Below, in pieces: positions 1-64,000 of a stretch of 64,000 bases of DNA. Where the stretch lies: the IMG/VR virus record IMGVR_UViG_3300035661_000005. The stretch is one strand, 5' to 3'. Under the pieces are notes generated by a model. That model had not been told where the DNA came from, did not search any database, and saw nothing but the letters and a program-made list of their open reading frames with translations. This DNA comes from a virus (taxonomy: Duplodnaviria > Caudoviricetes). A program made the translations under genes and the position numbers. Every line of letters starts with the position of its first letter. The stretch's first letter is position 1.

Positions 1-1
1 G

Positions 2-412
2 GGCGTCCAGTGGGCCGACAGCCCGCTCGATGAGCGGGTCGTGACCTACTCGACCGGGCTCTATGGGGGCTTCCTCATCTGGGGGTCCAACGAGCCCGGG
101 GACGACTTCACGGCGATGACCCGGAGTCAGCCCCACTACCGCTACGCCACGATGTTCTCGGGCGGCTGCCTGATCGGGACGACGAGCTACGAGCGGTACA
201 CCTACACGAGCCGCACGGGCCCGGGACCCCTTGTGCCCCTCACGTACTTGCCGAACGACGTCCTCTACCTGAGCCGCCGGGGTCTCTGGACCAACGAGGA
301 CGAGATGACCCCCGCGGGAGACCCCCTCGCGCCGGCCTTCTTCACAGGGTTCGTGGCGCAGATTCCCAAGCCCGCGAACGCTTACTACCTCCACATCCAG
401 ACCTCGATGTAG
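2..412 (+). CDS. Hypothetical protein, 5'-partial (probable structural protein)
   Basis: The frame is open from base 2 (GVQWADSPLDERVVTY...) to TAG at 410-412, so the track's GTG41 is probably internal. Codon usage is GC3-rich like its neighbours. Confidence 0.6.
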   Translation, partial: GVQWADSPLDERVVTYSTGLYGGFLIWGSNEPGDDFTAMTRSQPHYRYATMFSGGCLIGTTSYERYTYTSRTGPGPLVPLTYLPNDVLYLSRRGLWTNEDEMTPAGDPLAPAFFTGFVAQIPKPANAYYLHIQTSM

Positions 413-415
413 CCC

Positions 416-1396
416 ATGCCCGGTCCAGACCCTTCGCGGATGACAGCGGAAGAGGTGCTCGGCGAGATTCGCCAGCTCCGGGACAGCCTCCGCCGCGATG
501 CCCAGCGGCTCACGTCTCTGGGCCAAGTCCTCGCTCAGCGGGCCCGTCTTCAAGGGGGCCCCCACGGCCTCACCCCCGAGGAGGAGCCTGACCGGCCGAA
601 GCTCCTGGCGTGCGCCAGCGCCTGGTCCCGCACCGGGGGGATGGTGGACCAGGCCCTCGGCCGGGCGGCTATCTACGACCGGCTCCTCGTGCGGGGCCGT
701 GAGTATCGCCAGGAGGAGGCCCAGCGCCAGGCCGAGGCGGCGGCAAGACGGGCCCGGACCGAGGAGAGGCGGGCGGTGGCCCGTCCGTCCCCATTTGATG
801 ACCTTATGAGCCTTTACGGTGAGGAGCTGATCGATGCCCCCACGCCCTTACACCTCGGCCCGGCCCGTTCAGGCTGCCCTCGACCCCCACATGCGTCGGA
901 ACCACCCCCGGGTGGCGTCCCCTGTGCAGATGATGCCCCTGACCCCCCTGGAGCGTCGGGCTCGCCGCGAGGGTCTGGCAGGGAACACCCGCACGGCGAA
1001 CTACGCCGGGGGCATGGGCGGCTACACGAGTCTGGCCCAGAACGGGTCCTTCTTCTCCCCCCAGCTCTCGACCGACTTCCTGGAGCTGCCGCAGTCTCTC
1101 CGCGAGAAGCGGGAGATCTACCGGCACTTCTACAACTCCGAGCCCATCGTCGCGCAGTCGATCGACCTGCACACGGAGCTGCCGTTGTCGAAGGTGCGAC
1201 TGGCGGCCCCGAAGCCCATCTCGCACCCCGAGGGCTTCACGAGCCCCGAGCAGTACGGCAAGTACATCCTCTCCTTCTTCCAGAAGATGTCGAAGAAGGT
1301 CAAGCTGTTCCAGCGGCTGGCGACCATCGTCCGCCACTACTGGCTGGACGGCAACGTCGCCATCTTCGCCGAGGACCACCAGGTCCCGCTTCCTGA
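416..1396 (+). CDS. Hypothetical helical/coiled-coil protein; only the first ~140 aa look genuine
   Basis: ATG 3 nt after the previous stop. The N-terminal part is helical (EIRQLRDSLRRDAQRL; EEAQRQAEAAARRARTEE). The rest overlaps the portal gene out of frame and reads like a shadow frame. Confidence 0.5.
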   Translation: MPGPDPSRMTAEEVLGEIRQLRDSLRRDAQRLTSLGQVLAQRARLQGGPHGLTPEEEPDRPKLLACASAWSRTGGMVDQALGRAAIYDRLLVRGREYRQEEAQRQAEAAARRARTEERRAVARPSPFDDLMSLYGEELIDAPTPLHLGPARSGCPRPPHASEPPPGGVPCADDAPDPPGASGSPRGSGREHPHGELRRGHGRLHESGPERVLLLPPALDRLPGAAAVSPREAGDLPALLQLRAHRRAVDRPAHGAAVVEGATGGPEAHLAPRGLHEPRAVRQVHPLLLPEDVEEGQAVPAAGDHRPPLLAGRQRRHLRRGPPGPAS

Positions 1397-4208
1397 CGAC
1401 GTCGGCTACGAGCCCAAGAAGGTCCGCCGCAGCGTGGTTGACGAGCACGGGGCCCGCGAGGTCGACGACGTCGAGAGGGTGGAGAAGGACACCCGCGAGG
1501 AGGAGGAGGACGCCTACTACCGGAAGCACTACAAGGGGTGGGACCGGATCATCATTTTCCCGATCGACCAGGTCAAGGTCACGACCTTCGACTTCTCGGA
1601 CAAGATGCGGGTCGAGCTGATCCCCTCGGACCGGGATCGGGCCCTCATCCAGCAGGCGAAGATGGGCGACCCCATTGCGTCGGAGATGGTCGAGGAGATC
1701 CCTGCCGAGATCCGGGACTACATCGAGAACGGGCACCTGATCCCCCTCGGCGACGACCCGGACGAGGGGTCCTTCGTCCACATGCTCTCGGCCCGGAAGG
1801 GTGCGGGGGACGAGCTGGGCCAGTCCATCCTCGACCGCTGCCACATCGCAGGCACCCCGGTTCTCGTGAAACGGGACGGGGTGGTTCGGCAAGTCCACAT
1901 CGAGGATCTCGATCCCGACACGGATCGAGTGCTTTCGCACACGGGGGCGTGGCGTGAGTTCGAGGTCGGTGTCCGTCCCGTGGCGGAGGAGATCGCGCTT
2001 CTTCACGTCGCCAAGATCGAGCCGCCAGTGGGCTGCACGAAGGACCACAAGTACCCCGTGCTTCGCGACGGGTCCGTGGTCGAGCTTCCTGCGGAGGACA
2101 TCCGGGCTGGGGATTACCTTCAGGTCGCGCAGGTCCCGCTTTCTGGTTCGTTGGTTGGGGGCGTCGATCTCGCGGAGTTCATGCACGGGGTCGAGGCCGA
2201 CTACCGTGCCCGTCGCTCTGGAGGTACCTCAGACCTTCGCTGGGAGGTCGTGGACCGGACGACGCACTCGTTCACGGTCAGGTATGAGAAGGAACAGACG
2301 GACCCTCGAAAGGTCGGTCGCACCAACGACCTCAACGTCATCCTCGAATGGGCATCGACGCTCACGGAGCCCGTGGCGATGCGTTCGGCCGAAGTCTGCG
2401 AACGCTTCGGCCTTCATCCGGTCACGCTCAAGGAGATCCGGTCCCAACTCGTGTCGCTCGGGTACGGGGTGACGGTCGCCAAGGACAAGACCCTCAACTT
2501 CCCGCCCAACAAGTCCGGCTTGAAAGCCCCGACGAGCGCCGCCCACACCAAGACCTTCCCCATGCGGGTGCTCCCGCTGGTTGCAGGTTTCGGGTACTTC
2601 CTCGGTTTCTGGCTCGGGGACGGGCACATCACGAAGCACGAGGGGCTCGACTACGGTACGCTCGGGTTCACCTACGGCCCCAACGAGCCCGCGTCCGTTA
2701 AGGCGATCCAAGAGCAGATCAAGCCGATGCTCGACGTGCTCAAGGTCGTGTGGTCGGAGAGCCATGCTGGGGCTGGGGTCCACATGGACGGCTACCAGGA
2801 CGCTCTCGTGCGTTGGATGGCCGCAAATTTCGGGCACACGAGCGAGGACAAACACCTGCCCGCGTGGGTCTTCGACGCCAACAAGGGGTTCTTGCTCGGT
2901 CTCCTTCGAGGTTTCTGTGACTCCGATGGGGATGTCGTCCGCAAGAAAGACGGGAGCATCTGCGTCCGGTTCAACGGTACGAACCATGTGCTTATGGATC
3001 AGATTTTCTTGCTCTGCACGTCCCTCGGCATCCCGGTCTCCAAGACGAAGCCTACGAAGGAACGTTGGGTCAGGCAGGCGAACGGAGAGAGGGCTTGGGC
3101 GAAGCCCTTGCACTCCGTTCACTTTACGCATGGTCCTTCCGTCAAGACGTTCTTCGAGTCGGGTTTCCTTGCCAAGCGGCAAGATCCTGACGAGTGGAAG
3201 GACGGGCGCTCGGGGTCACGGCACGTCGAGCACGAGGGGAAGCTCTTCTACCGGGTGCAATCGGTCTCGACGGCCATGCACGAGGGGCCGGTCTACAGCC
3301 TCAACGTCCACGAAGACCACTCGTTTTTCGCTGGACTTTCGCGTACTTCCAACTGCCTTCGCACCCTGTACTACCGGGAGAAGCTCCGCCAGGCGCAGAC
3401 CCAGATCGCCAGCCGGGCGATGACCCCGAAGCGGATCATCTGGGCCGACGACCTCAGCGAAAACGACGTCGAGGCCCTTCGCGATCAGGTGGACTACGCC
3501 CTCGTCGACCCCGACTACTCGATCATCGTCAACTACGAGCTGCACTGGGAGGAGATGGGGAGCCGCGACAGGCTCCTCGACCTGTCCTCGGAGTACGAGA
3601 TCACGGAGCGCCACCTGCGCACCGGCCTGGGCGTGACCGAGAGCCTTCTCTCGGGCGAGACCCTCTACTCGGGCGACCGGCTCAAGCTCGAAGTGATCAA
3701 CCAGCGCTACCTGTTTCTGCGGGAGATCTTGCAGGAGTACGTCGAGGAGTACCTGTTCAAGCCCGTGGCCCGGCGCAAGGGCTTCATCGAACTCGACGAG
3801 TGGGGCGAGGAAGTGGTCCTCTACCCGTCCCTCAGCTTCACCCGCCTGCCGCTCCGGGACAGCCAGGACACGTTCGACGCGCTGTTCAACCTGTACCAGA
3901 AGGGGTCGGTCTCGATCGACGTCATCCTGGAGATGTTCAACATCGACCCGCACGACACCCGGCAGAAGCTCGAAAAGGATATGTTCACCGTCAACGACGC
4001 CACCTTCAACGAGGTGACGCGGGCCATCTACGGTGAAGTGGGCCGGATGCTCGCCGAGGGGTCGGACGTCAAGGAGAAGATCGCCACGAGCCTCGGTCTC
4101 ACCTTGACCCCCCCGCCGGCCGAGGGGGAGGACAGCAACCGCTTTGCCTCGACGAAGCCCCGGCCAAAGGCGGTCCCCTTTCCCCCGCCCCAGTCCCGCC
4201 GCGCCTAA
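834..4208 (+). CDS. Phage portal protein containing an intein (~619 aa after splicing)
   Basis: SD GAGGAG before ATG834. Portal-like motifs REIYRHFY..PIV..SIDLHTELPL, YWLDGN, LREILQEYVEEYLFKPV and LYQKGSVSIDVILEMFNID. Position at the front of the head module (protease, scaffold and capsid follow). Confidence 0.8.
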   Translation: MPPRPYTSARPVQAALDPHMRRNHPRVASPVQMMPLTPLERRARREGLAGNTRTANYAGGMGGYTSLAQNGSFFSPQLSTDFLELPQSLREKREIYRHFYNSEPIVAQSIDLHTELPLSKVRLAAPKPISHPEGFTSPEQYGKYILSFFQKMSKKVKLFQRLATIVRHYWLDGNVAIFAEDHQVPLPDDVGYEPKKVRRSVVDEHGAREVDDVERVEKDTREEEEDAYYRKHYKGWDRIIIFPIDQVKVTTFDFSDKMRVELIPSDRDRALIQQAKMGDPIASEMVEEIPAEIRDYIENGHLIPLGDDPDEGSFVHMLSARKGAGDELGQSILDRCHIAGTPVLVKRDGVVRQVHIEDLDPDTDRVLSHTGAWREFEVGVRPVAEEIALLHVAKIEPPVGCTKDHKYPVLRDGSVVELPAEDIRAGDYLQVAQVPLSGSLVGGVDLAEFMHGVEADYRARRSGGTSDLRWEVVDRTTHSFTVRYEKEQTDPRKVGRTNDLNVILEWASTLTEPVAMRSAEVCERFGLHPVTLKEIRSQLVSLGYGVTVAKDKTLNFPPNKSGLKAPTSAAHTKTFPMRVLPLVAGFGYFLGFWLGDGHITKHEGLDYGTLGFTYGPNEPASVKAIQEQIKPMLDVLKVVWSESHAGAGVHMDGYQDALVRWMAANFGHTSEDKHLPAWVFDANKGFLLGLLRGFCDSDGDVVRKKDGSICVRFNGTNHVLMDQIFLLCTSLGIPVSKTKPTKERWVRQANGERAWAKPLHSVHFTHGPSVKTFFESGFLAKRQDPDEWKDGRSGSRHVEHEGKLFYRVQSVSTAMHEGPVYSLNVHEDHSFFAGLSRTSNCLRTLYYREKLRQAQTQIASRAMTPKRIIWADDLSENDVEALRDQVDYALVDPDYSIIVNYELHWEEMGSRDRLLDLSSEYEITERHLRTGLGVTESLLSGETLYSGDRLKLEVINQRYLFLREILQEYVEEYLFKPVARRKGFIELDEWGEEVVLYPSLSFTRLPLRDSQDTFDALFNLYQKGSVSIDVILEMFNIDPHDTRQKLEKDMFTVNDATFNEVTRAIYGEVGRMLAEGSDVKEKIATSLGLTLTPPPAEGEDSNRFASTKPRPKAVPFPPPQSRRA
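1839..3353 (+). mobile_element. Intein (505 aa) with LAGLIDADG homing endonuclease, in the portal
   Basis: Block A C(1)HIAGTPVLV. Block B CTKDHKYPV. LAGLIDADG motifs YFLGFWLGDG and LLRGFCDSDG. C-terminal VYSLNVHEDHSFFAGLSRTSN followed by +1 Cys. The exteins rejoin as SILDR|CLRTL. Confidence 0.92.
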
Positions 4209-4217
4209 CCCTTCTAT
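4207..4217 (+). promoter_or_regulatory. Putative late-promoter motif AACCCTTCTAT
   Basis: Matches the WWYYYYYYTRT consensus and lies 15 nt before GTG4233 (SD GGAGG). Confidence 0.55.
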
Positions 4218-4232
4218 CCCCCCGCCGGAGGT

Positions 4233-7200
4233 GTGCGCGACATCGGGGCCACCAAGGACACTCACGAGCGGGAAGAGGCGGAGGCCGAGCGGCTGGTGCG
4301 CCCAGCGCCCAAGGTCAAGCCTCCCCGTGACGACGCGAAGCGGGAGCACATTCGGCCCGAGCGGGACCCCGACACGGACGGGGACAAGGACACCAAGACG
4401 GACCCCGACATGAGCCTGAACCGCAAGAAGGTCGCGGGCTCCATGGCGGAGCGTCTGGCGGCGGAGTGGGTCCGCGTCCGCAACAAGACCAAGGACGAGG
4501 TCCCCCGCGTCCACCCCGACACGCTCCGGGACGACCCAGACCTCTACGAGAAGGTCCCCGACAACGAGCCCCATCGGGATGACGGCATCCGGCCCCCGCG
4601 CAAGCTCCCCCGCGTCCACAAGCCCCACTGCCACAAGGACCCCCTCCCTCACCCGAAGTGGCCCGACCCGCGTCCCCAGCCCAAGGCGGCTCCTCGTCCC
4701 CCCATGCCCCCGGAGACGCCCAAGACGCCCGAGCCCGAGAAGCAGCCCAAGGTCAAGCCCCCGGGGTGGGTGCGGGAGCGTCGCAACCTCAAGGCGGCCC
4801 TGGTGGGGCGCTGGCTGCGGCAGGCGGCCGAGGAGGGGGAGGAGGACCTCGTCACCGTCCGGCGCAAGGAGGACGGCAAGGTGGTGCGGGTCAAGCCCGA
4901 CACCCTCAAGGAGACCCCGAGCGCTTACGAGCCGATCGACGAGGACGAGGAGGGCGACGAGGGGGAGGAGGACCTCGTCACCGTCCGGCGCAAGGAGGAC
5001 GGCAAGGTGGTGCGGATCAAGCCCGACACCCTCAAGGAGACCCCGAGCGCTTACGAGCCGATCGACGAGGACGAGGAGGGCGACGAGGGCGAGGATGAGG
5101 GGCCCGAGGACGCCCCGCCCGAGGAGCCCGAGAAGCCCTCCCCCAAGGATGACGCGAAGCCGGACAAGCCCCCGTCGGCGAGCCCGAAGGAGCTGTACGA
5201 GCGCGGGGAGCACATCCGCAACTTGCTCAAGGGGGACCCTGCCATGGAGTCCCGGTTCAAGGGTCTGAACGACCCGACGAACCCCTTGCGGGTCATCTCG
5301 GACAAGGTCCCGGCCGGGGCCCTCCTCGGGGGGGCCAAGATCCAGGGCATCGAGACCGTGTCGGACATCATCGAGGCCCTGGCGGTCCCGAAGCCCCCGC
5401 CCGAGGCCAAGCCCAAGCCCAAGCCCGAGCCCGAGGACGAAGATGCCGGAGGGGGGGACGGCAAGTCACCCAAGGGCAAGCCGAACCGGCCGGCGGTGAC
5501 CCGCCCCCCAGCCACACCCGAGGACAAGGCCCGGGCCCAGCGGGTGCTCATCGAGCGCCTCGGGCCCCACCAGGCCAGGAAGCTGCTCAAGTCGGGCCTG
5601 CATCCGCACGACGCCGAGACGGTGGCGGCGGCCTTCGACGTGGCGAAGCGGCGTGAGGTGCGGCCCTCGGACCTCGACGACTACGTCGACAAGTCCAAGG
5701 CATTCTTCCAGACCGACCCCGACAAGGTGGGTCCCCCGTCGCAGGGCAAGGACGCCAAGGGCGTCGTGAAGCCCTACAAGGAACTCACCCCCAAGGAGCA
5801 GGGGGAGGCATGGCAGGACCACCGCAACAAGGTGGTGGCCATGAGCCTCGCCGTGCGCCGGCAGGTCTTCGACAGCTACAAGCGCATGGGTGCCCCCAAG
5901 GCGCTCGCTCAGGCCATGGTGACGGCCCGGCTGGGCGGGGAGAAGGGTCTCGCGGACAAGGTCTTCTCGAAGGCCATGGCGGACCCTGACAACGGGATGT
6001 CTCCGGGCAAGGCGAAGCACCTGTTCGACAACGTGAAGGACCCGGCCACGCGGGAGGTGGCGGCGGCCTACCTCCAGGGGCGGTCGTACCAGGACGCGCT
6101 CCACACGTACCTCGACCCGTCCTCATCCAAGGCGTTCCACGAGCGGATGCCCGCGGGGCAGATCGCCGGCCGTCTCACGGAGGCCACGGGCTTTCTGCGC
6201 GGCCGGGACAAGGAGCTGCCCGAGGACGTGCCGAAGAGGAACCTGGGCCGGCTCTTCCGCACTCGGATCTACAACCGCCTCGCGGGCATGAACGCCAAGA
6301 AGGCGGACAAGCTCCTACCCTACCTCGACACGCTCGACGCCGAGGACTACCGCACCGACAAGAAGGCGTGGAAGAAGCAGCACAAGGGCTGGACCCAGGA
6401 GACGAAGGCCCGGGAGAAGAAGCGCCAGAAGCTCAAGGCGGAGGCCGACCGGGAGGCGGAGGCGTGGAAGGCCGGGGACCCGGCGAAGCGGAGCAAGGAC
6501 CCGCCCTTGCCGTTCGAGGAGCGTATCCGCCAGGCGAAACTGGACAAGAAGGATGACCCGGCCGAGCCCCCGAAGCCGCTCAAGCCCCCGCGGTACGAGT
6601 GGCGCCCGAAGTCCCAGGCGGAGGCCGAGAAGGACTCGAAGGACCTCTTCGACGACCTCGTGAAGAGCCTCGGGGGGGAGGGGAAGGAGCCGAAGACGAA
6701 GACGGCCTGTCTTCTTCTCGGTCGGACCCTTGCACTTTCTTCTTGTACCCCGCGGGTGACGATGACGCGCATCGATCGGACGGCGGTCTACTGGGGCGTG
6801 GACCCCTACCCCGAGGACCCGTCTCAGCCCCCCTACGCCTACCAGGGTTGGGAGCAGGCTCGCGCCCGGGACATGGGCGAGTCGGACTTCCAGGCGATCC
6901 TGACGGCCGCCAAGGAGCGGCTCCGGTCGCCCCCGCTGTCCCCCGTCCCCGAGGGGATGGTGCCGGACGCCCGCTACCGTGCGGCGCTCGACCTGGCCAT
7001 CCGGGAGACCGGTGGGGGTCGCTACTCGGTCGGGGTTCACCCGACGATCTACAACACGCTCCTCGCCCGGCTCGCACAGGTGCGGGACCCCGGCACCTTG
7101 CAGACCCTCAGGGAAGCGAGTGAATCCTCTTATCCCCCCGTTCAGGAGAAGACCATGAAGCCCTCCATCCGTCTCCGCGCGTTCGCCCAGAAGTTCGCCT

Positions 7201-7493
7201 CCGACCAGCCCGCCCTCGCCTACGACCTCATCGAGCTGGCGGACAAGTTCGCCGAGGACGAGCAGGCCCAGCAAGACCAGCAGGGTCAGGGTCAGCAGAA
7301 GCAGGGTGGCGAGATGCCCCCGGCGCTCAAGAAGCACATGGAGGAGAAGGCGGAGGGCAAGGGCGACCAGGACCAGGGCCAGGACAAGCAGGCGTACATC
7401 GCCCTCAAGACCGAGATCGTCAAGGTCGCCCACGAGAACCCCGCGATCCGCGCCGCCCTCCTGCCGGCCCTCAAGCGGATCAAGCAGGGCTGA
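4233..7493 (+). CDS. Large low-complexity charged protein; putative internal head polyprotein with nested in-frame starts at 6762 and 7155
   Basis: Lys/Glu/Pro-rich, in the head module, with many [KR]-x-A motifs. Ends in the amphipathic motif IALKTEIVKVAHENPAIRAALLPAL. Confidence 0.7.
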   Translation: MRDIGATKDTHEREEAEAERLVRPAPKVKPPRDDAKREHIRPERDPDTDGDKDTKTDPDMSLNRKKVAGSMAERLAAEWVRVRNKTKDEVPRVHPDTLRDDPDLYEKVPDNEPHRDDGIRPPRKLPRVHKPHCHKDPLPHPKWPDPRPQPKAAPRPPMPPETPKTPEPEKQPKVKPPGWVRERRNLKAALVGRWLRQAAEEGEEDLVTVRRKEDGKVVRVKPDTLKETPSAYEPIDEDEEGDEGEEDLVTVRRKEDGKVVRIKPDTLKETPSAYEPIDEDEEGDEGEDEGPEDAPPEEPEKPSPKDDAKPDKPPSASPKELYERGEHIRNLLKGDPAMESRFKGLNDPTNPLRVISDKVPAGALLGGAKIQGIETVSDIIEALAVPKPPPEAKPKPKPEPEDEDAGGGDGKSPKGKPNRPAVTRPPATPEDKARAQRVLIERLGPHQARKLLKSGLHPHDAETVAAAFDVAKRREVRPSDLDDYVDKSKAFFQTDPDKVGPPSQGKDAKGVVKPYKELTPKEQGEAWQDHRNKVVAMSLAVRRQVFDSYKRMGAPKALAQAMVTARLGGEKGLADKVFSKAMADPDNGMSPGKAKHLFDNVKDPATREVAAAYLQGRSYQDALHTYLDPSSSKAFHERMPAGQIAGRLTEATGFLRGRDKELPEDVPKRNLGRLFRTRIYNRLAGMNAKKADKLLPYLDTLDAEDYRTDKKAWKKQHKGWTQETKAREKKRQKLKAEADREAEAWKAGDPAKRSKDPPLPFEERIRQAKLDKKDDPAEPPKPLKPPRYEWRPKSQAEAEKDSKDLFDDLVKSLGGEGKEPKTKTACLLLGRTLALSSCTPRVTMTRIDRTAVYWGVDPYPEDPSQPPYAYQGWEQARARDMGESDFQAILTAAKERLRSPPLSPVPEGMVPDARYRAALDLAIRETGGGRYSVGVHPTIYNTLLARLAQVRDPGTLQTLREASESSYPPVQEKTMKPSIRLRAFAQKFASDQPALAYDLIELADKFAEDEQAQQDQQGQGQQKQGGEMPPALKKHMEEKAEGKGDQDQGQDKQAYIALKTEIVKVAHENPAIRAALLPALKRIKQG
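4833..5089 (+). repeat. In-frame 126-bp (42-aa) tandem duplication
   Basis: Copies start at 4833 and 4959. The unit is EGEEDLVTVRRKEDGKVVR(V/I)KPDTLKETPSAYEPIDEDEEGD, and I saw one substitution (GTC/ATC). Confidence 0.95.
6736..6746 (+). promoter_or_regulatory. Putative late-promoter motif TTTCTTCTTGT, intragenic
   Basis: Consensus match inside ORF 4233-7493, 15 nt before in-frame ATG6762. Confidence 0.5.
7123..7133 (+). promoter_or_regulatory. Putative late-promoter motif AATCCTCTTAT, intragenic
   Basis: Best-consensus match, followed by SD AGGAG (7144-7148) and in-frame ATG7155. Confidence 0.6.
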
Positions 7494-7528
7494 ACCCTCC
7501 CCCCGACTTGCACCGAAGGAACACGATC

Positions 7529-7966
7529 ATGCCGATCAAGATCGCAAAGGAAGACGCCCAGTCCCTGCTCCCCCGCCTCGACAAGATGGCCGGGTACATC
7601 CAGGCCAACTACAAGGCGTGGGGCTGCCCGGAAGCCGCCGCTCGTGACATGGTGGCCACGCTCGACAAGCTGGCCGACGAGATCGAGGTCGGGGCCTTCG
7701 GGGCCGAGTCCTTCCAGATCCGTCAGGTGGCCGAGGTGGTCGGGGAGACCGCGGCCTCCAAGGTCGCCTCCGATCTGGCCCAGCGCCGGGCGCAGGTGAT
7801 CCAGCAGGACAAGAACGAGTCCTACATGGGCACGTTCCGCAACCCGATGGCTCCCGTGCAGACCGAGGCCGACGAGCCCTACATGCGCCTCTACGGCGAC
7901 GACCAGTCGAGCGCCGTGATTCACGGCGAGTCGACGTCGGGCCGCGACCTCGCCCCGGGGCACTGA
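7529..7966 (+). CDS. Hypothetical head-module protein
   Basis: SD GAAGGA before ATG7529. Helical, with KIA/KLA/KVA motifs. Confidence 0.7.
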   Translation: MPIKIAKEDAQSLLPRLDKMAGYIQANYKAWGCPEAAARDMVATLDKLADEIEVGAFGAESFQIRQVAEVVGETAASKVASDLAQRRAQVIQQDKNESYMGTFRNPMAPVQTEADEPYMRLYGDDQSSAVIHGESTSGRDLAPGH

Positions 7967-7969
7967 ACC

Positions 7970-8680
7970 GTGATCGACTACTGGAAGCTCACCAAGGACT
8001 TCTCGCCGGGCGATAGCGTCCAGAAGTTCATGCCCGGGGACCCCGGGGGCCTGTCGCCCTTCGTGGGCCGCGTCACGGAGGTCCTGCGGGGTCTCGGGTA
8101 TGTGGACGTCCAGTGGCCCTTCGGGGTGGAGCGGGTGCTCCCCGACGAGGTGGTGCGGATCAACCCCGACCTCCAGCGCTACCTGCCGCCCACCCTGAAC
8201 CAGAGCTATTCGAGCTACGACACCCGGCTGGCGTCCGGGGCCAAGCTGTGGCGCACGGTGGAGGTCCCCCAGGGCTTCCACCGTGACCTCGCCCGGCTCT
8301 GGGCCAAGGGCGCCTCGGACGTCATGGCTTACGACGAGCTGTGGACGAGGCACACCCCCCTCGGCGCCGACGACGAGGCGATCAAGGACGAGGTGTCGAA
8401 GTTCTACCTGGCAGCCGCCAACCTGGACGAGCTGCGCCTCCGCACCCACGCCCACAAGACGGCGGCCTACTGGGCGGCACAGAACCGGCAGTACCGGGTC
8501 ACCTCGGACGAGGTCAACGCCCGCAAGCCCTCGTGCCCCAAGTGCGGGACCCGGATGCGGAAGACCACGTACAAGATGGACCAGGGGGCGAGGGTGCGCC
8601 TGTGGGGATGCCCGAAGGACCTCACCTTGATCAAGACGACGGACCTCCTCGGACCCGGCGGCGAGCCGGTGGAGTGGTGA
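7970..8680 (+). CDS. Hypothetical protein with an N-terminal SH3-like barrel and a C-terminal Cys ribbon
   Basis: FSPGDSVQK...FVGRVTEV..GLGYVDVQWPFGVERV resembles an SH3/KOW-like barrel. CPKCG...WGCP may be a Zn ribbon. RLAS and KTAA separate the two parts. Confidence 0.6.
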   Translation: MIDYWKLTKDFSPGDSVQKFMPGDPGGLSPFVGRVTEVLRGLGYVDVQWPFGVERVLPDEVVRINPDLQRYLPPTLNQSYSSYDTRLASGAKLWRTVEVPQGFHRDLARLWAKGASDVMAYDELWTRHTPLGADDEAIKDEVSKFYLAAANLDELRLRTHAHKTAAYWAAQNRQYRVTSDEVNARKPSCPKCGTRMRKTTYKMDQGARVRLWGCPKDLTLIKTTDLLGPGGEPVEW

Positions 8681-8683
8681 ACC

Positions 8684-11377
8684 ATGGCCTTCCGTAAGTT
8701 TGCCAACGCGACCATTGTCAAGCCCGACATCTCGTCGGCCGGGTGGGAGAACCTCCGGGTCCACGGGAACAAGCAAGCCTCCCGGATCGTACTCGACCAG
8801 TACGACCCCAGTGAGTTCATGCTCACGCACTGCACGATCGTCGCTTCGGTGGACACGGAGGTGTCCCCGGAGCCGGTCGGTCGTCAGATGGTGGACGGCT
8901 TCGAGGTCGACCGGCGCTACCCCGACTGGCTGGTGACGCCCGCGACGTCCAAGTACGTCAACAACAACAACGACTGCTGGGAGCGCAAGCTGCTCCTCGC
9001 GTGCTTCAAGACCTTCATCGGCGGGGAGAACTACGTCGAGCACGTCCAGATCCCCGAGCTGAGCAAGGGCAAGATCCTGGACGCCGCCAGCCGGGACATC
9101 GGGGACTCGATCTACATCGACATCCTGATCGCGACGGCCCGGAAGTTCCGCCCCCTGATCTCCTCGATCCAGCGGCGGGAGCTGAAGACCCTCAGCATGG
9201 GCTGTTTCCTCCCGGGGACTCCCGTCACGATGGCCGACGGCACTCGTCTCCCCATCGAAGAGGTTCGACCCGGTGCGATGGTTCTGACCCACAAGGGCAG
9301 GGCTCGCGAGGTGCTGAACCAGCAGATCCGTGGTGGTCGCTGGCAGATGCGACGGATCAAGGTCAAGGGGGTGCCGGATGCCATCGAGGCCACAGGCACA
9401 CACCCGTTCTTCGTCCTCCGCCCGGCGTCTGTTTGCGGGTGTGGGTGTGGGGAGGCTCTTTCGACGAAGGATGCTGACCCCGTTCGTCGGATGACCAAGC
9501 GGTTCAAGGGGGGTCATGACAAGCGTGTGCTCAACCCGAACGGCAGCTACTCCCTCGACGAATACAAGGCTCGCCAGGAGAAGCTCACGGAGATCCAGAG
9601 CCTCAAGGTCGAGAAGGTTCGTGCCGACGAATTGCGAGTGGGGGACTATGTGGTCTTCCCGAAGCTCGACTCTGATGTGATCGGTGACCCAGGGCCCGCC
9701 AAGGCTCGGCTCCTCGGGTACTTCCTGGCCGAAGGCAGCTTCATCAAGAGCAAGGGTGTGCCGTCCGAGGTGCAGTTCAACTTCTCCTTGGCTGAGAAGG
9801 AGACCCTCGTTGAAGAGGTTGTTGGGCTTCTTCGCGAGGAGTTCCCCGGTTGTGCCCCTTGGGTACAAGACCGTAACACGGCAACGGTACACGTCTCGGG
9901 GAAGGGCATCGCCGCTTGGTTCAAGCAGCATGGGGGTGAGTACTCCCACCAAAAGCGTCTGAGCCCCGAGGCCATGCAGTGGTCAGTCGAATCCCAGGCG
10001 CATTTGCTTGGGGCTTGGCTCAACGGGGACGGTCACAAGCACAGCGGCGGGCACTCGGTGGGTACGACCACCTCCTACGACCTCATGTGCCAGCTTCATA
10101 CGCTGGCGGTACGAGGCGGCATCCCGGTGTGGGCAGACTGCGTGTTTGGGGGCCGAACGGTGACTTTCGCCGAGGCCGTGGTCAACGGGCAGGCACTTCG
10201 TCACGACGAGACGGGCAAGCTCGCGGCCTTCAACATCTACTTCCCCCAATCGTCTTCGGCGATGTTGATGGGGGCGTCCGCCAAGGCCCCACGCGAGGGT
10301 TCTCGCAAAAAGCACCAGCATCTCCGGGCACTCGACGACAAGGTCATCTTCCCGATCACCAGCATCGAGTCCTTCGTGTACGAGGGCTTCGTCCACGACA
10401 TCGAGGTCGAGGAAGACCACTCGTATCAGGTGCATGGCTTCGGGGTCTCCAACTGCTCGGTCGAATTCACGATCTGCACTCGCTGCGGGAACGTGGCTTA
10501 CGACGAGACGCAGCTCTGCCCGCACATCAAGTACTTCAAGGGCAACAAGTTCATCGACGACCACGGGGTCGAGCGCAAGATCGCTGAGCTGTGCGGCCAC
10601 ATCAACGAGGAGCCCGGTTCGGTCAAGTTCATCGAGGGCTCCTGGGTTGCGAACCCTGCCTTCGAGGGCGCCGTCCTACGCTCGATCCTATCGGCCGAGG
10701 ATGTGCCCGACCTCGATCGCAAGATCCAGGTCGCCTTCTCGCAGCCGGCGCGGGTCACGGACCCGGCCATCATTCAGAAGGCTGCTCGTCGCCTCTTCGC
10801 GCAGGATGAATTCCCGGGTGTCGATCAGAACGGCGGGGATGCCCCCAAGAAGGATGAGGACCCGCTCGACAAGATGGTCGACACGCTGGCGGATGCGCTG
10901 CGTGAGCGGGCCATGGAGAAGGTCCGCAGTCAGATCAGCAAGGACGATGCGGCTCGGGCACTCCCGGATGAGAACCGGAACACGACGCTCATCAAGGATG
11001 CCTTCAAGCACCCGGAATGGCGGAACATCGCTCGGGCCGTCATGGGTTCGGTCCGGGATCCGAAGGTCGCCCGCAAACTCCTCCTCGGGATGATTCTCTA
11101 CAAGACCGGGGGCTGGGGTGCGGTTCGCGCCTCCAAGGCCCTCTCGGGCAAGGAGATTCTGGGGCTTGTCCGCCTGTTCGAGATGTCTTCGAAGCGCGCC
11201 TCGAAGGCCGGGGACTCCCGTCTTTATCGAGCGGTTGTGGCGGTTGGTGGAATCAGCAAGTACGTAGATGAGAAGAGCTACCTGGCGGCTTGTCGTCGGG
11301 TGGTTGGACGCGACCTCACGGACTCCGAGAAGGTGACCCTGATCTCGAAGGGCCATCTTTATTCTCTGGGGTCGTGA
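8684..11377 (+). CDS. Prohead/capsid maturation protease containing an intein (~480 aa after splicing)
   Basis: Lies between the portal and the scaffold/capsid genes. Motifs NNNNDCWERKLL..CFKTFIG..NYVEH, spliced TLSMG|CSVEFTICTRCGN (candidate catalytic Ser in SMG) and FIEGSWVANPAF, consistent with HK97/herpes-fold phage proteases. Confidence 0.7.
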   Translation: MAFRKFANATIVKPDISSAGWENLRVHGNKQASRIVLDQYDPSEFMLTHCTIVASVDTEVSPEPVGRQMVDGFEVDRRYPDWLVTPATSKYVNNNNDCWERKLLLACFKTFIGGENYVEHVQIPELSKGKILDAASRDIGDSIYIDILIATARKFRPLISSIQRRELKTLSMGCFLPGTPVTMADGTRLPIEEVRPGAMVLTHKGRAREVLNQQIRGGRWQMRRIKVKGVPDAIEATGTHPFFVLRPASVCGCGCGEALSTKDADPVRRMTKRFKGGHDKRVLNPNGSYSLDEYKARQEKLTEIQSLKVEKVRADELRVGDYVVFPKLDSDVIGDPGPAKARLLGYFLAEGSFIKSKGVPSEVQFNFSLAEKETLVEEVVGLLREEFPGCAPWVQDRNTATVHVSGKGIAAWFKQHGGEYSHQKRLSPEAMQWSVESQAHLLGAWLNGDGHKHSGGHSVGTTTSYDLMCQLHTLAVRGGIPVWADCVFGGRTVTFAEAVVNGQALRHDETGKLAAFNIYFPQSSSAMLMGASAKAPREGSRKKHQHLRALDDKVIFPITSIESFVYEGFVHDIEVEEDHSYQVHGFGVSNCSVEFTICTRCGNVAYDETQLCPHIKYFKGNKFIDDHGVERKIAELCGHINEEPGSVKFIEGSWVANPAFEGAVLRSILSAEDVPDLDRKIQVAFSQPARVTDPAIIQKAARRLFAQDEFPGVDQNGGDAPKKDEDPLDKMVDTLADALRERAMEKVRSQISKDDAARALPDENRNTTLIKDAFKHPEWRNIARAVMGSVRDPKVARKLLLGMILYKTGGWGAVRASKALSGKEILGLVRLFEMSSKRASKAGDSRLYRAVVAVGGISKYVDEKSYLAACRRVVGRDLTDSEKVTLISKGHLYSLGS
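9203..10453 (+). mobile_element. Intein (417 aa) with LAGLIDADG endonuclease, in the protease
   Basis: C(1)FLPGTPVTMADG. Block B ATGTHPFFV. LAGLIDADG motifs LLGYFLAEGS and LLGAWLNGDG. C-terminal VHDIEVEEDHSYQVHGFGVSN followed by +1 Cys. Confidence 0.93.
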
Positions 11378-11387
11378 ATCCTTCTAT
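11377..11387 (+). promoter_or_regulatory. Putative late-promoter motif AATCCTTCTAT
   Basis: Overlaps the protease stop codon and lies 33 nt before the scaffold ATG11421. Confidence 0.6.
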
Positions 11388-11420
11388 AAAACCTCAGACG
11401 ACGAGGAAACGGAGACGATC

Positions 11421-12764
11421 ATGCGCGAGCGCACCACTTGGAACCGTTCGGCCGCCACCCAGAAGAAGGCGGACCCGTACCTGATGAACCAGGATCACGT
11501 CAGCCAGCAGCCGAAGGCCGACGACTACGTGACCGGCGACCCCTCGACCTTCGCCGAGGATGTTCACCCGTCGACGGGCACCTGGAAGGCCGAGTACTCG
11601 GGCGGCGAGGTCAAGCGCAACGAGATCGGGATGCCGGAGGTCCGCAAGGACACCTTCAGTCACCCCGAGAAGACCGCCTCCGAGCACCGCATCCTCCTCA
11701 AGAAGGCGGACGTGGCCATCAAGGTCGCTTCCCGGATGCTCGGTGCCAACGCCCCCGAGGCGGCGGTCGAGGATCAGGCGGTCGCCCTGATGCACATGCC
11801 CGACGATGCCCTCATCAACACCTTCAACCGTCTCGCGGAGCAGACCGTTCCGGCGGCGGAGCAGCAGGCCATGCAGCAGCAGGCCATGCAGCAGCAGGCG
11901 TTCGAGCAGGCCCAGACGGCGTGCAAGCAGGCGATCGAAGCCGGCGACATGGAGGCCGCGCAGCAGGCGATGGACCAGATGCAGGCGGCCAAGCAGGCGC
12001 TCCAGGGCGGCCAGCAGGTCATGGCGAACCAGGGCCAGGGTCAGCAGGGCCAGGGTCAGCAGGGCCAGGCCGACAAGAAGCAGGCGAACCAGGGTCAGGC
12101 CAACCAGGGTCAGGGTCAGCAGGCCAAGGACGACCAGGCCGAGAAGAAGCAGGCCAACCAGGGTCAGGCAGAGCAGGGTAAGGACCAGCAGGGCCAGCAG
12201 AAGCAGGCCGAGCAGGGCCAGGTCAGCCAGGCCCAGGTCGCCCAGATGGTGCAGCAGGCGGTGCAGCAGGCGCTCGCCCAGCAGCAGCAGGCCCAGCAGC
12301 AGCAGCAGGCCCAGCAGCAGCAGGCCCAGCAGCAGCAGGCCCAGCAGCAGGTCGCCCCGGCGGCCCAGCAGCAGCAGGCCCAGCAGCAGGTCTCGGACGA
12401 CGCCCTCCTCGCCGACATGCTCGGTGAGGAAGTCCCCGTCGAGGTGACCTCGGAGGCCGACATCGAGATGGAGCCCGCTCCGATGGACATGGCCGACGCC
12501 GGCCTCGGTCCGGAGGACGAGGTGCTCATGCAGCTCTTCGCGGCCGACGAGGGCGCGCAGCAGGAGCCCGAGAAGAAGGATGACCAGGGTCAGGGCAAGA
12601 CGGCCGGTATGGCTCGTACGGCCTCGACCCGCACGGTCGGCACGCGTCCGACCCAGGGCGTCAGCCGTGTCGGCGGCGGCGTCGCGGGTCAGGGTGGCCA
12701 GGACGTCGGCAAGCTCGCGGCCCTGTGGCCCTCGGCTCCGGACGTCAGCGGCGCCTTCCGCTGA
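11421..12764 (+). CDS. Capsid scaffolding protein (Gln-rich)
   Basis: Sits between the protease and the decoration/capsid genes. Helical and low-complexity with an acidic stretch, and a short conserved-looking C-terminus (LAALWPSAPDVSGAF) like a capsid-binding tail. Confidence 0.65.
   Translation: MRERTTWNRSAATQKKADPYLMNQDHVSQQPKADDYVTGDPSTFAEDVHPSTGTWKAEYSGGEVKRNEIGMPEVRKDTFSHPEKTASEHRILLKKADVAIKVASRMLGANAPEAAVEDQAVALMHMPDDALINTFNRLAEQTVPAAEQQAMQQQAMQQQAFEQAQTACKQAIEAGDMEAAQQAMDQMQAAKQALQGGQQVMANQGQGQQGQGQQGQADKKQANQGQANQGQGQQAKDDQAEKKQANQGQAEQGKDQQGQQKQAEQGQVSQAQVAQMVQQAVQQALAQQQQAQQQQQAQQQQAQQQQAQQQVAPAAQQQQAQQQVSDDALLADMLGEEVPVEVTSEADIEMEPAPMDMADAGLGPEDEVLMQLFAADEGAQQEPEKKDDQGQGKTAGMARTASTRTVGTRPTQGVSRVGGGVAGQGGQDVGKLAALWPSAPDVSGAFR
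11860..12390 (+). repeat. Coding CAG-rich simple repeats (poly-Q, QQQA and QGQ units)
   Basis: Repeated cagcagcaggcc, cagggtcag and aagaagcaggc(c/g)aaccag units inside the scaffold ORF. Confidence 0.9.
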
Positions 12765-12770
12765 GACCCA

Positions 12771-12805
12771 TTCAGGGGGAGTCCCCGCAACGGGGCTCCC
12801 CTGAA
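12771..12805 (+). other. GC-rich intergenic hairpin without a U-tract
   Basis: TTCAGGGGGAGTCCCCG-CAA-CGGGGCTCCCCTGAA, between the scaffold and decoration genes. Confidence 0.65.
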
Positions 12806-12887
12806 GACTTCACCGAGTCCGTCGGTGCCTAGATCGAATCAGAGCAGGTAGCACCCAAGTATTCGCCCATTCCCGTCAGGAGATCTC

Positions 12888-13514
12888 ATGACCCAGTACG
12901 CAATCGGCGGACAGTCCTCGGGTGACTACAAGGAGACCTCGGCCCGCGTCCAGCTTCTGCACGTCGTCACCCGCAACTCGCAGGGTGCTCTGACGCCAGA
13001 CGCCTTCTCGCAGGCCAACCCTCCTGTCGTCACCGCGTACAAGTCCACCACCCTCTCGAACGTCACCAAGGTCGGCGTGCTCGGCGGCACCGTCGCCTTC
13101 ACCCGTCCGGACTACGGCAACGGCTACCACGGTGGCCCGGTCAAGGTCGGCGGCGTCTACGTCGCGGGCCAGCAGCCCCTCGGCATCTTCCTCAACGACG
13201 CGATCGGCAACGCGTTCGAGAACACGCCCGGCGTGGCCTCGGGCAAGGGGCCGTACGTCTGCGGCAGCGGCTCCTGCGTGGCCGTCTCCGTCTACGAGAC
13301 GAAGGTGCAGATCGGCGGCGGCGCCGGCAACCCGCTCACGGCCTACGCCCCGGGTGACAAGCTGTACGCCTCGGTGAACGGCCTGCTCACCAACCTCTCG
13401 ACGGACGCCTACGAGTACAACGTCGCGGGCAACCCGGCGCCGACGCTCATGGGCATCGTCAAGGTCGCCCCCGATTCCAACTCGTCCCTCCTCGTCCTCG
13501 ACCTCCGCGTCTGA
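12888..13514 (+). CDS. Capsid decoration/cement protein (beta-rich)
   Basis: SD AGGAG, directly upstream of the capsid gene. Motifs PLGIFLNDA, YAPGDKLYASVNGLLT and MGIVKVAP...LVLDL fit lambda gpD-like beta-tulip decoration proteins (inference). Confidence 0.6.
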   Translation: MTQYAIGGQSSGDYKETSARVQLLHVVTRNSQGALTPDAFSQANPPVVTAYKSTTLSNVTKVGVLGGTVAFTRPDYGNGYHGGPVKVGGVYVAGQQPLGIFLNDAIGNAFENTPGVASGKGPYVCGSGSCVAVSVYETKVQIGGGAGNPLTAYAPGDKLYASVNGLLTNLSTDAYEYNVAGNPAPTLMGIVKVAPDSNSSLLVLDLRV

Positions 13515-13553
13515 GATCAACGAGAAGCCAGGCCAAGGAGAGGAAGCAAGAAC

Positions 13554-14435
13554 ATGGCTACCATGGTCTCGAACGAAACCAAGCAGCAGGTCATCAGCGA
13601 GTACATCCGCACGGCCGCCGGTCGTGCGAAGCTCGCCGCTTCGATGATCCAGCCCCTACGCCTCCGCCGCGACTACACCGCGGTCGGGCGCAAGACCTTC
13701 CTGGTCGAGCAGCTCCCCGACGGGGCGCTGCCGATCTACGACAAGGACCCGGACGTCACGGCGTACGTGGTCGGCGAGGAGGGTGAGAACATCCTCGCGA
13801 TCCAGAAGCCGCGCCGCGTGATCTTCCCGCTGTTCGAGGTCGCCTCGAACCCGGAGATCCCGCTCACGCAGATCAAGGAGCGCCGCTTCGACCTGATCGA
13901 GCGCGCCCAGGATCTCGCGAAGGCGCAGATCCAGGCCGCCGAGGACGAGCGCGTCTTCACGGTCCTCGACTCGATCGCCGTGTCGGGCTTCGACACGCTC
14001 CCGGGTCAGACGAACCCGGACGTGGCCGTGGTCGCCCCGATCTCGCCGAGCGCCCTCGCCGACGCCTTCGCCGAGATCGAGCGTCACGACCTGCGCGTGG
14101 CCAGGATCTACATGAACGCGACGGACTACGCGGACATCCGCAAGTTCGGCCGCGACATCCTGGACATCGAGAGCCAGGCGACGCTGCTCAAGACGGGTCT
14201 GCAGGCGAGCCTCTGGGGCGCCCAGATCATCACCAGCCGCCTCGTCCCGGTCGGCTACGTCTACATCTGCTGCGAGCCCGAGAACTTCGGTCGGTTCCCG
14301 GTCCGCACGGAGCTGACGGTCCTCTCGGCCGACGATCCGAAGGCCCGCACGATCGGGTTCTCGTGCTTCGAGAACATCGGCATCGGCGCCTTCAACCCGC
14401 GCGGCCTCACCCGCATGGTCGTGACCCGCGCCTGA
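13554..14435 (+). CDS. Major capsid protein, compact HK97 fold (293 aa)
   Basis: Strong SD, the most biased codon usage in the window, and a terminator downstream. Spine helix RFDLIERAQDLAKAQIQAAEDERVF, A-domain IYMNATDYADIRKF and LWGAQIITSRLVPVGYVY, C-terminal FENIGIGAFNPRG. Confidence 0.85.
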   Translation: MATMVSNETKQQVISEYIRTAAGRAKLAASMIQPLRLRRDYTAVGRKTFLVEQLPDGALPIYDKDPDVTAYVVGEEGENILAIQKPRRVIFPLFEVASNPEIPLTQIKERRFDLIERAQDLAKAQIQAAEDERVFTVLDSIAVSGFDTLPGQTNPDVAVVAPISPSALADAFAEIERHDLRVARIYMNATDYADIRKFGRDILDIESQATLLKTGLQASLWGAQIITSRLVPVGYVYICCEPENFGRFPVRTELTVLSADDPKARTIGFSCFENIGIGAFNPRGLTRMVVTRA

Positions 14436-14465
14436 TCCGGCCGGGCCTACGGGCCAGTGAGTGTT

Positions 14466-14506
14466 CGAGGGCGGCCTCCTACGGGAGTGCCGCCCTCGGC
14501 GTTTTT
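14466..14506 (+). terminator. Rho-independent terminator after the capsid gene
   Basis: Stem CGAGGGCGGC-CTCC / GGAG-(T)-GCCGCCCTCG with a cUACGg loop, followed by GCGTTTTTGT. Confidence 0.8.
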
Positions 14507-14594
14507 GTCTCAGTGTCTCCCAAGCCCCTATCGCCCGAACAGCGGAACATCTAGGATCCTGTCGAATTCGATCCCAGGTGCCAGTCCGACCATT

Positions 14595-14605
14595 TTTTCA
14601 CTTAT
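14595..14605 (+). promoter_or_regulatory. Putative late-promoter motif TTTTCACTTAT
   Basis: Near-consensus copy after the terminator, 52 nt before ATG14658. Confidence 0.4.
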
Positions 14606-14657
14606 CCCTTTTGAGTATGGGGCACCTTCACGTCTTTAGTGCCCGAAAGGATATCGG

Positions 14658-15776
14658 ATGGCACCGAATCAGATCAGCTACCGTGCGGGCCAGATGCAGA
14701 AGTTCCTCGCGCAGCGGACCTTCATGCTCGGTCAGACGGGGATCCAGATCTCCCAGGGGATGGAGGTCCTCTTCGACGGCACGAGGGTCTCGGTCGACGG
14801 CAACGAGGTGACGCTGCCCCAGCTTCGCGGGGCCATCCGTCAGGGGTGGCTCGTGCTCGAAGCCGAGTACGACGAGGAGAACACCGAGGCATCGCGTCCC
14901 GTAGCGGCGAACATCCAGGTGCGGCACGCCACCAAGGGTGGGAACCCCTTCATGAACCAGGCGCCGACCCGTTCGGCGATGACCATGACGGAGTCGGACG
15001 AGCGGGAGGTCGGACAGGTCGCCTCTCACGCGCAGGCGGCTCGGCAGGCCAACCAGCAGTACCGCCGGGGTCAGCCGGTCGACACGCCGCAGGGCTCCTC
15101 CGTGGAGATGCAGGACGGGGTGCCGGTGCGCCGGCTCAAGACGGCCGCCGGGGAGAGGTCCAAACAACAGCGGACCGTTCTGACGTCCGAGTCGGCTGGA
15201 GATGCCATTCGTCGGGCCAATTCGGTCCAGGTGGACCCGGGGCAGGGCATCACGCGGGAGGAGATGCTCGAACGCATGTCGCCCGAGCAGCGTGAGGGGT
15301 ACCTGGCGACCACGGGTGCCCTCAAGGCGGCGCACTTCGACGACGGGGCGACGCAGGCCAAGATCGTAGGCCGCGTGACGGCTTCCAAGGCCCCCAAGAC
15401 GCAGGACGGGATCAGCGCCAAGGTGACCACGGGTGGTGGCATTGAGACGGCCGATCCTTCGACGGGCACGACCGAGAAGCCGGTCGAGACGGTGCGCGTG
15501 GAGGACGGGATCACCTTCCGCGGGACGAACCTCTCCAAGCCGAAGCCCCCGGTCGTCAAGGAGACGGGGGACACGGACGTCCGCCGCCGGGTCGCCAAGG
15601 CCATCTGCCCGGACTTCCCGGACAACTACGACTTCACGCTCCCGGAGCGGAAGAAGCTGGCGCGGCTGCAGGCGGACTACGAGGATCGTGAGGACGTGCT
15701 GCGGGCGGTCTTCGCCGCCGAGTCGGACGCCTTCAAGCTGCTGCTCGTGGCCGAGTTCCCGGCGGTCTTCGCGTAG
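14658..15776 (+). CDS. Hypothetical protein
   Basis: SD GAAAGGA, phage-like codon usage. Beta-rich N-terminus, disordered middle and helical C-terminus. Confidence 0.75.
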   Translation: MAPNQISYRAGQMQKFLAQRTFMLGQTGIQISQGMEVLFDGTRVSVDGNEVTLPQLRGAIRQGWLVLEAEYDEENTEASRPVAANIQVRHATKGGNPFMNQAPTRSAMTMTESDEREVGQVASHAQAARQANQQYRRGQPVDTPQGSSVEMQDGVPVRRLKTAAGERSKQQRTVLTSESAGDAIRRANSVQVDPGQGITREEMLERMSPEQREGYLATTGALKAAHFDDGATQAKIVGRVTASKAPKTQDGISAKVTTGGGIETADPSTGTTEKPVETVRVEDGITFRGTNLSKPKPPVVKETGDTDVRRRVAKAICPDFPDNYDFTLPERKKLARLQADYEDREDVLRAVFAAESDAFKLLLVAEFPAVFA

Positions 15777-15780
15777 AGCG

Positions 15781-15791
15781 TTTCTTCTTGT
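15781..15791 (+). promoter_or_regulatory. Putative late-promoter motif TTTCTTCTTGT
   Basis: Identical to the 6736 copy, 14 nt before GTG15806. Confidence 0.5.
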
Positions 15792-15805
15792 GCGCGGTCT
15801 ACGGC

Positions 15806-16078
15806 GTGGAGCCCAAGACCAAGCCCGTCGGAAACGTCTACCTGATCACCAACACGGTGAACGGGAAGAAGTACGTCGGACGGACTACGGTCACGCTCGC
15901 AGGACGGTGGCGGGCTCGGAACGCTGAAGCCCTCACCAAGGCGAGGGTTGCACGAACGGCAGCAGCCCTAGTTAGGGATGCCACCAGTTCTCCTGAAGAG
16001 GCAGCACGTAGGGTGCGCCTACGGGAAGCGTGCAGGCGGTACAACGAGCGGAAGCGGGAGCAACATGCCCACGTCTGA
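15806..16078 (+). pseudogene. Truncated GIY-YIG homing endonuclease remnant
   Basis: GNVYLITNTVNGKKYVGRT is a canonical GIY-YIG motif pair followed by RW. The sequence then loses similarity, and I see no catalytic Glu helix or Asn motif. Confidence 0.75.
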
Positions 16079-17375
16079 CATCACTCTGAAGCAAGCGTCG
16101 GGCGTCCTGATCTACTTGACCGAGGAGCTGGGCGACGCCCGTCTACGGGCCGCCCAGCTCAAGACCTACGTGCAGGAGGCGCTCGACCTCGTCGAGAAGT
16201 CCACGCACCGGGATCACTTCTTCGAGGTCGCAGCGAACCTCATTCACGGGATCCCCGACACGCTCTTCAAGCTCGACAAGGCGCTCGATGCGGCGGCCAT
16301 GGCCGCCGCCCGCATGGACTACGAAGAGATCAAGCAAGGACTCAAGCCCGAGAAGGCTGAGGAGCTGGAGCGCGTTCTCGACGACGTTCGTCTCCGCTAC
16401 CTGAACCGCCGCTCGAACGATCCGGCCGTCAAGGAGACCCCCATGAACGCGCAGACCGCTTCCGCCATGCTGACCCAGATCGCCGAGGAGATCGACGCGA
16501 CTGGGGTGGTTCCCGTCGCCAAGGTGGCCCAGCTCATCGACACCCTGGAGCAGGGGACCAAGACGGCTTCCACGCAGCCGAAGCGGGCGTCCGCGGCCAT
16601 CCGTGCGGCGGCGGACTTCATCGTCAGGACGGCCAATCCGAGCCGCGCCAAGCTCGCCTCGAACCTCCGCAAGATCCTGGCGGACTCCGTGAACCCGACC
16701 GCCGGTGCCGGCGAGGAGTTCCAGAAGGAGAACCCCAAGATCACCGACGAAGAGGTCAAGAAGATCAACGAGGAGCACGAGAAGAACAAGGACAACTTCA
16801 AGGCCAAGAAGGCGGCGGAGCCAGGCAGCCTGACCTCTCCCGACGATGTGGCGGAGATGCTTCCTCGGATGTTCGAGATCATGGTCCATTCGGCCAAGGA
16901 CGCGCACATCGCCATCACGTCCGGCAACGAGGCCAAGGCAGTCCAGAAGGCCATGGGGACCATCATGAACGCGGCCCACGCGGTTCGGATGATCGCGCCG
17001 GATGCTGGCAGCGACCTCATGGACATCGCCAACAAGGCTTTCCGGCTCATCTCGAAGATCAAGACCGAGGCCCGTAAGGTGAACGTCATCGAGGCCCGCT
17101 TCGAGCGCGGCAAGCCGGCCGATCCCACCGAGAACATGTCCAAGGAGGACGCGGATCGCTGGTGGGAGGAGCACGAGAAGAACAAGGACAACTTCAAGGC
17201 TGCCACGATGACCGGCCCGGTCGCCGAGGAGGCGAAGGAGTCGCGGTTCGAAGAGGGCAAGCCGGCCGATCCCACCAAGAACATGGATAAGTTCGACAAG
17301 GACGAGTGGTGGGAGCAGAACGACAAGCACAAGGACAACTTCAAGGCGGCCTCGACCAAGCCCTGGTGGGAGTGA
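16065..17375 (+). CDS. Putative internal head protein with three C-terminal repeats
   Basis: SD GGAG before ATG16065. Repeats end in EEHEKNKDNFKA(A/K), and two carry RFE(R/E)GKPADPT.NM...WWE. Many [KR]-x-A motifs. Confidence 0.75.
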   Translation: MPTSDITLKQASGVLIYLTEELGDARLRAAQLKTYVQEALDLVEKSTHRDHFFEVAANLIHGIPDTLFKLDKALDAAAMAAARMDYEEIKQGLKPEKAEELERVLDDVRLRYLNRRSNDPAVKETPMNAQTASAMLTQIAEEIDATGVVPVAKVAQLIDTLEQGTKTASTQPKRASAAIRAAADFIVRTANPSRAKLASNLRKILADSVNPTAGAGEEFQKENPKITDEEVKKINEEHEKNKDNFKAKKAAEPGSLTSPDDVAEMLPRMFEIMVHSAKDAHIAITSGNEAKAVQKAMGTIMNAAHAVRMIAPDAGSDLMDIANKAFRLISKIKTEARKVNVIEARFERGKPADPTENMSKEDADRWWEEHEKNKDNFKAATMTGPVAEEAKESRFEEGKPADPTKNMDKFDKDEWWEQNDKHKDNFKAASTKPWWE

Positions 17376-17378
17376 GTG

Positions 17379-18236
17379 ATGTCCTCCCCGCTCATCTCTC
17401 GCCCTGCGTATGGCGAGGGGCGAGCGGCAGTCCCTGTTGCCGAGTCCAAGCTCCCGTCCGGGGGTCCGGGTGGAAAGGGGATGCCGCTTGATCCCGGCAT
17501 CCCTGGCTCGGCTACCCTGAGCAAACCCTCCGGTGAGGGCGCTCGGGAGCCCGAGAAGCAGGACGAGAACATCCACCGGATCGACAACGCTGACGACCTT
17601 CTCAAGGATCGGTCGCACATCGACGTCCGGGAGGACAACGCCGACAAGCACGACGGTATCGGCTTCAACGGGGAAGGGCCGTATGACGGGACGGGGAAGA
17701 CCAAGTACCCCTACCGGGACGATCGGCCGAATCACCATAACGCTTCCGAGCAGGCTGCCTTCGTCGCGGGCCTCTTTCTCCTACGATTCGCCCGGGAGAT
17801 CACCATCCCGTCCGAGCCTGGGATGGTCCGGACGGCGGCGAAGCTTGGGGAGATCCTCCAGGGGATCTCCCCCGACGTTCAGTCCAAAGCCTCCAAGTGC
17901 GCCGTGAAGCTCAAGCGGGCGGATCGTGCCAATCTTCGCTGGCTTTTCATGGTGGACGCGGGCAACGGTCCGAAGGTCGTGAAGCTCAAGGCGTATCGGA
18001 AGGGTACGGTCACCAAGCTCTCCAAGATGGAGCTGAAGGTGACCTGCTCGTGTCCCGCGTGGCAGTGGCGGGGTCCAGAGCACCATGCGCAGCAGGGTGG
18101 CTACTTGGACGGCAAGCCCCGTGGGACCGCCGCCACGCCGACGATCAGGGACCCGCGGAATCACAACCGCGTCTGCAAGCACGTCGCGGCGGTGCTTTTC
18201 ATGGTAAAAACTTGGGACATTCCCAAGGAAGGATGA
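17379..18236 (+). CDS. Two-part protein with a C-terminal SWIM-type zinc finger
   Basis: KVTCSCPAWQW...VCKHVAAV is the CxC...CxH SWIM pattern. RTAA lies at the junction with the disordered N-terminal half. Confidence 0.7.
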   Translation: MSSPLISRPAYGEGRAAVPVAESKLPSGGPGGKGMPLDPGIPGSATLSKPSGEGAREPEKQDENIHRIDNADDLLKDRSHIDVREDNADKHDGIGFNGEGPYDGTGKTKYPYRDDRPNHHNASEQAAFVAGLFLLRFAREITIPSEPGMVRTAAKLGEILQGISPDVQSKASKCAVKLKRADRANLRWLFMVDAGNGPKVVKLKAYRKGTVTKLSKMELKVTCSCPAWQWRGPEHHAQQGGYLDGKPRGTAATPTIRDPRNHNRVCKHVAAVLFMVKTWDIPKEG

Positions 18237-18243
18237 AGATCAA

Positions 18244-18681
18244 ATGCCTACCTACGCGACCCGTTGCTCCAAGTGCAACGAAACTCACGACATGCGGCTG
18301 ACGTTTTCGGACTACGAGGCGCTCAAGCTGGGGACGAAGACCCTGGAGTGCAGCTCGTGTCAGGGCCAGGTTGTCATCGACTTCAACCCGGGGAACGTCC
18401 AGTTCGTGCTCAAGGACGGGGAGTCGGGCGGTTGGATGTCCAAGGCGGGGCGGGAAAACAAATACCGCGTGAACCGGCGACAGGTCATGGAGCGCAGGCA
18501 GCGCGATCATGCTCCCAACCCGAAGCTCGTCCCCAACTTCGCGGGGGACACGACCGCCTCCTGGGGCGAGGCTCGTTCGATGGCTTTCGAGAAGGCGTAC
18601 GACGAGACGCGCAGCATGTCTGCCGCTCAGGCTGCCGCCTCCACCTACGATCCCCTCGTCAATAGGGAGTCCTCGCGATGA
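18244..18681 (+). CDS. FmdB-like zinc-ribbon protein
   Basis: MPTYATRCSKCN...ECSSCQG matches the MPxY.Y.C..C...C..C pattern of the FmdB family. Confidence 0.7.
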   Translation: MPTYATRCSKCNETHDMRLTFSDYEALKLGTKTLECSSCQGQVVIDFNPGNVQFVLKDGESGGWMSKAGRENKYRVNRRQVMERRQRDHAPNPKLVPNFAGDTTASWGEARSMAFEKAYDETRSMSAAQAAASTYDPLVNRESSR

Positions 18682-19322
18682 TGACCCGGCCCATCTCAGT
18701 CATTCGGCGTAGGCCGAACCTCGTCGACCTCATCGTACCGTTCGTCTACGGGGTCGACGGCTACCGTATCAAGGCGGCCAACGCCTTTGATGCCGTGGCG
18801 GCCACCGTTCTGACATCCTCCAACGTGGGCTTCCGGGATCCGAACGTAGATCCGAACAAGATCGACGTGCAGGGGGTCAAGGGTGTCCGGATCGTCTTCG
18901 ACCCGGCGTCCTACATGCTGGACGATACGATCCAGCACTGGCTGTGGTTCTACACGGTCACCGGCGGGATCGAGACGGTCCAGTCGGCCCCGCTCCTCCT
19001 CCTGCCCGACCAGAGCCTCTACCTGAGCCGTGGGCTGGGGCACATCGTCATCAAGGGAGTGGCCCCGAACGCCGCAGACATGTCCGGATCGCTGCAGCTC
19101 GACCTTCCCCGTACCATGTCCGACTGGCGAGTCCACAACGAGGACTCGACCCACGCAGCGTACATCGCATTCGAACCCGGCGGGCCAGAGGTCCAGATCC
19201 CCGCAGGTGGCACCCTACCGCAGATCTCCACGTACACGGGGGCATCCGCGAGCTGTTGGATCCGGGGGTCCGGGGGATCCCCGACTCTGACGATCACGGC
19301 TACCGTCTCCGTGCCGCGCTAA
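18678..19322 (+). CDS. Hypothetical beta-rich structural protein
   Basis: Overlaps the previous stop (translational coupling). Beta-strand-rich composition. Confidence 0.7.
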   Translation: MMTRPISVIRRRPNLVDLIVPFVYGVDGYRIKAANAFDAVAATVLTSSNVGFRDPNVDPNKIDVQGVKGVRIVFDPASYMLDDTIQHWLWFYTVTGGIETVQSAPLLLLPDQSLYLSRGLGHIVIKGVAPNAADMSGSLQLDLPRTMSDWRVHNEDSTHAAYIAFEPGGPEVQIPAGGTLPQISTYTGASASCWIRGSGGSPTLTITATVSVPR

Positions 19323-19340
19323 CCGAGAGGTGGAGGACGG

Positions 19341-19658
19341 ATGTACCTCCTCAACTACCTCTCGCTACAGCAGGCTCACCAGCTCTTCATCGCCATTGGG
19401 CGATACCGCACGGGTCAGAACCTCTCTGGTGTGAAGGACGGGGTGAACCTGACCTTCACGACGCCGGGGCAAGAGAAGTACGTCCACAATCTCCCGTTTC
19501 TGACCATCGCCGTCTACCTCAACGGCATGCGTCTCGCGCTACTTGACGATTACATCGTAGTTGAGAGCTACGGCCCAGGGACTGGCTACGATACCATCAT
19601 CCTCAACGAGGCCCCGTACAGCGACGATCACCTTTTTGCCGATTACGTGATTCAGTAA
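19341..19658 (+). CDS. Small beta-sandwich virion protein
   Basis: SD GGAGG. Motif GVKDGVNLTFTTP...VYLNGMRL..DDY..VESYGPGTGYDTI...ADY. Confidence 0.75.
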   Translation: MYLLNYLSLQQAHQLFIAIGRYRTGQNLSGVKDGVNLTFTTPGQEKYVHNLPFLTIAVYLNGMRLALLDDYIVVESYGPGTGYDTIILNEAPYSDDHLFADYVIQ

Positions 19659-19669
19659 GGGACTAAGAC

Positions 19670-20176
19670 ATGAGCGGCCCTACACGCACCAGACATCGTC
19701 GCGTCCGTGTAGCCGATGACTTGGGCGACGCGAAAACGCCGGCTCAGATCCAGCTCGCGATCCCTTCCTCGATCACCGACGAGCAGCTGCAGACGTTCTA
19801 CCTGTCGCGGCTCCGCGAAGTCATCTTCGGCACCGATCTCTCGAAGCACTGGTACGATGACTTCGAGGCCCTCGGGCTCTTCCCCCTGCTGGCCCTCAGC
19901 CGAAGGAAGACGGGGGTCCCTTTCATGGGGACGTTGGATGGCATCAACCGGACGTTTCGTACCCCAGACAAGTACGAGCACCGGAATGGGCTTTCAATCG
20001 ACGTCTTCCACAACGGCCGTCGGTTGGTGGAGGCGAGCGTACCTAGCCCTGAATATGGGGACTTTGTATGTACGGAGAGCGGAGGGGTCGGAACCGGGTT
20101 CGACACGATAGTCCTTTTGACTTTCACACCGAGTGTACGGTCCGTGATCGTCGCAGACTATCAGGTCGCCCTGTAG
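19670..20176 (+). CDS. Virion protein whose C-terminal domain is paralogous to 19341-19658
   Basis: GTLDGINRTFRTP...VFHNGRRL...GDF..TESGGVGTGFDTI...ADY aligns with the upstream gene. Confidence 0.75.
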   Translation: MSGPTRTRHRRVRVADDLGDAKTPAQIQLAIPSSITDEQLQTFYLSRLREVIFGTDLSKHWYDDFEALGLFPLLALSRRKTGVPFMGTLDGINRTFRTPDKYEHRNGLSIDVFHNGRRLVEASVPSPEYGDFVCTESGGVGTGFDTIVLLTFTPSVRSVIVADYQVAL

Positions 20177-20185
20177 GAGCCCTCC

Positions 20186-21958
20186 ATGCCCCAGTTTTCG
20201 AAGTTCAACGCCATCGACCAGCTACTCGACATCGCTGGGTCCCCCTCGCAGACGGGTACGCGGACCCTGACGGATGAGACGTCGGGGTTCGGTCAGAGTC
20301 TTGCGGGGCAGACCGGAGCAGCGGCCAACCTCGCCTCGGGCGGGGTCGGGATCACCACGGTCACCGGCCTGACCGGCATGACCCAGAACTCGATCGGCAA
20401 CTGGTTGACCATCACGGGTGCCGACACCACGAACAACGGCACCTTCCTCATCATCCAGTACACCTCGGCGACGAGCGTCGACATCTCGAACGCGACGCCG
20501 GGCACGCTGCCGGATCCGAACAACGGCGCGATCACATGGACGGAGCGCCGGCCCTACAGCCTCCTCGACGACCTCGACGTGGAGCGTTCGGACCGTCAGG
20601 GGATCAAGGGCGTCGCCTACGACCAGCCGGTCCCGACCTACACCCGGCCGACCGCGACGGGCACCAACGTCCCGGCGAACCTCGCGAATCTCGCCGGCAA
20701 GACGACCGACGCGATGGCTCGTTCGGTGAGCCGCGGCCAGTTCAACTGGGCTGTGGAGCCGACGGACACGTGGCTCTACGGGGTCGGTGCTTACAAGCAC
20801 GCGGGCAACCCAGCGACGGACATCACGGGTGTCCCCTGCTTCGACCTCGCCCCGTTCACTGGCGACTGGAATTCCTGCTACGTTGGGGTCGTCGATGCGA
20901 CGACCGGCAACGAGCTGGAAGTCCTCGCCGGCCCGCACGCTGGGGAGCGCATCTTCGGCATCACGCAGCAGGGTACCTCGACCTCGCCGAACAACGTCGA
21001 CGTCATCTGGTATTCCTGCCCGAACGGTGGGAACATCGTCACCAGCTCCACGGCGTACACCTGGGAGCAGGGTGTGGCGACGGCCAAGACCGGCACGACG
21101 GCGGTCACGGTCGTCCCGGGGGCCAACGGTTCCTCGGCCCTGACGGGCCTGACGGCGGGCGGCTTCACGAGCGGCGACGTCGGCACCTGGCTCACCGTCT
21201 CGGGTATGACGAACCCCGCCAACAACGGAACGTTCGTCATCCTCAGCGTCCAGAGCGGCACGGCGGTCACGGTCCAGAACCACGCGGCGGTCGCGGAAGG
21301 CCCGACGGCTGCTACCACCTGGACGCAGCACTCGAAGACCCAGCCGACGTTCGTCAACCTGACGTACGGTTACAACGAGCGGCTCGACAACCTCGACCAG
21401 AACGCCTGGCGCTTCCCGTACGTCTCTGGCCTCGTTGGTGACGCGGACCTCCGCCAGGACATCATCGACCTCCAGTCAACGATGGGCGTGGTCGATGGGA
21501 CCACGAACCTCTCGACGTACCTCACGAACCTCGGCCCCAACTACGTCTTCTCGACGCTGCCCGGTGGCGCCGGGGACACGGTGGTCGCGGCCCTCAACGC
21601 CCTCAACGCGGAGATCGGCAACCGGACCTACACGGGTACGATCCTCACGAGCGGGCAGACGATCACGGCCTCGCTGCAGGCCCTGGCGACCGCGGTCTCG
21701 GCTGGGACGGTCTACCGCTGGATCACCCGCCTGTCGTCAGCGCACCCGGCGAACACGCCGCTGACCCTCCCCGGTGGACAGACGTACGTGATCGACGGTA
21801 CGTTCAACGGCAAGGGGATGCTGGTCTTCTGGCGTGGTGTCCTCCGTGACCCGGGCTCCGTGGCGAACGGGGACGAGTACGGCGAGACGAGCACGACGAG
21901 CATCACGCCCTACCAGCTCATCAACAAGAACGACCACATCAACTTCCTCGTCCTGTGA
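20186..21958 (+). CDS. Fibre/appendage-like virion protein with a duplicated beta domain
   Basis: Thr/Gly-rich. Two copies of G.WLT[IV][TS]G.....NNGTF.I....S.T.V. Helical linker and a C-terminal beta-sandwich. Confidence 0.7.
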   Translation: MPQFSKFNAIDQLLDIAGSPSQTGTRTLTDETSGFGQSLAGQTGAAANLASGGVGITTVTGLTGMTQNSIGNWLTITGADTTNNGTFLIIQYTSATSVDISNATPGTLPDPNNGAITWTERRPYSLLDDLDVERSDRQGIKGVAYDQPVPTYTRPTATGTNVPANLANLAGKTTDAMARSVSRGQFNWAVEPTDTWLYGVGAYKHAGNPATDITGVPCFDLAPFTGDWNSCYVGVVDATTGNELEVLAGPHAGERIFGITQQGTSTSPNNVDVIWYSCPNGGNIVTSSTAYTWEQGVATAKTGTTAVTVVPGANGSSALTGLTAGGFTSGDVGTWLTVSGMTNPANNGTFVILSVQSGTAVTVQNHAAVAEGPTAATTWTQHSKTQPTFVNLTYGYNERLDNLDQNAWRFPYVSGLVGDADLRQDIIDLQSTMGVVDGTTNLSTYLTNLGPNYVFSTLPGGAGDTVVAALNALNAEIGNRTYTGTILTSGQTITASLQALATAVSAGTVYRWITRLSSAHPANTPLTLPGGQTYVIDGTFNGKGMLVFWRGVLRDPGSVANGDEYGETSTTSITPYQLINKNDHINFLVL

Positions 21959-21965
21959 GGCCCAA

Positions 21966-22217
21966 ATGCTCATCCCCAAGGCGGACTTCTCAGCGAGTGA
22001 GCTACGACACGCCCCGCCGAATCGGTGGTGCAAGTCCGGGCACATCGCTCCTGAGAAGTTCGCCCGGGATGGGATGGGTCGACCTGAGACGCCGACGCGG
22101 TTCTTCTCGGTTGTCAGCGATCAGGCCCCCGGGATCAACGGCACGTACTGTGAGCCCTGCTTGATCGTGGCCAACGCGCTCAAGCGGGGTGAGATTCAAA
22201 TCGTCACCATCAAATGA
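21966..22217 (+). CDS. Small Cys/His-containing hypothetical protein
   Basis: ATG21966 after SD GAGG. WCKSGH...YCEPC may bind Zn. Confidence 0.55.
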   Translation: MLIPKADFSASELRHAPPNRWCKSGHIAPEKFARDGMGRPETPTRFFSVVSDQAPGINGTYCEPCLIVANALKRGEIQIVTIK

Positions 22218-22224
22218 GTACCCC

Positions 22225-22677
22225 ATGAGCCTAGAGAACGAGACCGCCTCCACGATTGTCCTCAAGCTGCGCGCCCGCCTCGCGGACATGCTCAAGACGG
22301 GGCTCGTGGCCCCGGAGCACTTCGGCCTCTACCAGCAGACGATGCTGCAGCTCCTCGGGGAGATCGAGCGCAGGGAGCAGGAGTGCCGTAACCAGGCGCA
22401 GCAGCTACGTCAGCAGGCGGCGGCGGCGGACTCGCAGGCTCATGCCTTCATCGCGATGAAGTCGATCCTCTTCAACGTCGTCAACGGCTACCTGGATCTG
22501 GAGGAGCGCCGCCTGAAGGAGATCGCGGAGCGGGAGGCCGAGGCGAAGGCGGCTGCGGCTCCCGTGGGTGCCCCCAAGAAGCGTCGTCGCAAGAACGCCG
22601 AGTCGGCAGCGGACGCCCCGGAGTCCCTGCCGGAGGCTACGCCGGGGGCCGAGTCCGATGCCCCTGTCGAAAGCTGA
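22225..22677 (+). CDS. Coiled-coil protein (possible fibre assembly chaperone)
   Basis: Long heptad-like helix EIERREQECRNQAQQLRQQAAAA with a basic/acidic tail. Confidence 0.65.
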   Translation: MSLENETASTIVLKLRARLADMLKTGLVAPEHFGLYQQTMLQLLGEIERREQECRNQAQQLRQQAAAADSQAHAFIAMKSILFNVVNGYLDLEERRLKEIAEREAEAKAAAAPVGAPKKRRRKNAESAADAPESLPEATPGAESDAPVES

Positions 22678-23404
22678 CCTCTTCGACGTCGACTTCCTCG
22701 ACGCCCCAGAGCTTAGGTCGGACGGGCGGGTAACCACCCCCACGTCCGTCTATATGACCACCACGGGGGTTTCGACGACCTCCGGGACAAGTACGGTCGT
22801 CTCGAACCCCCCGGCGGACGGGGAGGGATTCCTTACGGGCCGGGACCACCCGGTCGAGGCTGGGGATCTACTCGTCATCACGGGGTCCACGGGCGCGGAC
22901 GGGACGTACACCGTCGCGACCATTGTCGACGACGTCACGGTCACGGTTGTCGAGCCGATCCCCACCTCCACGGGCGGGACCTACCAGTGGGTCTACCCTG
23001 CGGGGTCCAGCAAGATCGGTTTCAACCCGACAGGGCAGTCGATCACGACGGCCAGCAACGTTCAGCAGGCGCTCAAGGACGTTGCCGCTGCCATCACGGG
23101 CGGGAGCGGGATCACCGAGGCCCAGCACCAAGCGCTCGACACGCTCGTTCACGACATCGACGAGAATTCCTATGACGAGGTGACCCGGGTCAACGGGCTC
23201 ATTTCTCAGATTGTGACCTGGGACAGCCCGGCGAAGACCCTGAAAATCCGCGATGTCGTGATGACGCGGAACAGCCTGGGGCGGATCACGCAGATCGTCT
23301 GGACGCAGTACGACGCCCTCGGGGCGGTCAAGGAGACCCTCACGGAAGTTCTATCGCGGACGTGTAATCGGGTCTCTTCGATCACTCGAACCAGGGTGCC
23401 GTAG
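22658..23404 (+). CDS. Virion structural protein
   Basis: AGDLLVITGSTGADGTYTV resembles the repeated domain in 20186-21958. The C-terminal beta-hairpins look YD-like. Confidence 0.65.
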   Translation: MPLSKADLFDVDFLDAPELRSDGRVTTPTSVYMTTTGVSTTSGTSTVVSNPPADGEGFLTGRDHPVEAGDLLVITGSTGADGTYTVATIVDDVTVTVVEPIPTSTGGTYQWVYPAGSSKIGFNPTGQSITTASNVQQALKDVAAAITGGSGITEAQHQALDTLVHDIDENSYDEVTRVNGLISQIVTWDSPAKTLKIRDVVMTRNSLGRITQIVWTQYDALGAVKETLTEVLSRTCNRVSSITRTRVP

Positions 23405-23406
23405 CT

Positions 23407-24015
23407 ATGAGCGGACTCATCATCGGCGAAGTCGAAGTCGTCAACGAGGTCAGCCTCGCCCCGAGTGCTGTTCTCTACGACGGCGCGATTACGGCTGATG
23501 GCGACCTCACCATCAAGGTGAACGGCTTCTACTACGACCTCGGGGGGCTTCACGGGAAGTACCTGGGCTCCTGCGGGAACGCGCTCGCGGACAACGCGGT
23601 CACCTACGTCTACCTTCAGAGTGGTGGCACCCTGGGGCTCAGCACTGTGAGCTACCCAGGGACGGTCCACATCCGGCTCGGGCGCGTTGTCACGAGCGGT
23701 GGCTTCATCGTCCGTATCATTCTGGAACGCCCCTTCTTCACTGCAGGTGCGGGGGCCTCCGGTGCGAATGCGAAGGCTGGGGCGGCGATCCCTGGCGCCT
23801 TTTCGGGAAACCCTAAGAAGGCCAACGTCGTATTCGGCACTGCCATGCCGGACGCCAACTATTCGATCACTTTCGCGCCCGTCACGGACGGGTCTCGTAC
23901 ATTTTCCCCTTGTGTCGAGTCTAAGCTGGCTACCGGCTTCACCATCGACCTTCAGGCGAACAACCTTGCCGGCCTAGTAGAGGTGGGCTGGCACGCAATG
24001 CCCTTCGGGAGTTGA
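23407..24015 (+). CDS. Fibre-associated protein with a C-terminal beta domain
   Basis: The C-terminal KAG...GAFSGNPKKANVVFGTAMPDANYSIT...GFTI...VGWHA is paralogous to the end of the next gene. Confidence 0.7.
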   Translation: MSGLIIGEVEVVNEVSLAPSAVLYDGAITADGDLTIKVNGFYYDLGGLHGKYLGSCGNALADNAVTYVYLQSGGTLGLSTVSYPGTVHIRLGRVVTSGGFIVRIILERPFFTAGAGASGANAKAGAAIPGAFSGNPKKANVVFGTAMPDANYSITFAPVTDGSRTFSPCVESKLATGFTIDLQANNLAGLVEVGWHAMPFGS

Positions 24016-24019
24016 TCCT

Positions 24020-25567
24020 ATGCCCCTCGCTACGGACGGCCTGCTACTCGACCAACTCAGCACCGACCCGGGTTCTCCGCAGGAGGGCCAGGCTTGGTAC
24101 AACTCGACCACGTTCCTCTTCAAGGTCTACCGGAACGGGGCGGCTACGAACCTCGTCGACAACGTGGCATTCACCGGCCACACGGGGAACACGAGCAACC
24201 CGCACACCACGACCCTGGAGCAGGCCCGTTCGGCTGGCGCCACCCTTGCGGGTGACGTCAACATGGGCGGCAACAAGATCACGAACATCGGCGCCGGCAC
24301 GGCCTCAACTGACGCTGCCCAGCGTCAGTGGGTCACGGACCAGATCACCCAGAAGATCCGGGGCATGGACTGGCAGGACTCGGTCCTGAACCGTCTGACC
24401 ACGCCTCCCGCCAGCCCCGTCTCGGGCGACCGCTACCTGATCATCGCGACGGCAACGGGCGCCTGGCTCGGCAAGGAGAACCAGATCGCCCAGTGGAATG
24501 GGGCGAGCTGGGACTACGACATCCCCAACGAGGGCTTCACGACCCGGTGTGAGGCGGACAACCTCCTCTACACGTTCGATGGGACGTCCTGGGGCAACCT
24601 CGGTGGTGCAGTCCAGCACGCGACCCTGCTCGGCCTGACCAACGACGACCACACCCAGTACCTGCTCGCCTCCGGCAGCAGGGCGATGACGGGTGCCCTC
24701 AACATGGGCACGTTCGCCATCACGAACGTCGGCCTGGTCGATGGTGTGACGGTCTCGGCACACGCCTCTCGGCACCTCCCTACGGGTGCGGACCCGCTGA
24801 CGACGGCGGCGGCGAACACGATCACGGTCGGTGCGGCTGCGGCGGTCGGTACGGCCAACTCGTTCGCCCGCTCCGACCACACCCACGCCCTCACGGCTCC
24901 GGCCGCCCCGGCGAACGTCGACAAATCGGCCGCTTCGGCCGGTGCTTCGACCACGGTCGCTCGTGCGGACCACAAGCACGACATCACGACGGCAGCGGCC
25001 GTCGCCCTGACCGACGCGACGAACGCGGAAGGCACCGCCACCTCCCTGGCCCGCTCCGACCACACCCACGCCCACGGCAACCGGGCTGGCGGCACGCTTC
25101 ACGCCCTCGTCTCGTCTACTGGCCACGGCTTCATGCCGCAGTCGAACCTGGCGGCGTCGGCCAACCCGACGGTCAGCAACGACGGTACGCAGGGCTACGT
25201 GGTCGGCTCGGTGTGGATCAACACCACGAACCAGACCGAGTGGGTCTGCATATCGGCCGCCACGGGTGCGGCGGTCTGGAAGGAGCTGACCAACTCGGCC
25301 AGCATCCTGACCACGAAGTCCGGAAAGGTGCTCGCGGCTTCGTTTGCGGGGAGCCCGAAGAAGGCGACCGTTACGTTCGCCACGGCCTTCGGCAGCACGA
25401 ACTACGCCGTCACCCTCACGCCGATCATCACGGTCAGCGGCAACATTTACACGCCCAACGTGGAGTCGCAGGTCGCGGGCAGCTTCGTGATCAACATGGG
25501 CACGAACGGCATCGGCAGCCTGACGGCGGTGAGCTGGCTCGCCATTGCGAACGGCGAGTCCAGCTAG
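24020..25567 (+). CDS. Tail fibre protein (DUF2793-like domain, His-rich repeats)
   Basis: PPASPVSGDRYLI...GAWLGKENQIAQWNGASW is DUF2793-like. Also LLGLTNDDHTQYL, three AR[SA]DH[TK]H repeats, and a C-terminal KKATVTFATAF.STNYAV domain. Confidence 0.7.
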   Translation: MPLATDGLLLDQLSTDPGSPQEGQAWYNSTTFLFKVYRNGAATNLVDNVAFTGHTGNTSNPHTTTLEQARSAGATLAGDVNMGGNKITNIGAGTASTDAAQRQWVTDQITQKIRGMDWQDSVLNRLTTPPASPVSGDRYLIIATATGAWLGKENQIAQWNGASWDYDIPNEGFTTRCEADNLLYTFDGTSWGNLGGAVQHATLLGLTNDDHTQYLLASGSRAMTGALNMGTFAITNVGLVDGVTVSAHASRHLPTGADPLTTAAANTITVGAAAAVGTANSFARSDHTHALTAPAAPANVDKSAASAGASTTVARADHKHDITTAAAVALTDATNAEGTATSLARSDHTHAHGNRAGGTLHALVSSTGHGFMPQSNLAASANPTVSNDGTQGYVVGSVWINTTNQTEWVCISAATGAAVWKELTNSASILTTKSGKVLAASFAGSPKKATVTFATAFGSTNYAVTLTPIITVSGNIYTPNVESQVAGSFVINMGTNGIGSLTAVSWLAIANGESS

Positions 25568-25580
25568 TAGGTGACCATCT

Positions 25581-26666
25581 ATGGCGACCGGGGCAGAATC
25601 CCTACAGCTTGACCTCTTCACGTCGGATCCCCCGACTCCGGCGGAGGGGCAGCTTTGGTACAACACCACCGACCAAGTCCTCCGTGTCCGCAAGGCGTCG
25701 GGCACGGAGGACTTGGGATCGGGTGGCGGGTCGGGTACTGCCCTCGCGGTCGTTCAGGCGCGGCGAACGTCTACGGCTGCTATCACCGGGACGTTCGCCG
25801 CTGTTTCCTTCGACACGCAGGACGTCTCGACGGCAAGCTCCGTCGTTTCGTTCGCAGCCCCCTCGACGCAGATCCAAGTGCTCTCTGCGGGCACCTACCG
25901 CGTCGCCTACCGCTTCGAGATTCAGAACACCTCTGGTACCACGCAGTCGTGTCAGGCCCGCGTTCGTCTGAACGGGACGAGCACGGTCGCCGGTACAGAG
26001 AACCACGTCTCGGTCTACGATGGCGAGTCCGACGTCCTCGACGCAGACGTCGTGGTGACCCTGGCGGCTGGCAGCCTACTCACGGTCGAGGCCGTGGTCA
26101 TTACCGGAACCGGCACCATTCAGGTTGGCGCCATCTTCCTCGTCCAGCGGGCAGACGGCACCCAGGGGCCGACGGGATCGGGCAGCTCTGTCAACGTCTT
26201 GGAAGACGGCGTCCAAGTAGCGGGGACGCCGCACTCGGCGCTCAACTTCACAGGCCCTCTCGTCACGGTCACCAACGCAGGCGGTGGGCAGGCGAACGTC
26301 GCCGTCAAATACCCGGCCAGCGGCGAAGTCTCGGGCACCACGACCATCACGACGACGAGCGCGACGGATGTCCTGATGACGGGCATGACGCTCACGCCTC
26401 CGGCCGGGACTTACCTTGTGTGGTTCACAGGTGATTACATCTCTTCGTCGGCGACGACGATGGTGGCGGACATTTGGGTTGGCGGCGCTGTTGTGCTTGC
26501 ATCCGAGCGGCCTTCTGTTGCTTCTGCCGCTACGCAGAAGTACTGCTTTGCCGCGCAAGCTACAGTCACCGTCAACGGCTCCCAAGCCATCGAGGGCAGG
26601 TGGCGCCGCACGGCGGGGACGATGACCAATACGAGACGGACACTCTCCTACCTGCGGGTGGCCTGA
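25581..26666 (+). CDS. Fibre protein with two jelly-roll (C1q/BclA-like) domains
   Basis: The N-terminal L..DP..P.EGQ.WYN.T is shared with 24020. Two beta-sandwich domains (AGTYRVAYRF; AGTYLVWFTG) flank a short GPTG linker. Confidence 0.6.
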   Translation: MATGAESLQLDLFTSDPPTPAEGQLWYNTTDQVLRVRKASGTEDLGSGGGSGTALAVVQARRTSTAAITGTFAAVSFDTQDVSTASSVVSFAAPSTQIQVLSAGTYRVAYRFEIQNTSGTTQSCQARVRLNGTSTVAGTENHVSVYDGESDVLDADVVVTLAAGSLLTVEAVVITGTGTIQVGAIFLVQRADGTQGPTGSGSSVNVLEDGVQVAGTPHSALNFTGPLVTVTNAGGGQANVAVKYPASGEVSGTTTITTTSATDVLMTGMTLTPPAGTYLVWFTGDYISSSATTMVADIWVGGAVVLASERPSVASAATQKYCFAAQATVTVNGSQAIEGRWRRTAGTMTNTRRTLSYLRVA

Positions 26667-27796
26667 TGCCGACGCCGACGAAGTACACGTACTCGATTCA
26701 GAACGACTTCCCGAACCACAAGGTCTCGTCGGACAGGCTCACGATCGAGATCCAGCTCAGCTCGATCTCAGTCGCTCTCGACCGCATCGACACGGCCGGG
26801 GACGAGTGCGACATATGGTTCAAGGACGTCCTTCCCGGAGCCGACCAGACGACGCTCAACGCCACCGTGGCGGCCCACAGCGGTTTGCCCATGCCGGCGT
26901 TGCCTCAGTCGGTCCAGCTCGTTGAGTCCGATGGGACGCCTCTCCCCAGGACGCCCGACGGTCGCCTACGTACGACGGGTGAGAAGCCGAACACGAGTCG
27001 CGTCACGATCATCTCTCACGACTGGTGTGATCCGACGACGTGGTACACGAAATCGACCTATGTGGCGGACGAGCCGACGACGGACACTGGGGATCATACG
27101 GTCTACCAGCTCCAGCACCCCAACATCATCGACTCGTACCACGGGAAGATCAGCCAAGAGGACTACCTCAAAGACGGGAGCGGTCGCAGCTATCGTGTGG
27201 TCGTCAAGGTCAATGGTGTCACCAAAGTCGAGCAGGATCCCCATTTCGGGACGGGGGGCGACTTCACGATCGACTACGCCTTGGGGAAGATCCACTTCAC
27301 GGCTCCGCTCGACCCCGCGGACGTGGTGACTGCGACCTACCACTACGCGGGGGATAGCACCTTCACGGTCGCAGCGCTCCCGGGCAAGCTCCTGTCGATC
27401 GACATGGCCGAGATTCAGTTCTCGACCGACGTCGAGATCCTCGACACGGTGTCTTTCCAGCCGTACGGGCTCGTCGAAGCGTTCGCGCCTGCGATGATGA
27501 ACCCGCCGTACAACATCCCAGCGGGGACGAAGATCCCGCTTGGGAACCCCATCATCTACAAGGGTATCCGGGACTTCGCAAACGACTCGGTGCGTACATA
27601 TCCCACCTTCCCTGCCATCGGGACCAACTGGCGTGGGCTCACCCAACCGATGGTGGTCTTCGACTGGGACTACGTGTCGGCGACCATGCTCGACGGAACC
27701 AAGGGGATGGAGATCCGCATCAAGCTCCAGCACGACAAGCCCTTCTCCGGGACCTTCGGCACGACAACTTTCTATTGTTTGGTTGACGTCCCTTAG
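26666..27796 (+). CDS. Virion structural protein
   Basis: Starts on a TGATG overlap. Contains the VKVNGV...GDFTIDYALGKIHF..PL...DVVTATYHY beta domain also seen in the sheath and in 44148. Confidence 0.7.
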   Translation: MPTPTKYTYSIQNDFPNHKVSSDRLTIEIQLSSISVALDRIDTAGDECDIWFKDVLPGADQTTLNATVAAHSGLPMPALPQSVQLVESDGTPLPRTPDGRLRTTGEKPNTSRVTIISHDWCDPTTWYTKSTYVADEPTTDTGDHTVYQLQHPNIIDSYHGKISQEDYLKDGSGRSYRVVVKVNGVTKVEQDPHFGTGGDFTIDYALGKIHFTAPLDPADVVTATYHYAGDSTFTVAALPGKLLSIDMAEIQFSTDVEILDTVSFQPYGLVEAFAPAMMNPPYNIPAGTKIPLGNPIIYKGIRDFANDSVRTYPTFPAIGTNWRGLTQPMVVFDWDYVSATMLDGTKGMEIRIKLQHDKPFSGTFGTTTFYCLVDVP

Positions 27797-27806
27797 AGGG
27801 ACGCCC

Positions 27807-28115
27807 ATGACCTGGCTCTACGGAAAGACCGGCTACTCGTTTCTAGACTACTGGACGCTCGGCCACTTCTGTCTCTGGTTCTGGATCGGAACGATCACCG
27901 GGGGCTTGAAGTGGAACCGTGTGTTGGTCTTCTGCGCCAGCATGGCGCTCGCTTATGCGTTCGAGTGGTTCGAGTGGAACGGCGAGCACCGCTGGTTCCC
28001 GGCCCTCGCCACGCATCCGGAGAGCTGGTGGAACCGATGCATCAGCGACCCGCTGATGGTCGTCCTCGGGCTACTGATCGCCTGGTACGGATTCGATCAC
28101 TGGAGGTCGCCGTGA
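27807..28115 (+). CDS. Small multi-pass membrane protein with polar intramembrane motifs
   Basis: Hydrophobic segments carrying DYWTLGH, FEWFE and ESWWN...SD. This resembles the H...E..E...N...D pattern of DUF2585/VanZ-like proteins. Confidence 0.6.
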   Translation: MTWLYGKTGYSFLDYWTLGHFCLWFWIGTITGGLKWNRVLVFCASMALAYAFEWFEWNGEHRWFPALATHPESWWNRCISDPLMVVLGLLIAWYGFDHWRSP

Positions 28116-28606
28116 TTCAGATCGGCTTCTCGACCCATCCCGGCAACTGGATCTCGGCCATGATCCGGTTCTTCACCAAATCGAAGGTGAGCCACGCCTG
28201 GATTCTCCTCGATGACGACTACTTCGGAACGAAGATGGTCATGGAGGCGGTCGGCATCGGCGGCTTCCGCATGGTCACGTACAAGACGTGGCTGGCCGAG
28301 GGGAACAAGGTCGTCCAGCTCATCAACCCCCTGGTGCCTCTCGACACCTCGGTGAAGGCGGCCATCGACTGGCTCGGGGACTCCTACGACCGGCTCGGTT
28401 TCTGGGGCTACGCCTGGGTGCTGTTCGGCCGCTGGATGAAAAAGCGGTGGCGGAACCCCTTCCGGTCCTCGAAGGAGATGACCTGCTCGGAGGCGGTGAC
28501 CCGCATCGTCCAGGCGGCCAACTGGCCTGGGGCGGAGGAGCTGGACCCGGAAAGCACGGACCCCCAGACGCTCATGGTCTTTCTACTCGCGAACAACCCG
28601 CAGTAG
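28112..28606 (+). CDS. Permuted papain-like (NlpC/P60, YiiX/YebB-type) amidase/peptidase
   Basis: SD GGAGG then GTG28112. Order is His first (VSHAWI), then G.SYD, then Cys (MTCSEAV), which is the permuted NlpC/P60 arrangement. Confidence 0.8.
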   Translation: MIQIGFSTHPGNWISAMIRFFTKSKVSHAWILLDDDYFGTKMVMEAVGIGGFRMVTYKTWLAEGNKVVQLINPLVPLDTSVKAAIDWLGDSYDRLGFWGYAWVLFGRWMKKRWRNPFRSSKEMTCSEAVTRIVQAANWPGAEELDPESTDPQTLMVFLLANNPQ

Positions 28607-28615
28607 GCAGCCCCG

Positions 28616-28626
28616 TTTCCTTTTAT
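28616..28626 (+). promoter_or_regulatory. Putative late-promoter motif TTTCCTTTTAT
   Basis: Intergenic, 47 nt before ATG28674. Confidence 0.5.
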
Positions 28627-28673
28627 GCCTCACGATCGTTCGAGACCTTCCACGTCCAACGGCCGAGGAAACC

Positions 28674-29276
28674 ATGCTCCGACTCATTCACAACCAGACG
28701 GTCGCCGGCCCGATCCTCGTCGACGATCTCGACGACGGGCTGCCGAACAAGATGACCCACCGGCTGGGATCGAACGCTGACCCGAAGGCGTACAAGCGCG
28801 ACGGGTACGCGAACAGCCCCAAGCAGAAGTGCTACGTTCCGCGGGTCAAGCCGAGCGACCCGACGGTCCAGGGGTACATCGACCTCGCCCAGACGGACCG
28901 GGTGAACCTCTCGGCGGCCAAGGGCAAGATCCAGAAGCTCAAGAACGCCGGGCTCCTCAACGTCGTCTCGTTCGTGCAGAGCGATCTGGCCGCGCCGGTC
29001 GTCACGAACGCGCAGATCAACACGCCCGGTGCGGGTGACGTGACCCTCACGGGGACGGGCTTCACGAGCCTCACCCCGAACACCTCGACGGTCCTCGTGA
29101 CCGGCACGGGTGGCCCGCTGACCCTGACGCAGGCGGCCATCCTGGCGGCCGGCGGCACGATCTCGGCGACGAGCATCGTCATCCCGGCTGCCATCGTTCC
29201 GGGCGTCGCGGCGGCCACGACCTTCGTCAAGGTGGTCGCGGACGACCAGCTCAGCAACGCCCTCGCCCTGGTGTGA
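28674..29276 (+). CDS. Virion protein with a C-terminal IPT/Ig-like domain
   Basis: APVVTNAQINTPGAGDVTLTGTGF...AAGGTISATSIVIPAA is paralogous to the C-terminus of 29661-30779. Confidence 0.75.
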   Translation: MLRLIHNQTVAGPILVDDLDDGLPNKMTHRLGSNADPKAYKRDGYANSPKQKCYVPRVKPSDPTVQGYIDLAQTDRVNLSAAKGKIQKLKNAGLLNVVSFVQSDLAAPVVTNAQINTPGAGDVTLTGTGFTSLTPNTSTVLVTGTGGPLTLTQAAILAAGGTISATSIVIPAAIVPGVAAATTFVKVVADDQLSNALALV

Positions 29277-29280
29277 TGGA

Positions 29281-29658
29281 GTGGGCTACCGACTTCTACC
29301 GTGGATCATTGAGCAGGAGCGGGGTCAGCTCCTGTCGATCCACAATCGTTGGCGGCCCCACGACCTTCTCTTCATCCAGCAGGCACGGGCAACGCTCCGG
29401 GACATGGCTTCCCGGTTCAGTCATCTCGAACAAGCTCGGGATGAGCTTGAGTCCCTCCCACGGGGCGAGCGGTACATTAAGGCCCTCACCCGGATGCGGA
29501 TCTTTCTACGACAAGCCGGTTTCACGTGGAAGGGTGACCAACTTGTCTTCCTCCGGGCGGCTGCCGGGTTCTACTCCGACTACGGGGTTGTGCTCCGGCT
29601 TCTCAAAGAGGATTCGGACACAGGAAAGCTAGTCTCCGGAGAAGGAGAAGGAGTCTGA
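29281..29658 (+). CDS. Hypothetical protein with atypical codon usage
   Basis: Fills the gap between two paralogous genes exactly, with a GTG start and lower GC3. Confidence 0.5.
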   Translation: MGYRLLPWIIEQERGQLLSIHNRWRPHDLLFIQQARATLRDMASRFSHLEQARDELESLPRGERYIKALTRMRIFLRQAGFTWKGDQLVFLRAAAGFYSDYGVVLRLLKEDSDTGKLVSGEGEGV

Positions 29659-29660
29659 TC

Positions 29661-30779
29661 ATGCGCGTTGGTGTCATCCGTGGCGATCTTCCCGGGCCTC
29701 TCTTCCTGGCGGATCTGGAGTCCACTTCTCAGCTCGACCTCCCGACGGAGCCCGTCGGTCAGACCCGCTACATCGCCCGCCCCACGGCGGTGACGCTCGG
29801 GACTGCCATGGCTCTGGCGGCCTTCGCGGGCTTCGCCTCGACGGGTAACTGCACCCTGCCGATGACGATCAACGGCGGCAACCAGACGCTGCTCGCCAAG
29901 ATCTCGGCGGTGGCCAGCTACTCGACGATCGCGATCCCGACCGGCGTCTACGCCACCCTCGCGGACCTGATCGCGGCGGCCAACCCGGTCCTCTCGGCCT
30001 ACGGGATGGCGCTCAAGGTCAGCCCGACCAACTCGGCGCGGCTGGTCCTCTACAGCCTCGTGGGTGGTCCGGGGTCGTACATCTCGATCGACACCGTGGC
30101 GCATGGATCCAGCTTCAACGGCGCGACGGCTGGCGCCTTCGGTGCTGGTGGCGGGACCTTCACGGTGCCCACGGCTGCGGCTGCCCTGGCCGCCCTGAGC
30201 CCCGTGGGCGGCCCGATCGACGTCTCGGCGGCCACGATCCGGACCCAGATGGGACCGGCCCTGTCGGCGGCCCAGGTGGCCCAGGTGGCCGATGCCATCG
30301 CCCCGCAGTTCGCGGAGACGGACGTCGCCATCAAGTGCTTCCAGGTGGGCAACCTCTCGAAGTACTGCTCGGCGTCCTACACCCCGGATCCCAACCGTCT
30401 CCCGGCCCTCGCGACGGGTGCTGCGGTGGCGGTCGTGGCCGACGATGGCGTGACGGCCTTCGTGGCGCCGGTGCCGACCCTCTCGAACGCCCAGGCCAAC
30501 ACGCCGGGCGCCGGGCAGATCACCCTCACGGGTACGGGCCTCGCGGGTGCGGGCAGCCCCAACGCGGAAGTCGAGGCCACGCTGGTCCGCTTCCTCAAGC
30601 CGGGTACGAACGAGACCCTCAAGCCCCTCTCGCAGCACGCGATCGTCGCGGCTGGCGGGACGGTGTCCTCGACCAGCATCGTCATCCCGGCGGCTCTGGT
30701 TCCGGCAGGCGTCGTGGCCGGCTACGTGGTTCAGGTGATCTACACGTCCCTGGCCTCGAACCACTTCACGCTCGTCTGA
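29661..30779 (+). CDS. Virion protein with a sheath-like insertion domain and a C-terminal IPT/Ig-like domain
   Basis: SD GAAGGAG. MTINGGNQTLLAKI...IAIPTGVYAT..LIAAAN resembles the repeated domains of the sheath. The C-terminus is paralogous to 28674. Confidence 0.75.
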   Translation: MRVGVIRGDLPGPLFLADLESTSQLDLPTEPVGQTRYIARPTAVTLGTAMALAAFAGFASTGNCTLPMTINGGNQTLLAKISAVASYSTIAIPTGVYATLADLIAAANPVLSAYGMALKVSPTNSARLVLYSLVGGPGSYISIDTVAHGSSFNGATAGAFGAGGGTFTVPTAAAALAALSPVGGPIDVSAATIRTQMGPALSAAQVAQVADAIAPQFAETDVAIKCFQVGNLSKYCSASYTPDPNRLPALATGAAVAVVADDGVTAFVAPVPTLSNAQANTPGAGQITLTGTGLAGAGSPNAEVEATLVRFLKPGTNETLKPLSQHAIVAAGGTVSSTSIVIPAALVPAGVVAGYVVQVIYTSLASNHFTLV

Positions 30780-30826
30780 GCGCCTATCTGCTACCCATCT
30801 GGTAGCAAGACCAAGATGAGGATGAG

Positions 30827-31075
30827 ATGTCGACGAAAGCTCTGGAGTTCAAGACCTCCGACCTCTACTTCGCGGCCTACCTGCAGACGGCTGGAGTCGA
30901 GATGAAGAGGACCGAGCGCGCCCCCGATAGCGGTAAGGTCTTCTTCGTCTTCGACTCCAGCGTGTCGGATGTCGATGAGCTGAAGGCGGCATGGTTCAAC
31001 AACACCGGCAAGGTCGCGGCGAACCCCTACGCCTACAACTTGAAGACCCTGAAATCCTTGGTACACATGCGCTAG
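30827..31075 (+). CDS. Small DUF5659-like (winged-helix-type) protein
   Basis: FKTSDLYFAAYL..AG.........KVFFVFD, recalled as the DUF5659 pattern. Confidence 0.6.
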   Translation: MSTKALEFKTSDLYFAAYLQTAGVEMKRTERAPDSGKVFFVFDSSVSDVDELKAAWFNNTGKVAANPYAYNLKTLKSLVHMR

Positions 31076-31077
31076 AC

Positions 31078-31112
31078 TTGACCAAATCAAGTAATGTGCG
31101 CACACTGCCGGG
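31078..31112 (+). promoter_or_regulatory. Sigma70-type promoter, probably giving a leaderless mRNA
   Basis: TTGACC-N17-CACACT-N6-ATG31113, with no SD. Confidence 0.5.
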
Positions 31113-31646
31113 ATGAAGACCTGCACGAAGTGCGGCACCCCGAAGGACGAGGAGACGGAGTTCCACAAGGACTCGCGGACGGGGCGGGCTCGGGCCTGGT
31201 GTCGGGCCTGCACGAACCAGGACAACCTGGCCAGGGCCAAGGCGAACCCTGAGAAGACGACTGCCCGCTCGAAGGCGTGGAAGCACGCGAACCCAGAACG
31301 CGCCCGGCAGACAGCGTTGGATTGGTATCACCGCAACCCTGAGAAGGCTCGTCAGGGGCGGATGCTCAGTCGGTTCAAGATCGACTGGGACGCGATGTGG
31401 GAGACCCAGAAGGGCCTCTGTGCTTGCTGCGGCAAGCCGATGCTTCGCGAGGGGCGTGAGAAGGCGTCGGCCGTCGTTGACCACGACCACACCTGCTGCC
31501 CCGGTAAGAAGTCCTGCGGCCGATGCGTTCGCGGACTCATTCACTGGAGCTGCAACGTCCTCTTGGGTCATGCGAACAACGATCCGCAGATCCTTCGATT
31601 GGGCGCTGAGTACATCGAGAGGCAGATGCCCCGTCCCGGCGTCTGA
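31113..31646 (+). CDS. Endonuclease VII-like (His-Me finger) free-standing endonuclease
   Basis: N-terminal KTCTKC...F.K...WCRAC zinc finger. QKGLCACC...VDHDH.C...CVRGLIHWSCNVLLG matches the Endonuclease_7 pattern. Confidence 0.88.
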   Translation: MKTCTKCGTPKDEETEFHKDSRTGRARAWCRACTNQDNLARAKANPEKTTARSKAWKHANPERARQTALDWYHRNPEKARQGRMLSRFKIDWDAMWETQKGLCACCGKPMLREGREKASAVVDHDHTCCPGKKSCGRCVRGLIHWSCNVLLGHANNDPQILRLGAEYIERQMPRPGV

Positions 31647-31647
31647 T

Positions 31648-31658
31648 ACTTCCCTTGT
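31648..31658 (+). promoter_or_regulatory. Putative late-promoter motif ACTTCCCTTGT
   Basis: Immediately after the endonuclease stop, 36 nt before ATG31695. Confidence 0.5.
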
Positions 31659-31694
31659 GCGAACGCAGGGGCGTCCTCTCCAAAGGAGACCCTG

Positions 31695-32081
31695 ATGCCC
31701 GCAAAGACCCAAGCTCTCGACAACGCCATCCTCTCCGCCGTCCTTCGCCAGGTCGCCTACACGAGTCCGGTGGGCGTCTACGTCGGCCTCTTCACGGTGG
31801 CTCCGACGCCCTCGACGTCGGGTACCGAGGTCAATGGTGCGAGCTACGCCCGTGTCGCGGCGACCTTCGGCGCTCCGGCGGCGGGTGTCACGAGCAACAG
31901 CGGCGTCCTGACCTTCCCGACGGCCCTGGAGCTGTGGGGCACGGTCGTGGCGGTCGGCATCTTCGACCAGGTGTCGGGCGGCAATCTGCTCTACTTCGGC
32001 AATCTCGGGACGAGCAAGCTGATCGACGTGGGCGACACGGCTTCATTCCAGGCTGGGGCGCTCTCCGTCACGGAGCAGTGA
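31695..32081 (+). CDS. Small phage tail/fibre-associated protein, paralogue 1
   Basis: VYVGLFT.AP....GTEV.G..YAR...F......SN...FP.A...WGTV..GIFD..SGGNLLYF..L is a widespread ~125-aa phage structural family. Confidence 0.8.
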   Translation: MPAKTQALDNAILSAVLRQVAYTSPVGVYVGLFTVAPTPSTSGTEVNGASYARVAATFGAPAAGVTSNSGVLTFPTALELWGTVVAVGIFDQVSGGNLLYFGNLGTSKLIDVGDTASFQAGALSVTEQ

Positions 32082-32089
32082 GGTAGCCC

Positions 32090-32599
32090 GTGGCGCCCCC
32101 GGCGACCGTGGACCTCGGCACTGCCGACTGCACAGCCGATTCGGACTGCACCTCCCAGGTCGGTATCGAGTGGGCTCTCGGGTCCGTCATCTCGGCGGAC
32201 TCGGCATCGGCCACGTCTCCAGGCGTCAATCACGGACTCGGAGCCGAGATGTTGGCCAACTCGCTCTCCTCGTCTTCGGCCCGGCTCGCTCGGAGGCTGA
32301 CGGCTGCGGCACAGGCGGGCTCCGTCCTGGCTGCGGAGCTGGTCGAGGGGCAAAGGGAGACCGCCCACATCCTCGCCAACTCCTCTGTGTCCTCGGCGCT
32401 CGTACAGCACCGTGGGATGGAGGCTTGGGCGCGGGCCAACTCGGCCTTCTGGATCTCGAATCTCAGCGTCCTCAAGGCCCCACCGAAGAAGCATCCCTCC
32501 AAGGTCATCCCGAAGGTGGAGGTGCTTCCGCATCCGCAGCCTCCGCCGCCACACCCGACGGTGGGCCGGAGGCGGAAGACGACGGTTCCGGGGTCCTGA
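32090..32599 (+). CDS. Hypothetical Ala/Ser-rich structural protein
   Basis: SD GAGG then GTG. Periodic small-residue beta pattern with a Pro/Lys-rich tail. Confidence 0.55.
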   Translation: MAPPATVDLGTADCTADSDCTSQVGIEWALGSVISADSASATSPGVNHGLGAEMLANSLSSSSARLARRLTAAAQAGSVLAAELVEGQRETAHILANSSVSSALVQHRGMEAWARANSAFWISNLSVLKAPPKKHPSKVIPKVEVLPHPQPPPPHPTVGRRRKTTVPGS

Positions 32600-32769
32600 T
32601 GGCGCAGGTAGATCTCACGGCGGAGATCAGGGCGGCGGCTGATGTGGGAGTCCCCTACATCAGCCGCTCTTTCGCTGTGGTCACCACGATCCAGGCGGAC
32701 TCGGGGCAGGCCATCGGGCGTCCAAGGCGGACGCTCAAGATCCAAGACATGAACGTGCGGAAGGGGTGA
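32599..32769 (+). CDS. Small hypothetical protein (56 aa)
   Basis: TGATG overlap with the previous gene. MAQVDLTAEIRAAADVG... fills the gap. Confidence 0.55.
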   Translation: MAQVDLTAEIRAAADVGVPYISRSFAVVTTIQADSGQAIGRPRRTLKIQDMNVRKG

Positions 32770-32773
32770 GCCA

Positions 32774-33172
32774 GTGGCGACGACTCGTGGAAGGCTCGTA
32801 CATGCGAACGACGTCGTACTGGACCAGTGCGACTTCTTTCAGCTGGATGGCTACACCCGGGTCACTGGGCTCACGCCGAACAACCTCACCTGCCAGCTCT
32901 TCTTCCAGAACAGTTTGCAGCCGTGGCCCCTAGAGAGTGGGCAGGGTGTCTCGGATGCCCAGGTGGCTTCGGGAAAGGTCTACTGGCTGGAAGTGCCCGG
33001 GAGTCCGGGGATCTACAACGTCCGCTTCAGGCCGAACGCCATCGGCTATTGGCGGCTTCTGATCAACTACCCGGTCGGGACGCAGATCTCGGGGCAGGAT
33101 TACGACGTCACGCCGCTCCCGCCAACGGTGGACCAGGGGCTGAAGGCTTCACTTGTGAAACCCAAGTGCTGA
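32774..33172 (+). CDS. Ig-like beta-sandwich structural protein
   Basis: DFFQLDGYTRVTGLT...GIYNVRFRPNAIGYWRLLINY resembles the N-terminus of 36451 and the C-terminus of 34007. Confidence 0.65.
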   Translation: MATTRGRLVHANDVVLDQCDFFQLDGYTRVTGLTPNNLTCQLFFQNSLQPWPLESGQGVSDAQVASGKVYWLEVPGSPGIYNVRFRPNAIGYWRLLINYPVGTQISGQDYDVTPLPPTVDQGLKASLVKPKC

Positions 33173-33179
33173 GGACCCC

Positions 33180-33566
33180 ATGCCCAAGAGCTACTACCTC
33201 TGCAACAAGATGCTGGACGCCAACCTACGTGGCGTCGCCTACGTTCCCCCCTCGGCCGTCTACGTGGGTCTCTTCAGCACCGCGCCCACGGTCAACACTC
33301 CTGGGGTGGAGATCACGGGGAATGGGTACACCCGGCAGGTGGTGATCTTCGGTGCCCCGGTGAATGGGGTCAGCTCCAACACGGCGGACGTCGTGTACCC
33401 CGCAGCCACGCCGGCTGACTGGGGCACGATCACGTCCTTCGGGATCTTCGACTCTCCGGCGGGAGGCAATCTCCTCTACTTCGCCACCCTCTCGTCTTCC
33501 CGGTACATCGCGGTGAACGACCAAGTGAAGTTCCCGATCGGCCAGCTCATCGCCTCGGAGACCTGA
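33180..33566 (+). CDS. Small phage tail/fibre-associated protein, paralogue 2
   Basis: Same motif set as 31695-32081. Confidence 0.8.
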   Translation: MPKSYYLCNKMLDANLRGVAYVPPSAVYVGLFSTAPTVNTPGVEITGNGYTRQVVIFGAPVNGVSSNTADVVYPAATPADWGTITSFGIFDSPAGGNLLYFATLSSSRYIAVNDQVKFPIGQLIASET

Positions 33567-33568
33567 CC

Positions 33569-33979
33569 ATGCCCTCGACCTACGCCCTTCTCGATGGACT
33601 ACTCAGCGGGGTCCTCCGTGGACCATCGACCACCTCGCCTGGAGCTGCCTTCGCGCAGCCGGATGCCACGTACGTCGGCCTCTTCACGGCTGCGCCTACG
33701 GCATCCGGTGGCGGCACCGAGGTGTCCACGTCAGGCACCGGATACGCCCGGCAGCAGGCCAACTTCAACGCGCCCGTGAACGGGGTCGCGACCTCGACCG
33801 GCGACATCGTCTACTCCCAGGCGGTGACCTCCTGGGGCACGGTCACCCACTTCGGCATCTTCGACGCTGCCTCCGGTGGGAACCTGCTCTACTTCGCCGC
33901 CCTGCAGACGCAGCGCCAGGTGCTGGCGGGCGACCAGGTGAAGTTCCCCTCGGGCCAGCTCACGGTGACGGGTACCTGA
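33569..33979 (+). CDS. Small phage tail/fibre-associated protein, paralogue 3
   Basis: Same motif set as 31695-32081. Confidence 0.8.
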   Translation: MPSTYALLDGLLSGVLRGPSTTSPGAAFAQPDATYVGLFTAAPTASGGGTEVSTSGTGYARQQANFNAPVNGVATSTGDIVYSQAVTSWGTVTHFGIFDAASGGNLLYFAALQTQRQVLAGDQVKFPSGQLTVTGT

Positions 33980-34006
33980 TCACCCCGTTCTTCGACGGGG
34001 TGATCC

Positions 34007-36418
34007 ATGTCCCAGTCCCCGACCCAGCTTGGAGCCTCATTCTGGTGGAGGTGTGACCAGGGCCTTTCGCTAGACGGGTCCAACCTCGTCACGTCTTGGC
34101 TGGACGTGATCGCGGGGAAGTACCTGATTCAGCCCCAGGTGGCGGGCCGTCCTGGGATCACGTCGGGTCGCTACACGACGACGGCCGTCAACTTCGATGT
34201 ACCGGGTGCATACAACCCGGGGCTCTATGCAGGCGCTACGTCCTCCTCGGCAGACTCGGCAGCCAACTGGGGCTTCCTTCACAAGGGGACCACCTGGCAC
34301 ATCTTCGTCTGCGGCCGGATGACGAACATCAACGCGGCCCGCAACGGGTCAGGCAGCCGCGCGCTCATCAACAACTTCGCGAACGTCGGCGGCTCCGGGT
34401 ACAACGGGGCCTGGCTCTCGTGGAGCAAGTCGACGGGCCAGGTACAGAGCCGTATCTACAACAACAACTCGGCCATCATCGCCGGGAACACGGGGGCATT
34501 GGACCCCACGGTGTCCCCAGGCACCCTCTTCGAGTACAGGCTCCAGGACGACGGAAGCACGGGAGCCGACCTTTTCACCGTCGCGAACGCAGTCGCGATC
34601 AACTCGGCAGCCCGTTCCGGTGCCTACGCTGCAGGCAACGGCGGCGTCCTGATGGTCGGGTGTGATGGCAGCGGTGGGTACACGAGCCCGAACCAGTACG
34701 CCTACCCTTGGGGTGGGTACATCGAGGACATCGTCATCTTCAACGGCAGCGTCCTCACGGGGACGAGCCTTCAGGATCTCCGTGACTGGTTCATGGAGAA
34801 TAGGGGCGTCCCTCACGGGCTTGCGCTCGCTCAGGGCAACGTCACCCCGTCATTCACCCTGACCGGCACGCCGATCGAGATCTACGGCCCTAATGGTGCG
34901 GTCGTCTCCTCGTTCGACACGTCGGCCAACCTTCAGGGTACCCAGCAGCTCAGCGCGAACTTCTCCTTCAGCCTCGACACGAACGTCAACGAGATGGTGG
35001 TTAAGGCCATGGTGGGTCACACCACCATGGCCTTCGGCCCAGACGCCAACCTGCAGGGATCCATCAATCTGAGCCCGGCCTTCCCGTGGGGGATGGAGCT
35101 GGACGGGATCCTCAGCCAGGAGCGTCTCGTTGGTGGCGATGCGGCCTTCTCGTTCGAGACTGAGGGTGGCCTTCCGGCCAGCTTTCCCGTGGCAGGTGAT
35201 GCCCCGTTTGCCTTCAGTAGCGACGGGCAGGTGGAATTCATCTTCAAGGGGGTCATCGGCAACGCCCATACGCAATTCGAGCCCTGGGGCTTCCTAGATG
35301 GAACCCCCTTGATGGGGAACGTCGCCTTCGACTTCAAGCCCTCCAAGAGCATGGCCCTCATCATGCCCTTGAAGCAGGACATCGGTGTCGGTTTCGACCT
35401 TGAGGGGGATCTGGCCGCCGCCGCCAACTTGGAGGGGATCGCAACCTCGTCCTTCGTACCGGCTGCGGCTCTGGGCATCATCCAGCCCGGTTGCGGGAAC
35501 GCGACCTTCGGCTTCGATCCCGAAGGCTACTGCGGGACCGTCTTTCACCTAGCGGGTGCGGCCGTCTTCGCTTTCAATGCCACGGGCGACCTCGTCCCGT
35601 CCGTCACGCACACGGACATCTCCGGGGAAGCCGTGGGCTACGGCGACCTGATCGGAGACGTGTCGTACATCGACGGTATCGCCGGGGAGGCGCACGCCTG
35701 GGGAGACGTGGCCGGGGCGCTGAATGTAGCGAACGTCATCGGAGGGACGGCCGTCGGGGCGGGGGACATTCAGGCGTCTTTTACAGATACGATCATCTTC
35801 GGGGGTGTCATCAGCGGCGTAGGTATCCTGCTGGATCCCTACGAGGTGACGTCCATGGGGACTGTGGGCGGGACGGGGGACGTGATGGGCACGCTCGATG
35901 CCCAGGCTCTGCTCTTCGCCCGGCCCATGGTAGGTTTTGGAAGCCTCGGCTGGGCGGTTCCGGACCCTACGGTTGGTGCAGGGACGGTGGCCGCCTTCAT
36001 GGAGGTGGAGCACCTTCCGGAGCCGATCTGCTGTCCGTGCGCGAAGCCCCCTAAGCAGTTCCGGTGGGGGCAGGAGCTTACGAACGGGGATCTGACTTTC
36101 GCCCTGTGCGATACGGCAGGCAACCCCTTCTCGCCTCAGGTGATCAGCTACGCGATCTACAAGGTCATGAAGGGTGGGCAGTATAAGCAGCTCATCGGCC
36201 CGCCCGTTCGGCACCCGGTCATGGCGAAGGTCGGCTGCTACTACGCGGTCATCTCCCTCGACTGCGGGCAGCCGGGCGACTGGGTTATCGTTTGGACCTA
36301 TCAGCGGCACTGGTGGACCAAGCCGGAATGCGTGGAGGAGCCCTTCCGGGTGCTCGATGCCGTCCTCGCTGGCGGACCGGACTCGCTTCCCAGGTGCAAG
36401 AAGTTCGGGTGGGACTAA
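34007..36418 (+). CDS. Mosaic virion protein: LamG/ConA-like head, beta-repeat shaft, Ig-like C-terminus
   Basis: LGASFWWRCDQG...VTSWLD...GGYIEDIVIFN is LamG-like. About 12 spaced F.F...G.L units are followed by G.A.G.GD units. The C-terminal GCYYA...PGDWVIVWTY is Ig-like. Confidence 0.65.
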   Translation: MSQSPTQLGASFWWRCDQGLSLDGSNLVTSWLDVIAGKYLIQPQVAGRPGITSGRYTTTAVNFDVPGAYNPGLYAGATSSSADSAANWGFLHKGTTWHIFVCGRMTNINAARNGSGSRALINNFANVGGSGYNGAWLSWSKSTGQVQSRIYNNNSAIIAGNTGALDPTVSPGTLFEYRLQDDGSTGADLFTVANAVAINSAARSGAYAAGNGGVLMVGCDGSGGYTSPNQYAYPWGGYIEDIVIFNGSVLTGTSLQDLRDWFMENRGVPHGLALAQGNVTPSFTLTGTPIEIYGPNGAVVSSFDTSANLQGTQQLSANFSFSLDTNVNEMVVKAMVGHTTMAFGPDANLQGSINLSPAFPWGMELDGILSQERLVGGDAAFSFETEGGLPASFPVAGDAPFAFSSDGQVEFIFKGVIGNAHTQFEPWGFLDGTPLMGNVAFDFKPSKSMALIMPLKQDIGVGFDLEGDLAAAANLEGIATSSFVPAAALGIIQPGCGNATFGFDPEGYCGTVFHLAGAAVFAFNATGDLVPSVTHTDISGEAVGYGDLIGDVSYIDGIAGEAHAWGDVAGALNVANVIGGTAVGAGDIQASFTDTIIFGGVISGVGILLDPYEVTSMGTVGGTGDVMGTLDAQALLFARPMVGFGSLGWAVPDPTVGAGTVAAFMEVEHLPEPICCPCAKPPKQFRWGQELTNGDLTFALCDTAGNPFSPQVISYAIYKVMKGGQYKQLIGPPVRHPVMAKVGCYYAVISLDCGQPGDWVIVWTYQRHWWTKPECVEEPFRVLDAVLAGGPDSLPRCKKFGWD

Positions 36419-36424
36419 ACTGAT

Positions 36425-36435
36425 ACTGTTCTCGT
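36425..36435 (+). promoter_or_regulatory. Degenerate late-promoter motif ACTGTTCTCGT
   Basis: 15 nt before ATG36451, the same spacing as the 4217 and 6746 copies. Confidence 0.35.
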
Positions 36436-36450
36436 TCCACAGGTGACTAG

Positions 36451-37344
36451 ATGGGAACCGCGTTTTACAGGGGGCAGCAGCTGGGCCGGGGGGATCTCTC
36501 GATCTACTTCACGAACGCCTCTGGGACACCCTCGGATGCGGCCGAGATCACCTACGCGGTCTTCGACTTCACGACTGGCCAGGAGGTGCTCGTCGGGCCG
36601 AACCGTCGGCAGCCGGTGAGCGCGGCGGTTGGAGAGTACTACGCCTCCATCATCGTCCCGCTCGATGCGAACCTCGGGAGGTACAGGGTCCGTTGGACCT
36701 TCCGCGAGCTTCTCGGTGGGCCGATTCAGCAGGTCGTTCAGGAATTCGAAGTCATCGACAAGGGCACGACGCAGGTCATTACGACCTACTCCACGTGCGT
36801 CCTCGATCTCGTGGGGCGTCTACGCACGCTCCTCCGGGACAACAACCCCGACCGTAACTACCACTTCAGGCCACCGACGCACGAGGAGACGATCAACCAG
36901 TTCAACCGGGTCTTCGGCTACATCTGGGAAGATGCCGAGCTGGTCCAGTTCCTGGAGGCGGCGCTCAATACGATCGAGCTGTCTCCGCCCCTAACGCCCA
37001 TGGGTTCCTTGGAAGTCCTGTGTCAGCGGTGGTCGAGCTGGAGGACTGTCCTCCTGACGGGGGCCATGATCCACGCCCTCCAGGCGCTCCGTATCAACTG
37101 GATCGCGGATGAATTCGACTACAGCATCGGCGGTGTTAGCCTGACGATCGACAAGTCGTCCAAATACGAGGGCGCCCTCTCCACGAGCGTCGACCAGTTC
37201 GACAAGCAGCTCGAAAAGGCGAAGGCCACCGTCAACATCGTCCGCGGCCTCCAGCAGCCCCGGTACGGCGTCGGTATCCGCTCCGCGTTCGGCCCCTACG
37301 TCGGCCGCGGCGTGCTCAGCCCCCGTAAATTCGTGGGGTTGTAA
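36451..37344 (+). CDS. Head-tail adaptor/neck protein (N-terminal Ig-like domain plus helical connector domain)
   Basis: RLRTLLRD...FGYIWEDAELVQFLEAALN...GAMIHAL...EFDYSIGGVSLTIDKSSKY resembles gp6/gp13-type adaptors. Position precedes other neck genes. Confidence 0.55.
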   Translation: MGTAFYRGQQLGRGDLSIYFTNASGTPSDAAEITYAVFDFTTGQEVLVGPNRRQPVSAAVGEYYASIIVPLDANLGRYRVRWTFRELLGGPIQQVVQEFEVIDKGTTQVITTYSTCVLDLVGRLRTLLRDNNPDRNYHFRPPTHEETINQFNRVFGYIWEDAELVQFLEAALNTIELSPPLTPMGSLEVLCQRWSSWRTVLLTGAMIHALQALRINWIADEFDYSIGGVSLTIDKSSKYEGALSTSVDQFDKQLEKAKATVNIVRGLQQPRYGVGIRSAFGPYVGRGVLSPRKFVGL

Positions 37345-37394
37345 CCTCAGCATTGAGGTAAAAGCTGAGAGCGTGTCCCCTCTCGGTGTAGGGG

Positions 37395-37784
37395 ATGGTT
37401 GGGATGAGCGTCACCCAGCTGATTCGGAGGATGCTACGGGAGGATCGTCCTCCTCAGCGGAACAAGCTCGTTCTACACCCTTGCCTATGTGGCTTCCGTG
37501 CCGAGTCCAGGCAGCGGATGCTGACGCACCGGCGTCAGTGCATGGATTGGAAGTACCGGAAGGACCCGGTCGGCCTGGCGAATTACCGCCGGTGGAAGAC
37601 GGAGAACCAGGGAAACCCGAACGCCCTCACGTGCCCCCTCTGTAAGCGGAAGACGAACCATCACGCCTTGACGTGTCCGGAGGGATTTGAGGAGAAGGAA
37701 CGTTGGGCCGCTGTGGAGCGGAATGGGATCCCCAAGCACCTCTTTAAGACCATCCTCCGCGAATTGGCCAAGCGGTACGTCTGA
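37395..37784 (+). CDS. Small zinc-binding protein
   Basis: CLCG...H...C and CPLC...HALTC. Lower GC3. Follows the hairpin ACCTCA-GCAT-TGAGGT (37344-37359). The start may be 37404. Confidence 0.55.
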   Translation: MVGMSVTQLIRRMLREDRPPQRNKLVLHPCLCGFRAESRQRMLTHRRQCMDWKYRKDPVGLANYRRWKTENQGNPNALTCPLCKRKTNHHALTCPEGFEEKERWAAVERNGIPKHLFKTILRELAKRYV

Positions 37785-37794
37785 AAGTTCTTAT
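37784..37794 (+). promoter_or_regulatory. Putative late-promoter motif AAAGTTCTTAT
   Basis: Overlaps the previous stop codon, 37 nt before ATG37832. Confidence 0.45.
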
Positions 37795-37831
37795 GCGATC
37801 ATCCGAGTGAGGCACACATTCGGAGAACGCC

Positions 37832-38746
37832 ATGCCTGTTGCACCCGCCAAAATCGTTCATCGCTACCTTGCTGCTCGGTCGGCCCACGACGATGCCCGG
37901 TTCCAGCCGCCCAAGTGGCTCGTGGCGGCGGTCGACTCGGGGGAGATCCAGGTCGAGTGCCTCAACGTCTGGAAGTACGTCACCGACCAGCTCGGCAATC
38001 ACTTCGACTACGGCGCCGCCGTCAAGTACTGGCGGAACAAGTGCCTCAAGATGGGGTACGCGATCCCCGAGAAGTTCATCGAGGGTGGTGGTGGCGAGGG
38101 TGCCGCTGGGCCGTGGCGGGTCAAGACCGGCGACCAGATCGAGGAGTGGGTGAAGGCCACCCTCAAGTCGCATGGCCTCCTCGCGGACGTGGGTCGTTCG
38201 GTCCACGACTGGCAGATGGAGATCGGCAGCCTGGAGCGTGAGGTCGCCGAGGCCCAGGGTCGCGTGGACAAGCACCTGGCCGCGATGGCGGGTGGCAAGG
38301 TCAATGCCCAGCGCAAGAAGTGGCTGGACAGCGCCCAGGCGGACCTCATCAGGTTCAGCAAGCAGCTGAGCGAGGCCAACGACGAGATGCAGAAGCTCGT
38401 CAAGACGGCGGCCCGCTATGAGAAGCACAAGAGCCCGACGCTGGAATTCGAGAAGGAGTTCCAGTTCATGATGCTCGTGGCGTCCAAGGACTTCGACAAG
38501 AAGCAGATCCTGGAAGCCGTCTCGAAGGCGATCGAACGCTTCGAGACGGGCATGGAGATCCCGGACGCGGGACCGGGGGACGACTCCGCGAGGTACCAGG
38601 GCTACAAGGCGGCGGGCATCGGCGACCTCCTCGACAAGGCCATCAACTGGCTGAAGAGCGCCTGGGCGCTCTTCACCGGCTGGATCGCGGACCTCGCGGG
38701 GACGACCAAAAAGCTCGACAAGATGCTCAGCGAGGCCGGCGCCTAA
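37832..38746 (+). CDS. Helical/coiled-coil protein, possible internal head protein
   Basis: SD GGAG. Coiled coil EIGSLEREVAEAQGRV...LSEANDEMQKL. RSAH, KTAA and KAAG motifs at its boundaries. Confidence 0.75.
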   Translation: MPVAPAKIVHRYLAARSAHDDARFQPPKWLVAAVDSGEIQVECLNVWKYVTDQLGNHFDYGAAVKYWRNKCLKMGYAIPEKFIEGGGGEGAAGPWRVKTGDQIEEWVKATLKSHGLLADVGRSVHDWQMEIGSLEREVAEAQGRVDKHLAAMAGGKVNAQRKKWLDSAQADLIRFSKQLSEANDEMQKLVKTAARYEKHKSPTLEFEKEFQFMMLVASKDFDKKQILEAVSKAIERFETGMEIPDAGPGDDSARYQGYKAAGIGDLLDKAINWLKSAWALFTGWIADLAGTTKKLDKMLSEAGA

Positions 38747-39078
38747 TCCTCCGGATCCAGGCCGACGTCCAACCGAGCGAGTCCCTTACGGACTCGCTCG
38801 GTTGCCTTCTTGGCCTCCCTCACGGCTTCGTGAGAGCCCACCTCGGCCGCCAAGCGCCGGCCTTCCGAGCCCTTCACGACCGCCGAGTCGAAATAACAGA
38901 TCAGGTCGTCCACGGTTGCGAAGAAAATGAACCTGGTGTAGTCCGGTGGGAGCCCCGACCGGCTTGTGGTGATGTGGGGTTCCCACCCGTACTGGGTGGA
39001 GACCCGATTGAGGGCGTGGAGCCCTCCTTCCGTAGCCCGATCCAGGGCTACGCGCAGATCAGTGACGTTGACGGGCAT
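38743..39078 (-). CDS. Hypothetical protein, the only convincing minus-strand gene
   Basis: Strong SD AGGAGG 8 nt before ATG on the minus strand. Fills the gap between + strand genes, and its stop overlaps the convergent stop. Confidence 0.7.
   Translation of the reverse strand: MPVNVTDLRVALDRATEGGLHALNRVSTQYGWEPHITTSRSGLPPDYTRFIFFATVDDLICYFDSAVVKGSEGRRLAAEVGSHEAVREAKKATERVRKGLARLDVGLDPED
38770..38804. terminator. 15-bp perfect hairpin, probable bidirectional terminator
   Basis: CAACCGAGCGAGTCC-CTTAC-GGACTCGCTCGGTTG, next to the convergence point. Confidence 0.65.
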
Positions 39079-39140
39079 AGACGAAACCTCCTGCGTGGAC
39101 TACAAGGCCACCGTAGGTGGGATCAACCAGGGAGATCCAA

Positions 39141-39461
39141 ATGAGCGACCAGACGAAGAAGCTGTCCCCGAGCGACCCCGTGACCCAGGAAGACCGGGAG
39201 AAGCTCAACAAGTTGGCCGAGGCGCAGTACGACATCGCCCTCCAGGTGTACGAGCTGGAGCAGCGCAAGGTGCAGCTCCTCGTCGCCGGGCGTCAGGTCG
39301 ACGGCGAGCGCTCGAAGCTCTTCGAGAAGATTCTCATGGATCGCGGGCTTCCGCCGAACGTGGCCGTCGAGATCGATGCCACCTCGGGGCTCATCAAGAT
39401 CCTACGCTCGGGTCAGCCGCCCGCTCCGATGGCGCAGCCGCCCGCTCCGCCATCGGAGTGA
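39141..39461 (+). CDS. Small coiled-coil protein
   Basis: SD GGAG before ATG39141. Helix EKLNKLAEAQYDIALQVYELEQRKVQL. Confidence 0.7.
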   Translation: MSDQTKKLSPSDPVTQEDREKLNKLAEAQYDIALQVYELEQRKVQLLVAGRQVDGERSKLFEKILMDRGLPPNVAVEIDATSGLIKILRSGQPPAPMAQPPAPPSE

Positions 39462-39463
39462 CG

Positions 39464-39474
39464 GTTTCTCTTGT
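39464..39474 (+). promoter_or_regulatory. Putative late-promoter motif GTTTCTCTTGT
   Basis: Immediately 5' of an RBS-sequestering hairpin, 30 nt before ATG39505. Confidence 0.55.
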
Positions 39475-39475
39475 C

Positions 39476-39504
39476 CGCGGCTACCTTTTGAGGGGGTAGC
39501 CGCG
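39476..39504 (+). promoter_or_regulatory. Hairpin occluding the ribosome-binding site of the neck gene
   Basis: 10-bp perfect stem CGCGGCTACC / GGTAGCCGCG. The loop and 3' arm contain the SD (GAGGGGG), and the stem ends at the base before ATG39505. Confidence 0.7.
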
Positions 39505-40866
39505 ATGCCGTACGCCACGAATCGGGACCGTTCGACGCCGACGCTGGAGACCACGAAGACCCCGTGGCCTGTGGCGCCGCTCAACGTGTTCCTGACTTCT
39601 GGTTGGGCACCCGGGGCCTATGACATCCGGTGGGACGACCCGTCGGTCCTTGCCCTCAACAGCCGATGGATGATCACCGGCGTCAACATCTACAGAAGCT
39701 TCGACTCGGAATTCGGACCCTTTCACAGGGTCACGGACATCCCGGTCGGGTCAACGTTCTGGCGTGATCGGACGGACATCGAGCTGATCGAGGACGAATT
39801 GGTCACGCCAGACCGTTGGGTTTACTTCGGCCCGCCGGCTAACGAGTCTCGCTTCCCGCAGTACGTGTTCCAAACGCAGTACGATCCGATCGTGAAGTCG
39901 GGCTCCCAGGGGATCCCAGCCAACACGCCGGATGACGTCTTCGTCTGGATCAACAACCAGCGGGCTCGTGTCCATGCTGTCCGGGGTCAGGCGGGGGAGA
40001 TCACGCTCGATCCGCGTGAATTCCCGAACGTGGCGCTCCAGAACTTCGATCCCGCCGTGGTCCCAGCAGCCCCCGATGCCGATGTGCGGGTGACGTACCG
40101 CCGGCTCAAGTCCCTTCTAAGGACCGACCTCGCCCAGCGGGTCTTCTACCGTATCTGCACGGTCGCCCTACCATCTGGGTGCGACCTCTCGTGCATCACC
40201 CCGAACGACTTCGTCGAGACGCCCCTGGAGCATGCGGCATCGACCTCGAATTACGAGATCGAGAAGCTGGACTACATGTGGCGGGAGAGCATCCGTCGGA
40301 ACCGCTGGATCCTAGAGCAGGGTGGCGAGCGGGTTCGGGTGTTCCTCCAGAAGCATGTGGGTCTCACGTGTGTCTGCATTCCGGACGGGTTGCACAAGCA
40401 GCCGCAGGCGGACTGCCTACGTTGCTTCGGGACGGGCGTCCTCGGGGGTTACGAGGGGCCGTACGAGACGATCATCGCCCCGGACGATGCTGAGCGGCGG
40501 ATCGCGCAGAAGGACATCGGGCGTACAGTCGAGCACACCTACGAGGTCTGGACCGGGCCGATCCCACTGCTCTCCATGCGGGACTTCCTGGTGAAGATCA
40601 ACGGGGAGCGCTACTCGATCGGTCCCGTCCGGATGCCTACGAACAGGGGCATGGTGCTCCAGCAGCACTTCAACATCGGGCATCTCGACGAGAAGGACAT
40701 CCGGTACAAGGTGCCGATGGACGACCCGGTTCGGTTCGCGGCGACGCAGTTCGCTCCGGCTCCGCCCGAGGAGGGTGGTCCAACGCCGATCACGGACAAG
40801 GACAACATCCCGGATGAGCGTGAGCTGCGCGGCCGTACGCTTGCCTGGGAGAACATCGAGTACTGA
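39505..40866 (+). CDS. Head closure/neck (head completion) protein
   Basis: N-terminal FnIII-like GVNIYRS domain. C-terminal ESIRRNRWILEQGGERVRVF...C.C...DC..CFGTG..GGY, then PLLSMRDFLV..NGERYSIG, a gp14/SPP1 gp16-like beta barrel. Confidence 0.6.
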   Translation: MPYATNRDRSTPTLETTKTPWPVAPLNVFLTSGWAPGAYDIRWDDPSVLALNSRWMITGVNIYRSFDSEFGPFHRVTDIPVGSTFWRDRTDIELIEDELVTPDRWVYFGPPANESRFPQYVFQTQYDPIVKSGSQGIPANTPDDVFVWINNQRARVHAVRGQAGEITLDPREFPNVALQNFDPAVVPAAPDADVRVTYRRLKSLLRTDLAQRVFYRICTVALPSGCDLSCITPNDFVETPLEHAASTSNYEIEKLDYMWRESIRRNRWILEQGGERVRVFLQKHVGLTCVCIPDGLHKQPQADCLRCFGTGVLGGYEGPYETIIAPDDAERRIAQKDIGRTVEHTYEVWTGPIPLLSMRDFLVKINGERYSIGPVRMPTNRGMVLQQHFNIGHLDEKDIRYKVPMDDPVRFAATQFAPAPPEEGGPTPITDKDNIPDERELRGRTLAWENIEY

Positions 40867-41393
40867 TGGGCAAGCTCGGCAACTTCTCCGCTAAGCAGAT
40901 GCCGTCGCTGGTCCTTTCGACCACCTACGGCAAGCCGCTCCTGCGTGGGGCCGTCTCCGACCTGGTGGATCCCCACCGGATCATGGCCCGCTTCCAGCGG
41001 ACTCTCCTGAACCGGCTCAAGAAGTTCATCCTTCAGGCGACCTTCTCGGACGCGGCGAAGCGCCGGCTTTCCAAGGCGATCAAGGTCAAGCTCAAGGGCA
41101 ACAGCATCCAGGTCACGACGAGGGACCCGGCCTGGCGTCCCCTCGTGGAGGGGCAGAAGCCTGGGCAGATGCGGTGGCTCATTCGGGCGCGGGCACCGAT
41201 CCCGATCGTGACGGATACGGGGAAGGTCATTTTCCGTTCCGCCACGGCCAAATCGATGAAGAACGGGAGGTGGTACCACCCGGGGCGCCCTCGTCAGAAC
41301 ATCATCGAGAAGGCCAAGGAGGAGGCTCGCAAGATCCTCCGAGAGCGCGTAAAGTCCGAGTTTGCCAAACAGCTCAGGGACTCGTTGAGATGA
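40866..41393 (+). CDS. Basic virion morphogenesis (HK97 gp10/tail completion-like) protein
   Basis: TGATG overlap. Very basic, with WYHPG.P.QNIIEKA.EE..K ending typical of this class. Neck position. Confidence 0.5.
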   Translation: MGKLGNFSAKQMPSLVLSTTYGKPLLRGAVSDLVDPHRIMARFQRTLLNRLKKFILQATFSDAAKRRLSKAIKVKLKGNSIQVTTRDPAWRPLVEGQKPGQMRWLIRARAPIPIVTDTGKVIFRSATAKSMKNGRWYHPGRPRQNIIEKAKEEARKILRERVKSEFAKQLRDSLR

Positions 41394-41947
41394 TGATTGG
41401 CGACGTCACCGTGGTGGGGATCGACACGTCCCCCGTAGTCCTAGAAGACATCGGCATGGACGTGCCGCATGCACAGGCCGTCACGATCCCTGCGGACAAG
41501 GCGACCATGTCGAAAGATCTCTGGCGGGCGATCGGGCAGCGGAGGCTCTTTCAGCTACATACGGGTCCGATCCCGACCCGACCTCAGGTGGCTCGGGTCT
41601 CCCCGGACGCCGACCGGGTCAAGCAGCTAGAGGCAGAGAACCAGCAGCTCCATGAGCGGGTCCGGCAGCTAGAGGCCCAGGTAGCGGACAGCTCCAAGCT
41701 CGACCAGATCCTCGCCGCCATCCAGCAGGGGGGTGTCACGGTCGCGGCGGCCCCTGGGCGCCTCGTCCCGTCCGCCAAAGAGGCTTTGCCGGGCGTTGTG
41801 GAGGTGGACGTGCCTGTGTTCATCCCATCCGTGAAATCGGCCGACGTGTCCGAGACGCGGCTAGGGGTGCAGGCCGAGTCCTCCGACGGGGCATCCCTGG
41901 GGTCGGCGGCTGAGGCGCTGCGGAAGATGCGGCGGGCTGGCCGATAA
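41390..41947 (+). CDS. Coiled-coil protein
   Basis: Overlapping start. Heptads RVKQLEAENQQLHERVRQLEAQV. C-terminal amphipathic helix SAAEALRKMRR. Confidence 0.7.
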   Translation: MMIGDVTVVGIDTSPVVLEDIGMDVPHAQAVTIPADKATMSKDLWRAIGQRRLFQLHTGPIPTRPQVARVSPDADRVKQLEAENQQLHERVRQLEAQVADSSKLDQILAAIQQGGVTVAAAPGRLVPSAKEALPGVVEVDVPVFIPSVKSADVSETRLGVQAESSDGASLGSAAEALRKMRRAGR

Positions 41948-41981
41948 TCCTCTTCGATTTTCACGCCCGTAGGAGAATCCC

Positions 41982-42236
41982 ATGCACCCCCGTCAAGCCT
42001 CACTCCTCACCGAAGCCAGGACCCTCGTCGAGAAGACCGCCGCCAAGACCAGGGGCGGGGCGCCGATGCTCTACAGGTACACGGATCCGGACAACGGGAT
42101 GGACTTCTACCTCCCGGAGAAGAGGACCACGGTGAAGAGCCCCTGGTCGGGCAAGAGCTTCTCCGCCAAGCCCGAGAAGGACAGCCTCTCGGACGTCGGC
42201 AAGGAGCTGAAGGACGACGCTAAGAGGGCGAAGTGA
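41982..42236 (+). CDS. Small hypothetical protein
   Basis: SD AGGAG. Preceded by the motif variant AATCCTCTTCG (41946-41956). RQAS and KTAA near the N-terminus. Confidence 0.7.
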   Translation: MHPRQASLLTEARTLVEKTAAKTRGGAPMLYRYTDPDNGMDFYLPEKRTTVKSPWSGKSFSAKPEKDSLSDVGKELKDDAKRAK

Positions 42237-42952
42237 TGGACGAGACGACCCGCACTCTTTGGGTCGACCCTATCCATCACGATCCGTTGACGGATGGGCC
42301 GCCCTATCTCCCCGGACACCTGGGCGGGAAGGTGGCACGCATGGTCAACGCATCCGACCGGGCGCTGGCTCGTCAGGTTCTAAAGCAGGCCGAGGCGATG
42401 ATCGGCATGGACGTCGCCGTCGCCTTCCAGCACTGCCTGTCTGAGTACGGTGGTGCGCCCTCCTCGGAGATGGCCGTGCTTCTGGCCTGCATCCGGGCCG
42501 AGGTGATGATCCACCAGACGCACCACTGGCAGGCGCGTGGGCAGACGCAGTACGGGGATCACCTCCTGTTCGAGCGCGTCTACGACACGGTCAATGGTTT
42601 CGTCGACAAGATCGCTGAGAAGGCGGTCAGTACGGGGCACCTCGTCAACGTCGAGCCCCGGCTGCAGATGAGCCAGATGTCGGCGTTCATCAAGATCTTC
42701 TACTCCGATGCTCCGGTCAGCCCCGGGCCGGAGGAGATGGTCCTGCTCTCGTTGCGGACGCTGTCGAAGTCCGCGCTCGTCCTCGTCTACGCCTACAAAT
42801 CGCTCGAGGCGAAGGGGCAGCTCCTCCTCGGGACGGACAACCTCCTTCAGGGCGTGGCAGACGAGCAGGAGGGTCTGGTGTACCTCCTCAAGCAGCGGAG
42901 CATGGTTCGGATGGCCTCCGTTCCCCCCAACGGGGCGGCCTGGAAGCGGTGA
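42233..42952 (+). CDS. Ferritin/Dps-like four-helix-bundle protein with an N-terminal extension
   Basis: HQTHHWQARGQTQYGDHLLFERVYD...VDKIAEKAV matches the Dps/DUF5856 H..HW...G....H..F..Y....D..AE signature. C-terminal helix NLLQGVADEQEGLVYLL. Confidence 0.8.
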   Translation: MMDETTRTLWVDPIHHDPLTDGPPYLPGHLGGKVARMVNASDRALARQVLKQAEAMIGMDVAVAFQHCLSEYGGAPSSEMAVLLACIRAEVMIHQTHHWQARGQTQYGDHLLFERVYDTVNGFVDKIAEKAVSTGHLVNVEPRLQMSQMSAFIKIFYSDAPVSPGPEEMVLLSLRTLSKSALVLVYAYKSLEAKGQLLLGTDNLLQGVADEQEGLVYLLKQRSMVRMASVPPNGAAWKR

Positions 42953-42984
42953 CCAGGGGAACACCCAGATCAGAGAGGTATCGA

Positions 42985-43995
42985 ATGAGCAAGGAATCCA
43001 AGCCTGGCGTCGGCATCGACATCGGCACGATGAACATCGTCTCCGCCCGCATGACGAAGGCGGGTCAGATCGAGACGAAGCGCATCCGTGATGCCTTCAT
43101 CGATGTCGACGCCGAGGCGAAGAAGACGCTTCGGCTTTCGAAGGTCGACTACGTCGAGAAGGACGGCAAGTTGATCGTCCTGGGCGACTCGGCCCTGACG
43201 ATGGCGAACCTCTTCAAACAGGAGGCCCGTCGGCCCCTGAGCAAGGGCGTCATCGCACCCGGGGAGATCGACGCCCAGGAGATCCTGAGCCTCCTGATCT
43301 TCAACGTCCTCGGGGAGCCCATCGTCCAGGGGGAGCACTGCTACTACAGCGTGCCGGCCTCGCCGATCGACGACCCGGACCAGGACGTGATCTACCACAC
43401 GGAGGTCTTCCGCAAGATCATCTCCGAGCACGGGTACACGCCCTCTCCGATGAACGAGGCGATGGCGATCATCTACTCCCAGTGCGCGGAGGAGCAGTTC
43501 AGCGGGCTCGCCGTGAGCTTCGGTTCCGGCATGTGCAACGTCGCCCTGGCCTACCAGACGGTCAAAGGGCTCGACTTCAGCCTCGCCCGGGGTGGGGACT
43601 GGGTGGACCGCGGCGCGGCCAAGGCAATGGGAAGCACGGCGGCCCGCATGTGCTCCATCAAGGAGAAGGGTGTCGACCTCCTCAAGCCGAAGAGCCGTGA
43701 GGAGGAGGCCCTGGCCCTCTACATCCGGAACCTGATCCGCTACTGCCTGGAAAACATCGCCGTGCAGTTCCGGCGGGCGCAAGCGGCGATCGATCTTCCG
43801 GACAAGATCCCCTTCGTGGTCTCGGGTGGGACGACCAAGGCGATCAACTTCGAGTCCATCTTCCGGGACGAATTCGAGTCCATCAACAAGAAGGGCTTCC
43901 CGATCCCGATCTCGGACGTCCGCATCGCGAAGGACCCTATGACGGCGGTGGCTGAGGGCCTCTTGGTCCTCGCGGCGGAGGACCACGCGGGTTGA
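42985..43995 (+). CDS. Actin-fold ATPase (MreB/MamK/ParM superfamily)
   Basis: All five actin-ATPase elements in order: phosphate-1 GIDIGTMN, connect-1 MNEAMAII, phosphate-2 AVSFGSGMCNV, adenosine VVSGGTT, connect-2 AVAEGLL. About 336 aa, SD GAGG. Confidence 0.85.
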   Translation: MSKESKPGVGIDIGTMNIVSARMTKAGQIETKRIRDAFIDVDAEAKKTLRLSKVDYVEKDGKLIVLGDSALTMANLFKQEARRPLSKGVIAPGEIDAQEILSLLIFNVLGEPIVQGEHCYYSVPASPIDDPDQDVIYHTEVFRKIISEHGYTPSPMNEAMAIIYSQCAEEQFSGLAVSFGSGMCNVALAYQTVKGLDFSLARGGDWVDRGAAKAMGSTAARMCSIKEKGVDLLKPKSREEEALALYIRNLIRYCLENIAVQFRRAQAAIDLPDKIPFVVSGGTTKAINFESIFRDEFESINKKGFPIPISDVRIAKDPMTAVAEGLLVLAAEDHAG

Positions 43996-44026
43996 TCCGC
44001 GCAGGCCACTGCCTGAAAGGGAAGTC

Positions 44027-44131
44027 ATGTCCAACCGTATCGCTGCCACCGATCCCGCCTGGAGGAAGACCGCATCCGGTGGTTTCGCAGCCTACTCCAC
44101 CCAGGCGAGCATGGGTGCGAACATCGCCTGA
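44027..44131 (+). CDS. 34-aa micro-ORF below the track cut-off
   Basis: SD-like GAAAGGGA, then MSNRIAATDPAWRKTASGGFAAYSTQASMGANIA. Fills the intergenic gap. Confidence 0.55.
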   Translation: MSNRIAATDPAWRKTASGGFAAYSTQASMGANIA

Positions 44132-44147
44132 CCCATCGAGGGGGAAT

Positions 44148-45308
44148 ATGTACTACTACCTGACGAGCGCGCTGAAGCGGCGGGTGGCCCTGGAGCTGAA
44201 GGACAGCTTCGGGCGTCACCCGATCTACAAGAAGATCGTAGATTATATCCAAAATAAGTATTCGTTTTCGGAGCGTCCGCAGTTTGGCATCGTGATCAAG
44301 GGCTCCAGCGCCAACAAGGTGGCCCTCTCCGGTGACAACTTCATCGGGACGATCGAGAGTCACGTGATTCTCGCGAACGTAGGCGAGCCCGCCTACCCGA
44401 TCGAGTGGGTTCGTGAAGACCTCAACGCGGTCAGGGAGAACGGCAACATCTTCCCTCTCGTACCGGGGATCTACTACATCGAGATCCTCGACGCGCCGGA
44501 CAATCCGACGGACCCAGGGCACTTCATCGTCGATCCCCTACTCACGGTCACGGACGAGGCCATCCTGCAGTTCCTATCGGGGATCGAGCAGGAGGCGCAG
44601 CTACAGATGCCCCCGGCCAAGGGCACCTTGCGCCTATGGCTCAACAAGCGACAGCTCCTCAAGGAGGGTGCGGACTACACGGTCGATTATACGACCGGGG
44701 CTCTACGGATCAACGTCCGTTTCAGCCCGAACGACACCCTCACGGCGGATTACCGCTACCCGGCGCCAAGCGTCGGCCCCGTCGAATTCTGGTGGAACGT
44801 CTCGGACCACAAGACCCTCCCGGGGGTCATCCTCGCCTTCGGCAAACGGGCCAAGGCGGGGGACAAGGTTGCGATCGTCGTCTATCAGGACCGGGTCGAG
44901 GCTGCTCGGGCGTTCGGTGGCAAGTTCGAGGTGAACCTCGACCTCGATGTCATTTCGCAAGACCCCACCCAGATGGAGGAGATTGCCGACCTGGTGATCA
45001 TGTACCTCTGGGGTGAGCGCAAGGCGGACCTGGAGACGGAGGGCATCGAGATTGTGGACATCTCGATGGGCGGGGAAGCCGAGGAGGTTTACGACGAGAC
45101 GGGGGATACCTACTTCTACAACGCCTCGATCTCGTTGCAGCTACGGTCGGATTGGGAGATCCACATCCCGCTGCCACTGACCTTCTCGAAGGTCACGCAG
45201 GAGACGGTGGAGGGGAAGCCCGGTGTGAAGGCGGTCACGACCGGCCTGTTCCACCTGACGCACGCCATCTTCCCGAGCCGAAACAACGACTACGAACACA
45301 TCAAATGA
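44148..45308 (+). CDS. Tail terminator/sheath-stabiliser-like protein with an inserted beta domain
   Basis: SD GAGGGGG before ATG44148. FEVNLDLDVISQDPTQMEEIADLVIMYL resembles gp15/gpU-type terminators. Upstream of the sheath gene. Confidence 0.5.
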   Translation: MYYYLTSALKRRVALELKDSFGRHPIYKKIVDYIQNKYSFSERPQFGIVIKGSSANKVALSGDNFIGTIESHVILANVGEPAYPIEWVREDLNAVRENGNIFPLVPGIYYIEILDAPDNPTDPGHFIVDPLLTVTDEAILQFLSGIEQEAQLQMPPAKGTLRLWLNKRQLLKEGADYTVDYTTGALRINVRFSPNDTLTADYRYPAPSVGPVEFWWNVSDHKTLPGVILAFGKRAKAGDKVAIVVYQDRVEAARAFGGKFEVNLDLDVISQDPTQMEEIADLVIMYLWGERKADLETEGIEIVDISMGGEAEEVYDETGDTYFYNASISLQLRSDWEIHIPLPLTFSKVTQETVEGKPGVKAVTTGLFHLTHAIFPSRNNDYEHIK

Positions 45309-45321
45309 AGGTGGGGTGGCC

Positions 45322-45762
45322 ATGCCCAAGTACGTCTTTGCGTGTCAGAACGAGGCTTGCAGCCTGCGCTTCGAGCGTAGCCTCAAGATGGGGGAGCACC
45401 CGACCCACGTGTGCCCGGGGTGCCACGAGGAGGCCCCTCGGGTCTTGGACGGGGAGGCCTTCCACTTCGCCTTCCAGCAGAGCCAGACGGCGGCAGCGGC
45501 GAACACGGGCGTCCACAAGGCCGATTACCCCACGGCGGACCAGGTGGTGGGCCGGGACGCGGAGAGCCGGTGGGCCTCCTACGGCGAGCGAAACAAGGTA
45601 AAGGCGGCTGCCCGTGAGCAGGGCGGGACGAGGGCCCTCATTCGACACCAGGGCAAGGACTTCATCGACTACGAGCCGATGTCGGACGCGGGCCTTTCGG
45701 CGCGGAAGAAGCTGTTCGCCAAGGCGATCGAAGTCTCGAAGGCGACGAAAGAGGCTCGATAA
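45322..45762 (+). CDS. Second FmdB-like zinc-ribbon protein
   Basis: MPKYVFACQNEAC..RFE.......HPTHVCPGC.EEAPRV. Confidence 0.7.
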   Translation: MPKYVFACQNEACSLRFERSLKMGEHPTHVCPGCHEEAPRVLDGEAFHFAFQQSQTAAAANTGVHKADYPTADQVVGRDAESRWASYGERNKVKAAAREQGGTRALIRHQGKDFIDYEPMSDAGLSARKKLFAKAIEVSKATKEAR

Positions 45763-45771
45763 TCCACTGAT
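45761..45771 (+). promoter_or_regulatory. Putative late-promoter motif AATCCACTGAT
   Basis: Variant overlapping the previous stop, at the head of the 150-nt leader of the sheath gene. Confidence 0.45.
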
Positions 45772-45911
45772 GCCGGTCTGCCTAATAGAAGGCCCGGCCT
45801 CCGGGACCAGATGAAGATGGGGATCGTATCCGAAGCTCCGCCCCGGCAGTGAGGGGCACCCTTAGATCCAGATGTGATGAAGAACGCTGACGTCCCCACC
45901 AGGAGTCTCGG

Positions 45912-48900
45912 ATGTCCATCGGCCCCTTCGCCTCCTACGTCCCGCCCGGCATCTACACCCGGACGCTGACCGAATCCAACGTCGCGCAGCTCGTTGCCGG
46001 CCTACGCATCCCCGTGATCATCGGGGTCGGGCAGGAGCAGCTCGACCAGCTCAACGTGGAGATGGTCCGCGGAAGCAGTTCGACGGTCGACCAACAGATC
46101 TTCAACGAGGATCCCTCGCTCGCCTGGGTCGTGGACTCGACCAACCCGGCGAACCTGGTTCTCGGTCCGCAGGATGGTACGCGCCTGCAGCTGCGGGTGC
46201 GCAACTACCCGATCGTCGATGGTCAGGGCTTCGGCCGTGTGACCAACGACATCCGGACGGTGACCGTCACGGTGAACGGCACGCCGACGGCGGTGGCCCA
46301 GGTGAACGGCCAGAAGGGCCTGATCACCTTGCAGGTGCCGCCGCAGCCGACCGACATCGTGCGGGTCACCTACTACTTCCACCGCGGCGACACCCAGTTC
46401 ACGGATGACGTCTCGGCGCAGGTGACGCCCGACTCGGCCATTCTCGTGTCTCCTGGTTACGGCCCCTACGTCTTCACGGCTGGGTCGAACGACACCCTGA
46501 AGCTCAGGGTGAACGGCACCGCCTACACGGTGGTCTTCTCGGCCGGTGCGCTGACGGCGACCACGGTCAAGGCGCAGATCGACGCTCTGTCGATCGCGAA
46601 CCTGACGACCTCGGTCTACGTGGACCCGATCGGTCAGGAGCACATCCGGCTGCTCACGACCCAGGAGCTTCAGATCCTGGACGGTTCGGCGAACGGTCCG
46701 CTCGGCTGGACCAACTACACGAAGACCGCCCGCAACGTGGACTTCGCGGTCTTCAACCGTCCGATCACGGATGGTGGCGGCTCGGGCCTGACGACCACGG
46801 ACACCGCGAAGGTGGTCGTGAAGGTCAACAACGTCCAGGTCATCCCGGCGGCGGTCAACGGCCAGAATGGTCTCGTGACCCTCACGCTGGCACCGCCCCC
46901 CGGTGCCAGCGTGAGGGTCACGTACTGGGCGAACACGTGGCAGGACACGTACGACTATCTGCCGAACACCCTGGTGACCCAGGTCACCCAGTGCGGTATC
47001 GCCCCGGGACGGTCCGACTACATCCAGGGCGCCGACTTCGTGGTCTCGAACCCGACGGCGGACACCAGCATCATCCACTGGGGTACGAGCATGGCGGTCA
47101 GCGCCGTCTCGACCACGGCGGGTGGGACGCCCTTCCATGACTCGCAGATCGTCGGGACGCTGGTCGACGACCAGATGTTCCTCGGTGAGTGCGAGCGGGT
47201 GGTCAACACGGCGGTGAACCCGGCGACCATCTCCGGGACGGACTTCATCCTCCCCGAGATCCCGACGCTCGGCAACGGCCGCAACACGCCGCTCGGTACC
47301 ACGGACTTCGCCTCGGTCACGAACAGCCGTCAGGACGTCATCTCGAACCGTCCGGACCTCGTCGTGGTCTACGTCGGGCGCAACCTCCAGGACGCGCTCA
47401 ACCGTCCGGTCGCCAAGGTCGACTACGTGGATGGGGCCAACCGCCTGATCCGGCTGACGTCCTCGGTCCCGGCCGACTGGAAGGCCTTCGCGACCTTCTA
47501 CTACAACCGGATCGTCGACGACACCTACCTCTTCACCAACAAGGTGTCGGGGCCGGTCGGCACCGGGCAGTACGAGGTGCTCGCGGTCGCGACCCAGGAG
47601 CAGCTCTACCAGGTCAACTTCACGAAGGTGGGCCTACCCTTCGGTGGTTCGCCGGTTCCGCAGATCGTGCAGTGGCCGCGTGGGGTCGAGAACATCCCCG
47701 ACGCCTTCCACGCGGGCTCGGGCACGCCGGTCAGTGAGACGGTCCTCGTGACCTTCCGCCAGTCGGCGGCGGGCAACGCGGCCTACACGATCAAGGGCGC
47801 GGAGAGCTACGGGCTCTACAACCCCACCTCGGCGACTTGGGTCACCCTGCTGCAGGGGCTGCCCATCTCGACGTCCCTCAATGCGGCGGCTCCGGCCTCC
47901 CTCGTCAGCGGCCACGTGGCGGTCATCCAGCCGCCGGACGTGAACGCGGGGAAGATCAACGTCGCGGTCGGCACCGAGACGCTGAACCTGGAGATCGACG
48001 GGGTCTCGATCGCGGTGACCCTGACGACGGGCTACCGGACTCCGACCCAGATCGTCAACGAGATCAACTCGGCGATCGACCTCGACCCGGCCTTCAGCGG
48101 TACGGCGCCGAACAACCTGGCGGGCTACAGCCAAATCGGCGGATCTTCGGGCGATGTCTTCTTCCACGTGAAGTCGTACACGACGCCTAGCGCGCTCCCG
48201 GGTGGGTTCGACTCGGCGGCGAAGGTCAAGATCGCCCAGGGGACGGCGGAGACGACCCTCGGCTTCAAGACCTTCCAGACGGCGACCGGGACCTCGGGCG
48301 CCATCTGCAAGCCGGCGACGCTCCTCGGCTCGGTGGCCGGGCCGTACGTGATCACGACGGGCGTCAACGACACCCTCAAGGTGCGGGTCGACGGGGTGGA
48401 TTACACCGTGGCCCTCCCGGGTGGTGCCTCGGTGACCACGACGGCGGTCGTCACGGCGATCAACGCGGTGATCCCGAGCTTCTCCTCGGTTGGCACCTTG
48501 GGGAACCTGAACCACCTGCGGCTCACCAGCCCGACGAACACGACGGTCTCTTCGATCGTCATCCTCGACGGGACGGCCAACGCGATCCTCGGGTTCGTCC
48601 AGAACGAGCAGGCGAGCCAGGTGCGGGTCACGGCGCAGGAGATCGTCAACGCGCTCAACGCCACGGCGGGCTTCCTCGCAGCGGGCATCGCGTACGTCAC
48701 CTCGGTCGAGGGTCTCAACTACGTCACGATCGAGTCGATCACGACGGGTGCGGCGACGTCCAGCGTCGGGTTCGGCTCCTCGGCCAACTCGGCCTTCAAC
48801 ACCGGGACCGGCCTGAACATCACGCCGGGCACGGACGGGGACATCGGCGAGGACCCGCGCACGGTCTTCGACGTCCGTTCGACGAACCCGCTCGGCTCGG

Positions 48901-50198
48901 CCGGTACGGGTACGCCGGGTCAGACCTACACGGATGCCCGCACGGGCCTCCGCTTCACGGTCCTGCCCTCGACCACGACGTACCAGGCGGGCAAGTCGTT
49001 CGGCTTGGTGGTCTCGACGACCTTCGCGGTCAACCCCGCGGTGCCCTTCTACGCGATCCCCGGTGTGGAGACGACGGTCTCCAACACGGTCGGGGTCGTG
49101 CCGGGTGATGTGGGTCAGATCCAGACGTTCCACCCGGGTGGGGCGGAGCCGAAGGTCGGGGACTTCTACTACATCTCGTACAAGTACCAGAAGCAGGACT
49201 TCTCGACCCGGATCTTCCGGCAGCTCAAGACGATCGAGGCCAACTTCGGCGTCACCTCGCCGGCGAACCGTGTCACCCTGGCGGCCTACCTGGCGATCCT
49301 CAACGGGGCGCTCCTGGTCGGCATCAAGCAGGTGCGCAAGGTCCCGAACACGAATCAGGCGTCGGACGCGGACTTCATCGCCGCGATCCAGGCCCTATCG
49401 ACGCCGATGCCGGGCAACGTGAAGCCTGACATCCTCGTGCCCCTGGCGACCTCGACGTCGGTCTACGCGGCCCTCACGAGCCACGTAGAAACGATGAGCC
49501 TCATCCAGAACCAGGCGGAGCGGATGGGCTTCATCGGGTTTGCCTCGGGGACGACGCCCTCGAACGCGGCGACGATCGCAGCGAGCCTCAGCTCGAACCG
49601 CATCGTGGCCCTCTACCCGGACTCGGTGGTCGTCACTCTGACCGATGAGCTGGGTCAGAGTTTCGACTCCCTCGTGGACGGCACCTTCTTCGCGGCGGCG
49701 GTGGCCGGCGCGGCGGTGTCCCCCTCGGTGGACGTGGCGACGCCGTACACCCGGCGCCGGATCCAGGGCTTCACGAGCATCCCGCGGATCCTCGATCCGG
49801 TCGAGGCCAACCAGACGGCCGTGAAGGGCGTCACCCTGATCGAGGATCTGGACCCGGTGATCCGGATCCGGCAGGGCCTGACGACCAACATGCAGAGCCC
49901 GCTGACGCGCCTGCCGACGGTCACCCAGATCGCCGACTACGTGCAGCAGCAGAGCCGTCAGACGCTCGACTCCTTCGTCGGGACGAAGTTCCTCGCGACG
50001 CGGACGCAGGAGGTCAACGTCTCGATGACGAGCCTCTTCAAGCAGATGGTCCAGGCGGAGATCGTCGGGGGCTTCACGGGGATCTCGTCCACGGTCGACC
50101 CGGACGACCCCACGGTCATGCGGTTCGAGGCGTACTACCAGCCGATCTTCCCGCTGCTCTACATCGTGATGTCCTTCAACCTGAGAGCAAGTGTCTAG
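45912..50198 (+). CDS. Contractile tail sheath protein, very large (1428 aa)
   Basis: N-terminal YVPPGIYTR...IPVIIGVG. C-terminal sheath domain LTSHVETMS...ERMGFIG...IRIRQGLTT...TVTQIADYV...LDSFVG...YYQPIFPLLYIVMSF. Confidence 0.9.
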   Translation: MSIGPFASYVPPGIYTRTLTESNVAQLVAGLRIPVIIGVGQEQLDQLNVEMVRGSSSTVDQQIFNEDPSLAWVVDSTNPANLVLGPQDGTRLQLRVRNYPIVDGQGFGRVTNDIRTVTVTVNGTPTAVAQVNGQKGLITLQVPPQPTDIVRVTYYFHRGDTQFTDDVSAQVTPDSAILVSPGYGPYVFTAGSNDTLKLRVNGTAYTVVFSAGALTATTVKAQIDALSIANLTTSVYVDPIGQEHIRLLTTQELQILDGSANGPLGWTNYTKTARNVDFAVFNRPITDGGGSGLTTTDTAKVVVKVNNVQVIPAAVNGQNGLVTLTLAPPPGASVRVTYWANTWQDTYDYLPNTLVTQVTQCGIAPGRSDYIQGADFVVSNPTADTSIIHWGTSMAVSAVSTTAGGTPFHDSQIVGTLVDDQMFLGECERVVNTAVNPATISGTDFILPEIPTLGNGRNTPLGTTDFASVTNSRQDVISNRPDLVVVYVGRNLQDALNRPVAKVDYVDGANRLIRLTSSVPADWKAFATFYYNRIVDDTYLFTNKVSGPVGTGQYEVLAVATQEQLYQVNFTKVGLPFGGSPVPQIVQWPRGVENIPDAFHAGSGTPVSETVLVTFRQSAAGNAAYTIKGAESYGLYNPTSATWVTLLQGLPISTSLNAAAPASLVSGHVAVIQPPDVNAGKINVAVGTETLNLEIDGVSIAVTLTTGYRTPTQIVNEINSAIDLDPAFSGTAPNNLAGYSQIGGSSGDVFFHVKSYTTPSALPGGFDSAAKVKIAQGTAETTLGFKTFQTATGTSGAICKPATLLGSVAGPYVITTGVNDTLKVRVDGVDYTVALPGGASVTTTAVVTAINAVIPSFSSVGTLGNLNHLRLTSPTNTTVSSIVILDGTANAILGFVQNEQASQVRVTAQEIVNALNATAGFLAAGIAYVTSVEGLNYVTIESITTGAATSSVGFGSSANSAFNTGTGLNITPGTDGDIGEDPRTVFDVRSTNPLGSAGTGTPGQTYTDARTGLRFTVLPSTTTYQAGKSFGLVVSTTFAVNPAVPFYAIPGVETTVSNTVGVVPGDVGQIQTFHPGGAEPKVGDFYYISYKYQKQDFSTRIFRQLKTIEANFGVTSPANRVTLAAYLAILNGALLVGIKQVRKVPNTNQASDADFIAAIQALSTPMPGNVKPDILVPLATSTSVYAALTSHVETMSLIQNQAERMGFIGFASGTTPSNAATIAASLSSNRIVALYPDSVVVTLTDELGQSFDSLVDGTFFAAAVAGAAVSPSVDVATPYTRRRIQGFTSIPRILDPVEANQTAVKGVTLIEDLDPVIRIRQGLTTNMQSPLTRLPTVTQIADYVQQQSRQTLDSFVGTKFLATRTQEVNVSMTSLFKQMVQAEIVGGFTGISSTVDPDDPTVMRFEAYYQPIFPLLYIVMSFNLRASV

Positions 50199-50223
50199 GG
50201 TCCAGCACAATCTAAAGAAAAGG

Positions 50224-50259
50224 TTGACAGCGTGGTAATCCGAGCGTAGGCTCGGAACC
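50224..50259 (+). promoter_or_regulatory. Canonical sigma70-type promoter, probably giving a leaderless mRNA
   Basis: An A-tract, then TTGACA-N17-TAGGCT-N7-GTG50260. The inverted repeat CCGAGC-GTAG-GCTCGG (50240-50255) overlaps the -10 element. Confidence 0.75.
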
Positions 50260-51654
50260 GTGGAAGAAACCGTCACCTGTCGCATCTGCGGACATTCGGC
50301 CGTGACCCTGGCTCGCCATCTCAAGGCGGTGCATAGGGTCACGGCCGACGCATATCGGGCGCAGTACCCAGACGCCCGTATCCGATCCGAAGCTTGTGAG
50401 GCGAACCGGCGAGCCGCTGTCACACGAGCCCACGCCGAGAAGCCACGGGCAGGGCAGAAGAAGGTTGTCGTCTGCCCGTGCGGGACCCCTCACGAGGTGG
50501 GGTTGACCTTCGCCTCGAAAGACCTTCGGTGCCCGTCGTGCAAGGCCAGAGACGAGGCGGCTGCTTGGCATGGAAAGGTCGAAGGAGAGGAGTACGTAAC
50601 GTGTCGTCTCTGCGGGCATCGCGCAGAGAGTCTGGTGAGTCACATACGATCCAAGCACCCAGAGCACGAAGGCCAGTACGAAGGGGACGTCATCTCCCGC
50701 AGGTCTGCGATCAGGGATAAGGCAACCCTCAAGGGCCGCACCCTCTCCGCCGAGACCCGAGCGAAGATGTCCGCCAGTGCGGGGTGGAACCGAGGTCTGA
50801 CGAAGGAGATCGATGAAAGGGTGGCGCACGCAGCGGCGGCCATGAAGGGTCGTGTCCCGTGGTCGAAGGGACACACGAAGGCGGATCACCCAAGTCTTCG
50901 GAGCACTTCGGATAAGCTATCCAAGATCACGGGTGCGGCACGTTCTTGGTCTAACGGCCTTGCGGCAGACCTGTCGAACGTAGACTTCACGCCATACCTC
51001 GATGAGACGGGGGCGGTGGATCGCAAGACGATGGCGGAAGAACTTGGGCTATCGGAGCCCACGATCACCAAGTACATGGAAGCGGCAGGTCTCCGTCTTT
51101 CGACCAGGTACGTGGACGCCAGGGCCGAAAGGCAAACGATCCGCTTGGAAAGAGCGGATCTAGAGAAGCACACGCTCGGGAACGGCAAGGTTGTTATCGC
51201 TCAAGCGATGGCGGCACTCGGGCGCGACTTCAAGGTCATCAAGCGTGAGTGCGAACGCCACGGTCTGGAGACATTCAGCCACCGCCTCCGTCAAACTCTC
51301 TGCCTCGATGCAGTGTCGAGGGCTCTTGGTGGGGTTGCGTACGAGCAAGAGTGGAGTCCTCGCCGTTTCACCAACCCATCGACCGGCCATCGCTTCCGTT
51401 TCGATGGCTTCTTCCCCTCCCACAACCTCATCGTCGAGTTCCACGGCTACCAGCACTACGTCTTTCCGAGCGTCTACATCAAGCGTGACGAGCTGTACTT
51501 CGCGCTCCAGGAGCGGGACCGGATCAAGGAGAACATGATCCATGCTGATCCCGTCCTTCGCTACTTCCTCGTACGTGAAGACGAGCCCTACGCGGACCCG
51601 GCCTACCTTCGGGGTCGTCTTATGGACGAGGGCGTCCTCGACCCGGGGAAATGA
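50260..51654 (+). CDS. Free-standing endonuclease: C2H2-like zinc fingers, NUMOD3-like repeats, C-terminal PD-(D/E)xK (Vsr/DUF559-like) domain
   Basis: CRICGH...LARHLKAVH and CRLCGH...LVSHIRSKH. KGRTLSAETRAKMS and GWNRGLTKEIDERV. C-terminal FRFDGFFPSHNLIVEFHGYQHY. Lower GC3. Confidence 0.8.
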   Translation: MEETVTCRICGHSAVTLARHLKAVHRVTADAYRAQYPDARIRSEACEANRRAAVTRAHAEKPRAGQKKVVVCPCGTPHEVGLTFASKDLRCPSCKARDEAAAWHGKVEGEEYVTCRLCGHRAESLVSHIRSKHPEHEGQYEGDVISRRSAIRDKATLKGRTLSAETRAKMSASAGWNRGLTKEIDERVAHAAAAMKGRVPWSKGHTKADHPSLRSTSDKLSKITGAARSWSNGLAADLSNVDFTPYLDETGAVDRKTMAEELGLSEPTITKYMEAAGLRLSTRYVDARAERQTIRLERADLEKHTLGNGKVVIAQAMAALGRDFKVIKRECERHGLETFSHRLRQTLCLDAVSRALGGVAYEQEWSPRRFTNPSTGHRFRFDGFFPSHNLIVEFHGYQHYVFPSVYIKRDELYFALQERDRIKENMIHADPVLRYFLVREDEPYADPAYLRGRLMDEGVLDPGK

Positions 51655-51776
51655 TGCTCGCGCGGCGCCTTGTCAGAAAGTTGGGTTGCCGGTCGTCCCT
51701 TCGGCGTAGGGTGAGCTTGGAGCGAATGCCGTTGGGTCTACATCTCACCATCGCAGACTGAGGGGTTGTGATAGAA

Positions 51777-51808
51777 GGGCGCCCGCTGGCTTCGGTCAGC
51801 GGGCGTTC
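51777..51808 (+). terminator. Strong hairpin with a cUUCGg loop
   Basis: GGGCGCCCGCTGGC-TTCG-GTCAGCGGGCGTTC, with a weak U-tract. Confidence 0.55.
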
Positions 51809-51821
51809 CCGATTCTGGTGT

Positions 51822-51832
51822 AATCCTCTTGT
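51822..51832 (+). promoter_or_regulatory. Putative late-promoter motif AATCCTCTTGT
   Basis: Best-consensus match, followed by SD AGGAG and the helicase ATG51851. Confidence 0.6.
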
Positions 51833-51850
51833 GCCCTCGCAGGAGACGTG

Positions 51851-54800
51851 ATGCAGACAGCCCTGAGCTACGACCGCCGCCGTACTGCCTCCGAACCCGA
51901 TGACGAGATCATCGACCTGCAGGAGCTACAGGTCGCCGACTACGTGGTCTTCCTCCTGGCCCTCGACACCTACATGGGTTGGTTGTACGAAACCCAGGGG
52001 AACGTGTCGGCGACCGACCCGATCCTCGCCAAGGGCTTGACCCTGGCGAAGTTCGCGGAGCGACAGAACCTCGACAGCATCTCGACTTTCATCAAGTCGA
52101 ACCTCGTCAGCAAGTCGAGCATCGCTCTCCTCGAAGCAGCGATCCGGCCTCCGGCCAACCCCAAGGGTTTGTCCGTTCGCGCCCTTCGGCTTCGCACGGT
52201 ATTGTCGAAGGGTGGGACGGCGACGACCCGGGCGGTATTCGGCACGTCTACCAAGGCCCGCCGGGCGGTTCAGGAGGCCATCGACGCCTCCATGATCGAT
52301 GACCCGGATGCCGCGCTCAACAAGTTCGCGGCCCTGACGCTCAAGAACAAGAAGTTGGAGCGCTGGATCGACGACGCGTCCACGACGGTCGTTCCAGGCG
52401 CGGCGGTCATCAGCCCCGTGCAGGAGGCTACCCGAGGGGCTACGGACGCCTCCGCGAGCCTCCTGGCGGTCCAGGTGAGCCAGGAGGCCCGTCCCGGCAC
52501 GGACCAGAGCCTCGACTCCCGTAGCAAGCACGCGGAGGCGCTCTCCAGGATCGAGAGCCAGGCGACCGAGGCGGCCAAGAAGGCCATGCTGCAGGCGGGG
52601 GAGGACGATCGTCCCCTCACCAAGGCGGAGGTCATCGGCGTCGCCACCGCGGCAGCGGCGGCTGTCACGTCTGACCCGGACCGTCCCCAGAACGTCCCCC
52701 AGGCGCTCCAGAAGCTCGATCCGGAGCAGCGGGCGGCGGCACTCACGGGCGGTCGTGTCCGTGTCTCCGCTGGTGCAGGGTCGGGCAAGAGCACGACCCT
52801 CCTGGCCCGTACGCAGTACCTCATCGACCATGGGGCGGTTCCGAACCGCATGGTGGCGATGAGCTTCAACACGAAGGCGGCCAACGAGCTGGCAATCAAA
52901 ATGGCCAGCAAGATCGGGTCGGACAAGGTTTCGACCTCGAAGAGCCCGAACCCGAACGGGATTCGGGTCGGCACGATGCACGGCACCTTCCTGAAGTACA
53001 TCAACGACTTCGGGACCAAGGAGCAGGTCGACGTTTTCGCCAAGGTCAACGGCAGGGGTGGCCTCGTCAGTACCAGCACGCTCTTCAAGGCCGTCAAGGA
53101 CATCTGGAAGGACTGCTTCGACGGCATCGACAAGGACGCGAAGGGCAACACCAGAGATCTTCCCGACTCCGAGTTGTGGAAGATGCCCCCGAAGTCGGGG
53201 CGTATGATGGCCTACATCAACCACTTCCAAGGGGAGGGGATGTCGGCTGCCGAGGCTCGCAAGTGGGCCGATGAGCAGAAGACCCTGGAGGCCGACCAGG
53301 CGGCCAAGTTCTTCGAGGTCTACGAGGGTCTCAAGGGTGCGTTCGGCCCCAGTTGGCGACCAAAACTCTGCGGTCTGAGGCCCACTCCCAAGTTCGAGAA
53401 GTTTGTCAGCTTCTACCGGGCGGGGAAGCCCCGGATCGGGGACTTCAACGACATGCTCGCGATCTTCCGCGACGTCATGAAGGGCAACCCCGTGGCGAAG
53501 CGCAAGGTCCAGGACCAGTTCGATCACGTCATGGTCGACGAGTGCCAGGACCTGAACCCCCTCCAGTTCGAGGTGCTCCAGCTCATGACGGAGCACATCG
53601 AGGCGGACGATCCGAAGCGATCCTTCTGGATGGTCGGTGACGACAAGCAGTGTGTGCTCGACGACACTCCCGTGGCGACGCCCGCAGGTATGCGAAGGGC
53701 AGCAGACCTGGTCCCGGGGGACACCGTGCTCGCGTACCGCAACGGCAAGGTAGCACCCCAAACCGTCCGGCATGTCGCCCCCTCCTCGTGGAAAGAGGGC
53801 ATCAAGATCACGACCGAATCCGGTCGTACTCTAACGATGTCCCCCAACCACAAGATCTGGGCGTCCTCGCCAGATCTCGGCGAGGGGCAGAAGATCGTCT
53901 ACCTCATGTACCGCCCGGACCTTGGGTTCCGTGTGGGTGTCACCGACAGGTGTGATGGGGGTTACAATCCGTTTGGTAGCCGTACCAGCACCGAGGGTGC
54001 CGAGCGTCTCTGGATCCTTGCCGTCGCGGAGGATGAGCAAGCCGCCCTCTTGGCAGAGACGAGCTTCTCGCTCAAGTACGGCGTACCCACCTGTGTGTTC
54101 AACGGCGAGACCATGGGGTTGAACCAGTCCCCCCTCAACCAGGTTTTCGCGGCGTTCGGGAAGAATGGTGGGCGCATTCTCGAAGACATGCACCTCTCGT
54201 TCGACCTCCCCAATTGGGTGGCAACCTCGAAGGGTGTCACGCGTAGGACGATCCAGATGATCGCCCATGCGGCGGGGGGTACGCAGGTCAGTCTGGAATG
54301 GTCGGGCGATGATCTCGATGAGGCGTTGAAGGACACTCCGCACACGAAGCTCGACGGCGACCGCCGTCGGCTGCGCAAGTGGTTCTCCAACTACCGAAGC
54401 GCCCTCGAATTCGCCGAAACGCTGAAGGTGAAGACCAAGGCGAATCTGTGTCGAAGGATGTCCACCGCTGAGGAGCCCATGCCCCTGATCACGGCTGGTG
54501 GTCTACTGCCCGGCATGCACGTCCTCGTGCAAGAGGGTGAGACGGTGGTACCCGAGAAGATCGTTGCCACCGAGAACGTCAGCGGCACCTTTGTGGACAT
54601 CGACGTGGAAGATGCGTCGAACTTCTTCGGTGGTGGTATCCTGTCCCACAACTCGATCTACCAGTTCCGCGGGGCGGACCCGAACGCCTTCATCGCCCTC
54701 GACAAGATGGGCTTCAAGGACCGGCAGATCACGACCAACTATCGATGCGCTCCGGAGTTCGTTGACGCGGCGAACAAGCTCATCGCGAACAACCAGAACC

Positions 54801-56275
54801 AGATCCCGATGGAGGCGAAGGCGGCCCCCAATCGGGCACGCGGGGAGGCCGACCTCACGGTCTCCGTCCCCCTGAACGAGGCCAAGGCGGCCGTCGAATT
54901 CGGCAAGAAGATCCTGGCTGCGGTTCGCAACGGGGAGCCGGTGGCCAACTACGCGGTCCTCGCCCGTACGAACGCCGAGCTGGTGACCTACCAGCAGATG
55001 TGCGCAGTCCTCGGGATCCCCTTCGTGCAGAAGAAGGGCGCCAGCGTGTTCGCCTCCCAGGAGACCGAGACGTTCCGCGCCCTGATGACGTCCGTGGCGT
55101 CCACAGACCCGGAGATGGTGCAGAAGTCCTTCTGCCAGACCCTGATGTCTACGGGCGTCCTCCGGCCGAAGCTCTCGCCGAACCGGGACGAGAACGTCAA
55201 GTTCGCCAACAAGGCGATGCAGCAGCTCATCCGGAGCTACTGCGCCCAGGCGAACCTCGACATCAAGACCTTCAATCCGGTCGAGGCAGCCCGGACCCGT
55301 CCGGATTTCTTCAAGCAGGTGCTGACGCAGATCGGCAACGTCCCGCCCTTCCGTGTCGAGGAGGAGATGGATCGTGCAGATGGCCTCTTGGAAGGCATTT
55401 CGATGCTTCAGGGGGACCTGGAGAAGCCTGGTTTCACCTCGAAGGATCTCTTCGAGGGGATCCTGGCCCTCCCTGTGATCGAGCTGATCGCTCCGGACCC
55501 GGGTTCCCGCATGTGGACGCACAAGATCAGCTCCTTCAAGGAGGCCACGAGGGAGCGTCTTGCGGCGAGGGTCGCTGCCGAGGAGGCCGATGAGGATCCG
55601 GACCTCGCGGACGAGAAGGAGAACCTCGGGACGCTCGAATTCGTCAAGATGATGATGGAGCCGAACGAGGTCGATCCGTCCTACAACCCGCTCGACCCGA
55701 AGCAGTTCCAGACGCACTTCGAGGGTTTGGCCGATCGTGCGGAGGAGCTTCGCATCGACCCGGACGAGTACGAGAGGCAGCTCAACGCGCAGGGTGTCCC
55801 CCTGGACCAGCGCAAGCCGCCGCCCGGCGTCTACCTCGGCACGGTTCACTCGACGAAGGGTGCCGAGTGGGATGACGTCACCCTGCTCATGCCCAAGGGC
55901 AAGTTCCCGATGGAGCGCAAGCCTCGCAAGCCGCAGCGGAACGAGATCCCTGAGGTGGAGCTGACGGCCCCGCAGGATAGGCTCGAATCCGAGCGGCGGC
56001 TCGGCTACGTCGGGCTGACCCGTGCGAAGAAGTCGCTCACGGTCCTCTGCCCTGGTGGTCCCAGCGACTTCGTCAAGGAGGCTGGGCTGAACGTGGGGCA
56101 GAACGTGCCGAAGCCCGAGGCTCTGACGCCCGGAGCGGAGTCGGCCACGTCCGCGGAAGTCGTCAACGACGAGGCCCTGGAGTGGGAGGAGGCCAAGCAG
56201 GAGGCCCTCTCCAAGATGGAGAAGACCGCGGCGACGTTCTCGCCCTGGACCTACAGCTACAACAGGAGCGCCTGA
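51851..56275 (+). CDS. UvrD/PcrA/Rep-like SF1A helicase with a ~290-aa N-terminal extension and an intein (~1140 aa after splicing)
   Basis: Motif I SAGAGSGKST, Ia MSFNTKAANEL, II VDECQDLN, III VGDDKQ|SIYQFRGA, IV TTNYRC, IVa VLARTNAE, V TVHSTKGAEW, VI ERRLGYVGLTRAKK. Confidence 0.93.
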   Translation: MQTALSYDRRRTASEPDDEIIDLQELQVADYVVFLLALDTYMGWLYETQGNVSATDPILAKGLTLAKFAERQNLDSISTFIKSNLVSKSSIALLEAAIRPPANPKGLSVRALRLRTVLSKGGTATTRAVFGTSTKARRAVQEAIDASMIDDPDAALNKFAALTLKNKKLERWIDDASTTVVPGAAVISPVQEATRGATDASASLLAVQVSQEARPGTDQSLDSRSKHAEALSRIESQATEAAKKAMLQAGEDDRPLTKAEVIGVATAAAAAVTSDPDRPQNVPQALQKLDPEQRAAALTGGRVRVSAGAGSGKSTTLLARTQYLIDHGAVPNRMVAMSFNTKAANELAIKMASKIGSDKVSTSKSPNPNGIRVGTMHGTFLKYINDFGTKEQVDVFAKVNGRGGLVSTSTLFKAVKDIWKDCFDGIDKDAKGNTRDLPDSELWKMPPKSGRMMAYINHFQGEGMSAAEARKWADEQKTLEADQAAKFFEVYEGLKGAFGPSWRPKLCGLRPTPKFEKFVSFYRAGKPRIGDFNDMLAIFRDVMKGNPVAKRKVQDQFDHVMVDECQDLNPLQFEVLQLMTEHIEADDPKRSFWMVGDDKQCVLDDTPVATPAGMRRAADLVPGDTVLAYRNGKVAPQTVRHVAPSSWKEGIKITTESGRTLTMSPNHKIWASSPDLGEGQKIVYLMYRPDLGFRVGVTDRCDGGYNPFGSRTSTEGAERLWILAVAEDEQAALLAETSFSLKYGVPTCVFNGETMGLNQSPLNQVFAAFGKNGGRILEDMHLSFDLPNWVATSKGVTRRTIQMIAHAAGGTQVSLEWSGDDLDEALKDTPHTKLDGDRRRLRKWFSNYRSALEFAETLKVKTKANLCRRMSTAEEPMPLITAGGLLPGMHVLVQEGETVVPEKIVATENVSGTFVDIDVEDASNFFGGGILSHNSIYQFRGADPNAFIALDKMGFKDRQITTNYRCAPEFVDAANKLIANNQNQIPMEAKAAPNRARGEADLTVSVPLNEAKAAVEFGKKILAAVRNGEPVANYAVLARTNAELVTYQQMCAVLGIPFVQKKGASVFASQETETFRALMTSVASTDPEMVQKSFCQTLMSTGVLRPKLSPNRDENVKFANKAMQQLIRSYCAQANLDIKTFNPVEAARTRPDFFKQVLTQIGNVPPFRVEEEMDRADGLLEGISMLQGDLEKPGFTSKDLFEGILALPVIELIAPDPGSRMWTHKISSFKEATRERLAARVAAEEADEDPDLADEKENLGTLEFVKMMMEPNEVDPSYNPLDPKQFQTHFEGLADRAEELRIDPDEYERQLNAQGVPLDQRKPPPGVYLGTVHSTKGAEWDDVTLLMPKGKFPMERKPRKPQRNEIPEVELTAPQDRLESERRLGYVGLTRAKKSLTVLCPGGPSDFVKEAGLNVGQNVPKPEALTPGAESATSAEVVNDEALEWEEAKQEALSKMEKTAATFSPWTYSYNRSA
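53651..54652 (+). mobile_element. Intein (334 aa) in helicase motif III
   Basis: C(1)VLDDTPVAT. Block B MSPNHKIW. C-terminal FVDIDVEDASNFFGGGILSHN followed by +1 Ser. No LAGLIDADG motifs seen. Confidence 0.93.
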
Positions 56276-56901
56276 TGACCGCCATGCAACACGTCGCCGC
56301 GGCTACGGCGATCACCGTCACGATCGAGGAGATGGACAAGGTGATCCAGCGTGGCTTCCGTGCGCTCCACCCGCGCAAGGAGACGGCCCCCTGGGGCGAG
56401 ATCCTCTACATCCTGACGCCTGAGGAGGACGAGCCGCACAACGTCATCCGGGTGCAGACGAGCATCTTCTCGGGTAGCGGTACCGCTCGCGGCGAGGGTG
56501 AGGACTCGATCCGCATCACGATCATCAACACGAAGACGAACAAGCCGATCGCCGGCAAGATGCAGCGGGTCCACCGGGTCCAGAACTGGAAGGACAACCT
56601 CCGCTCCCGCATCGAGGATGCGATCGAGAAATTCGAGGAGCTTCAGGAGGAGCGCGCCAAGGCGAAGGCCCTCATGGAGCAGCGGGAACATCAGCAGACG
56701 TTCCAACGGGAGCGTCCGCAGGAGGCTCAGAGTGAGCGTGTCCGGCAGCTCCAGATGCTCGAAGCCCTGGCCCGTTCGACCTCGCCGAACGCGAGGGCCT
56801 TCGAGGACATGCTCGGCCGCCTCCGACGCTTCGGTGGCCTCCTCACGGACCGCCAGCTCGCATGGGCCGAGCGGGAGTACTCGCGGTACGGTCGTCGATG
56901 A
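56275..56901 (+). CDS. Hypothetical protein
   Basis: TGATG coupling to the helicase. Globular domain IRVQTSI..G..RGEGEDSIR...RVHRVQNWKDNL, plus a helical tail. Confidence 0.7.
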   Translation: MTAMQHVAAATAITVTIEEMDKVIQRGFRALHPRKETAPWGEILYILTPEEDEPHNVIRVQTSIFSGSGTARGEGEDSIRITIINTKTNKPIAGKMQRVHRVQNWKDNLRSRIEDAIEKFEELQEERAKAKALMEQREHQQTFQRERPQEAQSERVRQLQMLEALARSTSPNARAFEDMLGRLRRFGGLLTDRQLAWAEREYSRYGRR

Positions 56902-57404
56902 CCCTCCCCTACGCCTTCACGACTGACGGCTCGGTTCCCACGGCGCTCGTGGACTACTACATGCCCGTCGGTACGGAGGGCTTTCAGTTCGTCGCGGCCC
57001 TCATGGCGTACATTCGTCCTTGGGGGCCGGTCTTTCCGGTGGAATTCACACGGGCGGCCTACCTCCGAGCGGCCTCAACCCTGGCCCACATGGGCATTGT
57101 GCGCGGGGAGACCCTCACGTTCCTTCGGGACGGTGCTCAGCTGACGCAGCCCCAAGCAGCCTCTCTGCTGGGGGTGACTCTTGGGGACATCGTCGCCTGG
57201 GAGAGCAACGCGGCGCCAATCCCCCGGTCGATATGGGACTTTATGGCCCATTATGTCTGCGATATGGACAATCGTCGCGGATTCACCCCGAACCTAGACG
57301 TCTCCACGTCGGACTTCCGTGCGCGAACGATCCGCATCCGGCCGGACATACCGTACCCGGACAAGCCGATCACCTTCCCGTGTCCGCCCGACCCGTGCGC
57401 CTGA
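56898..57404 (+). CDS. XRE-family HTH protein (MqsA/YgiT-like C-terminal half)
   Basis: GETLTFLRDGAQLTQPQAASLLGVTLGDIVAWES...IP. Confidence 0.75.
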   Translation: MTLPYAFTTDGSVPTALVDYYMPVGTEGFQFVAALMAYIRPWGPVFPVEFTRAAYLRAASTLAHMGIVRGETLTFLRDGAQLTQPQAASLLGVTLGDIVAWESNAAPIPRSIWDFMAHYVCDMDNRRGFTPNLDVSTSDFRARTIRIRPDIPYPDKPITFPCPPDPCA

Positions 57405-57421
57405 TGGTGTAGGGTGGGGGG

Positions 57422-58276
57422 ATGGCGAAGCTGGACTTCGAAGTCCTCATCGACCCCAACGCCCCTCCCCTGCACCCGAAGGCAGTCACGTTCGAGACGG
57501 GGGCTAGACGGTCCGATGTCGCGGACCCCTCCCTCTGGGCGTACGAGCATCACGGGGAGGGCTTCAGTCCGGTCGATCCAGGAGCACTGACGGCCCTCTT
57601 CGAGGATCTTGTCCTCGGGCGGCCCCTGCCAATGACGTTTCTGACGCACAGAGTCAGGGATGTGGACACCCTGGTCGCAATCGCCGCATTCGTTTTCCGC
57701 GACGTAGTACTCCACCCGAGGATGTTGGACCTGGTAGCCAAGGTCGACCTCGTCCACCGGCGGGGCTTCCAGCTCTTGGGGCACCTGACGTCGGAGGATG
57801 TGCGCTTCCTGCGGCTCCTCCGAGGTTACTTCCCTGACGGTCTGACGCGGCGGGAACAGGGGGACCGCCTCCGGACCGCTCTTGGGTGGATCCGGGACTA
57901 CGTGCTGGAGGAGCGGCTCCCAGCACTGGGGGCAGCGTTGGTCGGGGCGACCGAGCTTCAGCGTGGTTCAGACGGGTTCGTTGTGGGGGTGACGGGTGGT
58001 TCCCTCACGGAAGGCTGGGTGGACCTGTTTCGCAAGGGGCACCTTCGGGGCATTCTCTTCGGCCCGAGGGTAGAGGGGCAGCCTACGGCTCTTATCGCTC
58101 GTAAGAGCGCCTACGTGGCCCTGGATCTTGTCCTGGCCGAGCGTCTCTTGAACGAGGTCGAGGCAGCGGCGGGTGGTCCTACCGGGTGGGCCGTAGCGGG
58201 GGACTGGCTCTGGGGTCCGGTGGAGGGTACGCGGATCCTGGCGAGCCACATCATAGAAGTTCTTTTGAGGTGCTGA
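57422..58276 (+). CDS. Possible DHH-like phosphoesterase with permuted motif order
   Basis: YEHHG precedes HRVRDVDTLVA, then VDLVHRRG. Upstream TAGGGT-N6-ATG suggests a leaderless start. Confidence 0.45.
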   Translation: MAKLDFEVLIDPNAPPLHPKAVTFETGARRSDVADPSLWAYEHHGEGFSPVDPGALTALFEDLVLGRPLPMTFLTHRVRDVDTLVAIAAFVFRDVVLHPRMLDLVAKVDLVHRRGFQLLGHLTSEDVRFLRLLRGYFPDGLTRREQGDRLRTALGWIRDYVLEERLPALGAALVGATELQRGSDGFVVGVTGGSLTEGWVDLFRKGHLRGILFGPRVEGQPTALIARKSAYVALDLVLAERLLNEVEAAAGGPTGWAVAGDWLWGPVEGTRILASHIIEVLLRC

Positions 58277-58743
58277 TTCCCACCATGCACAAGGAAGGCA
58301 CCTCGGAAGAGCGGGATACCATTCCAAACCGTATCCGGGAAGTTACTCAAACTTGCGCATGAGATTCTACTCGATTTGAGGCTGTGCCGATCTTCTCTTT
58401 CGAGAATACCTCGGTAGTAAGCCTCCGGCTCGACGGTACGAGCGCGAAATTACCCCTTGAGGAACTGTCCCGGCGAATCCGGTATCGCTCTCTCAAGATG
58501 GTTTTCACTACGGATGGGTGATCATCAGGACCGACTTGTTTGTCCTCGGAACGTCCGAGCAAGTTGATCCCTCCTACCCCATCCGCGTGCGAAATCCTGT
58601 CACAAGATCGGCAAGGAGCTTAGCTGTCCCTTGAGCGATGTCAAGTAGGTTCGAGTGAGTTTCTGGTCAACTGCTAGCACCCACCCCCGAAGTTCGGCAC
58701 TGGCGACTTTCCGAGGATCCCGCCGCCACCACGAGTGCCCACG

Positions 58744-58754
58744 TTTTCTCCTAT
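58744..58754 (+). promoter_or_regulatory. Putative late-promoter motif TTTTCTCCTAT
   Basis: 14 nt before in-frame GTG58769. Confidence 0.5.
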
Positions 58755-58768
58755 ACCCTGGGCGAATC

Positions 58769-59617
58769 GTGGAACGCAAACTCACGGTGGTCACGGTCGA
58801 GACCGACGGTCTCCGTGACTACGTCCTGCTCCCGAACGGAGAGCGCTACATCCTCGGGGCGGTTTCCGTTCTCAAGTTCATCGCGGAGACGGTCCCGAGT
58901 CAGTCGGCAGCCCGGCGAGCGCTCGACGAGTTCAACAAGTCCGGACAGGTGGTCGTGGCTATCGATCTGGTCCGCTTGCCCGAGATCCTGACGTACCGCC
59001 GTTCCCGATGGGCAGGGGTTGCGATTCCACTTATCCCAGCCCCAAATCGGACGACCTCTCCACGGAACACGGAAGGCAGCAACATGGACGCGAAGGCTTT
59101 CGAGAACCATCTCAGCTTCATCGAACGGCACATCACGGAGCTGGAGACGAGGACTGCGGCGAAGCGTGCGATTCCCGCTTCTCTGATCGCGTCCCTTCGC
59201 AAGGCTTCGATCTCGCTCCCCAGCTTCGGCGATCAGTCGAAGAACGACGCCTTCTACGATCTCGGCCAGCCGAAGGTCGACACGGTGGAGGATCCGGGTG
59301 CGTACACGCCCCCGGCGAACGTCACCCACCCGCTCGGCAAGTCGGCCTCGTTTCGCATCCTCAAGGCGAACGGGGACGCGGCGGAGACGATCCTCAGCCA
59401 GATGGCGGAGACGGCGACGAAGATCGACTCCCTCGAAGCGGCGGGTCGTCCCTTCAACGCGGCCAAGGCGCGGGCCGACGTCCACAAGGTCGTCGGTGCT
59501 TGCGAGAGGATCCTGGCGAACGCGGACCTCGCCGAACCCTACCTCGCCGAAGAGATCCAGACCCTCGCGAAGCGGGCGAGCCGCATCCACGGCCTCTTCG
59601 CCTCGGCCCGCGTCTGA
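58769..59617 (+). CDS. Multi-segment hypothetical protein, possible internal head protein
   Basis: Likely start GTG58769, with an internal ATG near 59083. RTAA, KSAS and KRAS motifs, helical segments. Confidence 0.65.
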   Translation: MERKLTVVTVETDGLRDYVLLPNGERYILGAVSVLKFIAETVPSQSAARRALDEFNKSGQVVVAIDLVRLPEILTYRRSRWAGVAIPLIPAPNRTTSPRNTEGSNMDAKAFENHLSFIERHITELETRTAAKRAIPASLIASLRKASISLPSFGDQSKNDAFYDLGQPKVDTVEDPGAYTPPANVTHPLGKSASFRILKANGDAAETILSQMAETATKIDSLEAAGRPFNAAKARADVHKVVGACERILANADLAEPYLAEEIQTLAKRASRIHGLFASARV

Positions 59618-59629
59618 TAGGAGACGTCC

Positions 59630-60340
59630 ATGCCCGTCGATCGGAACAACTACATCTACAGGATGGGTACGGCGCCGAACACTCGGGCAGCCGTCTCCCA
59701 GAAGAACAAGGTCTACGGGTACTCCGTCGGCGCGAACGCCTTCGTGCAGCTGGGAGCTGTCAGCGAGTTCGGCTTCGATGAGTCCCGTGCGGTCGACCCG
59801 GTCCGTGGGGTCGGTTTCGGCGATCAGATCGCCGAAATGGTCCCTGGTGTGACCGAGCCGATGAGCCTCACGATCAACAAGACCCTGCTCTACACGGCCA
59901 ACCTCTTCCAGCTCTTCGGTTACAAGGGTGGGATCGACGGTCTCGCGAGGAGCCTACGGCACCACCGCTGGCCGTTCGACATCAAGCAGGAGCTGGTCTT
60001 CAGCGAGGTCGCCTCGAAGATGGACCAGGTCGGCCTCGCCGGTGCGAAGTCGGCGCAGGTGCAGCCGGGCGGCGGGGAGTTCCTGACGCCGGTCCAGGCG
60101 CTCTTGACCTTCTACGAGGGCTGCTGGATGAGCGCGTACAACGCGAGCTTCACGGCAGACGCCGCCATCGTGGCCGAGAACAGCACGGTCCTCTGCACGG
60201 ACGTGATCGACGGGCTCAGCCAGTACGGCGAGTTCATCGACACGGGTCTCTCGCCGGCCACGGCGGGTGGGGCTCCTGGCAAGGGCTACTCGCTCCGGTT
60301 CGCGAGCGGCTCATCCTTGTCGCCGGTCGTCCCGACGTGA
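59630..60340 (+). CDS. Tail tube protein
   Basis: SD AGGAG. LGAVSEFGFDESRAVDPVRGVG...EMVPG...LTINKTLLY...WPFDIKQ...YEGCWM..Y...F.AD..IVAEN..V is a gp19-like tube fold. Precedes the chaperones and tape measure. Confidence 0.8.
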   Translation: MPVDRNNYIYRMGTAPNTRAAVSQKNKVYGYSVGANAFVQLGAVSEFGFDESRAVDPVRGVGFGDQIAEMVPGVTEPMSLTINKTLLYTANLFQLFGYKGGIDGLARSLRHHRWPFDIKQELVFSEVASKMDQVGLAGAKSAQVQPGGGEFLTPVQALLTFYEGCWMSAYNASFTADAAIVAENSTVLCTDVIDGLSQYGEFIDTGLSPATAGGAPGKGYSLRFASGSSLSPVVPT

Positions 60341-60444
60341 TCGGACGCGATGGCGTCAGCCTAGATGAAGATGGGATCAGAGAATTCCGGTTCCGCCCTA
60401 CGAGGTCGTCCCCCCGTCTAGGCTGCCGCCATCCTTAACCCAAG

Positions 60445-61578
60445 ATGGAGATGAGGATGGGTACGCTTTCCGCTCGGAATCTGACGCAGGCTCTTGCACA
60501 GGCCAAAAACATCGGCCTCGTGGAAGAGCCCTTCGTCATTGCAGGGCTCGCAGTCACGGTTCGCAACCTACGCCCGGATGAGCACGACGCCATCTACAAG
60601 GAGTGCCAAGGGCTCCAGGACGTAGAGTACATGAACGCCTGGCAGCTCGGGCATGCCTGCAGGGGCATCGTGGAGCTGAACGGGGTCGATCTCCGGGATG
60701 TCCAGTTCGTCGACGACGAGGAAGAGGACGCCAAGGGCAAGATCGTCAAGGTCAAGCGGGAGCTGCACACCTACCTGCTCAACAACGTGATCAACACGTG
60801 GGGCCGGGAGGTCATCTTCAACGTCTACCGCAAAGTCATCGACGCCATCGAGGCGGCGGAGCGGCGGGCCCAGGAGGGGATCACGTTCCGGGTCCAGGAT
60901 GAGTCGGCGGAGGACAAGTTCCGACGGCACATCGCGGAGGCCAAGGAGCTGGAGGACGATGTGCCGGATCGCATCCGGGACACCATCCTTTCGGAGCACG
61001 GGTACATCAAGCGGTCCACGGTCGAGGAGCTGGAGAAGGCGAACGAGAAGCTCGCCTCCATGGCGGCCCCGGAACCCGCTCCCGGGCCTGCACCCGTTCC
61101 GACCCCCGAACCCGCGGCAGTGGTGCCCCAGGCGGCCCCGCAACAGGCTCCCGAGCCCGGACCCCCGCCGGTCGACCGGATGGCGCACCTCCTCCGGAAT
61201 CGCAAGCCGCTGAACCAACAGCCGGCTGATGAGGTGGGTGTCCCGACCCCCGTTCCGACGCCAGCTGTCCCCCAGGTCCAGACGAGCCGTCCGACGCAGC
61301 CCGCCATTCCGGTCAACGCTACGCCCCAGGGTACTCTGACCGGCCGGTCGGCGGAGATGGCCAAGCTGGAGATGGACGCCGACATGATCGGTGCCCTGGA
61401 GGGGTCCACGCAGTCTCCTCCGATGGTGACACCCCAGACGGCGGTAGCGGGATCCCAGCCCATCCCGGAGCTGCGCCTCACGCCAGAGGGTCGGTTCGAT
61501 CCGAAGGCTGCGGCCGGGATCATCGACACGCCTCCCGTGGGGGGCATCAATCCCAGGTTCCGTCCCCCGCCGAGGTAA
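60445..61578 (+). CDS. Tail assembly chaperone with a Pro-rich C-terminal tail
   Basis: VTVRNLRPDEH...LGHACRGIVELNGVDL...INTWGREVIFNVY..V. Located between the tube and tape measure genes. The start may be 60457. Confidence 0.65.
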   Translation: MEMRMGTLSARNLTQALAQAKNIGLVEEPFVIAGLAVTVRNLRPDEHDAIYKECQGLQDVEYMNAWQLGHACRGIVELNGVDLRDVQFVDDEEEDAKGKIVKVKRELHTYLLNNVINTWGREVIFNVYRKVIDAIEAAERRAQEGITFRVQDESAEDKFRRHIAEAKELEDDVPDRIRDTILSEHGYIKRSTVEELEKANEKLASMAAPEPAPGPAPVPTPEPAAVVPQAAPQQAPEPGPPPVDRMAHLLRNRKPLNQQPADEVGVPTPVPTPAVPQVQTSRPTQPAIPVNATPQGTLTGRSAEMAKLEMDADMIGALEGSTQSPPMVTPQTAVAGSQPIPELRLTPEGRFDPKAAAGIIDTPPVGGINPRFRPPPR

Positions 61579-61581
61579 GCC

Positions 61582-62853
61582 ATGCGGGGGCGTAGGAAGG
61601 CGGCAGCTACATACGAAGATGAGCAGGCCGACCTACGCGGGGAGGCTGGGGAGGACGACTCCGACATCACGATCACCGCTCCCAAGGAGCCGGAGGTCAA
61701 CCCGGAGGTCTACAAGGACGTCACCGTCCTGCTGACCAAGGGGTTCCTTTACGTCCCAGCGATGATCGGGGATGTGTCCTTCGTCTTTAAGAGCCTCAAC
61801 CACCACGAGTTTGAGCTGGTGCGGCTTCTGAGTGGGGCGACGGACAACACCATCCCCCGGCGCTTCTGGGACCTGTTCCTGGCCAATATGGTCCTCTTCG
61901 TGGACGGGCTCAACGTCCTCGTCGATCGTCAGCGGCACATTCCGAAGCTTGCGGACACCTTCAAGGACATGCCGAATGCTGCTCGGCAGAAGCTGATCCG
62001 CCAGCTGTCCGATCTGAATCGCCGGGTTTCTAACGCTACGATCCTAGTCGAAGCCTACTCGACGGAGAGCTACTCCAGGTGGCGGTGGGCACAGGTTCAG
62101 GGGCTCGACCTCATGTCCCCCGCTCTGACGGGGATCGCGGGGACGGAGACGGTGGGCCTCTGTTGGGGGCAGCTTATCTGGCGTGCCCTCAACTACTACG
62201 AGGACGTGCGGCACCGGCAGGACGTTGACTGGGAAAACGCCAAGTTCGTGGGCGGATGTATGGCCGGAAAGGGCCTGCAGAAGATCCACAACCAGGACAT
62301 GCAGCGCCGGCAGAAGGAGCGGCAGGAGCGCTGGAATCACAAGGACCAGCTCATCCGACACGTGGTCTTCGGTGACCCGCTGGAGGCGGACAAACGCTAC
62401 GGCGGGGCGGAGGTTGTCCAGGTTGCGAGCACTGTTGAGGAGCTTGCTGACCAGGTGCAGCGGTCCCTCCGTGGCGAGAAGGACTGGCACGACGAGATGA
62501 TCGAGGCGCACGAGCGCACGATTCGGGAGCGCTTCCAGAGTCAGCGGGACCATCTCACGACCCTCGTGGAAGCGCGGGACGTCGAGATGGGTGGCCGCAG
62601 CGTGGTCGGTGGCACCGACATCGTGGGCCTCACGCCCGCTCAGGTGGCGGAGCGGATCGCTCAGCAGAAGGAACGGGAGCTGGCCGCACTGGCCTTGCCC
62701 GCCAAGCATCCCGAGTTGTTCGACGACAAGGTTGCTACCGTCATCGATCGCTACGGCCTTTCTGGGGCGATTCCGAAAACGGACGCCCCGACGGAGGGTG
62801 TGATTCCTCTTCAACCCCAGCGTAATGCAGGGAAGCCCTGGCGAGGTCGCTGA
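61582..62853 (+). CDS. Second tail assembly chaperone-like protein
   Basis: FVFKSLNHHEF...FLAN.VLFVDG.NVL domain, then WRALNYYED. Immediately upstream of the tape measure gene. Confidence 0.55.
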   Translation: MRGRRKAAATYEDEQADLRGEAGEDDSDITITAPKEPEVNPEVYKDVTVLLTKGFLYVPAMIGDVSFVFKSLNHHEFELVRLLSGATDNTIPRRFWDLFLANMVLFVDGLNVLVDRQRHIPKLADTFKDMPNAARQKLIRQLSDLNRRVSNATILVEAYSTESYSRWRWAQVQGLDLMSPALTGIAGTETVGLCWGQLIWRALNYYEDVRHRQDVDWENAKFVGGCMAGKGLQKIHNQDMQRRQKERQERWNHKDQLIRHVVFGDPLEADKRYGGAEVVQVASTVEELADQVQRSLRGEKDWHDEMIEAHERTIRERFQSQRDHLTTLVEARDVEMGGRSVVGGTDIVGLTPAQVAERIAQQKERELAALALPAKHPELFDDKVATVIDRYGLSGAIPKTDAPTEGVIPLQPQRNAGKPWRGR

Positions 62854-64000
62854 TGGCCGATAACGAAGTAGTCACAGTCGAGATGGGTGTCGATATGTCG
62901 ACGGCCGAACGGGCCATGTCGACGTTTCGCAGCGTTTATGCGAAGCAGATCGGCCTCATCAAGAAGGCGACGGACAAGTCCACCGCGGGGATGGTGCGGG
63001 GCTTCAAGGCGTACTTCCGCCAGCAGTCGGACACCATCAAGGCGCAGACGACCGCTCTCGGCGTTCAGAAGAAGGCCACCGCGGAGGTCGAGCGCCTTAC
63101 CCGAGCCATTGAGGATCAGAGGGCTAGCCTTGATCATCTGATCAAGGCAAAGGCGCAGAGCATCACTCTTACTGAGAAGGAAAACGCTGAGCTTGAGGAC
63201 GGGCTGGCCGCGATCCAACGACGCACGACAGAAATGAAGGAGTACGCCAAGGTGGCCGAGGAGGCCTCCAAGGCTGCCAAGGAGGCCAAGACCCTCGCTG
63301 GTGCGAAGATCGAATTCCTCACGGAGGACGTCCAGAAGGTCTTCAAGGAGGGTGGGGAAGCTATTGCCGACTCCTTCCGATCGGTCTTGCAGAAGGATGC
63401 CCCCGAGGCTTTCAAGGGGTTTGGCAAGCTCCTCGCGATGGGCCTCAAGGGAACGGGCGGGCTCGGGAACAAGCTCAGCGGGGCTGGAAGCAAGCTGTGG
63501 GGCAAGGGTTCCGAGATGGCATCGAAGGGCGGTGCCATGAACAAGGTCGGTGGTATCAGCCTGGGCGTCCTGGGTGGGATCGCGAAGGCGATAGGCCCTG
63601 TTCTTCAGCTCGTCAGCAAGCTCGAACCCCTCGTCAGCATGCTCAGCTCTGTCGGCATGAGCCTGGTCAAGCTCTTCATCGACTCCGAGGCCGTGGTCAA
63701 GGACATCCACAAGGAGCTGCTCGCTACGGGTGGGGCGGGGGAATTCCTCTACACCACGTTCGACGGTGTGCATGCCAACGTACAGAAGGCTGATGGCGCT
63801 GCTGCCGATCTGGGTGGTACGCTTAAGAACATCACGGACTCGGCTCTGAATCTGAACCAGAGCATCAAGGGTATCAGTGATGTTGGCAAGCTCGCGAACA
63901 TGCAGTGGGGCATCCAGAAGGAAACCCACACGCAGGTCATCGGTGCGCTTGAGGCCGAGGGTGTCAGCCTCAAGGCGCTCAATAACCAGTACGCAGATCT
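62853..64000 (+). CDS. Tape measure protein, 3'-partial (missing from the ORF track)
   Basis: TGATG overlap, then MADNEVVTVEMGVDMSTAERAMSTF..., open to the window end. Helical Ala/Gly/Lys-rich with coiled coil. Follows the tube and chaperone genes. Confidence 0.8.
   Translation, partial: MADNEVVTVEMGVDMSTAERAMSTFRSVYAKQIGLIKKATDKSTAGMVRGFKAYFRQQSDTIKAQTTALGVQKKATAEVERLTRAIEDQRASLDHLIKAKAQSITLTEKENAELEDGLAAIQRRTTEMKEYAKVAEEASKAAKEAKTLAGAKIEFLTEDVQKVFKEGGEAIADSFRSVLQKDAPEAFKGFGKLLAMGLKGTGGLGNKLSGAGSKLWGKGSEMASKGGAMNKVGGISLGVLGGIAKAIGPVLQLVSKLEPLVSMLSSVGMSLVKLFIDSEAVVKDIHKELLATGGAGEFLYTTFDGVHANVQKADGAAADLGGTLKNITDSALNLNQSIKGISDVGKLANMQWGIQKETHTQVIGALEAEGVSLKALNNQYAD

Follow-up and report, generated by a model that had tools for sequence, protein, structure and literature searches.

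Conserved [KR]-x-A sites in the head proteins of a GC-rich jumbo phage as candidate cleavage sites of an assemblin-fold prohead protease

The specificity of prohead proteases is known for few phage groups. HK97-type prohead proteases share the assemblin-type fold, and the HK97 enzyme cuts after Lys, the cut in gp5 following Lys103. In the large myophages T4, phiKZ and SPN3US, the MEROPS S77 enzymes (T4 gp21, phiKZ gp175, SPN3US gp245) act on one short motif that is common to scaffold, protease, portal and internal head proteins (PMC10052503), and they cut after Glu (L/I-x-E; S/A/G-x-E). Herpesvirus assemblin (HSV/PrV pUL26, HCMV UL80a; MEROPS S21) cuts after Ala, with Ser at P1', at two sites. 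[quoted passage not shown]

The window analysed here, a 64,000-nucleotide stretch of IMG/VR record IMGVR_UViG_3300035661_000005, comes from an uncultured GC-rich jumbo phage and comprises its head/tail module; the kin of this phage are LR745208, Tunturiibacter phage Tunturi_5, Bacillus phage G and Gordonia phage Stormageddon. Its genes for the portal (from 834), protease (8684), scaffold (11421), decoration protein (12888) and capsid protein (13554) stand in an order whose portal-protease-scaffold-capsid sequence is found likewise in Tunturi_5, phage G and Stormageddon. The genes whose spans are given next lie on the plus strand. The portal (834..4208; phrog_16240 portal, E 1.6e-19) contains a LAGLIDADG intein, which Pfam intein matches place at aa 336-840 (nt 1839-3353). 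ORF 4233 (4233..7493) encodes a charged protein of 1086 aa that belongs to no known family, with no match in Pfam and PHROG searches, and stands where Tunturi_5 has gp328 ('DNA ejection protein') and Stormageddon has gp12. Two small head-module proteins follow (7508-7966 and 7970-8680), the second with a C-terminal zinc ribbon, and then the intein-split protease (8684..11377) with its C-terminal extension of about 200 aa, the Gln-rich scaffolding protein (11421..12764) and the HK97-fold major capsid protein (13554..14435; PF05065 and phrog_2522, E 4.7e-53). Downstream are ORF 15978 (15978..17375), a helical head-module protein of unassigned family for which a start at 16065, as in the preliminary description, is plausible too, and ORF 17376 (17376..18236), a 286-aa protein with a SWIM-type zinc finger match.

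The intein-bearing head-module gene had been called a prohead protease from its sequence, and this call is supported by our structural modelling, which places its fold with those of herpesvirus assemblin and T4 gp21. The intein (aa 174-590, nt 9203-10453) sits at LSMG|C, and in the intein-free homologues P0001-P0013 LSMG is joined straight to C.VEFT.C. Neither extein has a Pfam match, even at E up to 10 and with Peptidase_S21, S77 and S78/PF04586 included; the PHROGs matched are families of unknown function only, and a search of both exteins by sequence against solved structures returned nothing significant. The AF2 model used here is that of residues 1-320 of the intein-free homologue P0014, which is 57% identical to the window's N-extein, and it has a mean pLDDT of 80.9, with values above 90 across residues 50-250. 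Foldseek matched this model to essentially only herpesvirus proteases and T4 gp21, with probabilities of 0.85-0.97. In VIA-align the herpesvirus enzymes scored Z 8-10.6, led by the VZV protease (Z 10.6, rmsd 2.7, 115 residues aligned) and that of PrV (Z 10.1), T4 gp21 scored Z 10.0 (rmsd 3.4, 130 aligned), and every one of the top 34 entries has an assemblin-type fold. The homologues in Tunturi_5 and Stormageddon carry a maturation-protease annotation. Across 49 diverse members H57, H129, S180 (the Ser of LSMG), E128, D142 and D155 are invariant. The family comprises at least 2488 clusters at 50% identity, and its clade takes in phage G, Tunturi_5, Stormageddon-like actinophages and hundreds of uncultured phages with genomes of up to 529 kb.

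Compared with assemblin, the predicted fold is common to both, yet no similarity can be detected between the sequences, a Cys-rich insertion resembling a zinc site is present in the phage enzyme, as is, in the window, an intein, and the window's scaffold is a separate, non-nested gene. The locus is like the HK97 gp4 type (Pfam Peptidase_S78) in that a maturation protease for an HK97-fold capsid is encoded between the portal and capsid genes; it differs in the missing PF04586 match, in a capsid protein without a delta domain and in the presence of a separate scaffold gene. With the S77 enzymes the phage protease again has its modelled fold in common, whereas the residue conserved in the window's head proteins is not Glu but Ala with a basic residue before it.

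That residue is seen most clearly at five non-homologous sites, where Ala is invariant in 180/180 sequences and Lys or Arg stands two residues earlier in at least 96%. The sites are the protease post-domain site KAAR699 (nt 10778-10789), the scaffold sites KTAS84 (nt 11670-11681) and RTAS399 (nt 12615-12626), KTAS195 of ORF 15978 (nt 16560-16571) and RTAA152 of ORF 17376 (nt 17829-17840). In this order, and numbering positions from a cut after the Ala, P3 is Lys or Arg in 48/49, 40/40, 40/40, 22/23 and 27/28 sequences and P1 is Ala in 49/49, 40/40, 40/40, 23/23 and 28/28. P1' is Ser in 61-83% at four of the sites (30/49 in the protease; Ser or Ala in 37-40/40 at the scaffold sites) and mostly Ala in ORF 17376 (14/28; Ser 4/28). 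The flanks are variable or gapped alignment columns. Two of the sites fall in non-helical segments with pLDDT below 50, namely the variable linker that follows the protease domain and a loop of ORF 15978 between two helices of its AF2 model (residues 164-173, counted from the start at 16065), and both have hydrophobic residues at P4/P5.

Both scaffold sites are kept in 39/39 orthologues, including L019 and L023, where an insertion splits HPE from RQAS at the first site and leaves the motif in place. The second site lies 48 residues from the C-terminus and directly precedes the conserved scaffold tail TRTVGTRPxxGVSxxGG...LWxSAPDV, and the Gln-rich middle of the protein holds numerous KQA copies at positions that are not fixed. 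In ORF 15978 the [KR]xA at KTAS195 is kept in 32/34 orthologues with gapped and variable flanks, while the seven other sites listed for this protein are unconserved in orthologues. RTAA152 of ORF 17376 is kept in 31/34, with a flank conservation of 0.24.

The preliminary description had proposed [KR]-x-A, often followed by Ala or Ser, as a tag for a maturation protease, sitting at termini and domain joints of the head proteins. All of the tetrapeptides that it listed are indeed present: RVAS26, RTAN53 and RFAS1103 in the portal, KVAG66 through KVAH1064 in ORF 4233, KFAN5 and KQAS30 in the protease, KKAD15/94, KTAS84, KVAS101, RLAE137, KQAN220/243, KQAE261, KTAG393 and RTAS399 in the scaffold, and KQAS38 through KAAS456 in ORF 15978. 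About 8 of the 43 are kept in orthologues, and the remainder form an unconserved background. The conserved subset does lie at such termini and joints, namely in the linker behind the protease domain, in the ORF 15978 loop and at the C-terminal scaffold site. With 2000 shuffles per protein, an excess over composition was obtained for the scaffold ([KR]xA 14 vs 5.7 expected, p<0.0005; [KR]xA[AS] 5 vs 1.1) and for ORF 15978 (16 vs 9.9, p=0.024; 7 vs 1.9, p=0.001), and ORF 7970 has three [KR]xA[AS] against 0.3 expected. It was not obtained for [KR]xA in the portal (12 vs 9.1), ORF 4233 (23 vs 20.3) or the protease (10 vs 10.5), which are at chance level, as is the capsid protein (3 vs 3.9). Internal repeats (KKQANQGQ; KNKDNFKA) inflate the counts in the scaffold and ORF 15978. 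Most of the listed instances are due to chance, but they overlie a genuine signal. The further suggestion that the motif could predict the virion-internal proteome fails, because the UvrD helicase, encoded outside the head module, scores as high as the head proteins (30 vs 20 expected, p=0.01); the raw three-residue motif is far too short to serve as sole marker of packaged proteins.

Three further analyses were set aside. Narrowing it to [KR]TA gave a suggestive contrast (12 vs 3.9 in the head module, 8 vs 9.8 elsewhere) and was dropped because Thr had been chosen after the data were seen, x being Ala, Val, Thr or Gln in relatives. A strict scan for conserved islands, with thresholds of 0.75 or more for conservation of the pair and 0.35 or less for that of the flanks, found 43, of which 5 were [KR]xA; this was the commonest kind, but its rate of 5% was no higher than that of [ILVM]xP, so that the scan does not discriminate. 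A weight matrix built from the protease post-domain site and run over the window proteome gave 4 hits in the head module against 0.9 expected at scores of at least 10, one of them the protease's own site; its top match was a non-head protein of 180 aa (56862-57404) and the helicase scored too, and the matrix was rejected as a predictor.

Across orthologue families the signal is specific to one spacing. In non-redundant orthologue sets the ratio for Lys or Arg to Ala was calculated for each spacing, and at +2 it is 2.60 in the scaffold and 2.21, 1.88, 1.65 and 1.47 in other head families, the first two of these being the small head-module proteins of 7508..8680; the remaining spacings are near 1, and in the scaffold at most 1.05. 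The +2 enrichment extends over the scaffold, the protease and adjoining head proteins, but not over the families of the capsid protein (0.74), the decoration protein (1.00) or the tail (0.75, 0.66). Among 400 gapped a.b pairs in nine head-protein families K.A ranks second and R.A fourth, and K.A ranks first once the scaffold is excluded. After the motif Ala, Ser is enriched 2.2-fold, and at x Thr is enriched 2.1-fold and Gln 1.8-fold. None of L.E, I.E, S.E, A.E and G.E is found in the 20 most enriched patterns of these nine families, the sole x.E pattern there being F.E (rank 14, ratio 1.45). Of 22 control patterns, [KR]xA leads in the number of conserved sites (16 at 0.8 or above) and comes second in mean conservation (0.346), behind [DE]x[L] alone (0.351), while all other arrangements of Lys/Arg and Ala reach 0.17-0.27.

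Enrichment also recurs at equivalent gene positions in four other lineages, with GC contents of 30-65%. In phage G (30% GC) the protease gp19 has 10 [KR]xA against 3.4 expected (p<0.0005) and gp21 has 8 against 4.0. In Tunturi_5 the protein at the scaffold position, gp332, has 20 vs 7.8, with spacing +2 alone elevated, and gp328 has 25 vs 13.2. For Stormageddon the figures are 24 vs 13.5 in gp13 and, with [KR]xA[SA], 7 vs 1.3 in gp12; its portal has 6 vs 1.6. In LR745208 they are 21 vs 10.6 in the ORF at the scaffold position and 12 vs 5.3 in the protease. Enrichment was not found in the tail, capsid and decoration proteins of these four. The recurrence answers the caveat, raised in the preliminary description, that Ala, Lys and Arg are simply common in GC-rich proteomes.

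We consider that the conserved [KR]-[ATV]-A|[SA] sites are probably cleavage sites, laid out like the release and maturation sites of herpesviruses, and would give this reading a probability of roughly 55%. The fold, the conserved sites and the enrichment, which recurs in other lineages, were observed; we infer that the protease reads the motif, where the scissile bond lies and which roles the released pieces would have. As herpesvirus assemblin does, the window's protease would cut after the invariant Ala, with Ser at P1'. A cut in its own disordered linker, about 45 residues past the catalytic domain (KAA|R699, mostly KAA|S in relatives), would remove the C-terminal extension of about 200 residues and free the enzyme, as at the herpesvirus R site; its N-terminal segment may be a further target, at KQA|S30. 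In the scaffold, a cut at RTA|S399 would detach the conserved 48-residue tail, presumed to hold the capsid protein, in the manner of the herpesvirus M site, and further cuts at KTA|S84 and probably at many of the KQA copies in the Gln-rich middle would leave fragments able to exit the shell. Accessory proteins would be trimmed at one conserved site each (KTA|S195 in ORF 15978, RTA|A152 in ORF 17376), ORF 4233 would be trimmed around residues 823-851, and the portal N-terminus possibly as well.

A cut after Ala would be a specificity different from that of the S77 enzymes, as had been proposed from the sequence, and the assemblin-fold protease, the five conserved Ala sites and the +2-specific enrichment agree with that proposal; it is not without precedent, since herpesvirus assemblin has it too. 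The likeness extends to an invariant Ala that is mostly followed by Ser and to the placing of one candidate site past the protease domain and another near the scaffold C-terminus, before the presumed capsid-binding tail. Stormageddon has a pUL26-like arrangement: its protease is joined to a scaffold-like region in a single protein of 1089 aa, with KTAG 42 residues from the end. The phage sites differ at P3, which is Lys or Arg at all five of them and Val, Leu or Ile in herpesviruses.

The same sites could be genuine short linear motifs with another purpose, either elements for docking or packing, for instance against the capsid shell, portal or scaffold, or a tag recognised by another factor such as a Clp-type unfoldase. 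A strongly conserved C-terminal block follows from scaffold site 2 onwards, the candidate protease site KQAS30 (nt 8771-8782) lies within a predicted helix, an RVAxRFL peptide that is often itself [KR]xA adjoins the KTA site in ORF 4233 orthologues, and phage G encodes ClpP and ClpX, both of which appear in its particle proteomics (bioRxiv 10.1101/2024.12.16.628780). For some sites the conservation may have structural reasons: scaffold site 2 and those of ORF 7970 adjoin conserved blocks, and KQAS30 is in the predicted helix. One four-residue logo with an invariant small residue, in disordered or variable linkers of five unrelated proteins, is what would be expected of protease sites and is unlike docking helices; moreover, the motif carriers are canonical substrates of prohead proteases and the adjacent gene encodes an assemblin-fold enzyme whose relatives are known to prefer Ala-Ser. 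We therefore regard a docking or tagging role as unlikely. If cleavage is accepted, the cut might instead follow the Lys or Arg; the basic residue would then be P1, as it is where the HK97 capsid protein is cut between Lys and Ser, and the Ala would be P2'. The high conservation of Lys/Arg and the fold common to HK97-type prohead proteases would suit such a cut, yet it is the Ala that is strictly invariant, and together with the Ser behind it this residue corresponds to P1 and P1' of assemblin, and the residue after Lys/Arg varies among small and beta-branched ones, which is unusual for P1'; we think this placing of the bond very improbable.

It could also be argued that the motif has no function and is a by-product of composition, secondary structure, repeats and shared ancestry. 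The unenriched portal, ORF 4233 and protease, the many unconserved instances, the repeats in the scaffold and ORF 15978, the helicase and the non-independence of orthologue counts all speak for this. The excess is nevertheless seen at +2 only and is absent at +1, +3, +4 and in reversed order, whereas helical periodicity would favour +3 and +4; it persists in phage G, where the proteins examined contain only 2-8% Ala; and the Ala is invariant at all five sites while neighbouring columns vary freely. A by-product is thus already disfavoured and seems improbable to us.

Under the preferred reading, cleavage after the Ala, a broader proposition is possible at somewhat less than an even chance: that a very large clade, made up of jumbo phages and other large ones, keeps the full maturation logic of herpesviruses, with an assemblin-fold protease, an Ala|Ser cut, R-like self-release, an M-like cut of the scaffold tail and, in some lineages, a pUL26-like fusion. 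If this is true, the Ala-Ser specificity and the two-site layout would predate the split between herpesviruses and tailed phages or would have arisen twice. With a [KR]-x-A|S motif defined for the phage G / Tunturi_5 / Stormageddon clade, herpesvirus assemblin and phage prohead proteases, already linked by structure, would be linked by function as well, through substrate specificity and site layout. Used together with orthologue conservation, such a motif would also make it possible to predict where the mature scaffold, protease and internal head proteins begin and end in hundreds of huge phages known from uncultured genomes. Our literature search found no published cleavage data for mycobacteriophages or Gordonia phages and no Tunturi_5 paper, and neither the phage G preprint (bioRxiv 10.1101/2024.12.16.628780) nor the phage G tail paper gives cleavage sites. 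For a fresh search of phage G virion LC-MS/MS data, [KR]-x-A|S is a concrete and cheap hypothesis, with candidate cuts at VKTA|A, EKVA|S and LKIA|S in gp19, KKTA|K in gp21, KQA|A, KMA|S and KIA|S in the portal gp14 and perhaps GRVA|L in gp27.

Several further sites are weaker candidates. KFAN5 (nt 8696-8707) is another candidate self-cleavage site in the protease. ORF 4233 is at chance level in the window, but its positional equivalents, Tunturi_5 gp328 and Stormageddon gp12, are enriched; its candidate sites KTAC823 (nt 6699-6710) and RTAV849 (nt 6777-6788) lie upstream of a conserved VYWGVxPY domain. Most of its orthologues have [KR]xA[SA] and then [YF]S[ST] 20-45 residues ahead of the VY[WH]G anchor, and in 19/23 a [KR]xA stands immediately ahead of the anchor. 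The small proteins of 7508..8680 have conserved [KR]xA at KIAK11, KMAG26, KGAS113 (nt 8306-8317) and KTAA163 (nt 8456-8467), with a conservation of 0.76-0.86 and moderately conserved flanks. In the capsid protein, RTAA19 and KLAA26 near the N-terminus are ambiguous: they are kept in Tunturi_5 and LR745208, phage G has ETEE instead with RVAL in a shifted register, and their conservation is uninformative because the whole protein is 90-95% conserved. As for the portal, RVAS26 and RFAS1103 were rejected since their columns are unconserved in orthologues; orthologous portals end at ...GRF, so RFAS1103 lies in a tail that is unique to the window's portal. RTAN53 (nt 990-1001) is a weak candidate for an N-terminal site, and near it [KR]xA[SNA] is found in about 7/11 orthologues, including phage G (KMAS).

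The head-assembly block occupies the first 18 kb of the window, which has a GC content of about 64% and carries every gene on the + strand. The block comprises genes for a portal (834-4208; phrog_16240) whose LAGLIDADG intein spans aa 336-840 (nt 1839-3353), a charged protein of 1086 aa (4233-7493), two small proteins (7508-7966 and 7970-8680), an 897-aa prohead protease (8684-11377) interrupted by an intein (aa 174-590, nt 9203-10453), a Gln-rich scaffold (11421-12764), a protein in the decoration position (12888-13514) and a major capsid protein of the HK97 fold without delta domain (13554-14435; PF05065, phrog_2522), followed by ORFs 14658-15776, 15978-17375 and 17376-18236; ORFs are named below by their first nucleotide. 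The protease intein lies at the LSMG/C junction, and the third intein of the window is in a UvrD-type helicase (51848-56275, Intein_splicing match at aa 626-935).

A Pfam search with both exteins of 8684-11377 matched no family. Intein-free homologues join LSMG straight to C-x-VEFT-x-C, and two homologues, Tunturi_5 gp331 and gp13 of Gordonia phage Stormageddon, carry maturation-protease annotations. A profile search placed 2488 clusters at 50% identity in the family, with typical members of 470-540 aa and many of 900-1960 aa holding one or more inteins; the longest homologues have 1963 aa and up to five separate matched stretches. The sequences suggest repeated intein invasion of the protease gene across the family. 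An AF2 model of residues 1-320 of the intein-free homologue P0014 has a mean pLDDT of 80.9, exceeding 90 over residues 50-250. Foldseek returned herpesvirus proteases and T4 gp21 at the top (probabilities 0.85-0.97, E about 0.01-0.04), and VIA-align gave Z scores of 10.6 for VZV, 10.1 for PrV, 10.0 for T4 gp21 and 8-9 for HSV, HCMV, EBV and KSHV, well above those of unrelated MCE-domain proteins (Z below 7). Because both searches rank herpesvirus proteases and T4 gp21 highest, 8684-11377 is, as judged from this model, an assemblin-fold prohead protease of a sequence family still uncurated. H57, H129 and S180 are invariant in the alignment and are candidate catalytic residues.

The preliminary description had proposed [KR]-x-A as a candidate maturation-protease tag across head proteins and cargo, and every tetrapeptide it listed is present in the window. 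Against shuffles run protein by protein, enrichment held for the scaffold ([KR]xA 14 observed against a mean of 5.7, p<0.0005), ORF 15978 (16 against 9.9, p=0.024; 7 against 1.9 with [AS] appended) and ORF 7970 ([KR]xA[AS] 3 against 0.3), and did not hold for the portal (12 against 9.1), ORF 4233 (23 against 20.3) or the protease (10 against 10.5). Since these three are at expectation and the helicase, a non-head protein, is also raised (30 against 20), the list of instances is mostly background on the window alone. The two enriched proteins, scaffold and ORF 15978, both hold internal repeats. The contrast with tail and fibre proteins is present: their block (18244-36418) falls, if anything, short of expectation (29 observed, about 42 expected, summed), the opposite direction to the head block (102 against 75). 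As a predictor of packaged proteins the motif fails, being too short alone, and both the helicase and weight-matrix results speak against this use.

Orthologues of each head protein were taken from 86 related loci and made non-redundant (13-44 sequences each, typically 30-60% identical). Across these sets the observed/expected ratio of K/R to a following Ala is high solely at spacing +2, reaching 2.60 in the scaffold (every other spacing at most 1.05), 2.21 in ORF 7508, 1.88 in ORF 7970, 1.65 in ORF 14658, 1.47 in ORF 15978, 1.42 in the portal and 1.36 in the protease; no such excess was found in the capsid (0.74) or decoration (1.00) proteins or in two tail-side families (0.75 and 0.66). When all 400 gapped a.b pairs were ranked with families weighted equally, K.A came second, behind low-complexity Q.Q, and first with the scaffold excluded, while R.A came fourth. 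Ser follows the motif Ala 2.2-fold over background, and the x position favors Thr (2.1-fold) and Gln (1.8-fold). Sixteen [KR]xA sites are conserved at 0.8 or above, the highest count in comparison with 22 control patterns, and mean conservation is 0.346 compared to 0.17-0.27 for all other K/R-Ala arrangements, with [DE]x[L] alone marginally higher (0.351). For part of the conserved instances the reason may be structural.

Only about 8 of the 43 originally listed instances proved conserved across orthologues. The site behind the protease domain (KAAR699 in the window) was aligned in 49 members, mostly less than 50% identical to each other, and has K/R in 48, Ala in all 49 and Ser in 30, with A, V or T at P2 and hydrophobic residues at P4/P5. 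The surrounding linker, some 70 residues long, is otherwise unalignable and modeled at pLDDT below 50, and within it 35 of the 49 sequences hold [KR]xA[SA] compared to 7.5 in shuffles (maximum 15). Also widely retained are the protease N-terminus, M-A-F-x-[KR]-[YF]-A, and a second A-S about 12 residues ahead of the catalytic core, usually [KR]-x-A-S, with other P3 residues in one subfamily. Scaffold sites KTAS84 and RTAS399 are retained in 39 of 39 orthologues; in two of them an insertion parts the upstream HPE from the first site, and the motif is still present as RQAS. Before RTAS399 the sequence is variable and rich in Gln; after it comes the conserved tail TRTVGTRPxxGVSxxGG...LWxSAPDV. KTAS195 of ORF 15978 is retained in 32/34 orthologues amid gaps (as KRAA, RQAS, RLAS, RTAE, KLAT, KAAS or RAAS), its Ala invariant in the 23 aligned sequences, and is predicted to lie in a non-helical loop between two helices (pLDDT<50). 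RTAA152 of ORF 17376 is retained in 31/34, and most ORF 4233 orthologues show [KR]xA[SA] followed by [YF]S[ST], with a second [KR]xA immediately ahead of a conserved VY[WH]G domain. In the portal, RTAN53 is the sole supported site, and partially so (about 7/11 orthologues, among them KMAS in phage G). The five best sites share a logo with K/R at P3 in at least 96%, Ala at P1 in 180/180 and, at P1', Ser in 60-83% for four of the sites, with ORF 17376 having mostly Ala.

Two further portal candidates were rejected: the RVAS26 column reads P-[YH]-x-A in orthologues, and RFAS1103 falls within a 21-residue tail that orthologues lack. Orthologous portals end ...E-E-G-R-F, and the window portal extends for about 21 residues more (ASTKPRPKAVPFPPPQSRRA; 4143-4208); from the sequence, its stop codon appears to have moved. 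ORF 4233 orthologues (e.g. L019, L023, L036, L009) contain a peptide R-V-[VA]-x-R-[FY]-L, often itself a [KR]xA instance, which follows NYKNVGGS at about residue 80 and occurs a second time immediately after a KTA-A site, e.g. GEKTAARVAARFV; the window copy is degenerate (KVAGSMAERLAAEWV).

The caveat that the motif might follow from GC-rich composition is answered by its recurrence in distant lineages. For its capsid protein the window shares 83% identity with LR745208 (a 485-kb uncultured phage), 48% with Tunturiibacter phage Tunturi_5, 37% with Bacillus phage G (gp27) and about 28% with cluster C mycobacteriophages and with Gordonia and Rhodococcus phages. In phage G, with 30% GC and 2-8% Ala in the proteins examined, the protease gp19 has [KR]xA 10 against 3.4 (p<0.0005), including VKTAA ahead of the core and, in the C-terminal tail, EKVAS and LKIAS; gp21, in the scaffold position, has 8 against 4.0, and the portal has [KR]xA[SA] 3 against 0.65, at both termini. 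In Tunturi_5, scaffold-position gp332 has 20 against 7.8, with spacing +2 alone raised (20; other spacings 3-12), gp328 has 25 against 13.2 (11 against 2.6 for [KR]xA[SA]) and the protease holds LKTAN, GKTAAT and RKKVAS; neither sheath nor fibres exceed shuffle expectation. Stormageddon gp13 has 24 against 13.5, with KTAG 42 residues from its end, and the motif is raised in gp12 ([KR]xA[SA] 7 against 1.3) and in the portal (6 against 1.6), with no motif excess in the capsid protein, RNR or ligase. The counts for LR745208 are 21 against 10.6 in the ORF at the scaffold position and 12 against 5.3 in its protease. The strongest excess among all proteins counted is that of a 624-aa ORF lying upstream of the portal region (761-2632 of that locus), with 19 against 6.8, and 10 against 1.3 for [KR]xA[SA]. 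The motif is directly testable in three cultured phages.

Herpesvirus assemblin, which the model indicates to be the closest structural relative of the phage protease, cuts itself after Ala at the R-site ending the protease domain (YLQA-T in PrV) and cuts the scaffold after Ala at the M-site near its C-terminus (VQA-S), the latter cut severing the link between scaffold and capsid protein (PMC4498786). The phage likewise has an invariant Ala-Ser element in the disordered linker immediately C-terminal to the protease domain, like the R-site, and a second one 48 residues from the end of the scaffold, preceding the most conserved part of that protein, like the M-site. Because the layout parallels these two sites, the conserved [KR]-[ATV]-A-[SA] elements are most likely sites of cleavage, Ala being the P1 residue. 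The main difference is P3, which is basic in the phage and hydrophobic in assemblin, and unlike T4, phiKZ and SPN3US, the phage head proteins lack any Glu-P1 signal. The analyses show the fold, the conservation, the enrichment and its recurrence in other lineages; which factor reads the motif, which bond is scissile and what cutting brings about are inferred. T4 gp22 is degraded to small fragments, and KQA, which recurs many times in the Gln-rich core of the phage scaffold, may permit a similar breakdown of this protein. The abstract of Gonzalez et al. 2020 is said to mention a prohead protease candidate 'responsible for processing gp27'; if so, the capsid N-terminus (RTAA/KLAA in the window, GRVAL in phage G) may also be a substrate. 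The preliminary observation is confirmed in part and its interpretation in part supported, the motif being best described as the putative substrate motif of a herpesvirus-type prohead protease.

Stormageddon gp13 (6959-10228 of its locus; 1089 aa) fuses the assemblin-fold domain to a long acidic, then basic scaffold-like region, the arrangement of herpesvirus pUL26; a separate scaffold gene ahead of the capsid gene was not found there. ORF 416-1396 looks protein-like for about 140 residues, a stretch reaching exactly to the portal ATG (834), and meets no stop before 1396, so that it shares 563 nt with the portal gene in a different frame; a portal-frame stop lies just upstream (828-830). A search for its orthologues gave a single weak match, and the overlap may reflect an assembly indel or an unusual end of the gene. 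The window gap 14436-14657 lacks a homing endonuclease gene of the kind found in two related loci, where a free-standing LAGLIDADG_2 gene lies directly 3' of the capsid gene (L005 15265-15984, L006 8908-9627). In another locus (L004, ENA contig_23727) the head genes are followed by pieces of bacterial efflux, ABC-transporter and aminotransferase genes; it is probably a chimeric assembly whose protease ORF ends in junk. IMG/VR contains 580 relatives; the best 80 of the 580 lie on contigs as long as 529 kb and show 90-95% identity in the capsid protein. Where the capsid protein is 90-95% identical (loci L007-L086), scaffold, protease and accessory head proteins are only 30-60% identical, and such capsid identity beside diverged neighbors is, as far as sequence indicates, a sign of unusually strong constraint on the shell protein.

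What the first reader, a model, noticed from the sequence alone, without database searches (positions are those of the whole stretch)
4233..7493. One ORF with two nested late promoters and in-frame starts, each placed just after a [KR]xA site
Seen: inside the 1086-aa ORF, TTTCTTCTTGT (6736-6746) precedes in-frame ATG6762, and AATCCTCTTAT (7123-7133) plus SD AGGAG precedes in-frame ATG7155. Both lie in short AT-richer linkers with odd codons (KTA-CLLLGRTLALSSCTPRVT-M; REA-SESSYPPVQEKT-M) directly after a [KR]xA motif. Inference: three genes fused in frame. Each module can be made separately from its own promoter or as part of a polyprotein, whose promoter-encoded linker is trimmed by the head protease. 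Stop codons could be lost without cost if proteolysis defines the ends. This would allow independent control of module stoichiometry.
Basis: partly seen in the sequence, partly recalled or inferred. Interest (0 to 1): 0.75.

Follow-up and report, generated by a model that had tools for sequence, protein, structure and literature searches.

The report
Nested head gene with embedded promoters
One long head gene of an uncultivated giant phage carries, inside its coding sequence, two copies of the phage's own gene-start signal, each followed by a conserved start codon. It therefore very probably makes three proteins that share one tail, a known trick of lambda and the herpesviruses, here in an unknown gene family with unusually clear sequence evidence.

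Summary
ORF 4233-7493 is uninterrupted, and independent metagenome contigs reproduce both linkers without stops.

Comparison with about 40 related loci and 150 cluster representatives shows that the continuous frame is the family norm, not a recent loss of stops. At junction 1 the motif wTTCTTCTTAT is fixed at synonymous sites (Ser TCT 45/46, Tyr TAT 28/28). It lies 15 nt (78 of 101) or 18 nt (13 of 101) before a Met present in 120/120 representatives. At junction 2, AATCyyCTTAT, a GGAGAGG-type ribosome site and an invariant ATG are conserved.

The same motif lies upstream of true genes. It precedes only some of them (orthologues of 11421 and 14658), not MCP, 7970 or 8684, so it behaves like an operon-start promoter.

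The next gene (7529-7966) is a separate gene here. In about half of the relatives it is fused in frame after module 2 and still keeps its own ribosome site and ATG.

Best reading: nested 3'-coterminal isoforms of 1086, 243 and 112 aa, as in herpesvirus UL26/UL26.5, lambda C/Nu3 and T4 gene 49.

Modules 2 and 3 were never found as stand-alone genes. Protease trimming at [KR]xA is only enriched, not shown. No RNA data exist.

The scan has found the same kind of nested gene before on other DNA, in protease-scaffold-capsid genes.

The parts
4233..7493 (+). Long ORF (1086 aa) between portal and the rest of the head module. It has an acidic low-complexity N-terminus with a tandem repeat, a confident all-alpha central domain (about aa 430-800), module 2 and module 3A.
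   Evidence: No Pfam or PHROG match. There are 310 homologues, mostly 900-1400 aa and aligned across both junctions. The central domain has pLDDT 83 and no fold match.
4207..4217 (+). Variant motif AACCCTTCTAT upstream of the gene's own start, overlapping the portal stop. It is followed by CCCCCC and GGAGG, as at 7123.
   Evidence: Weak variants occur at the same place in 4 of 29 relatives.
6699..6707 (+). K-T-A just before linker 1; candidate processing site.
   Evidence: K[TQS]A[SA] is conserved at amino-acid level with varying codons.
6736..6746 (+). Embedded motif 1, TTTCTTCTTGT (encodes L-S-S-C); candidate promoter.
   Evidence: Synonymous sites are fixed in relatives. Third-position information is 1.45 against a mean of 0.64. 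Spacing to the ATG is 5 codons in 78 and 6 codons in 13 of 101 representatives.
6762..7154 (+). Module 2 (aa 844-974), starting with a conserved Met; helical. The predicted nested product runs 6762-7493 (243 aa).
   Evidence: A Met is present within 30 aa upstream of the module-2 signature in 120/120 representatives. Alignment A1. Model.
7110..7118 (+). R-E-A at the end of module 2 (conserved ...TLLTV-REA); candidate processing site.
   Evidence: REA is the commonest tripeptide there: 22 of the 58 representatives in which that tripeptide could be read (103 examined).
7123..7133 (+). Embedded motif 2, AATCCTCTTAT (encodes E-S-S-Y); candidate promoter. It matches the copy at 51822 at 10 of 11 positions (A/G at position 10).
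7144..7148 (+). Shine-Dalgarno AGGAG, 6 nt before ATG 7155.
   Evidence: A GGAGAGG-type purine run is conserved 6-10 nt before the ATG in relatives.
7155..7493 (+). Module 3A (aa 975-1086): invariant Met, helices, a Q/E-rich linker and a C-terminal helix-turn-helix. Predicted nested product of 112 aa.
   Evidence: M132 is invariant in 17/17. Model.
7529..7966 (+). Next gene ('module B', 145 aa). It is separate here but fused in frame after module 2 in relatives that lack module 3A.
   Evidence: 45-50% identity to the fused C-terminal modules, E 1e-34 to 1e-43. States per locus. GAGGG-N7-ATG is kept in the fused forms.
11377..11387 (+). Motif copy AATCCTTCTAT upstream of gene 11421-12764.
   Evidence: Orthologues carry a motif in 18/48 loci against 2.2% background.
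14595..14605 (+). Motif copy TTTTCACTTAT, after the hairpin and T-run that follow the capsid gene and before gene 14658.
   Evidence: Orthologues carry a motif in 21/42 loci.
51822..51832 (+). Motif copy AATCCTCTTGT, after a hairpin and before an intein-bearing UvrD-type helicase.

Best explanation
ORF 4233-7493 is a nested, 3'-coterminal gene of the head module of a clade of uncultivated giant phages.

Shown by sequence comparison:
- The frame is continuous in all relatives examined.
- Two short linkers inside it carry the clade's gene-start motif WWTCYTCTTRT, written in the codons TCT-TCT-TAT/TGT.
- Each motif is followed at a fixed distance by a conserved ATG. The second ATG also has a conserved Shine-Dalgarno sequence.

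Inferred:
- The motif is a promoter read by an unidentified phage or phage-modified RNA polymerase. Transcripts starting just downstream of each copy would have short leaders.
- These transcripts would be translated from ATG 6762 (243 aa, module 2 + 3A) and ATG 7155 (112 aa, module 3A). The transcript from the gene's own upstream signal would give the 1086-aa protein.
- The internal promoters would also feed the downstream genes that lack the motif (7529, 7970, 8684).
- All three isoforms share the helical C-terminal module. The rare long form, with its variable central domain, could therefore be carried into the prohead by the same contacts as the abundant short forms, and stoichiometry would be set by promoter strength. 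This is the logic of herpesvirus UL26/UL26.5 and lambda C/Nu3.
- Cleavage at the conserved K-T-A-[SA] and R-E-A-[SA] sites before each linker may separate the modules of the long form. This step is speculative.
For: - Continuity: the frame is continuous and in frame in about 40 loci. Of the 151 representatives retrieved (310 family hits), most are 900-1400 aa and aligned across both junctions. Independent contigs are identical across both linkers.
- Nucleotide-level selection in motif 1: Ser is TCT in 45/46 and Tyr is TAT in 28/28. There is a peak of third-position conservation at the motif.
- Start codons: Met is present in 120/120 representatives, with 5-codon spacing in 78 and 6-codon spacing in 13 of 101. 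The module-3A Met is invariant in 17/17. SD plus ATG are conserved for module 3A and for fused module B.
- Same signal at real genes: 56 hits on the gene strand against 5 on the other in 1.17 Mb, many of them 15-36 nt before ORF starts. The top matrix hits in the window lie upstream of genes.
- Gene-specific distribution: orthologues of 11421 carry it in 18/48 loci and of 14658 in 21/42. MCP has 0/62, 7970 has 0/39, 8684 has 0/43, and the background is 2.2%. This fits operon-start promoters, not a general translation signal.
- Copies at 14595 and 51822 follow hairpins. No sigma-70-type promoter is found in 4000-16000.
- The linkers are disordered and the modules helical.
- Module B is a separate gene in some relatives and fused in others.
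- Precedent: herpesvirus protease-scaffold genes have an independently transcribed in-frame short isoform, about 10-fold more abundant (PMC11565193).
Against: - There is no transcript, ribosome or peptide evidence, and no RNA run holds this sequence.
- The polymerase and the transcription start point are unknown.
- Motif 1 lies only 15 nt from its ATG with no Shine-Dalgarno sequence, so translation would need a very short leader.
- Modules 2 and 3A never occur as stand-alone genes.
- Two relatives keep motif 1 without an ATG at the usual distance (L046 and L062).
- The motif with up to 2 mismatches is not enriched in the window by count alone.
- The function of every module is unknown.
Confidence: 0.65

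Rival explanations
1. The motif acts on RNA, not DNA. It would be a processing site or a binding site for a translational activator that frees or activates the following start codon on a long polycistronic RNA. Nested isoforms are still made, but without internal promoters.
For: - The motif is pyrimidine/U-rich and always on the coding strand (56 against 5).
- It lies 15-50 nt before start codons, sometimes with a hairpin between motif and start.
- No polymerase is known.
Against: - Most genes with good ribosome sites lack it: MCP 0/62, 7970 0/39, 8684 0/43.
- It reappears after the hairpin and T-run behind the capsid gene and after the hairpin before the helicase, where new transcription is needed.
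- No Rfam family matches.
Confidence: 0.15
2. The embedded motifs are promoters only for the downstream genes (7529, 7970, 8684). The conserved Met codons are ordinary residues and no shorter isoforms of this ORF matter.
For: - The downstream genes lack the motif.
- Relatives L046 and L062 keep motif 1 without an ATG at 15-18 nt, and the next start is that of module B.
Against: - Met is kept in 120/120 representatives at a fixed 5-6 codon distance within an otherwise variable, disordered linker.
- The module-3A Met is invariant with a conserved SD 6-10 nt upstream.
- Fused module B keeps GAGGG-N7-ATG across a deep clade.
Confidence: 0.08
3. There is no nested expression. The linkers are protein-level joints (a Ser-Ser-Tyr processing or docking site), or rare-codon pause sites that help the modules fold one after the other.
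For: - The linkers lie between folded modules and are disordered.
- TCT and TAT are minority codons here.
- [KR]xA is enriched next to the linkers.
Against: - A peptide signal would not fix one of six serine codons in 45/46 cases. A pause site would not need this exact 11-mer, which also occurs in non-coding DNA before genes.
- It does not explain the conserved SD and ATG.
Confidence: 0.05
4. Artefact: three separate genes joined by sequencing or assembly errors that removed stop codons.
For: None found.
Against: - Contigs of other studies are identical across both linkers (X2 6644-6908, X4 6725-7341).
- The same continuous frame is seen in about 40 loci and hundreds of database proteins.
Confidence: 0.01

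Closest known systems
Herpesvirus protease-scaffold nested genes (HSV-1 UL26/UL26.5; cytomegalovirus UL80 family of four in-frame 3'-coterminal genes)
   Same: - One ORF holds shorter in-frame genes, each with its own promoter inside the longer coding region.
- All products share the C-terminus.
- The short form is far more abundant.
- The fusion carries the long form into the procapsid.
- The protease cuts at Ala-Ser sites.
Sources: PMC11565193; Welch et al. 1991 as cited in PMC9732275; the cleavage consensus is from my own knowledge.
   Different: - No protease domain is found in the long form here, and there is no sequence or fold relation.
- The promoter is a phage-specific 11-mer written in Ser-Ser-Tyr codons.
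- Bacterial translation signals are used.
- The module content varies between relatives.
Lambda C/Nu3 and Mu I/Z nested head genes (from my own knowledge)
   Same: - A head-module gene whose C-terminal part is also made alone from an internal in-frame start with its own ribosome site.
- The shared C-terminus is scaffold-like.
   Different: - There the internal start is used on the same mRNA, with no dedicated internal promoter.
- The long form is the protease.
- There are two products, not three.
T4 gene 49 (two nested proteins, the shorter from a late promoter inside the gene), and T4 late genes whose hairpins hide the ribosome site on early transcripts (from my own knowledge; Barth et al. 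1988)
   Same: - A phage late-type promoter without a -35 box lies inside a coding region and drives an in-frame shorter product.
- Motif-plus-hairpin arrangements also occur in this phage (39464-39507).
   Different: - Gene 49 is a nuclease, not a head gene.
- The T4 motif is TATAAATA.
- In T4 this is a single case rather than a layout conserved in hundreds of lineages.
Protease-scaffold-capsid fusion genes with conserved internal starts, found earlier by this scan on other DNA (e1-130035, e1-121172, e1-3291411)
   Same: - One head gene with a conserved internal ribosome site and start, and sometimes a promoter.
- The inferred purpose is control of stoichiometry.
   Different: - A different gene family (no protease, no capsid domain).
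- Two nested starts.
- The signal is a clade-specific promoter motif.
- The neighbouring gene is seen both fused and separate.
T4 prohead core genes 67 and 68 between portal (20) and protease (21) (from my own knowledge)
   Same: Position: the genes lie between the portal gene and a gene with weak prohead-protease leads (8684-11377). The products are helical, acidic and low-complexity.
   Different: No sequence similarity was detected. The T4 genes are small, separate genes.

Membership tests
Nested in-frame 3'-coterminal gene with internal promoter (UL26/UL26.5 type, T4 gene 49 type) | One uninterrupted ORF that contains the shorter gene in the same frame | tested here: met
   Conserved in about 40 loci. 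Confirmed by independent contigs.
Nested in-frame 3'-coterminal gene with internal promoter (UL26/UL26.5 type, T4 gene 49 type) | Conserved internal in-frame start codon | tested here: met
   Met is present upstream of module 2 in 120/120 representatives. The module-3A Met is invariant in 17/17.
Nested in-frame 3'-coterminal gene with internal promoter (UL26/UL26.5 type, T4 gene 49 type) | Promoter inside the longer coding region, upstream of the internal start | tested here: inconclusive
   At sequence level the internal sites carry the same motif as sites before real genes, with fixed synonymous positions and a gene-specific distribution. Promoter activity itself cannot be tested here.
Nested in-frame 3'-coterminal gene with internal promoter (UL26/UL26.5 type, T4 gene 49 type) | Separate transcripts and separate proteins observed | not testable with these tools
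   No RNA run holds the sequence. No proteomics is available.
Protease-scaffold gene of Duplodnaviria (UL26, lambda C, Mu I) | The long form carries the capsid maturation protease domain | tested here: not met
   No protease family is found by Pfam or PHROG even at E=1. The central domain is all-alpha with no fold match. It therefore works like this family but is not filed as a member.
Lambda C/Nu3-type internal translation start | Shine-Dalgarno sequence at proper distance before the internal ATG | tested here: met
   Met for ATG 7155: AGGAG 6 nt upstream, conserved in relatives. Not met for ATG 6762, which has no SD.
Phage scaffolding / prohead core protein | Helical, extended, acidic; C-terminal helix-turn-helix; encoded in the head module | tested here: inconclusive
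   The model is all-helical with disordered linkers and paired C-terminal helices. The position is between the portal gene and a putative protease gene. No fold match was found.
Proteolytically processed polyprotein | Conserved cleavage sites at module borders and a cognate protease | tested here: inconclusive
   [KR]xA occurs in 99/120 against 42% background, and [KR]xA[SA] in 55% against 11%. The protease is only a weak lead (scores 0.80-0.82). Cleavage is not testable here.

The most novel reading that the evidence does not exclude
The Ser-Ser-Tyr-coding cassette would be a portable joint that is four things at once: a promoter, a start-codon context, a flexible linker and a neighbour of a protease site. 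With such joints, giant phages of this clade could build head-core genes combinatorially. Modules (variable cargo domain, module 2, an extra 100-aa module, 3A, B) would be inserted, deleted or fused in frame. Each arrangement would yield a ladder of 3'-coterminal isoforms with promoter-set stoichiometry. Stop codons between head genes would then be optional, and 'gene' and 'domain' interchangeable states.
Probability: 0.25. Interest if true: 0.75.

Novelty: new variant of a known kind. Interest (0 to 1): 0.55.

Why it matters
- It gives a sequence-level definition of a promoter-like motif for a large, uncultivated clade of giant phages. The capsid gene has 580 IMG/VR relatives, on contigs up to 528 kb.
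- It shows how regulatory DNA can be written into codons and kept there for a very long time.
- It extends the nested-gene logic of lambda, T4 and the herpesviruses to a head gene with no protease or capsid domain.
- The same module is seen as a separate gene in some relatives and as an in-frame fusion that keeps its start signals in others. This is a natural experiment on how gene borders are gained and lost.
- Practically, gene callers will report one 1086-aa protein where three products and two promoters are likely.

Tried and rejected
- **RNA evidence:** no RNA holder is listed for window 4001-14000, so expression could not be examined.
- **Complex prediction:** capsid protein with module 3A gave no verdict.
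- **Fold searches:** module 2+3A (pdb) and the central domain (pdb, viral, pdb_via_wide) gave only generic helical matches (best Z 7.6).
- **Family and similarity searches:** Pfam and PHROG found nothing for the ORF or its parts. Protein atlas found no usable hit for module 2+3A. No similar DNA is in GenBank phages. No Rfam family matches in 4000-8200.
- **Whole genome:** not held.
- **Stand-alone relatives:** the short database proteins P0127 and P0141 turned out to be contig-edge truncations with the frame open upstream.
- **Repeated fusion of module B:** the tree needs 2 changes, but a single fused clade is not rejected (AU p 0.22), so independent fusions are not claimed. My first automatic fused/separate call was wrong for several loci and was replaced by the ORF-based states.
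- **Simple pattern count:** counting with mismatches showed no enrichment and was replaced by a matrix trained on relatives.
Full report
**What is there**

The window is 64.5% GC and nearly all its genes lie on the + strand. Its left end is a phage head module:
- an intein-bearing portal at 834-4208 (phrog_16240);
- the ORF in question at 4233-7493;
- a 145-aa gene at 7529-7966;
- a 236-aa gene at 7970-8680;
- an intein-bearing gene at 8684-11377, whose C-terminal extein has only weak leads to prohead protease families (scores 0.80-0.82);
- a Q-rich gene at 11421-12764;
- gene 12888-13514;
- an HK97-type capsid gene at 13554-14435 (phrog_2522, E 5e-53).

The capsid protein has 580 relatives at 90-95% identity in IMG/VR, on contigs up to 528 kb. 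Notes of this scan call the source an uncultivated giant phage. No whole genome is held.

**The observation**

- an uninterrupted 1086-codon frame;
- TTTCTTCTTGT at 6736-6746, 15 nt before the in-frame ATG 6762;
- AATCCTCTTAT at 7123-7133, AGGAG at 7144-7148 and the in-frame ATG 7155;
- a local fall in GC at both linkers;
- K-T-A and R-E-A just before the linkers.

Contigs from other studies are identical across both linkers: X2 covers 6644-6908 and X4 covers 6725-7341, each with no differences. Lost stops through assembly error are therefore excluded.

**The continuous frame is the family norm**

An exhaustive HMMER search found 310 relatives. Most are 900-1400 aa and align across both junctions. 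In about 40 related loci fetched around the capsid gene, all parts lie in one stop-free frame.

Four short database proteins seemed to begin at module 2. The two I looked up lie at contig edges, with the frame open to the first base. So modules 2 and 3A were never seen as separate genes. The idea of a recent fusion by loss of stops does not hold for them.

**The joints are conserved as DNA**

At junction 1 the relatives read wTTCTTCTTAT, or variants such as TTTTACTTAT and TTCTACTTGT. The proteins are only 40-50% identical, yet:
- the two serine codons are TCT in 45 of 46 cases (19% of serine codons elsewhere in these genes);
- the tyrosine codon is TAT in 28 of 28 (29% elsewhere);
- third-position conservation peaks at exactly this spot.

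I examined 120 cluster representatives, which are at most 50% identical to each other. All have a Met within 30 residues before module 2. Of these, 101 have the Ser-Ser-Tyr-like triplet, and the gap to the Met is five codons in 78 and six in 13.

At junction 2, AATCyyCTTAT is followed after 21-30 nt by an invariant ATG (17 of 17). A GGAGAGG-type purine run lies 6-10 nt before it. Both linkers are predicted to be disordered, between helical modules.

**The same motif marks real gene starts, and only some of them**

A strict pattern finds 56 copies on the gene strand and 5 on the other in 1.17 Mb of window plus loci. Many lie in non-coding DNA 15-36 nt before the first ATG of an ORF. Copies with 18 nt or less to the start mostly lack a Shine-Dalgarno sequence. 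Those with 21 nt or more have one.

A matrix trained only on relatives' junctions puts its best window hits at:
- 14593 (after the hairpin and T-run behind the capsid gene);
- 15779;
- 28614;
- 51820 (after a hairpin, before a UvrD-type helicase with an intein);
- 45759;
- 39462;
- the two internal sites.

The gene's own upstream region carries the variant AACCCTTCTAT-CCCCCC-...-GGAGG, much like 7123.

Across relatives the motif's distribution is gene-specific:

| Upstream of orthologues of | Loci with motif |
|---|---|
| gene 11421 | 18 of 48 |
| gene 14658 | 21 of 42 |
| capsid gene (MCP) | 0 of 62 |
| gene 7970 | 0 of 39 |
| gene 8684 | 0 of 43 |
| gene 12888 | 1 of 60 |
| random 90-nt windows (background) | 2.2% |

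This is the pattern of an operon-start signal, not of a general translation signal. I therefore read the motif as a promoter. No sigma-70-type promoter is present in 4000-16000. 'Late' remains a guess.

**Modules behave like genes**

Relatives differ by whole modules at the joints:
- Short forms of 315-392 aa lack the large central part.
- Three loci lack module 2.
- Four loci carry an extra module of about 100 aa between modules 2 and 3.
- The C-terminal module comes in two unrelated kinds.

The second kind of C-terminal module is homologous (45-50% identity, E to 1e-43) to the window's next gene, 7529-7966. In every locus with module 3A, that gene is separate and lies in any of the three frames. 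In every locus without 3A, it is fused in frame after module 2 and still has GAGGG-N7-ATG.

The fused forms make up a deep, well-supported clade plus a few others. A single origin is not rejected (AU p 0.22). Keeping a ribosome site and a start codon inside a fusion over such distances argues that they are used.

**Mechanism**

- **Shown:** the continuous frame; the embedded motif under nucleotide-level selection; the conserved starts; the shared motif at real genes.
- **Inferred:** transcription starts behind each motif; translation from 6762 and 7155 gives 243-aa and 112-aa isoforms beside the 1086-aa protein; the shared helical C-terminus docks all three in the prohead, so promoter strength sets the ratios. 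The internal promoters would also serve genes 7529, 7970 and 8684.
- **Speculative:** cleavage at K-T-A-[SA] and R-E-A-[SA]. These are conserved as amino acids with varying codons and are enriched (82% against 42% background; the four-residue form 55% against 11%). The motif is short, however, and the protease is not established.

**Comparison with the known**

The logic matches several known systems:
- Herpesvirus UL26/UL26.5 and the cytomegalovirus UL80 family. PMC11565193 reports independent transcription of the in-frame scaffold isoform at about 10-fold higher level across Herpesvirales. Welch et al. 1991, cited in PMC9732275, describes four in-frame 3'-coterminal genes.
- Lambda C/Nu3, Mu I/Z and T4 gene 49 (from my own knowledge).

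It is not a member of the protease-scaffold family. No protease domain is found, and the confidently folded central domain (pLDDT 83) is all-alpha with no match.

This scan has already reported nested head genes with internal starts on other DNA, in protease-scaffold-capsid fusions. The kind is therefore known. What is new here:
- the gene family;
- two nested starts;
- a clade-specific promoter written as Ser-Ser-Tyr;
- a module seen both fused and free.

**Verdict**

This is a new variant of a known kind, of moderate interest. The decisive data are 5' ends of transcripts and N-termini of proteins, and these are missing.

Noticed in passing
window 834-4208, 8684-11377, 51848-56275: Three genes in one 64-kb window carry inteins: the portal, a gene with weak prohead-protease leads, and a UvrD-type helicase. 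Intein and homing-endonuclease domains were found by Pfam.
   Followed up: partly
window 13554-14435 and loci L001-L080: The capsid protein is 90-95% identical in 580 IMG/VR contigs whose GC ranges from about 50 to 69%. The neighbouring head genes are only 35-60% identical. This is an unusually frozen capsid protein.
   Followed up: no
relatives, just before junction 1 (e.g. L013 4400-4421, L030 3585-3606): Many relatives have the peptide A-[SA]-R-V-A-x-R-[FY] directly before the Ser-Ser-Tyr linker. It resembles the terminal tag [RK]V[VAM]AR[FY] that another reader noted on unrelated proteins of this genome. In the window it is degenerate (LLLGRTL).
   Followed up: partly
window 59022-59086: The best matrix hit in the window (CGATTCCACTTATCCC) lies inside ORF 58655-59617. 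It is followed 49 nt later by an in-frame ATG with a GGAAGG run before it. This is either the true start of that gene or another nested start.
   Followed up: no
window 39462-39507: A motif copy (GTTTCTCTTGT) is followed by a 10-bp hairpin and by ATG 39505, which is in frame with the longer ORF called from 39376. The real start is probably 39505.
   Followed up: no
window 4860-5100 and 7298-7368: The N-terminal acidic region holds a tandem repeat of about 43 aa. Contigs of several runs show a length variant there (joint 5094/5062). They also show an in-frame 69-nt deletion variant in the Q-rich linker of module 3A.
   Followed up: no
window 5370-6760 (aa 380-843): The central domain folds with high confidence (pLDDT 83, pTM 0.69) into an all-alpha structure. 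It has no convincing match in PDB or in viral predicted structures.
   Followed up: partly
L008 about 3990-4400, L011 about 4470-4800, L073, L074: An extra module of about 100 aa, with strands, is inserted in frame between module 2 and the C-terminal module in four relatives. It has no homologue in the window.
   Followed up: no
window 51811-51832: Before the helicase, the motif is directly preceded by GGTGTA. This resembles the CGGTGTA motif that another reader noted before replication genes, so two signals may overlap here.
   Followed up: no
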